Shown: positions 1-48,184 of the stretch, piece by piece
Layout of the letters: each line of letters starts with the position of its first letter
Numbering within the stretch: the stretch's first letter is position 1
Notes under the pieces: model-generated
The model's database searches: none
Told to the model about the DNA's origin: nothing
The model's input: the letters and a program-made list of their open reading frames with translations, nothing else
Position numbers and translations under genes: made by a program
From: a virus
Lineage: Duplodnaviria; Caudoviricetes
Direction: 5' to 3' (one strand)
Virus record (IMG/VR): IMGVR_UViG_3300046055_000010
Span: 1 to 48,184 of that record
Length of the DNA: 48,184 bases

Positions 1-79
1 GCTACTTTCGCGCAAAACCGTCCGTCATACGGACCGATCGTTCTGGTTTCCTCCGTCGCCGCTGGTTCTAATACAGTCC

Positions 80-96
80 GGTCCGTATGACGCGCC
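80..96. promoter_or_regulatory. 17-bp operator GGTCCGT-ATG-ACG(G/C)(A/G)CC (representative copy)
   Basis: Copies at 20-35, 80-96, 7101-7117, 8979-8995, 13992-14008, 14065-14081, 15982-15998, 16085-16101, 17852-17867, 18519-18535, 20267-20283, 24819-24835, 38292-38308, 40011-40027. Confidence 0.85.
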
Positions 97-609
97 ATGG
101 AACGCTCGGAGTTACAGGACCCATACGAACAGGCAGACCCGAACAGATTCGACGTTTCCCTGTTCGCTCGTGGGGAATTGTACGACCTACTTCTCATTAC
201 CGACATGTCTAATTGGTCGATGAACATTATCGTGGAAGATTCGCGCGAACTCGCTCAGGAAACCGGCGCGACGCAAGCACAGATTATCCGCTACTACAAG
301 AATATCGCCGCGCGGGGCGTCGATCCTATTGACGGCAGCGACCCGCTACGCTCGTTGATATTGGATGCGGGTTTGGCGGCGCGCGACCCCGTACCCGACC
401 GAGAACGACAGATTGCGCTCTACAGCCAATTGGCGTCCGCCGACCAGCAGCTATCTGAGAAGGAAAAGATGAAGCTACTGAACGCGTTCCGGCCGCTGTT
501 CGCGGTGGCCGTGCGATGGGTCTCAAAAGTGGTGCGAGCCGTCAAAAGGCGTTTGCAGCGTAAGTTTGAACGACTGGTTAGAATCGCCCGTTCGGTCCGT
601 GACGAATGA
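97..609 (+). CDS. Hypothetical protein (170 aa)
   Basis: ATG directly preceded by a 17-bp operator (80-96) and TCTAATA about 27 nt upstream. Confidence 0.6.
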   Translation: MERSELQDPYEQADPNRFDVSLFARGELYDLLLITDMSNWSMNIIVEDSRELAQETGATQAQIIRYYKNIAARGVDPIDGSDPLRSLILDAGLAARDPVPDRERQIALYSQLASADQQLSEKEKMKLLNAFRPLFAVAVRWVSKVVRAVKRRLQRKFERLVRIARSVRDE

Positions 610-1816
610 CCTGATTGCCCGGAGATAGCCCGGACGTTTGCCGGCCCATATCAACGACCTCGATACCGGACGGTTCGTATCCTCCGGTATTCAGAACGGG
701 AACGTTGATTTCAGCGCCGGGATGGATGGTTAGCTTCCCGCCGCCGATACCAGCCGACACGAGCGGGCAATCCGCGTCGATCTTGACGTTCCCACCCAGT
801 TCAATCGTGGCGTCGTCGGTAAGATTGAAAACCGTGTCCGCTTGACCGTCGCGGATAGACGACTGGTTAATCATGACTGTCCCGCCGTAGGTATCGACAG
901 CGTAGCTTCTATTGTTGCCCCAGCGGCCGTTAGGCACGATTATAGAGTCCTCCACGGCGAACCCGCCGCCGTAGGATTGGACCGTTCCTCGCACCTTCAT
1001 GCCCGCGATTTTGGAGCTAAGCGGAACGCCGATGTACTCCATGTTCCACTGGTTCGCTTCGAGAACGTGATTTTCTGGATTATCGCGGTCGCCGAGAATG
1101 GTAGCTTGGCACGTTTTGATACCGCCGACGCGGTGGGGGTCCGTATTGATGGAATTGCCCGGCTCACCCCCATGCGTACCCGGTAGAACCTGAATGATGT
1201 ACTCGTGGCGCACCTGTTCGGGCATGAAGTTCAGCGCGTCCATGAGCGTCCCGAACGGGTCAGACTTCGACCCGTCGCCCGTTCTGAAATCGCCGAATCC
1301 GACATAATGCGTCGTATGATCGACTGTCGTTCCGCGACGATTGACGTTACCGTATCGCGGCCGTTCGTTCTCGACAGGGCCGCTAACGTCCCGCCACGAG
1401 GCAGGAAGCGAAGAATCCCGCTCCCCGCTCGGCGGTTCAGGTTTGCCGTCGTCTTCCCCCCCGCTATCGCTCTGATCTTTCGAGGGTTCGGACCCGCCAG
1501 CGAAGGTATCTGTTTCGCTAAATTCGTCCGTTTCAGTCCACCCAAGGTCGTTTACCTGAATTTCATGCCGGGACGGGTCGCGGAACGCAAGCCGGATGTA
1601 GCTGTTCGTATATTCCCATGCGTCGATACCGCCCCAAACCATGTCTTCGACCACCCAGTTACCCTTGTTGTTCTGGTAGATGCGAGCGTTCGGGCTCGGC
1701 GTCGCGTTATGAACGTCTGCGAACTCGGGTTTGTCGCTACCCTCGAAGACGAATTTGTACTCGGCGGATTGGTCCGTTTCGCTGCCTACGTCGCGCGTCG
1801 CTATCGTGTGCGGCAT
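578..1816 (-). CDS. Putative virion/surface protein with C-terminal beta-helix (pectin-lyase-like) region
   Basis: Acidic ORF; YVGFGDFRTGDGSKSDPFGTLMDAL...IQVLPGTH resembles the start of beta-helix domains; downstream of MuF. Confidence 0.55.
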   Translation of the reverse strand: MPHTIATRDVGSETDQSAEYKFVFEGSDKPEFADVHNATPSPNARIYQNNKGNWVVEDMVWGGIDAWEYTNSYIRLAFRDPSRHEIQVNDLGWTETDEFSETDTFAGGSEPSKDQSDSGGEDDGKPEPPSGERDSSLPASWRDVSGPVENERPRYGNVNRRGTTVDHTTHYVGFGDFRTGDGSKSDPFGTLMDALNFMPEQVRHEYIIQVLPGTHGGEPGNSINTDPHRVGGIKTCQATILGDRDNPENHVLEANQWNMEYIGVPLSSKIAGMKVRGTVQSYGGGFAVEDSIIVPNGRWGNNRSYAVDTYGGTVMINQSSIRDGQADTVFNLTDDATIELGGNVKIDADCPLVSAGIGGGKLTIHPGAEINVPVLNTGGYEPSGIEVVDMGRQTSGLSPGNQVIRHGPNGRF

Positions 1817-1903
1817 GACCTCGTTTACTCACCGGGTCGGAACTACCTTTCGGCCATGTAATCCCCGGTCTTCATAGAGCTTCGCTCTATATCGATCGGT
1901 GCG

Positions 1904-3013
1904 TTAGGCTACCGCCGCATTGCTCATGTTATGGCTATGAGTTTGGTGGTTTAGAGCTATACGACGGTTTCGGGCGCTTGCAGCAGCGCTGGTATTTCCT
2001 TTAACCGGGACCCACGCGCACCTGCAATTTGGGTGCTGAGGAATGACATTATGTGCGTCTTTGATGCGAAAAGTAGTACCCTCAAGCGCCGCGCAAATCG
2101 GGCATACGCGGCTGTCGCGGGCGGTGGAGAACTCAGCGTATAGCTGAACGCTTCCGTCGCCGCCTAAGATTTGCTCGAAACGATTCAGCGTAGCTTCGTT
2201 GTATGTCCGGATTATCTCAGTTCTGGCGAGCGTCCGCCCGCGAGTAACCCCTATCTTGTCTACCCTGTCGTTGATCGTTCTCGCTATCGTTCGCGGATTC
2301 TCACCAGCCGCGAAGCCTTCCGCGAGAACGCGAGAAACCTGCTTGTCAACTTCATCGGTGATACCTTTCAACCCGTTATATTGACGCTGGTAGATTAGAG
2401 CGAGCGCGTCACGATGAACCGGCATGTTGAACGTGTTCATTATATCAATATCCTCGCCGACGAACCCCTGAGATTTCAGCGCATCTTCGGCGAAGTCCAA
2501 TCCGCGAAAATAGCTGTATCTGACGTATTCATTCGACCAGCCGACGCCCGCTGACGGACCCGCCCCACCGCCGCCCAAGAGGATAGCGTTTTGCGCGCCG
2601 CGAAACCATTGCGTGAACGCTTGCACTTTCTTCCTGTCTTCGGGGAAGTCCCATGACGGCGACGCTGGCGGCGTGATACTCGGCACGTTTGATGGGTCGG
2701 GCATGCCCGGTATCTGAGCGTTCGGGGCGTAGAACAGCGGAGCGTCCCCGCGCGCGCCCGCCCACGCGTGGGGCGAATCCGTCGCCGACCCCAGCGCTAT
2801 CGCGCGATTCGCTACGGCGTCGGCGACCGTAGCGTTTTGGATGCCAAACCGATTCTCGGCTAAAACATACTGCCGGACAGCCCCCTTGAGCGCCTTGTAG
2901 CGTTTGTAGATTTGCGCTCCAAACCGCTTGCGTAGCTTGGTCGTTCTCGTCGGGTCGTCGCGGGGTAGCGCCTTCGCTACTTGAGGAACGTCGTCGCTAT
3001 CAGCGGCGCTCAT
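1904..3013 (-). CDS. Head morphogenesis protein (SPP1 gp7 / Mu F-like)
   Basis: LARTEIIRTYN, STARDSRVCPIC and IPQHPNCRC motifs; follows the portal. Confidence 0.9.
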   Translation of the reverse strand: MSAADSDDVPQVAKALPRDDPTRTTKLRKRFGAQIYKRYKALKGAVRQYVLAENRFGIQNATVADAVANRAIALGSATDSPHAWAGARGDAPLFYAPNAQIPGMPDPSNVPSITPPASPSWDFPEDRKKVQAFTQWFRGAQNAILLGGGGAGPSAGVGWSNEYVRYSYFRGLDFAEDALKSQGFVGEDIDIMNTFNMPVHRDALALIYQRQYNGLKGITDEVDKQVSRVLAEGFAAGENPRTIARTINDRVDKIGVTRGRTLARTEIIRTYNEATLNRFEQILGGDGSVQLYAEFSTARDSRVCPICAALEGTTFRIKDAHNVIPQHPNCRCAWVPVKGNTSAAASARNRRIALNHQTHSHNMSNAAVA

Positions 3014-4874
3014 GGGGTTGCTCGTATGCGCTGCTTGCGTCGCCGATAACGCTGAATTGCCCGGTTACGTTCTCGTCATCTTCGTCTAACTCAGGTAGGC
3101 CGTCGGCCCCTGTCTCGCCGCTGTCACCCGGACGGTCGCCGGGTTCGGCGTCGTCTTCGGGAGCGCCGTCGTCGGGCGCTCCGGACCCGTCGCCGCCGTC
3201 CTCCACATCCACCTCAGTACCGATTTCAGGCTTCATGCCGAAGAACTCTTGACGTATCTCCCCGGCCGTGAACAGTTCCGCCGTCATGAGGGTCTTCGCG
3301 GCCGATTGCGCCGCACCGGTTAGCTTGCTCGATACCTCAGCGCGTTCGACCTCGTTCAGTTCAAAGAGGTTCGGCCATGTTGCGGTATAGCTGGCTGGGT
3401 CTTCGATCGAATCACTACCCGCGGGAAGCCGAACCACGCCGAAGCGAATCATGTCGCCGATGAACTCCCGAAGAATCTGGGGTTCGGCATACTGCTGCTG
3501 TCTCTCGGCGACGCGGCCGTAGAACGTCGCCTTGTCTTGCGTACTCGCCAAATCGCCCCGTTCCGAACCGGTTAACATTCGCTTCGGGATACCTGTCTGA
3601 CCGGAGATTAGCTTTAGAATCGAGTCGATCGGGCCGGACGGGTCCACGTCTTCCCCACCCAGCCGCTCCACGTCCATGTTCTCCGTTTTGAGATAGGGTT
3701 GCAGGCCATGCAGATAGTCCATGACCTCGTTTATCAGTTCGTCCGGGTTCGCAACCTCCCCTTCGGCGTTCAGGTGTAGACCGTAATCCGCGCCGCGGTA
3801 GAACATTTCAGCCGCCGCGCCGACGACTTTCCAAAGGTCGTTGAACCGGTTCCAAACCGGTTGCAGGCGCGGCGTGCCTTTGATATTTGAATCCAGCTTG
3901 TCTTCGGCGACATGCAGGACCCTATCGGCGTTAACGAACTCGCGGCCGTTTACCCTGCTGCCGCTTGGGCTGCTGTCTACGTCGTCGCTACCGCGCTGTG
4001 GATTATCGGACGCGCCGACCGACGACAGGGGAACGACCTCGTTCTCGCCGTCGTCATTTGGGGTAAAGTCGATTTCATAGCCGACGGGTTGCGCGTAATC
4101 CTCCCGGTCGGGGTCGTCGCCGACAAAAATGCGTTCCACCCGGTCCTGAGCGAGCGCCGTAAAGTGAGCGACGCCTTCGACCCCGCTTTCGCTATCGCTA
4201 CCGAGCGCGCCCGTTTCGACAGGATCAACCAGTTCGCCGTCGTCATGCAAACCGTAGACCAAAACGCCGTATTCTCCAATACCGGATAGGCGGTCTACAT
4301 CCTTCAAATGGCGGAGGGCTTGGGTTTCATCGAATAGCTCTTGAATGTCCTGTTCAAACGGCGTTAGTTCGTCTTCTTCATCGCCTTCGTCGTCGGTAAT
4401 CTCAGGTCGTTCCCGCCATGTCGTATTCGGGTAAGCATCTACGACGCGGCGGGCAATATCCTCCCGTTCGTATGCCTGCTTGTACGCATCTACGTCGGGG
4501 TTTCGGTCGTAGCCGAGCGCGTCGTATATGTCGCGGTCGCCACCGTACTGCTCGCTGTAGCGCCCCATCATGTCTGCGTCGAAGCGCCCGCCGCCCATTA
4601 TATCGCCCCAGTCCACGGAGTTAGACGCGCCCCGCTGGTTCTGAATTTGCGCGCCCATGGATAGATTCGGCCCACTCGTCGTCGCTGGCTGGTCCGTGGT
4701 GTTCGTCCGTGCGTTCGCCACGGGACTGTTTTGCGGGACCCCTCCATCCGCCGCGACGCGGCCCGCAACCCGAGTGAGCGTTTCCGCCATGTCGCCTACA
4801 TCGGCGTCGATTACATCTTGCAGACTGTCGTATTGAACCGCCGTCGCCTGTTCGTATGGATTCGGGTCGCTCAT
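3000..4874 (-). CDS. Portal protein (DUF1073-like)
   Basis: 624 aa; IARRVVDAYP, GTPRLQPVWN, TGIPKRMLTGSERG motifs; between TerL and MuF. Confidence 0.85.
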   Translation of the reverse strand: MSDPNPYEQATAVQYDSLQDVIDADVGDMAETLTRVAGRVAADGGVPQNSPVANARTNTTDQPATTSGPNLSMGAQIQNQRGASNSVDWGDIMGGGRFDADMMGRYSEQYGGDRDIYDALGYDRNPDVDAYKQAYEREDIARRVVDAYPNTTWRERPEITDDEGDEEDELTPFEQDIQELFDETQALRHLKDVDRLSGIGEYGVLVYGLHDDGELVDPVETGALGSDSESGVEGVAHFTALAQDRVERIFVGDDPDREDYAQPVGYEIDFTPNDDGENEVVPLSSVGASDNPQRGSDDVDSSPSGSRVNGREFVNADRVLHVAEDKLDSNIKGTPRLQPVWNRFNDLWKVVGAAAEMFYRGADYGLHLNAEGEVANPDELINEVMDYLHGLQPYLKTENMDVERLGGEDVDPSGPIDSILKLISGQTGIPKRMLTGSERGDLASTQDKATFYGRVAERQQQYAEPQILREFIGDMIRFGVVRLPAGSDSIEDPASYTATWPNLFELNEVERAEVSSKLTGAAQSAAKTLMTAELFTAGEIRQEFFGMKPEIGTEVDVEDGGDGSGAPDDGAPEDDAEPGDRPGDSGETGADGLPELDEDDENVTGQFSVIGDASSAYEQPHERR

Positions 4875-5431
4875 TCATCCAGTCCCCGACGACGAAGGCG
4901 GTCTTTCAGGTCTTCAACCCGTTCCTTGGTCGTTTTCTCGCCGTTGATCGTGAAACTCGGCTCCCCGAGTTGACCGATGTTGTTTTCGAGTGTGATAGTG
5001 GCGTTTTTGATTTGTAATTCTTCGGCGTCGTCGGACGCACCGCCGTTCTCGCCTACTTCAAGGAACGGAACCGGGCCGCCGCCGGTCATGCCCTTCGGTC
5101 CGTGGCCGTCGTTCTCGCGGTCGTTACCGGCGTCGGCAGCGGCATGACCTTCCACGCATGATTTGCAGTACGATTCAGGTGAGCTGTCGCGCTGGTAATC
5201 AGCCGGAGCGAGAAGCGCTGGCGTCGGCATACCGCAACCCTCGCACGGGACGCGTTCGATACTGATAGCCGCCGCTTCCGCGTTCAGTTCGTCCGCCAGT
5301 TCCTCGATTGCTCCGTTGATCGACTCGACGGCTTCGCTCGAAGTGTGACCCAGTTTATCCAACATGCCGCGAAGAACGCCGCGTAGCTTGTCCGCGGGGT
5401 CAACTCTTGAATCGCTGTTGTCGTCGGCCAT
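4871..5431 (-). CDS. Hypothetical protein with CxxC...CxxC motif
   Basis: Acidic; CEGCG and CKSC; ATGA overlap with the portal start. Confidence 0.7.
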   Translation of the reverse strand: MADDNSDSRVDPADKLRGVLRGMLDKLGHTSSEAVESINGAIEELADELNAEAAAISIERVPCEGCGMPTPALLAPADYQRDSSPESYCKSCVEGHAAADAGNDRENDGHGPKGMTGGGPVPFLEVGENGGASDDAEELQIKNATITLENNIGQLGEPSFTINGEKTTKERVEDLKDRLRRRGLDE

Positions 5432-5530
5432 ACGAGTGTAATGCGGCCCGACGGTATGGTTTTTGCGGAGATTTGCGCGAAGCGCACGGCTGGGAAGCGA
5501 ATCGAACCGGAAAAACAGGTCGTCGCCGCG

Positions 5531-6016
5531 TTAGTCGCGCCGTTCGGCGATCATGGCGTCCACGTCAACCTTCGACGCTTCCCGAAGGTCAAGACGGGTA
5601 TCGGAGAACTCAGGCCGCCCGTTCCACGAGTGCCACCCGCCGTCGGCGTTCTCGTACAGGCTGTATTTGCTGTCACGAATCCACTCCAAAACGTCCACGT
5701 CGATGTTCTCGACGTTGTGGCCGTTGTAGAAGTGTTTCCCGCCGGGGTCGCCGATATACATGATCGGAACCCCGTCGCCGTCATCCTCGGGAACGTCGCC
5801 GCGAACAACGTCGGCGCTTTCGGCAGCATCGGCGAGTTCGATGACCTGCCAGCCGCCCACGTTCTTATGACCGATAATCCGCTTCTTGCCGCGCTCCTCC
5901 ACGAACCGGGGAACGGCAGCGCGAAGAACAAGCGGCCCGTTGCGGTGGTAGCGCTCGGTTTGGATGGTTCGGGTCTGTGCGTCGTCGGCTTCGGCTTGGG
6001 TAGGCGTTCGTGCCAT
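5531..6016 (-). CDS. MARTPT-leader cassette gene 1, hypothetical
   Basis: Start reassigned to ATG at 6016, matching the other copies; acidic protein. Confidence 0.8.
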   Translation of the reverse strand: MARTPTQAEADDAQTRTIQTERYHRNGPLVLRAAVPRFVEERGKKRIIGHKNVGGWQVIELADAAESADVVRGDVPEDDGDGVPIMYIGDPGGKHFYNGHNVENIDVDVLEWIRDSKYSLYENADGGWHSWNGRPEFSDTRLDLREASKVDVDAMIAERRD

Positions 6017-6040
6017 ATCTAAAGCCATGAGCGCTTGCAC

Positions 6041-6065
6041 CATAAGTGTAACGGTATCGTTACAC
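6041..6065 (-). promoter_or_regulatory. Cassette promoter: palindrome GTGTAACGGTATCGTTACAC (6046-6065) abutting TATA-like CTTATG
   Basis: 8-bp perfect inverted arms; CTTATG about 27 nt before ATG; layout repeated four times. Confidence 0.8.
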
Positions 6066-6107
6066 TGTTCGTTAGTAGCCGTCGATAGGCTCTATCACCG
6101 GGTTAGG

Positions 6108-6383
6108 TTAGGCTTCTTCTAACAGCATTTGAACTATTAGAGGTAGTGGCGTTTCGGTCAAATCCGATAGGGCTTCGGCATGGTACTGAAATAGAGCACC
6201 ATGCAGTATCATTACTTGTTCCTCGGTTAACCCGCTCTTGGTCGCCATGTTTACTTCCGCGTCAATTCCTGAATCGTCCGCGAGAGAACCGGTGAGAACC
6301 GCGTGCGCATCGTTCTCAGATATGAGTTTTTCAATCCCATCGTCTATGTGGTCGTCGTACTCCGTTCGCTGCTTTCCGCTCAT
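6108..6383 (-). CDS. Hypothetical protein (MSGKQRTEY...)
   Basis: Acidic C-terminal part of ORF 6108-6554; ATGA overlap with the upstream gene. Confidence 0.65.
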   Translation of the reverse strand: MSGKQRTEYDDHIDDGIEKLISENDAHAVLTGSLADDSGIDAEVNMATKSGLTEEQVMILHGALFQYHAEALSDLTETPLPLIVQMLLEEA

Positions 6384-6580
6384 GCCGTCCCCTCGTAATC
6401 CGGCGCTTCGCCTTCCGGATAGCGCTGGATGCGTGGATTCTCCACGACCGGCGTAGTGAACTTCTCGGCATGAGTTAGTTCGTGTTCGTTTCGTTCGCGC
6501 GTGGCTTCGGCTGGCGAATCGAACCAGTCGCTCGATTCGCTGCAAGCGCCGCAATACCAGCGATAAACGTAGCCGTTCAT
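6380..6580 (-). CDS. Small zinc-finger-like protein
   Basis: CGAC...HELTH; ATGA coupling on both sides. Confidence 0.7.
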   Translation of the reverse strand: MNGYVYRWYCGACSESSDWFDSPAEATRERNEHELTHAEKFTTPVVENPRIQRYPEGEAPDYEGTA

Positions 6581-6789
6581 TGTTCTCGCTCCAATCGGTA
6601 GGCGGCGTCTTCGATTCGCTCAGCTTGGCGTTCTAATCGGTCGGCGGCCTCGCTCACCTGTTCCTCCCTTTCTATCTTTAGGAGATACGTGAACAGACCG
6701 TCCCATTGCATACTCAGTTCCGTCTTGAGTTGGTTCATTTCCTCGAAAACTTCGGGGTCGGTCGGGATGCGCTTGAGGTCGTCGCTCAT
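6577..6789 (-). CDS. Small protein, possibly ribbon-helix-helix DNA-binding
   Basis: MSDDLKRIPTDPEVFEEMNQLK...WDGLFTYLL pattern; ATGA overlaps. Confidence 0.55.
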   Translation of the reverse strand: MSDDLKRIPTDPEVFEEMNQLKTELSMQWDGLFTYLLKIEREEQVSEAADRLERQAERIEDAAYRLEREQ

Positions 6790-7100
6790 TGCTTTGCTCC
6801 CGTCGCGGCGTCGCCGGAGGATTCGACCGCCAGCCGCTTCGGTAGACCGAAACGGGCGAAAAACCCAATCAGCGCAAGGGGAATACCGATCGGGGCGAGA
6901 ACGATGGTGCAGGATATAGCGACGCCAAACGCCGCTATCCCGTCCGCCGTGGAGCGCGTCATGGGATTCGCCCCGCAATCGGGACATTCATCGGCGTCCT
7001 TAGCGAGCACGCCGCCACATTCCGAACACTCCCATCCGGTCGCGTCGGTCTGTTCGTCTGCTTCGTCCGCGTCGTCGGCTTCGGTAGGCGTTCGTGCCAT
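6786..7100 (-). CDS. MARTPT-leader cassette gene 2: zinc ribbon plus transmembrane segment
   Basis: CSECGG...CPDCG then hydrophobic IAAFGVAISCTIVLAPIGIPLALIGFF. Confidence 0.8.
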   Translation of the reverse strand: MARTPTEADDADEADEQTDATGWECSECGGVLAKDADECPDCGANPMTRSTADGIAAFGVAISCTIVLAPIGIPLALIGFFARFGLPKRLAVESSGDAATGAKQ

Positions 7101-7206
7101 GGTCCGTCATACAGACCGCCGACTGATAAACCTTTGTAACACTATCGTTACGGTATGGAGCGGGCGCAAGCAGCTACTCAGCTACCCAGAAAAGAGGAAA
7201 GCCCGC

Positions 7207-7332
7207 CTACCACTCGCCGCTGCAATCGGGATTTGGACAGGCGTATCCTGTGAGTTCGCCGGGCGACGAGCCGATAGCTAACTCGGTTCGCGTCCCGCAC
7301 CGTCGGCAGTATGGCGACCCGTTTGTTGCCAT
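7207..7332 (-). CDS. 41-aa zinc-finger microprotein (not in ORF track)
   Basis: MATNGSPYCRRCGTRTELAIGSSPGELTGYACPNPDCSGEW; TTTATC about 27 nt upstream. Confidence 0.6.
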   Translation of the reverse strand: MATNGSPYCRRCGTRTELAIGSSPGELTGYACPNPDCSGEW

Positions 7333-7404
7333 ACCTGCAAGACGTGCCTGTAGTGTGATAAATGTGTCGGGATTTTGCGTCTTACCGACGTTCGACAGTC
7401 CTGT

Positions 7405-8688
7405 TCAGAACGTCCCGCTACGGTTGTTTCCTGCTGCCGAGCGACCAGCTGAACGCCCCCACGTTCCCGAGTTCTCTACGTTCTCGGCTGGCTTAGCAGC
7501 CAGCGCCAGTGAGTCTACCGCGTCGTCGTGCGTCCCGCTCGGCGGGCCGTATCTGACGTTTCCTGCTTTCGTCGTGTCATACTGATACGCTTCAAGTTCG
7601 CGTAGGATAATATCGAGTTCTTCCCCTGAGTCCGGTAGCTGTATGTCGCCGAGTTCAAGCCGCGCGCTCAGGTTCTCGATTAGGTTGTTCTTCGTCTTCC
7701 CGCCGCCGAATTTGACGTATTCCACGGTCGCGGAGCGAACAGCAGAATCGATGTTCTCGATTATCTGGTTATCCCGCGACGCATCCATACGAATGAAGGA
7801 CGGACCGTAGTTGGTGCCGACGCGCTTTACCCGGTTTTCGATTAACTGCCATGATACCCGACGAATCCGATCGAAGTGCGCCAGCTTCCCGGTCGAATCC
7901 AGAACGGAGATAGCGCTAAAGTTTTTCTGTCGGCCTAAATCGACTCCCGTGTAGTAGGGGCTGGTTCCCTGATAACTCGATAGATCGTAGGTAACGCAAT
8001 TCCGGTCCCAAACGCCGGGGAAGACCGCGCCTTCGGCTTCCGCGAATTTAGCGAGGTATTCGCGTTCAAAGACGCGCTCCGGCAGTTCGTCGCGCGCGGC
8101 GTCTATCTCATAATCAGGGACGTGCGGGTTCTGGTACGAGGTTCGCTGAAACGTCTCGATATTCGGATTCGCCCCGTCTTTGCCTCGCTCGGCGAGGTCT
8201 TGAAAGTAGTTGCGGCCCGTAGGAGTACCGATTAACAGAACGTCGCCGCCGGTATCCGTAATCGACGGCCGAATGTCCGCGCGGTAGGTTTCTCCCGAAA
8301 CGTCGCCCGCTTCATCTACCGTTATGAAATCGACTCCACGCCCCTGTAGCGATTCGGGGCGGTCGGCCGACCGGAAGGATATGCGCGACCCGTTCGGCAG
8401 TTCGATATGGCGAGGTTTCTGTCGTCGGAAATCCGCAACCATGTCGATCGACTCCAAGATTCGTTTGATCGGGAGGTATCCCAGTTCGTTCGCGTCGTCG
8501 TAGCTGGGAGAAATCCACCAAACCAGCGCTCCCGGCTGTTCAAGAGCGAAGTCGGCCGTCTCATACTGAGCCATTTCAGTTTTGCCGAAGCGCCGACCGC
8601 ACGGACAGACGCGAAAGCGAGCGGCAGATTGAATGATCGGTAGCTGTCCGGCGTGGGGAGTCCACTTCCGCCGAACCTGTTTAGGCAT
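7405..8688 (-). CDS. terL: Terminase large subunit
   Basis: Walker A GRRFGKT, Walker B ITVDEA, GTPTGRN, nuclease GVDLG and HDDAVDS. Confidence 0.95.
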   Translation of the reverse strand: MPKQVRRKWTPHAGQLPIIQSAARFRVCPCGRRFGKTEMAQYETADFALEQPGALVWWISPSYDDANELGYLPIKRILESIDMVADFRRQKPRHIELPNGSRISFRSADRPESLQGRGVDFITVDEAGDVSGETYRADIRPSITDTGGDVLLIGTPTGRNYFQDLAERGKDGANPNIETFQRTSYQNPHVPDYEIDAARDELPERVFEREYLAKFAEAEGAVFPGVWDRNCVTYDLSSYQGTSPYYTGVDLGRQKNFSAISVLDSTGKLAHFDRIRRVSWQLIENRVKRVGTNYGPSFIRMDASRDNQIIENIDSAVRSATVEYVKFGGGKTKNNLIENLSARLELGDIQLPDSGEELDIILRELEAYQYDTTKAGNVRYGPPSGTHDDAVDSLALAAKPAENVENSGTWGRSAGRSAAGNNRSGTF

Positions 8689-8760
8689 GGTTGCTGGTCA
8701 TAGACGTTCCCCAGAAAAGAGCGTATCGACGCGTGACGGCGTTCCGCGTTCGATCGGTGC

Positions 8761-8976
8761 TTACCCTTCGCCTACGCCCGGCCCTTCGTAGTGCGTCGTT
8801 CCTATGTCCGGCTTACTGTCTTTCACGGCTACGGTCGTCGCGTCTATCTCCACGTTTTCGCATCCCCGAACGAGTTCAGCGAGTTCGTAAACTATGGTTT
8901 CATGCCGTCGCTTCGCGTCGCTCTTTCCGGAACTGAACTCAAGCGATACCGTAGCTTCGGTCTTGTAGCGCGTCAT
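8761..8976 (-). CDS. Hypothetical protein (MTRYKTEA...)
   Basis: ATG at 8976 preceded by operator 8979-8995 and a T-rich TATA-like tract. Confidence 0.6.
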   Translation of the reverse strand: MTRYKTEATVSLEFSSGKSDAKRRHETIVYELAELVRGCENVEIDATTVAVKDSKPDIGTTHYEGPGVGEG

Positions 8977-9017
8977 GCGGTCCGTATGACGGACCGACCA
9001 AAAGTAAAAGTACCGGG

Positions 9018-9524
9018 CTACTCGTCGTTCTTGAGCGCTCGAAGCGCTCCTTGCAGCGCGTTCCGGTCGTCGCACTCGTCCGCCAGCCGGCGGACTTCCT
9101 GCCGGAGTTCCGTGTTGTCGTCGTTCTCTCGCTCCGTCATTTCCTCGATAACGTCCGATTCGTCCATCCGCGAAACCGCGAACTCGCCGTTGACTTCTTC
9201 GACGCGCCAGTAGGCGTGCTTGCGGTTGTTGTGCGACGCTCCGGACACCTTGACGATGTTCCCACGGTGGAGCCCGGAAACGTCGAATTTGACCCCGCCG
9301 TCGATGATCTTCTTGTCGAGCCATTCCCCATCAACGTTGTACTTCTCGTGCGTCCCCGTGATTTCCTGAGCCCACGGCTTGCAGGCTTTCTTGTTCGGAT
9401 GACGGCTAATGGCCTTCCATGACAGCCATTTGTCCGCAACGAGGTCGAAGGTCTTGTCGGGGTCGATTTCTTCGGTCTGTGCGTCGTCGGCCGCGTCGTC
9501 GGCTTGGGTAGGCGTTCGTGCCAT
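9018..9524 (-). CDS. MARTPT-leader cassette gene 3, hypothetical
   Basis: Leader MARTPTQADD; acidic; conserved promoter layout upstream. Confidence 0.8.
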   Translation of the reverse strand: MARTPTQADDAADDAQTEEIDPDKTFDLVADKWLSWKAISRHPNKKACKPWAQEITGTHEKYNVDGEWLDKKIIDGGVKFDVSGLHRGNIVKVSGASHNNRKHAYWRVEEVNGEFAVSRMDESDVIEEMTERENDDNTELRQEVRRLADECDDRNALQGALRALKNDE

Positions 9525-9548
9525 ACCTAACGCAACACGCCCCGACAT

Positions 9549-9573
9549 CATAAGTGTAACGGTTTCGTTACAC
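9549..9573 (-). promoter_or_regulatory. Cassette promoter palindrome GTGTAACGGTTTCGTTACAC plus CTTATG
   Basis: Same arms and spacing as 6046-6065, one spacer change. Confidence 0.8.
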
Positions 9574-9628
9574 GGCTGTATTCAGTCGGTCGAACCATTT
9601 ACTTCTCGGCGCTGCATTAGACCGACGT

Positions 9629-10051
9629 ATGAGTTTAGACGAATCGAATCCCGACGCGCTGTTAGAGACAGTCCGCATCAAACGGGGAGAATACGAGCAA
9701 GCCCGCGATGAAGCCGAGCGCAAGCACGCGGAACTGTTCGCGGCGCTCGATAAATACCTCAGTTCGATCGCTGCCGACGGCTCGGGAGATAACGACGGCT
9801 CCGGACGGACGCTTGCGGAGCGATTAGACCGGGTTCACGACCGTCTTACCGTCAAGACGCGCGTTCTCCGCGGCCGGAATACGGTTCGATGGGAGCAGTC
9901 GCCGCGTTCGACCGAGTACCGTGTGATTCAGGACGCGGCCGACAGGTTAGGAGTTGAACCGGAGCGCTTGGTTGAAGAACTGAACAGCAGGGACGAGAAA
10001 GCAGGATACGAACAGCCGAATAGCGACAGTAGCGACGGGTCAGACGGGTAG
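9629..10051 (+). CDS. Hypothetical protein
   Basis: Acidic 140-aa ORF divergent from cassette 3. Confidence 0.6.
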   Translation: MSLDESNPDALLETVRIKRGEYEQARDEAERKHAELFAALDKYLSSIAADGSGDNDGSGRTLAERLDRVHDRLTVKTRVLRGRNTVRWEQSPRSTEYRVIQDAADRLGVEPERLVEELNSRDEKAGYEQPNSDSSDGSDG

Positions 10052-10056
10052 CGGCG

Positions 10057-10269
10057 TCACACCAGCGTCGTACTGATTCTGTGGCCGCCGTCATCGTCGT
10101 TTTCGTCGTAGAACAGCTTAACCTCGTATTCGCGGCCGGCTTCGGACTTCATGACGAACTTTATCTCCCCCGTTTTCCGGAGTTCTTCTATATCAGCGTC
10201 GCCTACCTTAGCGCCAAGCGCAACTTTCCTTGAATGGTGGTCGCGTGGTTCGTCCGGAACGTCGCTCAC
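10057..10269 (-). CDS. Hypothetical protein
   Basis: Start overlaps the TerS stop; acidic. Confidence 0.6.
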   Translation of the reverse strand: MSDVPDEPRDHHSRKVALGAKVGDADIEELRKTGEIKFVMKSEAGREYEVKLFYDENDDDGGHRISTTLV

Positions 10270-11219
10270 TGGTCGGCCCCATCGTCGTCGGGAACCCGAC
10301 CCGTTAGCGGCTGGTTCTCGCTTGGCGGGTTGTTTTTCTCGCTCGATTCGCGCTGTTCGCGTTCTTCGGTCGTCTGTTTCGCGTCATTCGCATCGTTCGC
10401 GTCGCCCGCTCCGGAGTTATCGATCGTTTGCGATTCGACGGGGATGGGAGCGTTCTCGTCGTCGCTTTCGGCTTGTCTTTCCTGCTGAGCTTGCTGGTTG
10501 CGCTTGCGACGCGCTTCTCGGGACCGATCGGGGTGCGCGCGGCGGCCTTCATCGTCCACGACTTCGTAGCCCTCGTTCTCGTCGTCGGCTTCGCGTACCG
10601 TTTGATCGACTTCGTGTCTCTCGGTTTTGATGAAGTCGCGCGACCGCTCCAACATGAACGTCGCGGCTTGGGTATCTACGTCGTCGTCGTGGAGCGCACC
10701 TTTTACCAGCCGTTCGGTCCCGACGCCCCACGCGCGCTTGAAGCGGTTGAAAAAAGACTTGAACCTGAGTTCTTTGTCGGATAGTTCTGAATCAGGTACG
10801 TCATGAACCGCCTTTCCTCGGTCGATAGCGTCCATGAGTGTGTAGCGAGTGGTTGACAAAAGGGCCGATATGTCGCGGAGTCGAAGACCGTCTTTCGCTC
10901 CTTCGATTGCTGTTTTCTCGTTTTTGTCGTTCGTTACGAGTTTTAGCGGTGCTCCATTGTCCCGGTCGGGGCGTTCATCGGCTGGTTTGAGTTCTCCGAG
11001 AGTATGGTCGTGGAAACGGCAGGTATCCATGTAGTTGGAACACGGTTTCCCCGTTCCGTTCGTTTCGACCAAGCAAAGACGGCGAACATCGCCACGGCTA
11101 TCCTCCCGCGCTACAGGTCCGTCGTAATCGGAGGGAACGTAATCAGGAACATCGAACTCGCCCCGGTAGCCGTTCGACGTAGGCTGTTCGTCCGGTCCGT
11201 CCGTGTTTGCAGTCGCCAT
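10266..11219 (-). CDS. terS: Probable terminase small subunit
   Basis: HTH-like GLRLRDISALLSTTRYTL, then FFNRFKRA...AATFMLER pattern; upstream of TerL. Confidence 0.7.
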   Translation of the reverse strand: MATANTDGPDEQPTSNGYRGEFDVPDYVPSDYDGPVAREDSRGDVRRLCLVETNGTGKPCSNYMDTCRFHDHTLGELKPADERPDRDNGAPLKLVTNDKNEKTAIEGAKDGLRLRDISALLSTTRYTLMDAIDRGKAVHDVPDSELSDKELRFKSFFNRFKRAWGVGTERLVKGALHDDDVDTQAATFMLERSRDFIKTERHEVDQTVREADDENEGYEVVDDEGRRAHPDRSREARRKRNQQAQQERQAESDDENAPIPVESQTIDNSGAGDANDANDAKQTTEEREQRESSEKNNPPSENQPLTGRVPDDDGADQ

Positions 11220-11320
11220 ACGAGTAAGACGGACCGCGTGCTGATAGGGGTAACGGGAAGCTGAATCGAAGACGGAAGCAGCTTATCGGAGCGTTTGAAG
11301 AATCGGGCCGAACACGGACT

Positions 11321-11590
11321 ATCGCGGAGAAAAGCCGCGATTCAACCGCTTCGTCGCCCACGAAACGACGCGACCCGATTACGATGGGGGAGCAGTAGCG
11401 AACGGCGACCAGAAAGCACCGTTTGCAGCTATTGGGTCGGACGGCGTTAGCATAAGAGTATCGGCGTCCCGACGAACGATGGACGGCAGACGGCGTGCTG
11501 GTCGCTCATGAATGGATTATAGCGGAACGGACCCCCCGAAGGGAGTCCGTCGAACACGCTACCTAAGCCGTCCCATCTAAGGGACGGTTG
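11321..11590 (-). ncRNA. Candidate structured non-coding RNA upstream of terS
   Basis: Several hairpins including a C-UUCG-G loop on the minus strand; no credible long ORF. Confidence 0.35.
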
Positions 11591-11728
11591 TACCTATCGA
11601 GCGTAGATATATGAATCCCGCGGACTACGCTACACGGATACGCGCCGCTCAGGATTGTTGTTTCTCAGAAACGGGGTTTTTGTCTCATGCCCCGGTCCTT
11701 CCCAGTTCGTCTTACAGCGCGTGGAGGA

Positions 11729-12163
11729 TTAAGCCTTTCCGCGCATATAGGAGGGAACCACCGACCGGGGAACGTCTGTTCGGACGCGCTCGTAAACATC
11801 AAAGTGTTCGTCCACGGTTAGCGTCCGATCGTAGTGCGCAACCCAGTCAGATACCTCCATTTTCTCGGCTATCGCTTTGCAGCTTCTCGCATGGAAGACG
11901 TTCGCGCCGCCAGCGTCGGTTTCAGGTAGCCTGATATGGTAGCGCTCGGCGCTCGTTAGTGGAGCTTGGCCGAAGCGTCGGCTGGGAGTCGATCGGTATT
12001 CGCGCCATTCGAGCAAGCCGAGAACATCCGGCGGGACCGTCGTTTTGACCTCGATTTTGGTTCGGCGTCGGTCGTCGGATTCAGCCAGCCACGGACCCGC
12101 GACTTTTCGCGCTTCGTTCGCGCTATCCAGCCGGTCGAACTCTAAGGAGTGGGTGCGTGACAT
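11729..12163 (-). CDS. Hypothetical protein
   Basis: 144 aa, last gene of a tightly packed minus-strand run. Confidence 0.7.
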   Translation of the reverse strand: MSRTHSLEFDRLDSANEARKVAGPWLAESDDRRRTKIEVKTTVPPDVLGLLEWREYRSTPSRRFGQAPLTSAERYHIRLPETDAGGANVFHARSCKAIAEKMEVSDWVAHYDRTLTVDEHFDVYERVRTDVPRSVVPSYMRGKA

Positions 12164-12169
12164 GGCACT

Positions 12170-12514
12170 TTACTCGTCCGCTTCGGCTTCGTTCGTTTCG
12201 TCCGTGTCGTCTTCGAGCCGACGTTGCACCGAATCTACCGGTTCGTCGTCTGTTCCGACGACCGAGCGTTTCACGTCCTCCATGATTCGTTTCGAGTTGT
12301 TCCCGTCGGCGTATTCGACTATGATGGGACTAACGGTAAAGCCCGCGGGAGCCACCTCTTGAGCGCTTTCTATGGCGCGTTCATGGGCTTCCTCGGGAGA
12401 TTCCGCGGTCACTTCTACGTCTACGTTCCGTCGGATTTGCGTTGTCACGATAAACTCGTCTTCGTCGTTCTCGTCGGCTTCGCTTGGGCTGTCGTCGGTG
12501 TCGTTCTCGGTCAT
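12170..12514 (-). CDS. Hypothetical acidic protein
   Basis: Acidic; coupled to the upstream gene. Confidence 0.7.
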   Translation of the reverse strand: MTENDTDDSPSEADENDEDEFIVTTQIRRNVDVEVTAESPEEAHERAIESAQEVAPAGFTVSPIIVEYADGNNSKRIMEDVKRSVVGTDDEPVDSVQRRLEDDTDETNEAEADE

Positions 12515-12750
12515 CAAACCACCGTGGCTATCAGTTCAAATGCGACGACCGCCGCGCCGAACAGCGTCGTTGCAATAGCAGCAGTCGAAACGCGCCAGCG
12601 GTGACTCCGTTGTATCGTAAGCCCCGGACCGGGTTGATCGATGTAGTATTCCTCATACGACAGGATCAACCAGAACAGACCGACGAAGAACGCGATTGCA
12701 CCGAGCGCTGCCGGCGGCGTGCTGTAGCCGAAGGCGCTGATTTCAGTCAT
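12514..12750 (-). CDS. Small membrane protein (2 predicted TM)
   Basis: Two hydrophobic stretches; overlapping start/stop. Confidence 0.65.
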   Translation of the reverse strand: MTEISAFGYSTPPAALGAIAFFVGLFWLILSYEEYYIDQPGPGLTIQRSHRWRVSTAAIATTLFGAAVVAFELIATVV

Positions 12751-13172
12751 TCAAACCCGTCCATCCCGCTTTGGCCGTCGTCGGTGAGTTCGCTCGTTCG
12801 GTCGGCCTTCAAGACCGCTTTGATGTGCTTGCAAGCGCCCACGTCGTTGTTCAGCCCGAACATCGGAGCGCTTTCGATTTCTTCCGGCTTGGGAAGCTGG
12901 TTGTACTGAAATCCCTTGCAGGAACAGCCGCGAATCGGGAATACGTCGTTTGGGTTCTCGTAATCAGTCGTATCGATACCGAGTTTTTGAACCAGATACG
13001 ACCGCTTGCGCTCACCGGGCGTTTCGTTGTTCACGACGTGCGTTTCGATTCGTTCATACTCTATATCCGCCGTATCGATCGAATCCAGCAGTTCCGAAAG
13101 CGGGAACTCGGGAATGACCGGTTCGCCGGTCGCGGCGGTGTTCAACGGGAAGGCGGTCAGAACGTCGTTCAT
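12747..13172 (-). CDS. SWIM zinc-finger protein
   Basis: CSCKGF...CKHI (CxC...CxH) signature. Confidence 0.75.
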   Translation of the reverse strand: MNDVLTAFPLNTAATGEPVIPEFPLSELLDSIDTADIEYERIETHVVNNETPGERKRSYLVQKLGIDTTDYENPNDVFPIRGCSCKGFQYNQLPKPEEIESAPMFGLNNDVGACKHIKAVLKADRTSELTDDGQSGMDGFE

Positions 13173-13360
13173 AGATCCAAATCCCCCGTTATTTCATTCA
13201 TCGCGTCGGCCATTTTCGAGAAGGCATATTCTACCCTCGCTTGGTGGTAATCGCATAGCGATACCGTTTCGTCTTCCGGGACCTCCGCAATCGGCTGTTC
13301 TAACGAGCAAACGTTGCATTGGATCATGGGGTTAGCGTCGTCGTTGATCTTGTCGCTCAT
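13169..13360 (-). CDS. Small Cys/His protein
   Basis: CNVC...CDYH; ATGA overlaps. Confidence 0.65.
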   Translation of the reverse strand: MSDKINDDANPMIQCNVCSLEQPIAEVPEDETVSLCDYHQARVEYAFSKMADAMNEITGDLDL

Positions 13361-13983
13361 GACTGGGTTCCCTCTGTTTCGCTGTTCGTTTCGTTCTCGC
13401 TACCGTCGTTTTCGTAAGGGTCCTTATCGCCTCGAAGGAGCAGTACCCGGCCGTCGGTTGCGTATTGGCTAACTTCGTCGCCGAGCGATAGCCCGCTCGC
13501 TCGCAGCAGGTCTTTATCCAGCGTCATAACCGGGCTATTGCCGGACAGGTAGACGCTTCGGACGTTGATTCGCTCAAACGGAGCTAACTTCGGGACCGGT
13601 TGCAGCTTGGGTGAGCCCTTGAGTTGGGTCGAATTTGGGTCGGATTCGGGTTCCGCCGGTTCGTCGGGCTGGTCGTCTTCGGGACTGCTATCAGTATCGT
13701 TCGCGTGGGCGTCCGCGGGAACACGAGCCGTCACGGACAGGACGGAACCGAAGGCGTTCGCGTCGGCTATCTTCCCGTCGTATTCCTCAAGAGCGTCCCA
13801 TACCGCCGCGGGGATGCTGGGAGCATCCAAATCGATCATGACGCGCCCCGCTTGGGGATTATCGCGGTCGCCGAGTATCTTCGCTTCGTCGGTCGCTGAA
13901 ACGCTTTCGAGCCCTTCGATTCGCTCCACGAACCCGAAGAATTGGTTCACGAACTCGGGTATCTCATTTTGCTGTTCAGGCAT
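13357..13983 (-). CDS. Protein with C-terminal AbrB/MazE-like DNA-binding domain
   Basis: RSVYLSGNSPVMTLDKDLLRASGLSLGDEV...DGRVLL matches the swapped-hairpin pattern; operator at 13992-14008. Confidence 0.6.
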   Translation of the reverse strand: MPEQQNEIPEFVNQFFGFVERIEGLESVSATDEAKILGDRDNPQAGRVMIDLDAPSIPAAVWDALEEYDGKIADANAFGSVLSVTARVPADAHANDTDSSPEDDQPDEPAEPESDPNSTQLKGSPKLQPVPKLAPFERINVRSVYLSGNSPVMTLDKDLLRASGLSLGDEVSQYATDGRVLLLRGDKDPYENDGSENETNSETEGTQS

Positions 13984-14081
13984 ACTCGTGTGGTCCGTAT
14001 GACGGACCGATTGGGGATATAACTACCGGGAGGAAGGGGTTAGCCGGTGGTTATACAACCCATCGGTCCGTATGACACACC

Positions 14082-14411
14082 ATGGGAAACGCCCAAGCAG
14101 AACCAGAACGTGTTGACCGTGTTGAAATGGATATAGTCGTATCTGAGATAGTCGAGGAGAATTTTGACAGACATAATCTATGCGTTTGCCACGTCGAAAC
14201 TAACGAACTTGTCAATCGCATCATGGAACGTTACGATTACGACAGGAAAGAGGTAAAAGAAAGTGTGATTGAGCGGGTGAAGAATAGGAGTCACGGACCG
14301 AGGAATGTCTTCGTCAGCCGCGGAGGGAGCGGAAAAGTAGAGTTGATGGATTGGAGTCAGGAGCAGTCAACCGAGGAGCACCTATTCCCCGACGAGCAGG
14401 GTTGCCCGTAG
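14082..14411 (+). CDS. Hypothetical protein, lower GC
   Basis: TTATAC at 14051-14056 and operator 14065-14081 directly before ATG. Confidence 0.7.
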   Translation: MGNAQAEPERVDRVEMDIVVSEIVEENFDRHNLCVCHVETNELVNRIMERYDYDRKEVKESVIERVKNRSHGPRNVFVSRGGSGKVELMDWSQEQSTEEHLFPDEQGCP

Positions 14412-14508
14412 AACGGTTCATCTCCACCCGAAACGATGGGATGGGAACAGCCATTCCCGACAAGTAAGATTGCCGCGAGAGCGGTTCTAACGGCTGCTCA
14501 GATTTTGG

Positions 14509-14741
14509 CCGTTACAACTGATAATAACGGGTGGAGCGGCACTACCACACTAAACTGACCATCGCACAGTAAGCACAGGCAGTCTACCCACCGCTAACGA
14601 ACCCTTTATTTAGTAAGGTAAGTGTGTGCGGTCTTGCGGGTTCGTGTCTATCCGTGGACTGCCTAACAGTAAAAACCCTTCGTTGAACGGCCCCTCCCCT
14701 CATGGCCGTTATTATCAGTTGTAACGGGGTGGGGGGCCGTT
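14509..14741. repeat. 22-bp perfect inverted repeats around an AT-richer spacer; candidate replication origin
   Basis: CCGTTACAACTGATAATAACGG (14509-14530) is the reverse complement of 14706-14727; spacer contains CTTTATTTAGTAAG. Confidence 0.6.
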
Positions 14742-14761
14742 TACATCCGCTACTTCATCCG

Positions 14762-15292
14762 CTACTCTTTCAGGTACTCGTCGCGGAAAGCCGCCACCTC
14801 GTTCCGTGCGGCTTGTTCCATCCCTTCTTTTGACACTCGCAGGCATCTATCGCCGTTCTTGTTTGTCCCCACCGTCACCGATTCGTGTTTCTCCGCGACG
14901 GAGTTGAACGCTCGGTAGACCGTCGTAGGGTTGATCTCAGTATCGAAAATGGCCTCCGTCGTGTCGGTCGCTTTACGATATTTGACCGACCCTCCAAAGG
15001 AACCGGACGATGCTACCGAGTTCGCCAGCCGGTCTAACGCGACGAGTTCGACCATCCTCTTTTTCGTAAGGCGTTCTTCCGGCGTGTTCGTTTGGCCTTC
15101 GTTCAACAATTCGATCTCATAGGTGTGTTGTTCGACCTTCTTGTTCGCCCACTTTCGGGACTTCTCAAACTTCGCCATTTCCTTAGCAAGGTACTGCTTG
15201 GGGTTGTTGGTTGATCGAAGGTCTTCCAAATAATCCTCGTAAATTTCTTGGAAGCTCTTTTCTTCTTCTACTTCGGGTAGTGTCTCTCTCAT
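14762..15292 (-). CDS. Putative winged-helix DNA-binding protein
   Basis: Coiled-coil-like N-terminus, then helix-turn-helix-like AIFDTEINPTTVYRAF; next to the inverted repeats. Confidence 0.55.
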   Translation of the reverse strand: MRETLPEVEEEKSFQEIYEDYLEDLRSTNNPKQYLAKEMAKFEKSRKWANKKVEQHTYEIELLNEGQTNTPEERLTKKRMVELVALDRLANSVASSGSFGGSVKYRKATDTTEAIFDTEINPTTVYRAFNSVAEKHESVTVGTNKNGDRCLRVSKEGMEQAARNEVAAFRDEYLKE

Positions 15293-15309
15293 GGTTCCGA
15301 TGTGCTTAT

Positions 15310-15424
15310 GCCACCGAAACCCGAACGAAGGAACAGCGTCCGACGAGACGCTGAGTTACCTTCGGACCGGGAACGGGCTTAGGGTTCCGCTGTAACGCCG
15401 TTCCTTCGTCCGGTTTTCGATAGC
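15310..15424 (-). ncRNA. Structured 5' leader or small RNA upstream of 14762-15292
   Basis: About 29-bp closing stem with several G-U pairs valid only on the minus strand; internal hairpins. Confidence 0.5.
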
Positions 15425-15464
15425 TAACTCATAGCGACGCGTACCGTTCTCAAAAGAGTTCCGG

Positions 15465-15767
15465 CTACTGGTCGTCTTCGTTCGTGTCGTCGCTGCTGTC
15501 GTCATCGTCCCGCGGCATGGCGTCGGGATAGTTCCCCAACCCGACGATTCGCGGGTTATCCTCGTTCCCGGTCGCCCGAATCATGCGGGCGTGCTCCCTG
15601 CTTCGCACCTCAATCGGTCCGGGACTCATGAGCGCCGCGTGGTCGGCTTCGGACAGGTCGGCGCTCCCCGCTCCGTCGTTCGCGTCCGAATCGTTCTCAT
15701 TCGTTTCGCTTGAATCCTGTCCGGTAACGCTGGTCTGAGTCTTCGGCGTCGGTCTTCGGTTTGACAT
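15465..15767 (-). CDS. Hypothetical acidic protein (MSNRRPTPK...)
   Basis: GGAGG Shine-Dalgarno-like sequence before ATG at 15767. Confidence 0.65.
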   Translation of the reverse strand: MSNRRPTPKTQTSVTGQDSSETNENDSDANDGAGSADLSEADHAALMSPGPIEVRSREHARMIRATGNEDNPRIVGLGNYPDAMPRDDDDSSDDTNEDDQ

Positions 15768-15808
15768 GGTTTCTGGTTCCTCCTTTGTCGTCTGTCGTCG
15801 TCTGTATC

Positions 15809-15963
15809 GCCGCCGTCGGTAGGCTTTTGCCACCGGGAGCCCACCTATCGATCGGGTTCGGAAACGAACCCTGTCCTTGCGCGTCGTGTGCTTGTCGGCG
15901 GGGAACCATTCGCGTTCCCCGTTCCGTTGTGTTTCACGGTGGCTGGTTCATACGAACAGCGGC
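15809..15963 (-). ncRNA. Candidate multi-branch structured RNA or long leader
   Basis: Nested stems 15955-15963/15809-15817 and 15937-15943/15829-15835 enclosing two 7-bp hairpins. Confidence 0.4.
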
Positions 15964-16082
15964 CCGCATCTTAGTCCTATCGGTGCGTATGACGGACCAA
16001 AAACCACCGCTCAGCCACCAAAGAACCCCGCCGCGTATCCTGATTTGCACCGTTTCGCGCGAACAATGCAAAACTATAAGTT

Positions 16083-16143
16083 CCGGCGCGTCATACGGAC
16101 CGATAAGCAGCAAACGAACGCTGCTGCCTAAGCCATGAACGAA
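16083..16143 (+). repeat. About 55-60 bp promoter/leader repeat, copy 1
   Basis: CCGGCGCGTCATACGGAC(C)GATAAGCAGCAAACGAACGCTGCT-CCTAAGCC..ATGAACGAA, also at 17850-17913. Confidence 0.85.
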
Positions 16144-17619
16144 ACCGAAGTCCGAGCCGCGATAGCCGACGACCGGAGAACAGCCAAGCAGATAGCCGAG
16201 TTCGTAGACCTTGACCACCGCCACGTCGGTCGGGCGCTCAAGGAAATGGCCGAAGACCCGAACAACTCCGTCGCGCGTGAGCGTTCCGGCGGCTCATACG
16301 AGTATTCCGTCGGTCCGAAAGAAACCCATCCCGAAGTCGAAGCCAACACGAGCGCCGAGAACGACGCTCAGGCCGACCCGTCGGAAGATGGGTCCGTGGA
16401 CGTTGAAAAACTCGCCGACGCGCTTGGCGGCGCGCTCGGCGACGGCGGAGCGCTCGATAACGGCGGCCACGCGCCCGCGTCGAACCAGCCGGGCGACGAG
16501 AAGGCCATGCCCGCCGTGTGGAACGACGAGTACGAGCGATTCGTTCCCGACGACGTTCACGATTACGTCCCGAGCGGCGGTGAGCTACGTGAACTAAACG
16601 CGGAGATAGACCTTCGTGAGCGGACGGGAAAGCCTGTCCGCGCGCTCGTTTCCGGCGATACCGGGACGGGGAAGACGCACCTCGCCCGGCATATCGCCGC
16701 GCGCAATGATTGGGCGCTAATCACGGTTCAGGGGAGTCCGGACCTCCACGCGGCTGATATTGTCGGGACGCCCGTTTTCTCGGGGTCTAACTCGTTCTAC
16801 CAGCCCGGCCCCGTTACGCAAGCGCTTCGATTCAGCCAAGAGGATACGGTAGTCCTGCTGATAGACGAAGTGAATCGCGCGCCAGCCCAAACGAAGGCAG
16901 CGCTGTTCTCGGCGTTAGACGACCGTGGTAGCGTTACCATTCCTGCAATCGGGAACGAAACCGTCCACGGCGACCCGACGAACATTATCGTCGTCGCAAC
17001 GATGAACGAGGGTCCCGGCTACGCGACCCAAGAGTTAGACCTTGCAGAACGGCGACGCTACGGCGCGAAGTTCTATTTGGACTACCTTGGCGACCGCGAT
17101 AACGGTCATCCGGAGCGCGAAGCGGCGCTTGTCGCCGACCGGACGGGCGCGAACTATGAGCTTGCTCAGGACATGGTTGATGCGGCGAACGACGTGCGGG
17201 AACGCGCGAAGGACCCGCAAGATTCGGATATTCGCAAATCCGTTTCGACTGGCACGGTCTTGGATTGGGCAAACGCCAGCGAAGCCTACGCGGAAGCTGA
17301 AATAGAGAACCCGATCGTTCGCGCGGGAAAGAACTACGTAATCAGCCCGTGGCACGGCGAAGACGGTTCCGCGGCCGATGAAGTCCTGCAAATCATTCGG
17401 ACGCGCTTCGACGGAACTCCGTTTGACGGGGAAGCCTACATAGAAGACACGAGCGACCGCGCAAGCGAGAAAACGACGGTGCTCAGGTGTGACGATTGCG
17501 GATGGAGTGAGATAGAGGCAGACGCCCCGACCGAAGCGTCCGGGTTGCGCGAATGTCCCGACTGCAAGGGCTACGTCGAAGCGCGCGACGAAGTTCATTC
17601 GGACGGGACGGCTACGTAG
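16135..17619 (+). CDS. MoxR/CbbQ/NirQ-like AAA+ ATPase with N-terminal HTH and C-terminal zinc ribbon
   Basis: Walker A GDTGTGKT, Walker B LLIDE, sensor ATMN; TAKQIAEFVDLDHRHVGRALK; CDDC...CPDC. Confidence 0.9.
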   Translation: MNETEVRAAIADDRRTAKQIAEFVDLDHRHVGRALKEMAEDPNNSVARERSGGSYEYSVGPKETHPEVEANTSAENDAQADPSEDGSVDVEKLADALGGALGDGGALDNGGHAPASNQPGDEKAMPAVWNDEYERFVPDDVHDYVPSGGELRELNAEIDLRERTGKPVRALVSGDTGTGKTHLARHIAARNDWALITVQGSPDLHAADIVGTPVFSGSNSFYQPGPVTQALRFSQEDTVVLLIDEVNRAPAQTKAALFSALDDRGSVTIPAIGNETVHGDPTNIIVVATMNEGPGYATQELDLAERRRYGAKFYLDYLGDRDNGHPEREAALVADRTGANYELAQDMVDAANDVRERAKDPQDSDIRKSVSTGTVLDWANASEAYAEAEIENPIVRAGKNYVISPWHGEDGSAADEVLQIIRTRFDGTPFDGEAYIEDTSDRASEKTTVLRCDDCGWSEIEADAPTEASGLRECPDCKGYVEARDEVHSDGTAT

Positions 17620-17849
17620 GCGTCGATAAACCGGCATACGCTTTATTCAACGTTTCTCCCGCCCGCTTCCTACTGCTGAGAGATAGCTGTCGCCGTCTAC
17701 CATCGTCGGGACTGTCGAGTCACACATCCGACAGCCCCACAGTTGATAGCGTCCGGTTCTTCGTCCACAGGAAACGATGGGGTTCGGATTCGCGCCTGCT
17801 TTCGCACCATTCGCATTGTTCGCGCGAAGCGACGCGAAACGCTTATGGT

Positions 17850-17913
17850 CCGGCGCGTCATACGGACGATAAGCAGCAAACGAACGCTGCTACCTAAGCC
17901 AGCCATGAACGAA
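17850..17913 (+). repeat. Promoter/leader repeat, copy 2
   Basis: Near-identical to 16083-16143; CTTATG at 17842-17847. Confidence 0.85.
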
Positions 17914-20112
17914 GACAGCGAACCACTACGGCGGTTGCTACAGTCGCTAACGCGCACCTACAACAAGAGAAGGGCCATACCGGTCGAACTCGGTACGGAC
18001 GGCTCATACATCCAGCCCGTTGATCCGGGCATAATCGAGCGCCCCAATAAACCACCGGTAGACGACGCTGAAATAACGATTGGCGTCAACATCAAAGAGG
18101 TGTTCGGCCGCAACCTTTCGGACGCGAATCAGCTTCGTATCCTAACCGATACGCTTTCGCACGAAGTCGAACACTACCGACAGACGGACCTGAGCGATAA
18201 AGCCCGCTTCGCCCGCTTATACCCCGGAAATACGGAACTGGCGGGCGTCGTGTTTAATATCGTCGAAGATGCGTATATCGACTTCAAACGCGGGAAGCGC
18301 TACGCCGGGCTTCGTCGCTCGCAAGCGTTCGCCGCGAAGACCATCATGAGTAACGGCCATAGGCGGCCGCCGCTCACCTCGAAAGCCAACGACGCTGAGC
18401 AAATCGTTGAAGGCTTCTTGCAAATATCGTTCGCCGGCTACGCGAAGGACGTAACCGACGAATCGGTGAGCGACGACGTTCGGGTTGCACTCGCGGAACT
18501 CCGTCGGCTGCTGAAAGAGGTCCGTCATACAGACGACGCGACCGAGCGCTACGGCTACGCGCATGACGCGATGAAGATAATCCTCGATTCGGTAGACCTC
18601 CCGAGCGATTCGGAACTGCTGGATGAAATCGACACGAAGCCAGCGGAGGAAGGCGACCCCGAAGACGGCGATCCTGTCCCCGTGTCGTACAAAGACCCGA
18701 AAGCGTGCGTAGACGAAAACGGCGATTCGACCAAGGACTTCGAGGAATACGACCGGTCCGACGACGCGGACGGCGACGAGAACGATGCTCAGGCGGACGC
18801 TGGTAGCGAAGCGGGCGACGGCGACGAAGCGGACGGACAGCCGGACGCCGAGAACGGCCTGAGCGACGATACGAGCGACGACGCCGACAGCGAAGGGGAT
18901 ACCACTGCCGACGGCGACGCGGAGAACTCCATAGGCGAGAACGCCGAGAACGAAGGCAACAGCAGCGACGACGCGGACGCGGATGGGGACGGCGGCCAAG
19001 ACGATACCGAACCCGCCGGCAGGACTTCCGAAGGCTTCCACGATCAAAGCGAAGCCGATCAACCCGGCGACTTTACCGACGAACAGGCCGCCGAACTCGG
19101 TGAAATGGAGCGCGCGGACGAAGACGACGATTACGGCGACTGGTACGACGCGAACGACGGCTACGAAACTCCCAGCGAGGAAACTCAGCGCCGCGTTCAG
19201 CGCCTACGCGAACAGGAACGCGCCGAACAGACCGACATGGCTCAGCGGCTCAAAAAGCGCGACGAAAGGATGAACGCGCCCGAAGGCGACCACCACGAAG
19301 ACGTGGAAAGCTATCTCCGCGAACGCGACTTAGACGAAGAACTCGCCGAAGCCTTCCGGAAGCTAACGAGTATGCCGCGCGACAGTCCCGACCGGCGGGG
19401 AAATCGCATGAACATGGCCGGCGTGAACCGCCACATGAGCGGCGATTACTCGCACAAGGACGTTTACTTGAACCGCGAGATTCAGACGTTCGGGGACCTC
19501 TGTATCGGCGTTTGCATCGATATGAGCACTTCGATGGACGAAACGAAGGCGAAGGCAGCCTTGCTTGCGCTGTCGATTGCGACCGATATAACCGGCGACG
19601 AACTGGTTGCGTCCGCGTACAGCACGGCCTACAACGGCCAATGGTACTCGCGGCTGATTAGCGCCCCGAACGAATCGTTCCGGCCTGAAATGCTGGATTC
19701 GATCGTTTCGACCGGCGGAACGCCGACGGGCTACGGTATCGTTCGGACGCTGCAACTCATGGAGCGCTCGGAGAAACGCGAGAAGCTGCTAATCGTAATC
19801 ACCGACGGGGCGACGCGGAAGGCGCTTCCCAGCAGGGAATACCCCGGCGACAACAAGTTTGAACAGGTGAACAACGTCGTTCAAGGAGCGCGCGCGGACG
19901 GAACGCGCGTCATCGGCATGGGTGTCGGCAGTGTCTCAAGCGGGAAGATGAAACAGCAGTTCGGGACAGGGAGGGACGCGCCCGCGATGAACGGCGACGG
20001 CGGAGAAGTCGCGCCCGACGGCTACGTGAACGCCGGCATGTCTGACATGGCAGAACTGCTGGTCAAGATGTATCGTGAGCAAATCGACCGTCAGACCGAC
20101 CGCGTGTATTAG
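17905..20112 (+). CDS. vWA-domain protein (CobT/NorD-like partner of the AAA ATPase)
   Basis: HEVEH and FNIVEDAYID in the N-terminal part, acidic linker, MIDAS DMSTS, GGTPTG, VITDG; start reassigned to 17905. Confidence 0.88.
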   Translation: MNEDSEPLRRLLQSLTRTYNKRRAIPVELGTDGSYIQPVDPGIIERPNKPPVDDAEITIGVNIKEVFGRNLSDANQLRILTDTLSHEVEHYRQTDLSDKARFARLYPGNTELAGVVFNIVEDAYIDFKRGKRYAGLRRSQAFAAKTIMSNGHRRPPLTSKANDAEQIVEGFLQISFAGYAKDVTDESVSDDVRVALAELRRLLKEVRHTDDATERYGYAHDAMKIILDSVDLPSDSELLDEIDTKPAEEGDPEDGDPVPVSYKDPKACVDENGDSTKDFEEYDRSDDADGDENDAQADAGSEAGDGDEADGQPDAENGLSDDTSDDADSEGDTTADGDAENSIGENAENEGNSSDDADADGDGGQDDTEPAGRTSEGFHDQSEADQPGDFTDEQAAELGEMERADEDDDYGDWYDANDGYETPSEETQRRVQRLREQERAEQTDMAQRLKKRDERMNAPEGDHHEDVESYLRERDLDEELAEAFRKLTSMPRDSPDRRGNRMNMAGVNRHMSGDYSHKDVYLNREIQTFGDLCIGVCIDMSTSMDETKAKAALLALSIATDITGDELVASAYSTAYNGQWYSRLISAPNESFRPEMLDSIVSTGGTPTGYGIVRTLQLMERSEKREKLLIVITDGATRKALPSREYPGDNKFEQVNNVVQGARADGTRVIGMGVGSVSSGKMKQQFGTGRDAPAMNGDGGEVAPDGYVNAGMSDMAELLVKMYREQIDRQTDRVY

Positions 20113-20339
20113 CTGATTCGTCGCTTCCGTCGTCGCTTTCGTCGCTTTCATCGGTATCCTTGGTATCGCCCGACGGGAGCCTTTTTTGCTATACAGCAAT
20201 GGCCGTTTGGCTATAGCCCAATGGGTTCGTCGTACCAAATCTAAACGAATAGATTTATGTAACACTGGTCCGTATGACGGACCGATACGGGCGAAGCGCT
20301 GGCGAAGCGAAAGCGGAACGGACCCCGTATCAGAACGCT

Positions 20340-20558
20340 ATGGTATCCGATCGAACACGGACCGAAGCCACGTTAGGCGAGTACGAGGGTAGCGCCGCTG
20401 CCGCCGACGCCGCCGAAGCCGACCAGTCCGACGCGGACGAATCCGGCGAGGAAGGCGACGCGGCCGGCAGCGACGTAGACCCGATTATCGTAGCGAATCC
20501 TAACGGCGGCGCTGAAATCCTCGGTCCAAACGACACGCCGGAGGGTAGCACCGAATGA
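20340..20558 (+). CDS. Small acidic protein
   Basis: Acidic; TTTATG and operator 20267-20283 upstream; start uncertain. Confidence 0.55.
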   Translation: MVSDRTRTEATLGEYEGSAAAADAAEADQSDADESGEEGDAAGSDVDPIIVANPNGGAEILGPNDTPEGSTE

Positions 20559-20752
20559 CTGAACAGCAAACCAGTACCGCGAACGCTTCGTCATGGTCGC
20601 GGCGGGATGCGACCGCGATGGTCGTCTACGTTCTCGCCGTTTCGATCGTGACGGCGTTCGTCTTGGACGGAGAAGTTTCGACCGTGCGGCTGATAGTCGG
20701 CGCGGCGGCGGCCGTCGTCGCGCTCGCAACAGCGGTAATCGTAGTGAGATAA
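20555..20752 (+). CDS. Small membrane protein (2 TM)
   Basis: Two hydrophobic helices; ATGA overlap. Confidence 0.65.
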   Translation: MTEQQTSTANASSWSRRDATAMVVYVLAVSIVTAFVLDGEVSTVRLIVGAAAAVVALATAVIVVR

Positions 20753-20755
20753 GCC

Positions 20756-22084
20756 ATGAACGCGCAACTAACCCGCCCCTTCGTGGGGATCGATACGAAC
20801 AGTAGCACCGACCCCGAGAACATGCCCGACCCGTTCCGCGACGCGCTGAAAATGATGGACGGGGGACAGACGAAGCGCGCGACGACGCTCCGGGACGTAA
20901 TCCGTGCGCTGCCGAAGGCGACGGCTACCCCGGTTTTCTACTGGGACGAAGACCGTGGCGATTACGTCGAAATCGAGCGGAACGCCGCTGTCGTCAACCC
21001 TGCATGGCTTGGCGACGGGCTGGATGACAGCCCGCAAGCGTCCGCCGCGTGGAACGTCCCGACGCGCTCGTATGACGTGGTTACGCCGACCGAAGCGTTC
21101 GGCCCGTTGCTCGCTACTGCTCGGCAAAAGCTGAACGAACGCGAAGACGCCGGGAAATACGAATCTCCCGACGTGTTCGGCATGGCCCGCGAATACAAGA
21201 ACGGTGGGGAAGTGCATATAGACGTGTTCTTCCCGTCCTATTCGGTCGCAATGCCCGACGACGCGGACGCGGACGGGGACGGCGGCGCTTCGGATACGTC
21301 GTTTTGCATGGGTATCACGACGGGAAAGGACTATTTCAGAAATCAAACCCTGTACGCCACGCCCATCGCCTTCGACATGGATACGGGCGCGACCATGCGT
21401 CATTTGGACGAAGCGCGCCGCCGTCGGCATAGAAAGAGCGCCGACGAAGAATCCGGCGATAGCGCCAGCGAAACGGCCATCTGGTACAGTGAGATAATCG
21501 ACAGTCTCGATACGGTTTCCGAAACGCTGTTCCGGGTTATCAGCGAGGCTCAGCAGTACAAAATACCGTTCGGGGACCTGCCGTACTCGCCTATCGAGTT
21601 TTACGAGGCGAACGGTATCCCGAACTCCGTCGCCAGCGACGCGGTGGACAGCGACCGTCTGCCGTCCGGCAGACGGTCAACCGCGAACGCTACGCTGTCG
21701 GCATGGGAACTGTACCGCGCGCTGTCGGTAACGCTCGCAGACGGCTTTACCAGCAAGACCGACGGTCAAGCGATTCGCGGCCATGTTGCGACCGCGAATG
21801 AAATCCTGAGCACGCCGGGAGTCGCCGAGAACAACGCGCTGGATGCGGCGCGCGCCGGTCTTGCTGAGCAATCGCGCTTGGAAGCGAAGGAAACGCGCGA
21901 AACGCTGAACAATCGGCGCGAAACGACGCGCGAAGCCGTCGAAGAATACGGCTCGATTCAGAACCGTCTACGATCGATGTTTCAGGAAGCCAGCGAGAAC
22001 GCCGACGACGGCGAAGAAACCGACGAATCGAGCAGCGACGAATCCGGCGACGAGAACGGCAGCGGTAACGAGGTGATTGCATGA
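20756..22084 (+). CDS. Hypothetical protein (442 aa), possibly DUF932-like
   Basis: Long acidic ORF; family call is only a loose resemblance. Confidence 0.7.
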   Translation: MNAQLTRPFVGIDTNSSTDPENMPDPFRDALKMMDGGQTKRATTLRDVIRALPKATATPVFYWDEDRGDYVEIERNAAVVNPAWLGDGLDDSPQASAAWNVPTRSYDVVTPTEAFGPLLATARQKLNEREDAGKYESPDVFGMAREYKNGGEVHIDVFFPSYSVAMPDDADADGDGGASDTSFCMGITTGKDYFRNQTLYATPIAFDMDTGATMRHLDEARRRRHRKSADEESGDSASETAIWYSEIIDSLDTVSETLFRVISEAQQYKIPFGDLPYSPIEFYEANGIPNSVASDAVDSDRLPSGRRSTANATLSAWELYRALSVTLADGFTSKTDGQAIRGHVATANEILSTPGVAENNALDAARAGLAEQSRLEAKETRETLNNRRETTREAVEEYGSIQNRLRSMFQEASENADDGEETDESSSDESGDENGSGNEVIA

Positions 22085-22248
22085 ATCCCGACCGCGACGC
22101 GCCCGACGACGCGGACGAACAGTATGGCTTTTGCGAAGGTTGTAACGAAGGCCGCACGGCGTACTACCTTGTCCGCGACCGCGCGAACGGGGTACAGGTT
22201 CAGCTTTGCGGGCCATGCCTCGCAACGGTCAATGGTGATAAGAAATGA
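22081..22248 (+). CDS. 55-aa zinc-finger microprotein (not in ORF track)
   Basis: MNPDRDAPDDADEQYGFCEGCNEG...LCGPCL; ATGA overlaps at both ends. Confidence 0.7.
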   Translation: MNPDRDAPDDADEQYGFCEGCNEGRTAYYLVRDRANGVQVQLCGPCLATVNGDKK

Positions 22249-22427
22249 GCACCGATCGGAAGCCGGACGCGACCGAGCAGCTTGAACAGGAACCCGACCC
22301 CTCGGTTACGCTGCCGACCTGCCGCGGGTGCGGGCGTGGCTTCTTAATCGAGGATCAACGAGCGAGCCACGAACCAAGGTGCGACGAATACGATGCGAAC
22401 GCGGATGCGAACGAGGGAAGCCAATGA
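22245..22427 (+). CDS. Small Cys/His protein
   Basis: CRGCG...HEPRC; ATGA overlaps. Confidence 0.7.
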   Translation: MSTDRKPDATEQLEQEPDPSVTLPTCRGCGRGFLIEDQRASHEPRCDEYDANADANEGSQ

Positions 22428-23965
22428 AAGGAAAAATCGACGGTACGGACGGAGAAACGTGCGCCCGTTGCGGTTCCGGGGTTTCGACGGGACCGTATGA
22501 GGTCGTGACAGGTGAAATCGAGCGCGAAGGTCTGAGCGAAGGCGGCGTTCAGATTGCCGAACCCGCGGGCGAAGCGTTTAGCCTTTGCGCGGACTGTTCG
22601 CGGGACTTCCGCGGCTGGTTAGACGAGAAGGGGCCGTCGTACATCCCGAAAGCGCTCGCTGATATGATACCTGCAATGGCGTCGTCGCCGAGCACGGGAG
22701 CGAAGCGCATGGCAGCGACGCTAAAGTACGCCGAAAAGGTGGAGCGACCGCTTACCCCCGACGAAGTGGACGCTATCGCCGAGCGCTTCGACGGCGACGA
22801 CGAAGACGAACCCACCGACGTAGACGGCGAACCGTTCGCCCCGGACGATATGGAGGGGTTGATCGACGGCGACGCCGAGAACCTTCGAGCGGACGGCGAG
22901 GAAGTTGCGAAAGGGTTCTTCGATGAAATGCGGGAAGTCATGATGGGAAGCGGCGGTACTCCGGACGAGTTAATCAGGGACGAAGACGACGAAAACGACC
23001 CCGAAGGCTTCGCGGGCGGCGTGGGTATGGACGTTCCCGAACCCGACGACGGCGACGGTTCGGGCGACGACTCAGCCCCACGCGCGGGCGCGCACGACAC
23101 CGACGACGAAACCGACGTAGCCAAGCGCGACGAACCGCCGGGCAATCAATCGAGTATCGAACTGAGCTTTATCGACCAGCCCGACGAAGCCGACGGCGAC
23201 GAGAACGGCGCTCAGACGGACGCTGATACCGACGAAAAGCCGAACCCCGAAGCTATCCCGTCCGACGGGAGCGAACAGGACGAACGCGACGCTAACGACA
23301 GTGACGACGTTCATCCGGCAATCGAGCGCCTGCCTTCCGAACCGCTGGATAAAACGGAGTTCAGCAGGACTCCGAATATGTCCCTCGCCGACGAACTCCC
23401 CGCGGATACGAAGCTGTTCAAGTTTCTGGAATGGCTTGCGCGCCAGCCCTACGCCGAGCACTACACCGCGACCGACGTAGCCGAGCGCACGCCGCTTACC
23501 GACCGGCTGGCGACGTATCGCATGTGGTCGGGAGGGTCTGCCTACCGGAAGGGACTCATGACGCGCCGTGACGCGCCCGACGACGCCGACGAACGGTGGG
23601 CCGGGGCTATCTCCGTCGAAGGGCGCGTTCGCGTGAACGAGGCGATCGAATCCATGAGCGAAGACGAACGTAATGCGTTCGTCCCGCTCGAATTGTCGGA
23701 CGAACACGGCGGCGAAGACGAAGCGCCGGACGGCGTGCTGAACGAACTAACCGCTGTCCCACGTATCTCAGCGCACAAGGCTCACATGCTTTACGACGCT
23801 GGTATCCGTTCGATAGAAGACCTACGCGACGCAACTCAGGACGAACTCGCCGATATTAAGGGCCTGAACCCGGCGCTCGCTGCCGCGGTAAAGTCCGAAG
23901 TCGGGAAGTCCCGAGAGGAACCGACCGACGTAGCGGGCGAGTTCTACGACGGGAGCGAAGCATGA
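22424..23965 (+). CDS. Multidomain protein: N-terminal zinc finger, acidic linker, C-terminal helix-hairpin-helix
   Basis: CARCG...CADC; LTAVPRISAHKAHMLYDAGIRSIEDL...LADIKGLNPALA; start reassigned to 22424. Confidence 0.8.
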   Translation: MKGKIDGTDGETCARCGSGVSTGPYEVVTGEIEREGLSEGGVQIAEPAGEAFSLCADCSRDFRGWLDEKGPSYIPKALADMIPAMASSPSTGAKRMAATLKYAEKVERPLTPDEVDAIAERFDGDDEDEPTDVDGEPFAPDDMEGLIDGDAENLRADGEEVAKGFFDEMREVMMGSGGTPDELIRDEDDENDPEGFAGGVGMDVPEPDDGDGSGDDSAPRAGAHDTDDETDVAKRDEPPGNQSSIELSFIDQPDEADGDENGAQTDADTDEKPNPEAIPSDGSEQDERDANDSDDVHPAIERLPSEPLDKTEFSRTPNMSLADELPADTKLFKFLEWLARQPYAEHYTATDVAERTPLTDRLATYRMWSGGSAYRKGLMTRRDAPDDADERWAGAISVEGRVRVNEAIESMSEDERNAFVPLELSDEHGGEDEAPDGVLNELTAVPRISAHKAHMLYDAGIRSIEDLRDATQDELADIKGLNPALAAAVKSEVGKSREEPTDVAGEFYDGSEA

Positions 23966-24084
23966 CCCGCATATCCCTCTATTGCCCGACCTGCGAGAAA
24001 ACGCTGGTTGACGAAAACCTCGATGAAGCGATGAAGACGGGGGATTGCCCGGATTGCGGAACGGGAGTTGATGTGCAAACATGA
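23962..24084 (+). CDS. 40-aa CPxCG-type zinc-finger microprotein (not in ORF track)
   Basis: MTRISLYCPTCEK...CPDCGTGVDVQT; ATGA overlaps. Confidence 0.7.
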   Translation: MTRISLYCPTCEKTLVDENLDEAMKTGDCPDCGTGVDVQT

Positions 24085-24218
24085 CGAACTGGAAGGCGGT
24101 TAGTTTCGCCGGCCAATGCGAGTGCGGTAGTGGCGAAGACGTGATTAAATACGAAAACGTCGAAACCGGCGAGGTTCGACGGCTATGCAATCCTTGCGAA
24201 CAGGGGCGTGGAGCATGA
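24081..24218 (+). CDS. 45-aa Cys-rich microprotein (not in ORF track)
   Basis: MTNWKAVSFAGQCECG...LCNPCE; ATGA overlaps. Confidence 0.65.
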   Translation: MTNWKAVSFAGQCECGSGEDVIKYENVETGEVRRLCNPCEQGRGA

Positions 24219-24637
24219 GAGACGAGTTCGGCCGGGAAACGAACCGGTTGTGCAAAGGCGTTCAGCCCGTCTTCATGCTGGCGTTCACTGAGATAATCAA
24301 ATCGCTACCCCCGTCGGTCGGGGTCGAATCGATTACCTTAGAACACGAAGCTGAATATATCGTTCGGGCTGAATTAGACGTAGTTATCAACGATTACGAG
24401 GGTCGGGAGGCGATCGAACGGCTCGCTGAATCGCATGACCTCTATCAGCCCCCGTCTGACGCTACCGTTCCGGCCCATTGCGTCTTGGGGAAGATATACA
24501 TTCGCTACGATGAAGCCGAACACATCGTGGAAAACGGCGTTGCTGAAAGGGTCCCCGACAGCGATGGTAGCGACGCTCAGGCAGACGAAGAAGTCGCGGC
24601 CGAAGAACTCGCCGATTGGGTCGAAGACGACGGTTAA
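24215..24637 (+). CDS. Hypothetical protein
   Basis: Acidic; GGAG before ATG at 24215. Confidence 0.7.
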   Translation: MRDEFGRETNRLCKGVQPVFMLAFTEIIKSLPPSVGVESITLEHEAEYIVRAELDVVINDYEGREAIERLAESHDLYQPPSDATVPAHCVLGKIYIRYDEAEHIVENGVAERVPDSDGSDAQADEEVAAEELADWVEDDG

Positions 24638-24725
24638 CGCGAAGCTTCGCGCGAACTTCGCGCCTTTTTGCGGACAAGACGCGAAACCATAGCGATAGCG
24701 CCGGGGAAACCTTCGAACTCGCCGG

Positions 24726-24762
24726 CCCGAATTAGGAGCGGCTACGCCGCTCCTAATTCGGG
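24726..24762. repeat. Perfect 17-bp-arm palindrome
   Basis: CCCGAATTAGGAGCGGC-TAC-GCCGCTCCTAATTCGGG. Confidence 0.9.
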
Positions 24763-24835
24763 TTCGTCGCTATCGGAGTCCGTCGGGCTGGGTACTGCCG
24801 GTATCTATTTACCGAATCGGTCCGTATGACGGACC

Positions 24836-25123
24836 ATGTTCACGACCGAACCGACCGACCCGTACCAGTCGCATTACTACCGCGACGACGCCGTAGAAAG
24901 CGAGAACGGCGGCGAAGGACGGGCTGATAGTCCTGTCGAATCGCTATGCGGCCGAACGTCGTCGGGGCCGTTCGTGGAGGTTCACGAACCAGTCGGCGAT
25001 ACCCCTCAAGACGCCGATGACGCTGGCGTTTGCGGGACGTGCGCCTACATCTGGCGTGGATTGGGCGACGACGCCGAAGACGAAACCGATACCGCCAAAG
25101 CAAGCGGGGCTAACCGGCTGTGA
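24836..25123 (+). CDS. Hypothetical Cys/His protein
   Basis: H...LCG...CGTC; operator 24819-24835 directly before ATG. Confidence 0.7.
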   Translation: MFTTEPTDPYQSHYYRDDAVESENGGEGRADSPVESLCGRTSSGPFVEVHEPVGDTPQDADDAGVCGTCAYIWRGLGDDAEDETDTAKASGANRL

Positions 25124-25422
25124 GCTATTACGTCCCGGACGACGCGAACGGTGCGGACGGCGAAGACGGACGGAATAGCGAATTTGAACTATACGAAGAT
25201 AGCGGCGGCGAATGGCGCTGGCGATTGGTCGCGGGGAACGGTGAGATAATCGCCGATAGCGGCGAGGGCTATGCGTCCAAATACGGTGCTCGAAACGCCG
25301 CGCGATCGATCAAAGAAAAGGCTCCTTCCGCGCCGCTGGTCATCCTATCCGACGACGGTGTGAGCGACGACGGCGAGGCGGACGAACAGCAGGACGCCGA
25401 GAACAGCGAAGGCGACGAGTAA
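25120..25422 (+). CDS. YegP/DUF1508-family protein
   Basis: FELYEDSGGEWRWRLVAGNGEIIADSGEGYASK signature. Confidence 0.85.
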   Translation: MSYYVPDDANGADGEDGRNSEFELYEDSGGEWRWRLVAGNGEIIADSGEGYASKYGARNAARSIKEKAPSAPLVILSDDGVSDDGEADEQQDAENSEGDE

Positions 25423-25424
25423 CT

Positions 25425-25682
25425 ATGAACTCAGTCAAATACGCTATCGAACTCGCCGGATGGTTGATTTTCGTCCTGTCTATCGGGGCGGGTCTGCTTG
25501 CGTTCGTCCGCATGATTGGATTGCCCGATATTCTGGCGTTTGCGTTCGCCGGACTGCTCCTATCGGTCGTTCTCGTCGGCATGGGTTCGCGGGAGGAAGA
25601 CGACGGGAGCGGAGAAAGCGAGAACGAAGACGACGCGGACAAGGTTGATACTGATTGGGCGAGAGAAGATACCGATGGATGA
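25425..25682 (+). CDS. Small membrane protein (2 TM)
   Basis: Two hydrophobic helices and an acidic tail. Confidence 0.7.
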   Translation: MNSVKYAIELAGWLIFVLSIGAGLLAFVRMIGLPDILAFAFAGLLLSVVLVGMGSREEDDGSGESENEDDADKVDTDWAREDTDG

Positions 25683-26016
25683 AGGCAGTTTTATCGCCGA
25701 GGCAATCCGGAAGAAGTTGAACGACGATGAAGACCAATCGGATGAATATGCGGGCTCAGACGACGCTCGTGCGCCGCCGAACGATTGGGGCGACGTGTCC
25801 CCCTCTACGGGCGACGAAACCGAGCCAGCGTCCGCACGCGGCCTGAGCGATATGCTGGTTGTCTTCGGCCGGGCGGCGCTGGTTCTCGGCGTCGCGGTCG
25901 TCGGCTACGATGTGTTCGTTTCGCTCCTACAAACCGCGCCGGTCGTCGCCGCCGGCTACGTCATGATAGTGTTGGGCTTCGGTGCGGTTCGGATCGGGCG
26001 GCGGATCGGGGTTTGA
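25675..26016 (+). CDS. Membrane protein (2 C-terminal TM)
   Basis: Start reassigned to MDEGSF; hydrophobic C-terminus. Confidence 0.65.
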   Translation: MDEGSFIAEAIRKKLNDDEDQSDEYAGSDDARAPPNDWGDVSPSTGDETEPASARGLSDMLVVFGRAALVLGVAVVGYDVFVSLLQTAPVVAAGYVMIVLGFGAVRIGRRIGV

Positions 26017-26071
26017 GTCTCGGTGGGTCTTTTATCGAAAGCTCTTTGGCCGCCGCTATTGATTAGACAAT

Positions 26072-26407
26072 ATGGCATTAGAACCGGTGGGTTCCTCCGG
26101 AGGGGTGGCCGATCTGAACGTGGATATGTATGGAGATCATGACACAAATGGTCCGAATGGCACTTTTAGCGAAAGCGGTTCCGGTGTTATAAAGAAAATC
26201 GGACACACGCCAACAGACGATAGATTTGTCGAAAGTTTCCGTTTAGACGTAGATGGTTCACAATATATGAACGAAACTGAATTCCAGAGTGTCGGTACAA
26301 GTTTCCGTGGCCCTATCAAATATAACTCGTCCTTTACGATGGATTATGCAGACACTAGTAGAAATGCCGGGTTTTATATTATATTCGCGCCCGACAGGCT
26401 GAACTGA
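26072..26407 (+). CDS. Hypothetical protein, AT-rich gene
   Basis: Own TTTTAT box; visibly lower GC; convergent with the tail module. Confidence 0.65.
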   Translation: MALEPVGSSGGVADLNVDMYGDHDTNGPNGTFSESGSGVIKKIGHTPTDDRFVESFRLDVDGSQYMNETEFQSVGTSFRGPIKYNSSFTMDYADTSRNAGFYIIFAPDRLN

Positions 26408-26421
26408 CTCGTTGCCCGATT

Positions 26422-27579
26422 TCATTCGCCGTTCTCAAAATAGAACTGTTGTTCTTCCGTGACATAGACAACCGCTCCCGTTGGAATGTTGGGAACGTCG
26501 GCTTTTGTCTGATAACTCGCGAACTCAGTCGATTTGCCTGCCGATAAGACCGAGAAAAAACCGTCGGACCGATTTGCGTCGCTCCCAATGTCCAATCCTT
26601 CAATTGGCGACTGGTCTAAAACGAAGTCGGAAGCATCCTTGTTGTCCACCGTGTCGGCGTCGTCAGCATAGTCCGCACTATCGATAGAACCATTTTTGAC
26701 CCGCGTAACATCAAATGAGATAGCTTCATCGATATTTCCACCGTGAGATGTGCGTAATACCATTTCGTCACCATTCATTAAGATCATGCTCGCCGGTTCG
26801 TTGCCCATTTCATACCGCCAATCATTCGAATCATTATCATAGTAACAATTCCACGTCCACGCGACGCGGCCAAACCCGCCTTGAACTCCCAAGGTACTAT
26901 CACCATTTAGTCCGGCAGCCCGCCATACTTCGCCGTCACCCGTCCCCGGCGCTCTTTGTGGTGTGTTTTGAGCGCCGAAGGCTGGAACGGCTTCGAACTC
27001 GTCGCTGGTATCCGCGCGCATCCAAGCGCCCGGTGGCTCGCTGCCGAGTTCTTGGGCGTCTTCGGCGTCGTCTACGACGCCGCTTGCCGTGCTATCGTAT
27101 TTGCTCGCTATGGCGTCTATCTCATAGGAGGTTCGGCGCAAGTCCGTTTGATCGGTTATTGCGTCGCTTCCGTCGGTCGTTAGTTCCCATACCGGGATGC
27201 GTGGGTCGTCGGGAACGAACGCGCCGCTTTTCCCAAGGATTACGGTGTTCGTCTCGCTCACATCGTAACCGGCGTAAATCGTGGTCGTTCCTCCGGTAGG
27301 TAGGCTTATCGTCGTCGTCTCGTCGCGGGCGACCCACGCACCGGAAACCACCGCTTCGCCGTGATTGAAGTCGGCGGACCCGCCACCCGATTCGCCCGGC
27401 AGATACTCGAAGCCACCGAGCGGAACGTTGCTTTGATCGATTTCCGCATACCGATCGGCGAGAAACGCGCTTGAAGCGGGCTGTACCCATCCGTCCGTTC
27501 CCGCGCCGAACCGGTTTAGCTGAGCCGTAACGAGCGACCGAACGGTAGCATCCAGCGTCGGAATTGCTAAATCAGTCAT
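26422..27579 (-). CDS. Putative tail fibre/tip protein
   Basis: Last gene of the tail cluster; ADDADTVDNKDASDF fibre-like motif; start reassigned to MTDLAIP. Confidence 0.6.
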   Translation of the reverse strand: MTDLAIPTLDATVRSLVTAQLNRFGAGTDGWVQPASSAFLADRYAEIDQSNVPLGGFEYLPGESGGGSADFNHGEAVVSGAWVARDETTTISLPTGGTTTIYAGYDVSETNTVILGKSGAFVPDDPRIPVWELTTDGSDAITDQTDLRRTSYEIDAIASKYDSTASGVVDDAEDAQELGSEPPGAWMRADTSDEFEAVPAFGAQNTPQRAPGTGDGEVWRAAGLNGDSTLGVQGGFGRVAWTWNCYYDNDSNDWRYEMGNEPASMILMNGDEMVLRTSHGGNIDEAISFDVTRVKNGSIDSADYADDADTVDNKDASDFVLDQSPIEGLDIGSDANRSDGFFSVLSAGKSTEFASYQTKADVPNIPTGAVVYVTEEQQFYFENGE

Positions 27580-27640
27580 GAGTCCCCGTACCGTTTCGCG
27601 TCTAATATAACTACCGTGCGAAACGCGGATACTACGTCGA

Positions 27641-28258
27641 TCAACCCGGTCCGGGACCGAACCCGATAATGACCGCAATGGTCGCGGCCTTTTCTCCGCT
27701 TTGTTTGTCTATCTCAGGTTCGATTGGTGCATGATTTTGCAGTCGGCCGGATAGCGAGCGAAGTCCTAACTCGCGCAATATCTGATTCTCGAAAGCGTTC
27801 GTTCCGATGAAAAACGACCCGCGGATTTCTCCGTCGTCGGGTTCGGGTATGACGTTCGTTACCGGTATGTCGCCGAGAAGGTTGTTCAGCGAGGTATCCC
27901 CCTGATTGAAGTCGCTGCTGTCGTCGCCGACCGCAAGCGCTTGAATCGGGTCGTCGCCGTCTGTGTTCGGGTCTAAACCATCGATAAGCCCGGCGAACAG
28001 GCCGTCTGTAGCTACATTATGCGTTGATTGGCTACTCAGCTTCGCGTCGCTCGCTTCGCGCTGTTCGCGCTGTTCGCGGGTCCGTTTCGCGCCGTTCGCG
28101 GGAAGCTCCAACAATCGATGTTTTTCGTCGTCGGATAGCGCCGGCCATTCCGGATAGTGATAGCGGAGTAGGACGGGCTCGTAAGTATCGATGAAGACGT
28201 TCGCTTCGGCGGCCGCGCTTTCCGTTGATCGATGCGATAGGGGGTCTTTATCCGCCAT
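27641..28258 (-). CDS. Putative tail structural protein
   Basis: THNVATDG...LAVGDD...DTSLNN...LRELGL pattern typical of tail-tip proteins; position. Confidence 0.6.
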   Translation of the reverse strand: MADKDPLSHRSTESAAAEANVFIDTYEPVLLRYHYPEWPALSDDEKHRLLELPANGAKRTREQREQREASDAKLSSQSTHNVATDGLFAGLIDGLDPNTDGDDPIQALAVGDDSSDFNQGDTSLNNLLGDIPVTNVIPEPDDGEIRGSFFIGTNAFENQILRELGLRSLSGRLQNHAPIEPEIDKQSGEKAATIAVIIGFGPGPG

Positions 28259-28499
28259 GCGTCACGTTGCGTCCCACGGTAGATAACACTACCCCGTCGC
28301 TTCCATCGATAGGGCTGGCGAAGGTCTAATGAATTTAGAGGCGTTACCGTCGGCTAAGGAGCGCGCGCCTGCAAAAAGGCCCGGTGTTGAAGCACCGACC
28401 CCAGCGCTCCCCGGACAAAGGAGCGATGCAAGCTACACTCGGCGGTCAGATAGTTGTATCGGCTGTTCAACACCGCGATTCGGAAGGGCGTGGAGCGCT

Positions 28500-29204
28500 A
28501 TGACGAGCGCTTCGCCGTTTCCTGAACCCGAGCGAAAAGCTCACCAAGACGCTCTTGGCGCTCGGGACTTTCAATTGCTGCTTGAAGGAGCGACGCTACT
28601 TGACGAGAAGATGCGGCTGGAATGTCGGTTTGTCTGCTTGGTTGCCGGCCGTCTTGGACTTCGTGGCGGGGAAATCTGTCATATGCATAAACGCTGGATC
28701 GACTGGGACCGCTCGATTATTCAAATCCCGTCGCACCGGGAGTGTCACAAGGGGATTGGCGGCGGACGATGCGGGTACTGCAAAGACCAAGCAGCGCAAA
28801 TGGCGGAAGCCGAGAAGCGCGACATGGCAACCAGTGAAATACTTGACTGGTACTGGAAGCCGAAGACCTCAGCGGCGGCGCGACCAGTCCCGTTCGGCTT
28901 CTCGCCACGGCTTGAAATCGTCATAGAGCGCTTCTTTAAGAAGTACGACGAGTTCCCGTACAGCCGCAAAACCGTTAACAGACGGGTCGATCGGGCCGCT
29001 GAAAAAGCGAAACGAATCGATGTGGAACGGACCTACCCCCATTCGTTGCGGGCAACGGCAGCAACCTACCACGCCAGTTACGGACTCAAAGCTATCCAAC
29101 TCCAAGCATTATTTGGTTGGGAGGAAATAGAAACCGCCCAACACTACGTTATGCTAACCGGCGAACATACTTCGCGGGCGCTAAAGGAAATCCATAGTCG
29201 CTAA
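28500..29204 (+). CDS. Tyrosine recombinase/integrase (short, catalytic domain only)
   Basis: GLRGGE (R), K in PKT, HSLR (HxxR), LFGW, catalytic Y in AQHY; Cys-rich insert CHKG...RCGYC; GGAG before ATG 28500. Confidence 0.92.
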   Translation: MTSASPFPEPERKAHQDALGARDFQLLLEGATLLDEKMRLECRFVCLVAGRLGLRGGEICHMHKRWIDWDRSIIQIPSHRECHKGIGGGRCGYCKDQAAQMAEAEKRDMATSEILDWYWKPKTSAAARPVPFGFSPRLEIVIERFFKKYDEFPYSRKTVNRRVDRAAEKAKRIDVERTYPHSLRATAATYHASYGLKAIQLQALFGWEEIETAQHYVMLTGEHTSRALKEIHSR

Positions 29205-29263
29205 CGGAACGGTCTTTCTTTCAAACGACGAGAATAGTGGTTCGAGAGTCCAATGTGTCCTTA

Positions 29264-29521
29264 CTATCGGTCGTCCACGAAGTCCTCGATAATGGCGTCC
29301 TTGGCGACAGCCAGCGCGAGCGTTGTGTTGTTGAGGGACAGGGCATCCTCCATGGCTTGGTTCACAAGCTGTTCTGTGCGCTTTGGCACTCCCCACGATG
29401 GTTTAAAAACCCACTCCGTCGGACCGTCGGGACTGTCATCGGCAACGACCGACCGAGTGCCGCTGTAATCGCTGTCGAGGGCAAGCGTGCCGTCGTCGTT
29501 GAGTGTGACGTAAAGTGTCAT
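29264..29521 (-). CDS. Small protein coupled to the tail-spike gene
   Basis: ATGA overlap with 29518-31323; acidic. Confidence 0.7.
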   Translation of the reverse strand: MTLYVTLNDDGTLALDSDYSGTRSVVADDSPDGPTEWVFKPSWGVPKRTEQLVNQAMEDALSLNNTTLALAVAKDAIIEDFVDDR

Positions 29522-31323
29522 TTGTGTACCACCAACTCGATTTTCTGGTAGCCCCCTTGGGCATCGGTTGCTGAGTTTTGGTTCTCGGCCCGTCCAGCTA
29601 AAATAAACGACGCGCGTGAATCACCCGACGGGAGGTTTGACGTGTGTTCGGCTCGCTGTGTTCCATCAACATAGTATACTGTTCGCGTCCCAGAAGTGAA
29701 CTCCATCCGGAAGTCGTAAGCCCCCGGCGAGGGGGCTGAGTCTATTTGGGTCCGGTTTTTGGTGTTCGAATCGTTCGATACCGCATACAGCGCGCCACTG
29801 TCAAACTCAAACCCGATCCACTGATGGTCGTCGCGCAGCAATCCGTTACCGAAGCGGATGATTTCGCCAACGTCGTTCACGCTCACGTAACATCGCCACG
29901 ATCTATCTCGTGACCAATCTTGTATTTCGATTGGGGAAGTGACGTCGTTATCGTCACCGGGATAATACCAACACTCGCCCAAAGAGTCCTGCGTTCCGCC
30001 AGTTCCGAACAGAAGCGCTCCCGGTTTGGATATCGCGCCGAACCCGGACCCGGATGAGTTGTCACGAAGATATTCGACCGGTGGCAGAAAATTGAAATGA
30101 ACCGACTCGGTTCCAGCGGGGTTGAAGTCCTCACTGACAGATAGCTCCTTTACATTGGACGTTTGCGCAACCACATCACCACCCTGTCTCTCGTAAGCTG
30201 GTGTCCCGGTTGGTCCCGGTCCTTCGAAGTATGACTCTTTGAGGTCAACCGATGCATTGTTCAGAATCCGGTAGTCGTCTGCCGGGGCGAGAGAATCGTA
30301 GACCCCCCGAAACCTGTCAACTCCGAGTTCAGTGCTATCCGCTTCTATGTATGTTAACTGACTCGTATCGCCGTTATCCGCAAAGCCGCGAGCATAAGAT
30401 GTGAGGAGCTTGTTATACGCGCCGTTGACGAATCGATAGTGGACTCCGGGATAAGAATCGGACCGATAGAAGTTTTCTTCCGCTCCACAGCCGATAATTG
30501 ATGAGTTGCGAAGTCTATCGAAGTCGAAACCGACACCGGATGCTTCGGCCGCACATCCTCGAAGGGTCGAATAAGTTATGACCTCGAAGTCGAAGCCGGC
30601 TTCCGTACAGGTCAGTGCATAGCATTGGTCAAAATTAAGCGACGTTCCGCCGTTGAACATTGAAATCCCACTGCCAGCAACTCTCTGTACTTTGAGATTC
30701 CTGAACCCGCACATGATTGGGGTATTGATCGCAAATGCGGTCCCCGAAAACCCCTCACCAAAGACGCTTTCTACGGTGATATTGGGGACGTTACCAGCGG
30801 AGGAGCGGTCAAAATACAACATCGTTCCAGCAGCCGAGTTGATTCCCGGCCCGATCATCGAAAATCCTTCGAGATGAATGTTCCCTACGTCGGTTCCCGT
30901 AATCATCGATCCGGGGAACTGGGAGCCGCCGCCCTGTTGTTCTGTTTTGATAGTAGTTGTATCCCGACCGTCCCCTTTCACAGTAAGATTGCTTCCGAGC
31001 ACGAGTTCGTCGGAAATAACGTAAGTGCCTCTGGGCAAGTAGATGGTTCCACCATTGTTAGCAACGGCAGCATCAATAGTTGACTGGATCGCCGCTGTAT
31101 CGTCAGTATTTCCGTCACCCCTAGCACCGTAAGACGTTACGTCGTAGGTCGGTTTCTCCGCGGTTGTTACCTTCCCCCCATCTACCGCGTCTGCTTCGAG
31201 TTCGCCGAGAATGAGCTTCCGACGGTTTCCGTTTTCGTCTACGACTTGCCATGCTTTATTCCCGTCCGAATCAGTCGTTTCCTCTAACTCCAATTCTCCT
31301 TTGAGTCCAAATGTTCCTGTCAT
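29518..31323 (-). CDS. Tail spike / receptor-binding protein with pectate-lyase-3-like beta-helix
   Basis: YDVTSYGARGDGNTDDTAAIQSTID...GGTIYLPRGTY signature; beta-rich C-terminal domain. Confidence 0.85.
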   Translation of the reverse strand: MTGTFGLKGELELEETTDSDGNKAWQVVDENGNRRKLILGELEADAVDGGKVTTAEKPTYDVTSYGARGDGNTDDTAAIQSTIDAAVANNGGTIYLPRGTYVISDELVLGSNLTVKGDGRDTTTIKTEQQGGGSQFPGSMITGTDVGNIHLEGFSMIGPGINSAAGTMLYFDRSSAGNVPNITVESVFGEGFSGTAFAINTPIMCGFRNLKVQRVAGSGISMFNGGTSLNFDQCYALTCTEAGFDFEVITYSTLRGCAAEASGVGFDFDRLRNSSIIGCGAEENFYRSDSYPGVHYRFVNGAYNKLLTSYARGFADNGDTSQLTYIEADSTELGVDRFRGVYDSLAPADDYRILNNASVDLKESYFEGPGPTGTPAYERQGGDVVAQTSNVKELSVSEDFNPAGTESVHFNFLPPVEYLRDNSSGSGFGAISKPGALLFGTGGTQDSLGECWYYPGDDNDVTSPIEIQDWSRDRSWRCYVSVNDVGEIIRFGNGLLRDDHQWIGFEFDSGALYAVSNDSNTKNRTQIDSAPSPGAYDFRMEFTSGTRTVYYVDGTQRAEHTSNLPSGDSRASFILAGRAENQNSATDAQGGYQKIELVVHK

Positions 31324-31324
31324 G

Positions 31325-31771
31325 TTAGTTTCCTACGTCCATTTCTCCCCCGACTTCCAACCGGCCACCAACGTCGAGGGGAGATACCCCAATGCCGTAC
31401 TCGTTCTGAGCAATCGTGACTGTTTCGCCCGCCTCAACATCTTCGCTTTTGATGATTCGGCGAGTTATCCGTCCCGATGCGTCCGCGTATTGGCTGTAAT
31501 CGTATACAGTCGGGTCGGTATCGTACTTGTATGTTCCGGCGAACGTCGAAAAGCTGATTGAATCGAATACGTGAACCGTTTCTAACTCGTCGCGGTATAG
31601 CGTCGGCGTCTGTTCCGCGCCGCGAGAAGTTTCCTCAATCGCATCGACGCGGTTCTTCAAATCCGCGAGGATTTTAAACGCCGCTTGCGCATCCGTCCCT
31701 TCGCGGACATGGCTTCGCGTCTCGGCCTCTCCCAGCCCCGGCGGACGCCCCGAACCACCGTTTCCGCTCAT
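31325..31771 (-). CDS. Putative tail protein
   Basis: Coupled to neighbouring tail genes. Confidence 0.65.
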   Translation of the reverse strand: MSGNGGSGRPPGLGEAETRSHVREGTDAQAAFKILADLKNRVDAIEETSRGAEQTPTLYRDELETVHVFDSISFSTFAGTYKYDTDPTVYDYSQYADASGRITRRIIKSEDVEAGETVTIAQNEYGIGVSPLDVGGRLEVGGEMDVGN

Positions 31772-33237
31772 TATATCGTTCCTATCTCTTGGGCGGCATA
31801 GTCAGTTTGTAAACTCATACCCTCGTATTTGTCGCTGCGCTCGGTTATCATGAACTCGCCTACCGCGCCTTCGCGCTGGTAATTCAGCGTTAGCCGGTCG
31901 CCGGGAACGTAATAGTGCGCTTCGGGTTCGACGGCTTCGAACGTGACTTTGTTTTCCGGAGCGGATTCGTGATTAAGAACTTCATTCGCCAGCGCAAGCG
32001 CTTCGGTTTCGGTGGGCGCGTCTTTTCGGCGCTTCGTGTCTTCGCGGATTCGATAGCGCCCGGTACTGTCGGCTTCGGGTTTCCGGGCGAGAATCGGATA
32101 GCCGAACTCGGCGATGTACGCTGGGTTGTCGTTCGAATCCACCCCGATTTCTTGGGCCGGGTCGTTATCTCCCTCCATTTCAACGATTATCCACGGGTTC
32201 GGTTCGGGTAATGTGTGTTGGCCGAAGTCGAACGGCGTAAACCCATCATTATCCAAGAACTCATGGCTTAGGGTGTCGGAATCAATATCTGAGTCCGTAT
32301 CGCCGGGTTCGATCGGACCCGTGTTCGCGTCGTTTGCCTTTTGGATACGTACCCCCATTTTCCCATCTTCGGCTTGTTTGTGTAGCCATATCTGAACCCG
32401 GTCTAACGTTGATTTCCGCGTGCCGACTTGAAACATGACCGGGCTACCCGGCGCGACGCTGGTATAGCCTGATTGATTCGGCTGTTCGTCGTCTACGGCA
32501 CGACCGCGGCCGCCGTGGACGCGAATCTTGTTTATCATGCCGGCGTCGCTGGTCTTGTTTCTCACGCTACCGATCGTTCGCTTATCCGGCGTGTAGGTGG
32601 GATACTGGCGCGGAAGTGCAAACCGCAAGCCCGTTCCATCCGAACGCATATGCGCCCCGGCCCGGCGGGCGAGGGTTTGGCCTAAATCGAGTAGGTTCGT
32701 CCCGTCGCAATTGACCGAAGTTGCTTCGCGGTCGGCGTTCGATATGAGCGACCGATCGATAGCCGGCGCTTCGTTTCTCAGAACCGTATTCAAGATGGAT
32801 TCGGGGCTTCCGGCTATCTGAACCCGGTCGAACGAATTATAGACCTTTCGCTTGCTCATGATCGACATTGCATAGTCTTCTACGGAGAGCTTCATGCTGG
32901 AGGTGTTCGGACCCCCCCGAGTTCGTTCTACGTCCCGAACCATAACGACCCACCGACGCGACGGCTGTTTTTCGCCTTCATGCCGAACGTAGAAATCCAG
33001 TCGGTCGCCCGAATGGATGCGGGGCCGGCCGTCGGATCGGGAATATTGGCCGTCGTCGTTGGATAGGAGGATCGAACCTTCGTCTTTGCGATTCGATAGG
33101 CGTAGCCCGCCGTCCACGCTCACTAAATCGGCGTTCGGGCCGCCGCCGCCCGCTACGGTGAAATCGGCCATTGCGCCCGCTAAATCAGTTTCCGGGTGAT
33201 ACACGTCTACGCGCGAATCGAGTATATTGAGTGGCAT
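31771..33237 (-). CDS. Tail-tip/baseplate hub-like protein
   Basis: 488 aa directly after the tape measure; INKIRVHGG...PGDRLTL pattern. Confidence 0.7.
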   Translation of the reverse strand: MPLNILDSRVDVYHPETDLAGAMADFTVAGGGGPNADLVSVDGGLRLSNRKDEGSILLSNDDGQYSRSDGRPRIHSGDRLDFYVRHEGEKQPSRRWVVMVRDVERTRGGPNTSSMKLSVEDYAMSIMSKRKVYNSFDRVQIAGSPESILNTVLRNEAPAIDRSLISNADREATSVNCDGTNLLDLGQTLARRAGAHMRSDGTGLRFALPRQYPTYTPDKRTIGSVRNKTSDAGMINKIRVHGGRGRAVDDEQPNQSGYTSVAPGSPVMFQVGTRKSTLDRVQIWLHKQAEDGKMGVRIQKANDANTGPIEPGDTDSDIDSDTLSHEFLDNDGFTPFDFGQHTLPEPNPWIIVEMEGDNDPAQEIGVDSNDNPAYIAEFGYPILARKPEADSTGRYRIREDTKRRKDAPTETEALALANEVLNHESAPENKVTFEAVEPEAHYYVPGDRLTLNYQREGAVGEFMITERSDKYEGMSLQTDYAAQEIGTI

Positions 33238-33242
33238 AGTCG

Positions 33243-36200
33243 TTAGTCGAACCCATATGAGCGTAGACCGCTGGTAAAGCCTTTGGCGGCTTCGCGCCCT
33301 TCGCGCCGGCTGTTCGCATGGACTTCTACTTTGAACTCATTTGTCGTCCCGCCGCCCGATCCGTCCGGCGCGGGGCCGCGGGGTCGGTTCGCGCTGGCGA
33401 GTTCGTCCGCGCTCAGTCCGAAGTCGTCGGCCGCGGGCATGGGAACCTTCGCCGCGCTTGCCGCCAATTGAGCGGCGTCCGCGAGTTCGTCCGTGTTAGC
33501 GACAATACCGCCCGCTATCTCTTGGACGAACGCCGGACCCGTTTCGTCCAAATCAGAAAGTGGCCCCTCTTTCGCCGGGCTGAACGGTAGCTTATCGCGG
33601 GCCTTCCCCACCACATTATCTACCGCGTCCTTAACGTCACCCACCTTATTCTTAATACCCTCCACAAACCCGCTGATTAGTGACTTCCCGGCGGATTTGA
33701 CATTCCCGAGCGGACCCTTATCTCCGGTGAGATAATCCATAACGTCCGAAGCCATGTTGGAAACTTCGTCCGTTGCATCTTCGTATAATGACTCAAACGC
33801 GCTCAGAACGTCGTCTTTCAAGTCGTTCGCCTCAGTCTTGGCGTCAGACGCCAAATTACCCAGCTTATCGACTATCTTCGACTTCATTTCATCTATCGTG
33901 TCCTTCCCATCTTCATAGAGCGATTCTACCTTCTCAATCACGTTATCCTTTAGATCGGTGGCCTTGTCCGTCGCGTCATCGACCAGCCCGCCGAAGAACT
34001 CAAGGAATTTGGATATGAACTCGGTCGTCGCGTCTTTGATAGCCGAGAACATTTCCGGGATAATGCTGTTCCCGACTATCGCATCATACATATCTTGGAA
34101 GAAACCGATCGTAGACTCAATAAGACCGTCAATAACGCCTAAGAACGTTTCTACGAAGGTGTTGACTAACGACCCGATACGGCCGAACGTGCGGTCTACG
34201 TAGCCCTTTATTTTATCCCATGCGCCTTCCCAATCGCCGGATAGAATGTCGGTAAACACATCGAACGAGGTGATAATTAGGTCTAACGCCCCATCAATGA
34301 TAGTCCCGAGAACGTCGAACACCCCCTTCGTAATCGTTTGTATCTCGTCGCCGAAGTTCTGCCACAGGAACATGAGCGTCCCGAACACGGCTTTGAACGT
34401 CGTTTTCAGGAAACTAACGAGTTCGCCGACGGACTCCATGATTTCATCGCCCCGAGTGTTCCAAATCTCCAATATCCTATCTACGGCTGGTTTGACCGCA
34501 TTTTTCCACAAGAATTTCATAACATCTTTGATGACTGATTTTACCATACCGAAGATTTCTCTGGCGGTATCAATTACCGATCGAATTTGACCCCACGCCT
34601 CTTTGATTCGGCTGGTTCCGCTGGATACGTTCGATCGCATAGAGTCCATATCGCCGCGTAGAAGCGCTTTTACCGCGTTGAATATGTCTCGCGTTATATC
34701 TTGAATACCCAAGATGTTCTCTTTCCAAGCGAGGTATAGCCCGCCGACCGCGGCGACGACTATCCCGATCGGATTGGTTAGGAGCGATAGCTTAGACCCG
34801 ACGCTACCGATGCGAAGCGCGAACGACCCGAAGCGCGCAATGATCGATCCGACTTTTGATAGGAGCGGGCCGCCGAGTTTGGACGCCAGCCGGCCGGCCG
34901 TGCTGATAATGCGTTTGATCGGTCCGGGAACGCGCCCGGAAAGGACCGATGCGAACGAGGCGAAGCGGCCACGAAGGACAGCCACCGCTTTCCCGAGAAC
35001 GCCGCGTAGCTTCGTGGCGAGACTCGTTACCTTTCCTCTCGCCGACCGGAGGCGTTTGCTTGAGGATAGGAGTATGCCCTTCAATTTCTGAAACGCGCTG
35101 TTGGCTACTCCCGCGCCGCTTTTGAGCCGGGTCGCAAACGCGCTGGCGGTATTTTTGATAGCTGGGATAAGACCGCCACGCAAAACCGGTAGGATCGATC
35201 CGGTAACGAACGTCCCAACAGAGCGTAACGCGCCGAGCGCGCGGCCGCTGATAGCAGTGGCGAATTTCAGTATCTTCGACCGGGTTGCGCCGCTCGTAAC
35301 ACCGAACGACGTTAGCGCGACGCCGAGCCCCGCTAATTTCTTCTTGTATGGGGCAAGGGCTGTCCCGACTTTCGTTAGCGCCGTCTTTACCTTCGACCCG
35401 TGTTTTTGCCATTCGTAGCTTGCTTTCGTAATCCCGGATCGAACCAGCGTAATGAGCTTGCTGATACGCCCGGCGTACAGCGTAATCGCCGCTCCAATAC
35501 CCGTCGTTACGGCTGTTTTGATTTTCTGACTATGATTGCGCCATACATTCGTTGCCTTGGTGATTAGCGTCCGCGTCGTACTAACCAGCCGCGAGTACGC
35601 GGATCGGACGCTGGCTATGAGTTTCGTCCCGTGCGTCGCCCATAGATTGCTGATTTGCGTAAGACGGGACTGGATAGCGGTACGAACCAGCGCAATTTTC
35701 GACCGGACGGCGTTTAGTGCGCCTTGGTATGCGGCCGTCGCGCGGGTTCGAAGTTGCGCCCCATGCTTGCTCCACCACTTCGATAGCGCTAACAGTTTGG
35801 ACCGCACCGCCGTCCCGATTTGCGTCAACTTCGCGCGGACGGTGTTAGCCGCCCCCTGATAGGCGTTCGATGCTTGTCCCTTGACCTTCGCCGTGTGTGA
35901 GCGCCAAATCCCCAGCGCGTCGGTTAGACGCGATTCTATGGCTGTCTGAACCCCGTTCAGCGCCGTGCGAACCGATGTAACCGCGCCCCGGTACGCTAAC
36001 CGCGCTTCGCGCATGACGCTCGCCTTGTGAGCTTGCCAAATCCCTGTTGCGTAGGATAGCGTCTTACGGATTTCCGTTGCGAGTGTCCCGACCACCGACC
36101 GGACCGCGGCGACGGCGTTCTGATATGCTGTTTTCGCTTTAGATACGATTGCGACGCCGTGGGTTTGCCACAGTTTATTTATACGATTGATTGCCGATTG

Positions 36201-38162
36201 AACCGGCTCGGGTAGAAGTGGGAATATCGCCGTGAATATCCCCATCATGCGCGACCCGAACGATCGAACGCGGGAAACCAGCGTGTTCAGCCCCGAGGAT
36301 AGTTTCGAACTGATTAGCGGCATGAAACGTTCCACGGCCACTTGTCCCGTCCGCATTGCGTGCGACCACATACTGCTACTTTGATCTTTGAACCCGAGCA
36401 ATCGGGATAGAATCGCGCCGATACCAGCCCCGGCCGCGGTCGCCGCCGAGCGAAAGGCGTTCTGAACGTCTTCCGGCATGGGTCCAAAAATCGCGCTCCA
36501 CGTATCGGTTAGGAGTATCGCCAGCGAGTCGAACAGTTGCGAAAGACCGTTAATTCCCACCTTCGCCCCCGCCTTCGCTTCCGAAAATGCGTAAGATAGG
36601 TGTTCCCGGAACTTCGGTCCGTTCCCCGCCAAGAGCGCGTTCCACGCCGTCGAAGCCGAGCGAATCGATTCGCGTACCCATGTTAGCGCGCCGCCAATAT
36701 CCTCGCTCAGGATATACGACGCCATGCCTTTCCATCCCGATCGGAACGCATCAACACCGCGACGGACGCCAGCGATTAGCCCGTTAACGGACGCACGAAC
36801 CGACGACACCGCCGAGTACGTCGCGTCTTGAACGCCGAACAGGTTTCGCTTCCACGCGACGTATAGCCCGCCGACAGCGGCCGCGACGACTCCGATCGGA
36901 CCCGCCAGCCCGACGAAAGCGCTTCCCAATCCAGATATTAGGGGCAAAGCCGGACCGATAGTTTGAACCAGCAAACCAAGAACGGGCAATAGCCCCCCGA
37001 CGACGCCCGAAACCAGCGCGACCGCGCCCGCCGCGCCGTTCGTCGCGCTGTTGAGTTCCGAAAACGCGCTAACGGCCGATGTTAGAATCTCCACCGCCGA
37101 TTTCACGTAGGGGATGAACACGCGGCCCGTTTGGATACCCACGTTCGTAACGGCGTTTCGTAGTTGCTGGATTTGCGCCGAAAGCGATTTGGTTGCTATC
37201 TCAAATTCCTCTTGCAACGAAGTGTTTTCTTTGAACGCCGACGCCGACATACCGAGCGCCTTGCGGGTGTCTTCAAGATTCTTCCCCATGTTCGTTAGCG
37301 CCATTCGGCTGAACGAACTGAGCGTTCCGCGCAATTGCTCGGCTTGTTTTCCCCCGCCCTTCATGGCTTCCGCCATGCGGAGCATGAGCTTAGTGGGGTC
37401 TTCGTCTCGCATATTGGTAAATTCCTCAGAAGTCATGTTTAGCGCGCTCGCAAGATCGCCAACTTTCTTCGGCGAAGTCATTTCTTGGGATACACGCCGA
37501 AGCCCGCGGCCGGCCATACTCGCCGATTGATACATCTCATTCATCGAACCAGCGAGCGCCGCGATTTCAGTGTTTGTCGCGCCAAGCGAGGAAAGGGACC
37601 CCGCGGATTGGAGCATATTTTCAGTAATCTCCCCCGCCGAAGTCGCCATGTTATTTGAAAGTTCATTGATAGACGATCCGAGGTTTTCGATTTTCGGGAT
37701 AGGGGTTTCGGTTAGCGTGGCGAGTTTGGCGAACGATTCGCCCGCTTCGTCGGTACTCAAATCCGTCGCCGACGCCATTTTCGCCACGGATTCTGTGAAA
37801 TTTGTAATATTTTCAGTTCCTTGAACTCCGAACCGACCAGCGGCGGCCGCGATTTTGCCGAGTTCGTTCGTCGCTATCGGGATTTCATCGGCCAAATCCC
37901 GGATTTTTTGATCCAGCCCGGCGGCCACTTCCGCGCTGGTCACTTTCTTCATTTCACGAACGGTATCGTTCCACTTCGACGCCGCGCCGACCGCCTTCGC
38001 TATTCCGTAGCCGCTCGCGGCCGCCATAGCCGCGCCCATGCCGGCGACCGCTTTCTGAAACCCGGTAATGTTACCGATTGATTGGGAAAGCGTAGAATCC
38101 AAATCCTGCGAATCGCCCGTAACCCTAACTTCCATTTCATTATCGCCACCGGCCCCAAACAT
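33243..38162 (-). CDS. Tail tape measure protein
   Basis: 1639 aa, Ala/Gly-rich; TP901-type N-terminal region; periodic Trp; PFSPAKEGPLSDL near the C-terminus. Confidence 0.95.
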   Translation of the reverse strand: MFGAGGDNEMEVRVTGDSQDLDSTLSQSIGNITGFQKAVAGMGAAMAAASGYGIAKAVGAASKWNDTVREMKKVTSAEVAAGLDQKIRDLADEIPIATNELGKIAAAAGRFGVQGTENITNFTESVAKMASATDLSTDEAGESFAKLATLTETPIPKIENLGSSINELSNNMATSAGEITENMLQSAGSLSSLGATNTEIAALAGSMNEMYQSASMAGRGLRRVSQEMTSPKKVGDLASALNMTSEEFTNMRDEDPTKLMLRMAEAMKGGGKQAEQLRGTLSSFSRMALTNMGKNLEDTRKALGMSASAFKENTSLQEEFEIATKSLSAQIQQLRNAVTNVGIQTGRVFIPYVKSAVEILTSAVSAFSELNSATNGAAGAVALVSGVVGGLLPVLGLLVQTIGPALPLISGLGSAFVGLAGPIGVVAAAVGGLYVAWKRNLFGVQDATYSAVSSVRASVNGLIAGVRRGVDAFRSGWKGMASYILSEDIGGALTWVRESIRSASTAWNALLAGNGPKFREHLSYAFSEAKAGAKVGINGLSQLFDSLAILLTDTWSAIFGPMPEDVQNAFRSAATAAGAGIGAILSRLLGFKDQSSSMWSHAMRTGQVAVERFMPLISSKLSSGLNTLVSRVRSFGSRMMGIFTAIFPLLPEPVQSAINRINKLWQTHGVAIVSKAKTAYQNAVAAVRSVVGTLATEIRKTLSYATGIWQAHKASVMREARLAYRGAVTSVRTALNGVQTAIESRLTDALGIWRSHTAKVKGQASNAYQGAANTVRAKLTQIGTAVRSKLLALSKWWSKHGAQLRTRATAAYQGALNAVRSKIALVRTAIQSRLTQISNLWATHGTKLIASVRSAYSRLVSTTRTLITKATNVWRNHSQKIKTAVTTGIGAAITLYAGRISKLITLVRSGITKASYEWQKHGSKVKTALTKVGTALAPYKKKLAGLGVALTSFGVTSGATRSKILKFATAISGRALGALRSVGTFVTGSILPVLRGGLIPAIKNTASAFATRLKSGAGVANSAFQKLKGILLSSSKRLRSARGKVTSLATKLRGVLGKAVAVLRGRFASFASVLSGRVPGPIKRIISTAGRLASKLGGPLLSKVGSIIARFGSFALRIGSVGSKLSLLTNPIGIVVAAVGGLYLAWKENILGIQDITRDIFNAVKALLRGDMDSMRSNVSSGTSRIKEAWGQIRSVIDTAREIFGMVKSVIKDVMKFLWKNAVKPAVDRILEIWNTRGDEIMESVGELVSFLKTTFKAVFGTLMFLWQNFGDEIQTITKGVFDVLGTIIDGALDLIITSFDVFTDILSGDWEGAWDKIKGYVDRTFGRIGSLVNTFVETFLGVIDGLIESTIGFFQDMYDAIVGNSIIPEMFSAIKDATTEFISKFLEFFGGLVDDATDKATDLKDNVIEKVESLYEDGKDTIDEMKSKIVDKLGNLASDAKTEANDLKDDVLSAFESLYEDATDEVSNMASDVMDYLTGDKGPLGNVKSAGKSLISGFVEGIKNKVGDVKDAVDNVVGKARDKLPFSPAKEGPLSDLDETGPAFVQEIAGGIVANTDELADAAQLAASAAKVPMPAADDFGLSADELASANRPRGPAPDGSGGGTTNEFKVEVHANSRREGREAAKGFTSGLRSYGFD

Positions 38163-38377
38163 AGGTTAGCTAACACCTACAAAGGTGTGGTAAACTCGGC
38201 GAGGAAATCGATAGGTTTTCGCGGCTATTCGCGTCATGCTTCGCGTTTCGCGCGAACACTATAATGCGTTTCCCTCCTTGCGAAGTCAATCGGTCCGTAT
38301 GACGCGCCGCTCCGTCTTACGCGCCGGTTTCGCTATTCACGTGAAAAGCAGGCCGGTAGAACGTAGCAAACAGTATA

Positions 38378-38453
38378 TTGTGGCGGTCGGAATTGAACCG
38401 ACGGTCTCGTGGTCCAAAGCCACGCGCCTATCGCCAGCATAGGCCGCGCCACT
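38378..38453 (-). tRNA. tRNA-Gln(TTG), non-canonical
   Basis: Cloverleaf: GTGGCG/CGCCAC acceptor, GCCT/AGGC D-stem, CGTGG-CTTTGGA-CCACG, GTCGG-TTCAATT-CCGAC; C8 and 1:72 mismatch; no encoded CCA. Confidence 0.8.
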
Positions 38454-38539
38454 GCAAACCGTTAGCCGCTTCGGTAGCGAGAAAGCTATCGCTTTCGGTC
38501 GAATCTTCCAGAAAGGAGGTCGGCGGTCGTTTGCCGCGC

Positions 38540-39039
38540 CTACGCTTCGGCTTGGGCGTCGATTTGCCAGCCGGTGCGCTGTTCGTATTCGACTGTCGCG
38601 CTGGTTCCGTCGCGCGCAACCTTCGCGTCCGACCCGACACGCCGAGTTTTGCCCGCCGCTCCGTCGCGCCGACATTCCATAACGACGCCGCCGCGTTTGA
38701 TCGATAGGAGCGCCCAGCGGCCGGACCCCGTGATAATCCGAACACCGCCGCGGTTCGACTTCGCAACGTAGCCGTCGCCCGTGACGCGCTCGCCGTCTTC
38801 GTTCTCGTAATCGTACCGAACGCCTTCGCCGTTCTCCACGATTCGGCGAGTTCTCGGTCTACGCTGAACTCGGGCGCGTCGGGTTCGTCGCCGACGCCTT
38901 CATACTCGTCGCAAAGGATGACGGCCATTGCATCCAGCCCGTCGCGGGCGAGGGCGTGAATAGCTTCGCGGTGTTCTTCGCCCGGAACTTCCTCAATCGA
39001 CTCCGCTTCGTCGTCGGCTTCGGTAGGCGTTCGTGCCAT
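38540..39039 (-). pseudogene. MARTPT-leader cassette gene 4, apparently frameshifted near 38842
   Basis: Acidic frame from 39039 loses its composition after DRELAE; acidic sequence continues in frame 38540-38839. Confidence 0.6.
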
Positions 39040-39063
39040 ATCTAAAGCCATGAGCGCTACCAT

Positions 39064-39088
39064 CATAAGTGTAACGGTATCGTTACAC
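39064..39088 (-). promoter_or_regulatory. Cassette promoter palindrome GTGTAACGGTATCGTTACAC plus CTTATG
   Basis: Identical to 6046-6065, same spacing to ATG. Confidence 0.8.
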
Positions 39089-39090
39089 GG

Positions 39091-39384
39091 CTATCCGACG
39101 CCTTCGACAGCGGTGGTTTCTCGGGTTTCGGACGGGTCGGGTCCGGGTTCCCAGTCGCCGGACTGTATCTTTCTGTCGAACTTTTTCAAGTTCGCTCGGT
39201 CTTTTTGATCGATACACTTCTCAGCGTCTTCCTCTAACTGCCGCTGTAGCTGATACCCCGCCCATAGGATGCGGATTTCAGGGAACATGAGACGGTAGAA
39301 GGACGTGTCGCCGATAAATCGGTAGCCCTTCTCATGGAGCCAATTGATGAAGCCCGCATTGCGGTCGAACTCGTTCAGTTTCCC
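39091..39384 (-). CDS. -1 frameshift extension of the tail assembly chaperone (lambda gpGT-like)
   Basis: Slippery G GGA AAC (39378-39384) just before the stop; -1 frame open to 39091. Confidence 0.8.
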   Translation of the reverse strand, partial: GKLNEFDRNAGFINWLHEKGYRFIGDTSFYRLMFPEIRILWAGYQLQRQLEEDAEKCIDQKDRANLKKFDRKIQSGDWEPGPDPSETRETTAVEGVG

Positions 39385-40004
39385 GGTTCTTCAAACTCTA
39401 TCTCCGCGTTCCCCTCGTTATCCATTTGCAAATCTGCCTCGATACCGCTGGCGTCGAACAGCGAGAGAATGACGTTGCGCGGGTACATCGGCCGCATGTT
39501 TTTGATTAGCGTCCCCGTGACGCGGCCCCGATCGCTAAGCTCAGATAAGTTGGGTTCGTTCAGGTGGAAGTGAATCACCTTGGCGAGGGTTTCCGGGTCG
39601 GCTTCGGTCGCCGCGCCAGCGTCGCCGAAGTAGTTCTGAACGTCGCCGTAGTTAAGCGGCGTAAAGTTGCACATCCCCACACCGGGAACCATCTTGTCGA
39701 TCGGGTTGCGGTCTGCTTCGCCGTCACGGGTTAGTCCGAAGTCTTCGGGGTTCGCATACTCCGGTTCTGGCTGTCCCTGTTCGTCCCACATCTTCGGCCC
39801 GTCGTCGCCGTTATCGTCGTGTTGGCCGCTCACATCGCGCTGGTCCTGTTTGCTCACATCCGAAGGGGTAGCGCCCGCGTTCGCCGCGTCGTCGCTCATG
39901 CCGTCGCTGGGAGCGTTCTCGTCGCCTGCATTACTTTCGTGGCTTGCGGGTGGCCCGCTGTCGTTCTCGGGTTCGCTCGGTCGCTCCGGATTTTGTTCGC
40001 TCAT
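39375..40004 (-). CDS. Tail assembly chaperone
   Basis: Between tail tube and tape measure; ends in a slippery heptamer. Confidence 0.8.
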   Translation of the reverse strand: MSEQNPERPSEPENDSGPPASHESNAGDENAPSDGMSDDAANAGATPSDVSKQDQRDVSGQHDDNGDDGPKMWDEQGQPEPEYANPEDFGLTRDGEADRNPIDKMVPGVGMCNFTPLNYGDVQNYFGDAGAATEADPETLAKVIHFHLNEPNLSELSDRGRVTGTLIKNMRPMYPRNVILSLFDASGIEADLQMDNEGNAEIEFEEPGN

Positions 40005-40113
40005 TGCAACGGTCCGTATGACGCGCCGCTCCTTATGGATACCGGCGATTGCACCGAGCGCGAAAGCTACCGCTTTGCGTCGAATGTCCCAGAAAAAGCT
40101 ATTCAGCGAGCCC

Positions 40114-40557
40114 TTACCAGTCGAAAAACTGAATGTCGAAGGAGTAGTAACATTCAGCGTTAACGTCGCTGTTCTCGTGGAAGCCCGTAATGTGACCGAA
40201 CTCGCCGTTCGCGCCGTAGATGTTTTCGCCGCCGGTCGCTTCTATCGCCCAGTTACCCGGCCCGCCTTCCCAAGAAACCGTCCAACACGGGCCGCTGTCT
40301 CGCTTCGTTTGCGTTTCTTCGCGGTCGTAGATGCGAATGGCGTCGCCGCCACCCAAATCCTCGGAAAGGAAACGATGAACGGCCTTCGCCGCGCCCGTCG
40401 CGGTCTTGTAATCGCTAATGTCGAGAACCTTGTCGGCCCAATCGATCGGGCCGGCGTTCTCGCCTTCGTCGTCGGTCGCTTCGTCGGATTCGGGGAAGAC
40501 GAACCCCCCGATATTCTCAGTCGTTTCGTCGTCGGCTTGGGTAGGCGTTCGTGCCAT
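40114..40557 (-). CDS. MARTPT-leader cassette gene 5, hypothetical
   Basis: Leader MARTPTQADD; acidic; T-tract downstream on the minus strand. Confidence 0.8.
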   Translation of the reverse strand: MARTPTQADDETTENIGGFVFPESDEATDDEGENAGPIDWADKVLDISDYKTATGAAKAVHRFLSEDLGGGDAIRIYDREETQTKRDSGPCWTVSWEGGPGNWAIEATGGENIYGANGEFGHITGFHENSDVNAECYYSFDIQFFDW

Positions 40558-40581
40558 ACCCAAAGCAATGCACCCCGACAC

Positions 40582-40606
40582 CATAAGTGTAACGGTATCG
40601 TTACAC
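40582..40606 (-). promoter_or_regulatory. Cassette promoter palindrome GTGTAACGGTATCGTTACAC plus CTTATG
   Basis: Identical to 6046-6065 and 39069-39088. Confidence 0.8.
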
Positions 40607-40678
40607 AGCTATCCGACGCCTTCGACCAGAACGCCAAAAGATGCGAGCGAGTTCCGAAAGCGTTCGCCGCTGAGCGGG

Positions 40679-41971
40679 TTAGGCTTCCGTGACGGTGATA
40701 CCCGTACCGCTATGGGTGTTTTCGACCGTCATAACAGCCTGTTCCGATTCGGCTGAAATGTCCCCGGCGTCGGTGAGCGTGGCGTTATCCACGATCAAAT
40801 CACCGCCGCGAAGACTCCACCGATGGTCGCGCGCCGTGTTGGTGAGATAGTCCACGAGGTAATCGTGCGACGTGCTTTCGCCGTACATCGTCGTTTCGAG
40901 GTCCAAATCGCGGTTCTGAGCATACAGCGCCATGCCGTAGCCTTCGGACCGCTCCATTTCTTGAACGTTGTTTGAAACGGTAATCGTGGCCGACTGAACC
41001 TCGTGCGGGACGGGGTTCGCTTCGGCCATGATGGAGTCGCCGATGAACGTCTCGACTTCGGGAACAGCGCCTTCGCCTTCGCGCGTCCCGGCGTCTTGGA
41101 TGGTCGGAACGCCAAGGTCGCCCTCGCCGGGAACGCCGTAGGTGTCGCTACCAAGGATGACGCCAAGCGTGTCGCCTTCGGTGGGCGCGGATGGGTCGTT
41201 TGTGTTAATGACCAGCCGAACGTCGCCGACCGCGCCAGTTACGAGTTCAAACCCATCGACGTTATTGTAGGTCTCTTGGAGCGAAACCAGCGAATCGCCG
41301 TTCAGCGAGACAGTTTCGTTCGTCCCGCCGCCTTCATTTTCTACGATAACGTCCATCGTATCGTTCGGGTCGCTCGAAACCACGGCGAGGTTAACCGCGC
41401 CTTCGCCGTCGGTCGGCTGGTCGATCTTGAACGATCGCATCCGCGACGCGATATACGACAGTTCGACGCTCACCGGCTGGCTATCGGAAGGGTCGCCGCT
41501 TACCTCAGCTTCGTCCGCCAGCGCTCCGCGGGCGACTTTATAGAGTCGCTGAGGTCGGTCGGTCCCGCCGCTATGAGTCGATTGCTGGTTGACCAACTGC
41601 TTGTTCTCGCGGTCTACGATGGTATGGCTGTTAGCGAGTTTGTTATCGGCGTCCCGAAGAACGGCGTCATAGGTCGCGTCCCACGGGTTCCCGCCGTTCT
41701 GGGTGAGCCATTTGCACAAGTCATACGCAATCGTTAGTTCGTGACTCTCGGGACCTCGATTGAACTCTTTCGGGTCGGGATTGCTCATGACCCGTCGTTC
41801 TTCGATCGATGCGCCCGGCGAGAACTCCACGCTGTTCATTCCATCGGAGTAAAGCAGGAACTCGCGGGTATCTTGTAGATAGCCGCGGTTCGTTTTCCGT
41901 TCTCGCGCGAAGTGCGTCCGATGGTTGCGAAGCCCGCTTTCCGGGTTCGACGGTGTTGATAGTTCTGGCAT
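40679..41971 (-). CDS. Major tail tube protein
   Basis: 430 aa beta-rich; SATITVSNNV motif; upstream of chaperone and tape measure. Confidence 0.75.
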   Translation of the reverse strand: MPELSTPSNPESGLRNHRTHFARERKTNRGYLQDTREFLLYSDGMNSVEFSPGASIEERRVMSNPDPKEFNRGPESHELTIAYDLCKWLTQNGGNPWDATYDAVLRDADNKLANSHTIVDRENKQLVNQQSTHSGGTDRPQRLYKVARGALADEAEVSGDPSDSQPVSVELSYIASRMRSFKIDQPTDGEGAVNLAVVSSDPNDTMDVIVENEGGGTNETVSLNGDSLVSLQETYNNVDGFELVTGAVGDVRLVINTNDPSAPTEGDTLGVILGSDTYGVPGEGDLGVPTIQDAGTREGEGAVPEVETFIGDSIMAEANPVPHEVQSATITVSNNVQEMERSEGYGMALYAQNRDLDLETTMYGESTSHDYLVDYLTNTARDHRWSLRGGDLIVDNATLTDAGDISAESEQAVMTVENTHSGTGITVTEA

Positions 41972-41973
41972 GT

Positions 41974-42426
41974 TCAGGTATCCTCGTTATCGGTATCGGT
42001 CTGTATGTTGCTGTCGGTGTCGATGTTGCTGCCTGTTTCGTCGTCGCTATCCGCATCCGCATCGTCTTCGGCGTCCGCGTCGCCTTCCGGTTCGACGGTG
42101 ATTGATTCGCTTGCGACGACCTCGCCCGTGTCGTCGGGAGATTCGTCGCTGTTGCCGTCGCGGTCGTCTTCGGCGTCGTCGCCCGCCCCGCCGTCGCCGT
42201 CGGTATCAGCGCCCGTCTGAGCGTCATTCTCGTCGCCGTCCGCATCGTCGTCTGCGTCGGCCGCATCAACGACGTGCGGGTAGTTGGTCGTTAGAGCTAT
42301 GCCGTCCTCGCCGCTCACCTGAGCCTTTGAGTTATCCGACCATTCGATTTTGCCCGGTATCTCAGGCGGGTTCCATTCGCCGGGAGCGTCGTCATCGGGC
42401 CGGATTAGTGTGTTTTTAATCCACAT
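41974..42426 (-). CDS. Hypothetical protein with highly acidic tail
   Basis: Start reassigned to MWIKNT; Asp-rich C-terminus. Confidence 0.65.
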   Translation of the reverse strand: MWIKNTLIRPDDDAPGEWNPPEIPGKIEWSDNSKAQVSGEDGIALTTNYPHVVDAADADDDADGDENDAQTGADTDGDGGAGDDAEDDRDGNSDESPDDTGEVVASESITVEPEGDADAEDDADADSDDETGSNIDTDSNIQTDTDNEDT

Positions 42427-42808
42427 TTCTCGGTTCGTTCTCCGTATCGTTCTCGCCTCGATTCGATTCGTCGGGTCCGTTCGCGTCGCCGTCGCGCTGG
42501 CGTTTTCGTTCTCGCCGGTCGCGCAACGTCTTGTATAGCTGTTCGACCGCGAAGATGACGCCACCATACGCCGCTATTCGCGTGGCGATAGATTCTGGCG
42601 TCACGGCTTCGGGTCCGGCTACGTAGCCGTCCATCGCACCGATACCGGCAGCGACCAGCACCGTCGGGATTGATTTGCGAACGTCCCATGTTTCAGTTTC
42701 TCGCGTTGCGTCTTCGCGTTTTCGCGCGAAGGCGATAAAACCATAGGTTGCGCCGGCCGCCGCACCCATAATGGCGTTAACGCCGGCTTCAACGGGGTCG
42801 CCCGGCAT
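42416..42808 (-). CDS. Membrane protein, holin-like
   Basis: Hydrophobic segments and charged C-terminus; start reassigned to MPGDPV. Confidence 0.55.
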   Translation of the reverse strand: MPGDPVEAGVNAIMGAAAGATYGFIAFARKREDATRETETWDVRKSIPTVLVAAGIGAMDGYVAGPEAVTPESIATRIAAYGGVIFAVEQLYKTLRDRRERKRQRDGDANGPDESNRGENDTENEPRNVD

Positions 42809-42809
42809 T

Positions 42810-42989
42810 TTAGCCCCCGCTCCCGTCGTCTTCGTCGGCCGGATTCGCCGCAAAGTCCTGATTCGATTTGCGCGACTGCCGGGCTTCCTCGTTCGTTTCG
42901 TCGTTCTGTTCGTCTTCGTCTTCGTCTTCGTCGTCGTTCCCCGATTCGTCTTCGTCGTTACGATCGGGGTAGAATCTTGTTTGTCCCAT
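42810..42989 (-). CDS. Small very acidic protein
   Basis: Fills the gap between coupled genes. Confidence 0.5.
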   Translation of the reverse strand: MGQTRFYPDRNDEDESGNDDEDEDEDEQNDETNEEARQSRKSNQDFAANPADEDDGSGG

Positions 42990-42991
42990 GT

Positions 42992-43426
42992 TCAGGTTCC
43001 TTTTCTCCACTCAGGCGGGCCGTCTGTCGGGCTGTTTGCGTTAATCGACGCCAGCGTTTCGTCGGATATACCCCACGATAACCAGCCGACGAAGACGCCC
43101 ACGCCAAACAGCGACCCCGATAGCGCTATGCCGATAATCGCACCGGGGTACGGGAACATGTAGTTTTGCGCACCATACGCCAGCAGGAAAAAGACGACGC
43201 CAGCGAAGCCAAGCGGTGCAAGGACTATCGACGGGAATGGCCGCGGGCTCTTGAACTCAAGAAAGCACATACTCGCCATGAGCGCCAGCCCCGTTGCATA
43301 GCATAGGAGATAGAGCAATGCCGGGGCTTCGGTGAGCGCCACGGAATCGCCGGTTAGTTGTAACGCCACTGTTGAACCACCGAACGCAACGACTACTTTT
43401 TGCGCCGCGGTAAGTTCGACCATCAC
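42992..43426 (-). CDS. Membrane protein (3-4 TM)
   Basis: Multiple hydrophobic helices. Confidence 0.65.
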   Translation of the reverse strand: MMVELTAAQKVVVAFGGSTVALQLTGDSVALTEAPALLYLLCYATGLALMASMCFLEFKSPRPFPSIVLAPLGFAGVVFFLLAYGAQNYMFPYPGAIIGIALSGSLFGVGVFVGWLSWGISDETLASINANSPTDGPPEWRKGT

Positions 43427-43523
43427 GCATCACCATTGCTCCGCGTCGGCCTTTGTTCTTCGACATTGTTTTCGCCGTTGCAGCCGGTAATGTTCGTTTT
43501 CATCGTTTCCATCATTCTGATTT

Positions 43524-43898
43524 TTACCCACGTCCTTCGCCGTCGCCACCGGAACCGTTGCGCTGTAGGATTAGCAGCGTCACGACCGTCCCGAGAACCG
43601 ACGCTACGATGGTCGGTTGCGGGGCGTAGCCCGGAAGAAACGCTTCTAACCCCAGCATGAACGCCACGATAAGGGTTAGAATCCACGATATGCGCGAACG
43701 GGTCCGGTAGGAGTGTTTCTTTAGCTCCTTTCGCGGGTTCTCCGTCATACCGGCGGCCGCTTCCGCCGTCGCGGTCGCAGCGTCTTCGGCCGCCTGAGCT
43801 ATGTCGTTCGGATGGTCTTCGCCGTCCCTTCGCTTCCCTGTCTGTTCGCCGCTCGGTTCGTCTTCGCCCGCTTCGGTTGTTTGGCGTTTGTCTGTCAT
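43524..43898 (-). CDS. Membrane protein (2 TM)
   Basis: ISWILTLIVAFMLGL and IVASVLGTVVTLLIL. Confidence 0.65.
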   Translation of the reverse strand: MTDKRQTTEAGEDEPSGEQTGKRRDGEDHPNDIAQAAEDAATATAEAAAGMTENPRKELKKHSYRTRSRISWILTLIVAFMLGLEAFLPGYAPQPTIVASVLGTVVTLLILQRNGSGGDGEGRG

Positions 43899-43920
43899 TC
43901 ATCGGTATGGGGTAGCGTCA

Positions 43921-44460
43921 TTATCCACTCGTATCTGCATGGTTAAATAGAGCGGAGAACTCGTAACGGTACAAGTCGTCTTGTTCCGGCGTAGCGGTCC
44001 GCTCCACGTCGTCTACGCCCATCGAGCGGAAAATAACCTCGCCGGTTCCGGGGTCGTAGTAGCCGTTCGCGTAATCCGTGATTACGCTGGCAGCGTTTTT
44101 CGCAAGCATGTACGACACCTGCTTCCCCGACGCGCGCCCGGCGTCGATCGTTGATTGAGTCGCACGCGAACGCACGTCGCTGTCTTTCACCCATGCGTTA
44201 ACGAGCGCGTAGCCCGTCCATATCCGACCGACCCCGCCCGTTCCCGTCCCGCTGGTATATCCCGTCGAACCGCCGTCTAAGACGCCTTCCGATGGGTTTG
44301 TGACCGTTATTTGCGGGCGACTGGTTTGGTCATCCCACCATCCCGTGCTTATCTCAGGCTGGCGAATGTCCTTGTCGTCTTCTTCGGTAATCGCGCTACC
44401 GAACGGATAGTCCTGAGCGAGAATCATGCGGATGCGCGTGTCGGCCGGTATATCCAGCAT
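43921..44460 (-). CDS. Putative tail terminator/completion protein
   Basis: Position after neck genes; RPQITV...LYRYEFSALF. Confidence 0.55.
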   Translation of the reverse strand: MLDIPADTRIRMILAQDYPFGSAITEEDDKDIRQPEISTGWWDDQTSRPQITVTNPSEGVLDGGSTGYTSGTGTGGVGRIWTGYALVNAWVKDSDVRSRATQSTIDAGRASGKQVSYMLAKNAASVITDYANGYYDPGTGEVIFRSMGVDDVERTATPEQDDLYRYEFSALFNHADTSG

Positions 44461-44461
44461 C

Positions 44462-44932
44462 TTATTCCAACACCGCCTGAATGTGGATTAGTCCGTTGAT
44501 GGATTCGCGGACGGCCCGGACTACCTCGTACTCGTCTATCACGTCGTCGGGAATGTCGTCGCCGTTCGCGTCGGTCTTGCGATTGCCCTCCGAATCGAAG
44601 GGGTCGGTAGCCAGCCGAGCAATCCGCGTTTGGTCTATCGCTACGTCGGCGTCCATTCGGTCGCGCACTTCGTCGCGGCTATCGAGCAAATCAGCGTGGA
44701 CGTAGATAACGGCGTCCGCTTCGACCGATTCGCCGAACGGAGTATCCGTTTCTTGGCTTGCGGTCGGTTCGCGGAATTGCGCCCGGCGGTAGACCGTTTC
44801 CTGAGTCGTTACCGGGTCGCCGTCCATCGTCCGATCGCCCGTATCGAAGCTGTTCGTCAGACGCGCCGGTTCGCCTTCGCGCCGAATCATTTGTTCGGCC
44901 CCGGCGCGCGTTGCGCTTCTTACCATGATCAT
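44462..44932 (-). CDS. Putative head-closure/head-tail joining protein
   Basis: Position and size; start may be 44926. Confidence 0.55.
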   Translation of the reverse strand: MIMVRSATRAGAEQMIRREGEPARLTNSFDTGDRTMDGDPVTTQETVYRRAQFREPTASQETDTPFGESVEADAVIYVHADLLDSRDEVRDRMDADVAIDQTRIARLATDPFDSEGNRKTDANGDDIPDDVIDEYEVVRAVRESINGLIHIQAVLE

Positions 44933-44958
44933 TCCCTCGGAGTGTGTTCGTCCATTAT

Positions 44959-45297
44959 TTACCTCTTGACAGCTTTGATTGAACCCTTTAGCGTCCCAGT
45001 ATCCACCGGAACCAGCCGCTTAGCTTCCGCTTCGATAGCGAGCGCCAAATCCCGGAGCGCTTCGTTCAACGACGATGCGGCCGATACGATTCGGCCCATG
45101 TTCCGCTTGACCTTTGCGAGCGCTGGTCGCAGGTACGGTTGTGCTTTCTGGCTTGAAGTTCCAAATTCGACATATGCACTATATTCTACATTAGTTCCCA
45201 CGACCCAATCAGCCGGCGCTTGGAACTTCCCCAGCAGGTACTGAAAGGAGTTGATTACGTCCGCTGCCCCGAACAAGGACATGCCGACTTTGACCAT
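44959..45297 (-). CDS. HK97 gp10-like neck/tail-completion protein, motif order permuted
   Basis: VGTNVEYSAYVEFGT..AQPYLRPA and AKRLVPVDTGTLKGSI. Confidence 0.8.
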   Translation of the reverse strand: MVKVGMSLFGAADVINSFQYLLGKFQAPADWVVGTNVEYSAYVEFGTSSQKAQPYLRPALAKVKRNMGRIVSAASSLNEALRDLALAIEAEAKRLVPVDTGTLKGSIKAVKR

Positions 45298-45313
45298 GAG
45301 CGGGGACCTCCGA

Positions 45314-45739
45314 CTACCGGTAGCTTCGCCGGTTTTCTCGGCGGTTCTGCTGTCGTTTCGAGCCGCGAACGTTACCCGTCCGAAGCGACGCGGACTTCTC
45401 CTTTGAGTTATCCAGCGCGTCCGTCGGGTCCAACTGGATGGCTATTTCTCCATACGACGTTTCGCGCAACCAGTCCGCGCGGTAGGATTCTCCCCGCTCG
45501 GTTTCCTTCCGGCCGGCCTGACCGGTAGCGTAGTGCGCCGCCAGATACACGTGAATGTCCGCCAGCCGGTCGTCTGAGACCGGCGTACCGGACGCTTTCG
45601 CCGCGGCTTCTACGTCCGCCACGAGGTTAGAAGCCGCTTCTATGTGCTTTCCTAACGCCGTATTAGTAATCGGCGCGGCTTCTCCCTCGAAAATCCCGCG
45701 AACGTCATCGGGATTCACGTCGGTGCTAACGTCGGCCAT
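45314..45739 (-). CDS. Head-tail adaptor protein
   Basis: YLAAHY...LRETSYGEIAIQLDPT; downstream of the capsid gene. Confidence 0.7.
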   Translation of the reverse strand: MADVSTDVNPDDVRGIFEGEAAPITNTALGKHIEAASNLVADVEAAAKASGTPVSDDRLADIHVYLAAHYATGQAGRKETERGESYRADWLRETSYGEIAIQLDPTDALDNSKEKSASLRTGNVRGSKRQQNRRENRRSYR

Positions 45740-45748
45740 TCGCGGCTG

Positions 45749-46354
45749 TTACCCGTCCGCTTGCTGTTCTTGTTTCTCAGCGAGCGCTTCGCGGAGTTGA
45801 TCGTTCGATTCGCGCCCGTCCACGTCGTCGTAGCCGCTTGCGAGGTCGCGGAGTTCGTCGCGGTCGGCTTCATCCAGATTCGCCTGTTGAAGTTCCGCAT
45901 CGTTCGCGGTCGAATCGTCGGCTGAATCGGCGTCGTCGGCCCCGTCCGCACCGAGCGGTTCGGGTTGTGCGCCCTCGCTCGTATCAGCTTCGTCCGGGGC
46001 GGACACGTCGGACGTATCGCTTTCGGTGCTCGGGTCCGGGTCGCCGCCCGTTTCTACCGTATCCTCGCCGTAGGCGTCCCCTGTCCGATGGGTTGCCTTC
46101 GGCGTTCCGGGCGCTGTCTGTCGGTCGTAGCCCGGCGGCAGGTCGGACGCGGAACGGTCGGCGTCTTCCGGGTCGTATTCCATGGTCGTTTCGGCGTCCG
46201 TCGGCCGGAACGATTGGGAAAACGGAGCGAGCGCCGTATCCGTGAGTTGGCCGTCTTCGTTCGTTTCGATCGCAATTACGTCCCCATTCGAGATGACTCC
46301 GCCGCTTGCGAGCGAAACGCCTGTTCCCTCGTACCGATAATTTTGCTTGCTCAT
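45749..46354 (-). CDS. Acidic protein with C-terminal helix-extension-helix-like motif
   Basis: LDEADRDELRDLA...SNDQLREAL; immediately after the major capsid gene. Confidence 0.65.
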   Translation of the reverse strand: MSKQNYRYEGTGVSLASGGVISNGDVIAIETNEDGQLTDTALAPFSQSFRPTDAETTMEYDPEDADRSASDLPPGYDRQTAPGTPKATHRTGDAYGEDTVETGGDPDPSTESDTSDVSAPDEADTSEGAQPEPLGADGADDADSADDSTANDAELQQANLDEADRDELRDLASGYDDVDGRESNDQLREALAEKQEQQADG

Positions 46355-46390
46355 GATTGGTGTTGTGTTCGCTTGGGTTTCGTGTTCTGT

Positions 46391-47554
46391 TTACAGGCCC
46401 GTAAGGTGAGCGACGCCCATTTGACCCTCTTGGGTGGACGTAAGCTTGAGGTTCATTGCAGCGAGAACCTTCATATACATTACCCACCCGTGGGGAGCTT
46501 CCCATTGGACGGGCTGAATGTCTTCTGCGATACCGACTTCCACAACGTCGGTACTCGGCTGAAACATGAGCGCCTGTCCGTCGGGGATATGCTTGCTAAC
46601 GCGAACGCGACCGAGTTCGGTGTCGAACTCCTCGGCGATTCGCGTCCGCATGTTCGTTTCGCCGCTGAATCCGCCGCCGAAGTCGGCGAGAAGGCGACGA
46701 AGGCGCTGCCATTCGCGCCGGGCCATGTAAAGGTAGTAGCCCCCGGCGTCGTACTCGTCGTTTTCCATCTGCTCGATAGCCGCGAGAAGGTCGGCGCGGA
46801 CGTTATCGGCGTCGTTCCCGTCGTCGTCGGCCCATCCCGAGCCCGTAATCTGATTACGGTCCGGGTGCGTCAGAAAGCCGGGCATGGTGTACCCGTCGAT
46901 CGGGGTGCTGATACCATTCAGCATGGCGTATTCGATGGTCGAAGCGACCGCACGGGTCATCCCCGCCGACGCCCGCCGTCCAATATCCATGCCGCCCGCG
47001 TTCCGCGACGAAAGGAGAAGGCGGCGGTCGATGCGCCAATCCTTCTGAAACATCCACATCGGCGCGCCTGCAAGACCGAACCCGCCGGGGTCTTCCTCGT
47101 TCGTATCGGTCGCCGGGTTCATGGTAATGTCCGCGTCTTCGGACATGCGACCCATCGTCTGCCAACGAGTAACGAGGTTCGCAATGTCCTCGCTGGTCCC
47201 CAGCCCGGCTTCCCGAAGGTCGCTAACGAGGTTCAGCGCCCGCTTGCGGACTTCAACGATACGATCATTGATTTCCTTCCACTCGTCATACCGGAGTTCG
47301 CCGTAGTTCGCGTAGAAGTTGTCGCGCGGCTCCCCATGATCGAGCATGAGGTACTGGAAGCCCAAATCGCCGCCGCTCTTGGACTGAAAGCCCTGATTCG
47401 TCGCTTCGCCGAATTGCGTTTGCGGGCCGGCCGCATACGCTTCGGACTGCTGATTTACTCGCCCGCCACCGGACGCTGCCGCCGCGCCGCCGTCGGTAAC
47501 GATTCTTCGCCCGCGGTCTATCGCGTTCTGCTTCTGACTGTTTCGTTCGTTCAT
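46391..47554 (-). CDS. Major capsid protein (HK97 fold, linocin/encapsulin-like)
   Basis: 387 aa; LRYDEWKEIND, KDWRIDRRLL, GFLTHPDR; gene order. Confidence 0.85.
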   Translation of the reverse strand: MNERNSQKQNAIDRGRRIVTDGGAAAASGGGRVNQQSEAYAAGPQTQFGEATNQGFQSKSGGDLGFQYLMLDHGEPRDNFYANYGELRYDEWKEINDRIVEVRKRALNLVSDLREAGLGTSEDIANLVTRWQTMGRMSEDADITMNPATDTNEEDPGGFGLAGAPMWMFQKDWRIDRRLLLSSRNAGGMDIGRRASAGMTRAVASTIEYAMLNGISTPIDGYTMPGFLTHPDRNQITGSGWADDDGNDADNVRADLLAAIEQMENDEYDAGGYYLYMARREWQRLRRLLADFGGGFSGETNMRTRIAEEFDTELGRVRVSKHIPDGQALMFQPSTDVVEVGIAEDIQPVQWEAPHGWVMYMKVLAAMNLKLTSTQEGQMGVAHLTGL

Positions 47555-48039
47555 TACAGGACCTCCAAGATAATCAGCGACGTTTCACCCACGGCTGTCG
47601 TAATCGCTTCGCGGGCGAGGTAATACGGCGAATCCTTTTCCTCGCCGCCAGCGGTATCGAGCGGTCGAACGCCGCCCTCGCCGTCAGATACCAGCCGGGT
47701 TTCACCCGCGGTGGTATCGCTGTCTTCCGCAAGCCGACCGAGAATCCGGTTGCCCGTGCTAACACGAGCGCACTCCACGAAGTCACCCGCTTCGACCGTT
47801 TCGTTGATCGCTTCGGCGGCGTCGTCTTCAACGTCGCCGTACCACGCCTGCTTTTTGACGACGTATGGTGAGAACTCGCCGTCCACGTCGTGGGCTTTGA
47901 GTTCGACCGTTTCGCCGTCCACACCGACCGATGCGATTGCAGCGAGCATCGCCGGTTGGAGCGTTTCACCGGCCGCTACGTCGCCGTCTTCGCGCCCGGC
48001 GGGTGGCCCGCCCATGAGAGGTTTGTTCTTGTTGACCAT
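47554..48039 (-). CDS. Putative capsid decoration/cement protein
   Basis: 161 aa before the major capsid gene; LVSDGEGGV motif. Confidence 0.65.
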   Translation of the reverse strand: MVNKNKPLMGGPPAGREDGDVAAGETLQPAMLAAIASVGVDGETVELKAHDVDGEFSPYVVKKQAWYGDVEDDAAEAINETVEAGDFVECARVSTGNRILGRLAEDSDTTAGETRLVSDGEGGVRPLDTAGGEEKDSPYYLAREAITTAVGETSLIILEVL

Positions 48040-48184
48040 TATTCACTGTCCTCCGTTTCGCCGCCGTCGGTTACTACGCCGTCGCCGGCATGATTCGCGC
48101 TGATTGGCTCGCTACCCCAGCCTTCGTCTTCGTCTTCGCCGTCGCCCGGCGTCATACCGCCGACCTGTCCCGCAAAGCCGCTGT
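48039..48184 (-). CDS. 3' end of a truncated acidic gene (expected prohead protease/scaffold)
   Basis: Open frame ...GQVGGMTPGDGEDEDEGWG...VVTDGGETEDSE*, TAATG overlap with the next start. Confidence 0.6.
   Translation of the reverse strand, partial: SGFAGQVGGMTPGDGEDEDEGWGSEPISANHAGDGVVTDGGETEDSE

Follow-up and report, generated by a model that had tools for sequence, protein, structure and literature searches.

The repeated head of five otherwise dissimilar genes in a haloarchaeal siphovirus, together with the T-tract tail behind several of them, probably provides homology arms for the swap, fusion, deletion and relocation of accessory genes among a few slots. We read head and tail as recombination handles because these ends are common to the cassettes and some of the slots are empty or hold other genes in close relatives. 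The cassettes are best read as self-contained morons at putative late transcription-unit boundaries, probably exchanged through homologous or microhomology recombination of the repeated arms.

The 48-kb virus sequence (hereafter the window: the whole stretch analysed, 48,184 nt) has Hardycor1 as its nearest isolate (TerL 44%, putative tube 38%). It was compared with one near-complete relative (G001), one 6-kb contig (L023) and short contigs from five halite runs of three studies; run X1 is possibly the source sample, and assembly effects are possible at joints adjoining repeats.

A common start on dissimilar cargos

As the initial annotation had proposed, five minus-strand genes, starting at 6016, 7100, 9524, 39039 and 40557, share a leader. 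All five positions carry an identical 26-nt start (the first nine codons), which places a peptide of about ten residues, MARTPT(Q/E)A, at the N-terminus of dissimilar proteins; against these five exact matches the shuffle mean was 0.00, and 0 of 100 shuffles reached five. The start belongs to a head unit of 76–105 nt with a TATA-like box, and the genes it precedes have no family: no cargo exceeded a Pfam cut-off, and PADLOC returned nothing for seven proteins. Pairwise comparison of the five bodies revealed no clear similarity at the sequence level.

In four of the genes a palindrome, opA (GTGTAACG-N4-CGTTACAC), abuts CTTATG, as previously described, and TTATG begins 29 nt ahead of the ATG; the 7100 gene differs, with a degenerate palindrome, a TTTAT box and an opB-like palindrome against the ATG. 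The pattern GTAAC-N6-GT(T/A)AC occurs at five window sites, each ahead of a leader gene, and at no other site (200 shuffles: mean 0.09, maximum 2). The second palindrome, opB, has about 14 copies in the window and is found at core promoters, among them that of the next core gene after each of three slots; leader genes sit behind opA. We suggest that opA is an operator bound by a viral regulator, and that the TATA-like box and leaderless start form a promoter; a search for a regulator of opA or opB identified none. The three downstream T-tracts noted earlier are present, at 5515, 9009/9003 and 40097. A 3' arm common to cassettes had not been recorded in the initial annotation: about 40–75 nt long with a T-tract, it lies downstream of several unrelated cargos, its score exceeds all 300 shuffles, and the 9524 cassette has no common tail. 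The parts are as follows.

5455..5530 (minus): 3' arm of the pre-portal cassette, with a T5 tract, extending into the sequence ahead of the next gene
5531..6016 (minus): cargo 1, 161 aa, no family
5991..6045 (minus): head of the pre-portal cassette; TATA-like box (TTATG at −29), spacer, first 26 coding nt
6046..6065 (minus): opA palindrome of the pre-portal cassette, putative operator
6577..6789 (minus): small ORF downstream of cargo 2
6786..7100 (minus): cargo 2, 104 aa; same position in G001
7075..7153 (minus): hybrid head; degenerate opA (7134–7153), TTTAT at −30, opB-like palindrome (7101–7117), 26-nt start
7374..7407 (minus): post-TerL slot, empty in the window; head and cargo in G001
8979..8995: opB ahead of the gene before TerL
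8979..9017 (minus): T-tracts, then opB ahead of the next gene
9018..9524 (minus): cargo 3, 168 aa; modelled as beta-rich, mean pLDDT 85
9499..9573 (minus): head of the TerS/TerL cassette; opA, TATA-like box, spacer, 26 coding nt
38292..38308: opB ahead of the tape measure gene
38378..38453 (minus): tRNA-Gln(TTG), closely following cassette 4; G001 has it too, although the slot there is empty
38469..38539 (minus): 3' arm of cassette 4; matches the 40557 tail over 39 nt and the L023 pre-portal tail over 75 nt
38540..39039 (minus): cargo 4, shortened and frameshifted; full form is a 272-aa cargo in G001
39014..39108 (minus): head of the chaperone/tRNA/tape-measure cassette; a 19–20-nt upstream extension also in the 40557 head
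40011..40027 (minus): opB ahead of the putative chaperone gene
40063..40635 (minus): complete 573-nt cassette; head 40532–40625, cargo 5, tail 40063–40113
40114..40557 (minus): cargo 5, 147 aa; weakly similar to hypothetical proteins of Rhodobacter phages

Three earlier statements needed qualification. The slots do lie between core genes, but not all of these are direct neighbours: two further ORFs separate putative TerS (itself a weak call, phrog_4102, E=3e-4) from TerL, about five separate TerL from portal, and the tRNA-Gln gene lies between the putative chaperone and the tape measure; no other Rfam family was found in the window. The labels ‘tail tube’ and ‘chaperone’ follow from synteny, neither protein having a named family match. 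The head of the 39039 gene was confirmed, but a frameshift near 38840 relative to its homologue places the true end of the body at 38540.

The cargos themselves offer few functional clues. Cargo 2 combines a CxxC zinc-ribbon-like segment (under Pfam cut-offs) with a strongly hydrophobic, membrane-like segment (KD19 2.37), and the ORF downstream of it may, as a weak lead, encode a CopG/ribbon-helix-helix-like regulator (atlas score 0.89). A fold search with the cargo 3 model gave no match at E<=0.001, and the cargo 5 model (pLDDT 41) was too low in confidence for use, so the soluble cargos may still be paralogues at the level of fold. A search of phage records found no match for three of the four cargos searched.

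Empty, filled and exchanged slots

The relatives carry empty sites and cargo swaps rather than the same five genes at the same positions. The chaperone/tape-measure slot, filled in the window, is empty in G001. At the tube/chaperone slot the whole 573-nt block is missing from a contig of run X2 with 181-nt flanks, and G001 has a different cargo there, namely the 272-aa form of cargo 4, the body of the 39039 gene (92% and 88% aa). The post-TerL slot is filled in G001, with heads also in contigs of X2 and of a second strain of X1, and empty in the window and X3; both alleles are found within one sample. At the pre-portal slot G001 has the same cargo as the window (74% of the body), and in L023 it is replaced by another. 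Three slots were thus seen both empty and filled, and two cargos occupy differing slots between strains, the second being the G001 post-TerL cargo. Over 53 aa this cargo shows 72% identity to a gene that L023 has in its pre-portal slot, and it begins with the MMEANQRAK start of the first L023 gene. The other two of the five genes, 9524 and 7100, have the same cargo in the same slot wherever visible.

Empty sites retain neither palindrome nor head. The G001 site holds about 30 unrelated nt, the 573-nt skip in X2 has only 3 shared letters, and the left edges of the cassettes are ragged, falling upstream of the palindrome.

The heads are mosaic and often nearer to paralogues than to slot orthologues. 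The 6016 head differs from its slot orthologue at 15 of 76 nt and from its paralogue 39039 at 5, while the G001 TerS/TerL head has 2 differences from the G001 tube/chaperone head and 6 from the window orthologue. The common tract varies in length, 26–34 nt among window genes, and in other strains unrelated bodies share 17 identical residues. Distant homologues of three cargos have no leader: it is missing in 21 of 22 for cargo 3, in all 4 non-self homologues of cargo 5 and in 1 of 3 for the third cargo with homologues examined.

Searching viral contigs with the head pattern gave 13 stretches, 6 of them (on two contigs) true heads and 7 chance. The exact operator and TATA-like box of the window had 0 matches in the contig search; a relaxed form matched 6 stretches, of which 5 lay on those two contigs and 1 had no similarity to the window. 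Scans led by the tube, portal, 9524 cargo and chaperone proteins recovered the same contigs only. A metagenome match to the head was rejected as chance by sequence and context, and the single genome match, on a bacterial MAG, was presumed to be chance.

Of the suggested moron- or cassette-capture system, empty slots, replacement, relocation, leader-less homologues and the dissimilar bodies support morons or cassettes; ‘capture system’ goes too far, since no dedicated recombinase or site-specific signature was found.

Proposed recombination arms and the alternatives

We propose that the head is a regulated promoter yielding a leaderless or near-leaderless mRNA. Crossovers anywhere in it, codons included, would join a new body in frame to the standard start, from which the graft would be expressed immediately. 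Slots would be tolerated because they appear to lie at transcription-unit boundaries, the next core gene having its own opB promoter; new slots would originate rarely, via microhomology. Head-to-head recombination cannot explain whole-cassette gain or loss, for which microhomology or illegitimate events are needed. The support for arms comes from assembled contigs, and from genome to genome the coding stretch of the head is better conserved than would be expected from conversion by itself. Among nine heads 24 of 26 coding columns are invariant versus 10 of 24 spacer columns, which bears out the earlier claim that the leader is conserved as DNA, silent sites included, whereas in orthologous bodies 21/62, 20/58, 11/45 and 11/53 fourfold sites differ. 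The 26 coding nt may also be under nucleic-acid-level selection, as a favoured transcript 5' end. RNA folding gave no consistent signal: a long hairpin conserved across heads scored z −3.9 to +1.3, and for the first 27 coding nt (3-bp stem) folding did not exceed that of synonymous shuffles. Our literature search turned up no paper on stem-loops at the 5' end of leaderless mRNA in haloarchaea.

Selection might instead account for the head entirely, as a co-regulated promoter and optimal transcript start, with ordinary illegitimate recombination bringing in and removing cargos and no particular role for the repeats in shuffling. We consider this unlikely, although several observations favour it. 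It resembles the HF2 intergenic repeats; opB has altered in concert at most core promoters (CGTCATACG in the window, CGTCTTACG in G001) without mobility, so homogenised operators can arise by selection alone; in the unrelated HGTV-1, ATGG(C/G)ACGA starts occur in 5 of the 27 genes that have a TATA-like box upstream and in 1 of the 57 that have none; and the loss of a whole cassette shows just 3 shared letters. However, promoter selection leaves unexplained the mosaic spacers shared by paralogues, identity running to codon 11–17 with variable ends, the common 3' arm, and two cargos changing slot within the same head and tail frame.

That MARTPT(Q/E)A is a tag loading diverse proteins into the virion, with DNA identity a by-product of copying, is less probable again. 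The model is the T4 capsid-targeting sequence (CTS) of IPI, IPII and IPIII, in the available part of one account a short common N-terminus on unrelated proteins, processed by gp21 and identical between IPII and IPIII (PMC9026906). The leader genes do lie inside the virion module, and a tag could have spread by the same recombination, which makes it compatible with arms. Yet the T4 sequence acts as a peptide, whereas conservation in the window is at the DNA level and coextensive with the promoter repeat; no constraint on peptide rather than DNA was found. Synonymous sites are invariant, and residue 7 varies between Q, E and K by a single base inside orthologous groups. The G001 orthologue of the 7100 gene begins MGRTPTEA through a paired double change in GGC...GCC, in which A2 becomes G alongside a silent change and the GGN...NCC pairing is kept. 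One tagged protein (cargo 2) has the membrane-like segment, no core virion protein of the window carries the peptide, and the leader genes stand behind opA, not opB. On these sequence grounds a capsid-sorting tag is disfavoured.

Site-specific capture at the 5-6-5 palindrome, as an integron- or att-like core site for the viral integrase, is the least probable reading and largely refuted: GTAAC-N6-GTTAC does resemble an inverted-arm core with a 6-nt spacer (mostly uniform within one genome), the window encodes a tyrosine integrase (28329–29204) and one cassette abuts a tRNA gene, but breakpoints are ragged, empty sites lack the palindrome, single palindromes rather than pairs mark the cassettes and do not bound them, a tblastn search with the integrase gave no match in the closest relative despite its four heads, so that a linked recombinase is not common to all carriers, and the 3' end of tRNA-Gln is not duplicated in the window.

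How morons enter structural gene blocks and gain immediate expression has long been an open question; for archaeal viruses our literature search found only suggestions. With defined arms, empty and filled alleles and relocated cargos, the window lineage is a compact system in which to test this. Exchange driven by the arms, if it occurs, would extend PeSL-type modular shuffling to archaea on the strength of direct comparison, would account for the identical N-termini of Hardycor1, and would make the arms a sequence handle for collecting co-regulated, fast-turnover genes, candidates for host takeover or counter-defence. A bolder extension, which we regard as speculative and doubtful, is a plug-and-play accessory-gene system, an integron analogue without an integrase, whose arms graft foreign bodies in frame, move them among safe slots in one population and deliver a co-regulated, possibly virion-loaded anti-host arsenal.

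Comparison with known systems

Phage morons have their own promoter and terminator, are inserted between structural genes and are variably present; classical morons have no common standard head or tail allowing interchange. The cassettes resemble them in being extra genes between conserved neighbours that are missing from relatives, as seen for the 39039 cassette, the 40557 cassette and the post-TerL slot. Their TATA-like boxes and T-tracts are candidates for a promoter and terminator of their own. The odd base composition of morons was not found (GC 0.59–0.65 for cargos, 0.56–0.61 for core genes, 0.58 for the genome).

The PeSL cassettes of the T4-type phages RB49 and phi1 are promoter and inverted-repeat units of ~70–100 bp ahead of ORFans that are present, absent or replaced in close relatives; homologous recombination between the repeats is the proposed engine, and mini-circles have been shown (PMC2839356, PMC4122927). 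The window likewise has a repeat of about 70–100 bp ahead of ORFans, with which gene presence, absence and replacement coincide. Repeats on both sides of an ORFan, with a chimeric copy left behind, were not found; empty sites keep no head. PeSLs number ~50 per genome, mostly in hyperplastic regions, against four to five heads in the virion module here. A PeSL has a sigma70 promoter, contains a terminator stem-loop and stops at the start codon, whereas in this archaeal siphovirus the palindrome abuts a TATA-like box, the T-tracts stand in a separate 3' arm, and the predicted leaderless start brings 9–17 shared codons.

HF2 class I/II intergenic repeats are proven-active haloviral promoter blocks with TATA from −26 that define regulons; their position is conserved across the genus, and the available part of the account describes no cargo exchange or shared codons (PMC8707807). 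In the window lineage such positional conservation is absent, three slots being empty or filled.

Among haloarchaeal tailed viruses, HGTV-1 has TATA and inverted-repeat motifs before many small ORFs, for which PeSL-like shuffling was suggested, with no empty or swapped slots reported in the available part of that account (PMC3950731). Several of its genes begin ATGG(C/G)ACGA, one sharing 15 nt with the G001 orthologue of the 7100 gene, but its motifs are clustered in one arm and loosely conserved, without identical N-termini. Hardycor1 has intergenic repeats giving identical MNANT N-termini, described in the available text without a mechanism or strain comparison (PMC7911831). Its six repeats have a palindrome adjoining ACTTATG-like boxes and run into start codons, two of them of genes within the virion module. 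They differ from the window head in sequence (likeness not significant, p 0.04–0.08), also serve vWA and other non-virion genes, and leave about 55 nt between TATA-like box and ATG, so that the transcripts are probably leadered. Precedents are thus T4 PeSL shuffling, the PeSL-like idea for HGTV-1 and the common N-termini of Hardycor1; new here are a head extending into codons, a paired tail, and empty and swapped slots seen directly within the virion module.

Genome setting and the shared gene start

The 48,184-bp window, a complete virus record, encodes terminase, portal, Mu-F, capsid, neck, tape-measure, integrase, AAA and vWA genes. Its closest isolate is Halorubrum virus Hardycor1, with 43.5% for TerL and 37.8% for the putative tail tube, and the public runs with the best match to the window are halite metagenomes. 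The putative TerS is a weak match (E=3e-4), and two further gene names should be read as positional:

40679-41971, 'tail tube' (name from synteny only)
39375-40004, 'chaperone' (name from synteny only)

At 39375-39385, G GGA AAC stands directly ahead of the chaperone stop, with another short ORF (39091-39288) after it; the arrangement resembles a tail-chaperone frameshift site. Between the putative chaperone and tape-measure genes, directly downstream of the 39039 gene, lies a tRNA-Gln(TTG) (38378-38453) that is kept in the near-complete relative G001; no att-like copy matching it was found near the integrase. The tyrosine integrase (28329-29204) and the adjoining tail-spike region have no counterpart in G001.

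As the initial annotation had it, five minus-strand genes, starting at 6016, 7100, 9524, 39039 and 40557, open with a common 26-nt start encoding MARTPT(Q/E)A, present in five exact copies and reached in 0 of 100 shuffles. Four of their heads have the same layout, namely a palindrome (opA), CTTATG, a 24-nt spacer and the ATG. At 7100 the head's opA is degenerate, and a second, operator-like palindrome (opB) abuts the ATG. Sites of the form GTAAC-N6-GT(T/A)AC number five in the window, four in G001, one in the 6.2-kb relative contig L023 and none in Hardycor1, each lying ahead of a MARTPT gene. The window has about 14 opB copies, mostly intergenic. The MARTPT genes therefore appear to form a regulon of their own. 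At most opB sites the core differs by one base between the window and G001, which suggests co-evolution with a regulator.

opB sits at many promoters, often touching the ATG (for example at 80-96, 8979-8995, 13992-14008, 14065-14081, 20267-20283, 24819-24835, 38292-38308 and 40011-40027, within a range of 19-40027). At 13991-14082, a divergent promoter pair with two inverted opB sites lies between two small ORFs, an arrangement like a genetic switch. Directly after the 7100 gene, a small ORF (6577-6789) with a weak CopG/ribbon-helix-helix-like lead is a candidate regulator.

TTATG begins 29 nt ahead of the ATG; as HF2 promoters have their TATA from -26 (PMC8707807), transcription of the headed genes is predicted to start 0-3 nt before the ATG.

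Cargo bodies and their slots in relatives

Beyond the shared start, the best cross-match among the bodies covers 66 aa at 30% (E 0.004-0.008 within a set of 14 sequences); by sequence they are therefore not ordinary paralogues, though they may be related at the level of fold. Homologues of the 9524 body lack the leader in 21 of 22 cases; in close cluster members it is present, residue 7 being Q or E. It is absent from all four non-self homologues of the 40557 body, and the 6016 body has three homologues, two close ones with the leader (one with K7) and a distant one without. Judged by these homologues, the leader appears to be grafted onto the cargo bodies. Near 38840 the 39039 gene is one base short of its homologue, placing the body end at 38540, and a contig from the halite run X1 reads identically.

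Only G001 (49,902 bp; 76-92% at the nucleotide level against the window in aligned blocks) and L023 were found to contain true heads among records. Strains were compared using short contigs from five runs in three studies, among which X1 is possibly the source sample. At the TerS/TerL slot (9524), G001 and the halite runs X2 and X3 carry the window cargo. Neither the window nor an X3 contig (6215-7553) has an insert in the post-TerL slot (7374-7407), which G001 fills with a head plus cargo; X2 shows TerL-to-head or head-to-7374 joints (side 34), as does a second X1 strain (side 71), whose depth is 19.7 against 26.5 for the window type. The 7100 gene keeps its position in G001, but starts with MGRTPTEA.

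In the pre-portal slot (6016), G001 has the window cargo and L023 a different pair of genes; the G001 post-TerL cargo combines the start of the first gene of that pair with the second one's body (72% over 53 aa). The tube/chaperone slot (40557) in G001 contains a DnaJ-domain gene and, behind a head, a cargo of 272 aa; the final 150 residues of this cargo correspond to the window 39039 body (92% and 88%). One X2 contig cleanly lacks 40063-40635 in this slot, a gap of 573 nt with 181-nt sides and 3 letters shared, and the joint in X3 is of the G001 type. The chaperone/tRNA/tape-measure slot (39039) is empty in G001; X2 has a longer form there, and X3 the window body. At the slot positions, Hardycor1 has gaps of 248 nt and 27 nt, and an overlap. 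The extra G001 DnaJ-domain gene after the tail tube (L015:16964-17587, on the G001 sequence) has an opB-type promoter and a head-like start, MARDATGA.

Slot by slot, three slots thus occur both empty and filled, and two cargos have changed slot. These are the empty sites and cargo swaps expected under the proposed cassette reading, although two of the five MARTPT genes never varied in position.

Probable exchange between repeats and selection on the start

The similarity extends to the 3′ arms. From the T-tract on, the 39039 and 40557 tails share 39 nt behind unrelated bodies, the L023 pre-portal cassette and the 39039 tail have 75 nt in common, and another 22-30 nt recur between the pre-portal and pre-chaperone flanks. 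The 3′-arm alignments score above all 300 shuffles. No such arm is present in the 9524 cassette or in the post-TerL cassette of G001.

Across -50..+26, the window 6016 head shows 15 differences from its G001 slot orthologue and 5 from its paralogue 39039; the G001 TerS/TerL and tube/chaperone heads differ at two positions. Position -42 is G in all four window heads and C in all four G001 heads. Shared tracts stop at varying points, 26-34 nt into the genes, and in other strains unrelated bodies have as many as 17 residues in common. Mosaic heads and varying tract ends together form the pattern of conversion or crossover within a repeat. Selection alone could also homogenize operators, since opB too changed in concert at most of its sites between the two genomes.

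Invariant columns make up 24/26 of the coding 26 nt across nine heads, 10/24 of the spacer and 12/20 of the operator, whereas about a fifth to a third of fourfold sites differ in orthologous bodies, and 89/209 and 104/269 in the tube and portal genes, respectively. This points to selection at the nucleic-acid level on the transcript start. In the G001 orthologue of 7100, GGC-ACGAAC-GCC has become GGG-ACGAAC-CCC, a paired change seen in one post-hoc case. We also analysed HGTV-1 (L029, KC292026.1, 105000-143855; 98 CDS from 105-144 kb, 84 with ATG starts). ATGG(C/G)ACGA starts occur in 5/27 genes with a TATA-like box at -31..-20 and in 1/57 without, and a 5′-terminal stem of at least 4 bp over the start codon in 18/27 and 7/57, respectively (p=3e-6 in a rank test of stem lengths; stems 1.0 bp longer than in synonymous shuffles, p=2e-4). 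The stem sequences differ from gene to gene. As leads, the paired change and these HGTV-1 starts and stems fit nucleic-acid-level selection, and a short 5′-terminal stem may be general among leaderless early mRNAs of haloviruses. The 5′ stem of the window heads is just 3 bp, no better than in shuffles, and reaches 7 bp (GGT variant) if three upstream bases are transcribed.

Site-specific capture is disfavoured by the single palindrome per cassette, its absence from empty sites, ragged left edges, the lack of a G001 match to the window integrase and a tRNA end that is not duplicated; the cassettes appear not to be site-specific.

The cassettes are most likely morons with a common head and often a common tail. 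Ordinary homologous recombination between the arms would swap, fuse and truncate cargo while keeping heads alike, and crossovers within the first codons would confer a common N-terminus and instant expression. New slots may open rarely by microhomology, as suggested by a 19-20-nt piece upstream in the 39039 head that also occurs in the tube/chaperone head and aligns with similar sequence where the chaperone gene ends. Slots would persist because downstream core genes have their own predicted opB promoters. The recombination route, promoter activity, regulator and cargo benefit are all inferred. Distant genes also share further repeats, 27-53 nt long and 83-96% alike (10339-10391/28047-28099, 12623-12649/27629-27655 and 23182-23234/42198-42250), which suggests that recombination within the genome is common in this virus.

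Relation to known systems

On comparative sequence grounds, the observation is real and amounts to more than a shared promoter, namely repeat-mediated modular shuffling for which the comparative evidence is unusually direct. What is new is the direct view, by comparison of relatives, of empty and swapped slots in an archaeal virion module; our literature search, with most subscription papers outside its coverage, returned no paper with empty or swapped repeat-headed cassettes in such a module. In Hardycor1, repeats overlap gene starts and give identical MNANT termini (PMC7911831), which also already describes a 530-bp direct repeat (L014:21857-22916) yielding two proteins with a common N-terminus. 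HF2 repeats keep constant positions (PMC8707807; PMC7230728), in contrast to the varying slots here. A T4-type capsid-targeting tag (PMC9026906) is possible as an added role, but here the constraint lies on DNA, residue 7 may be Q, E or K, and one tagged protein looks membrane-bound. According to a review (PMC3950731), the TATA-plus-inverted-repeat motifs of HGTV-1 have been suggested to shuffle in PeSL fashion. PeSL shuffling itself (PMC2839356, PMC4122927) works alike, and differs in promoter type, unit structure and empty-site scar.
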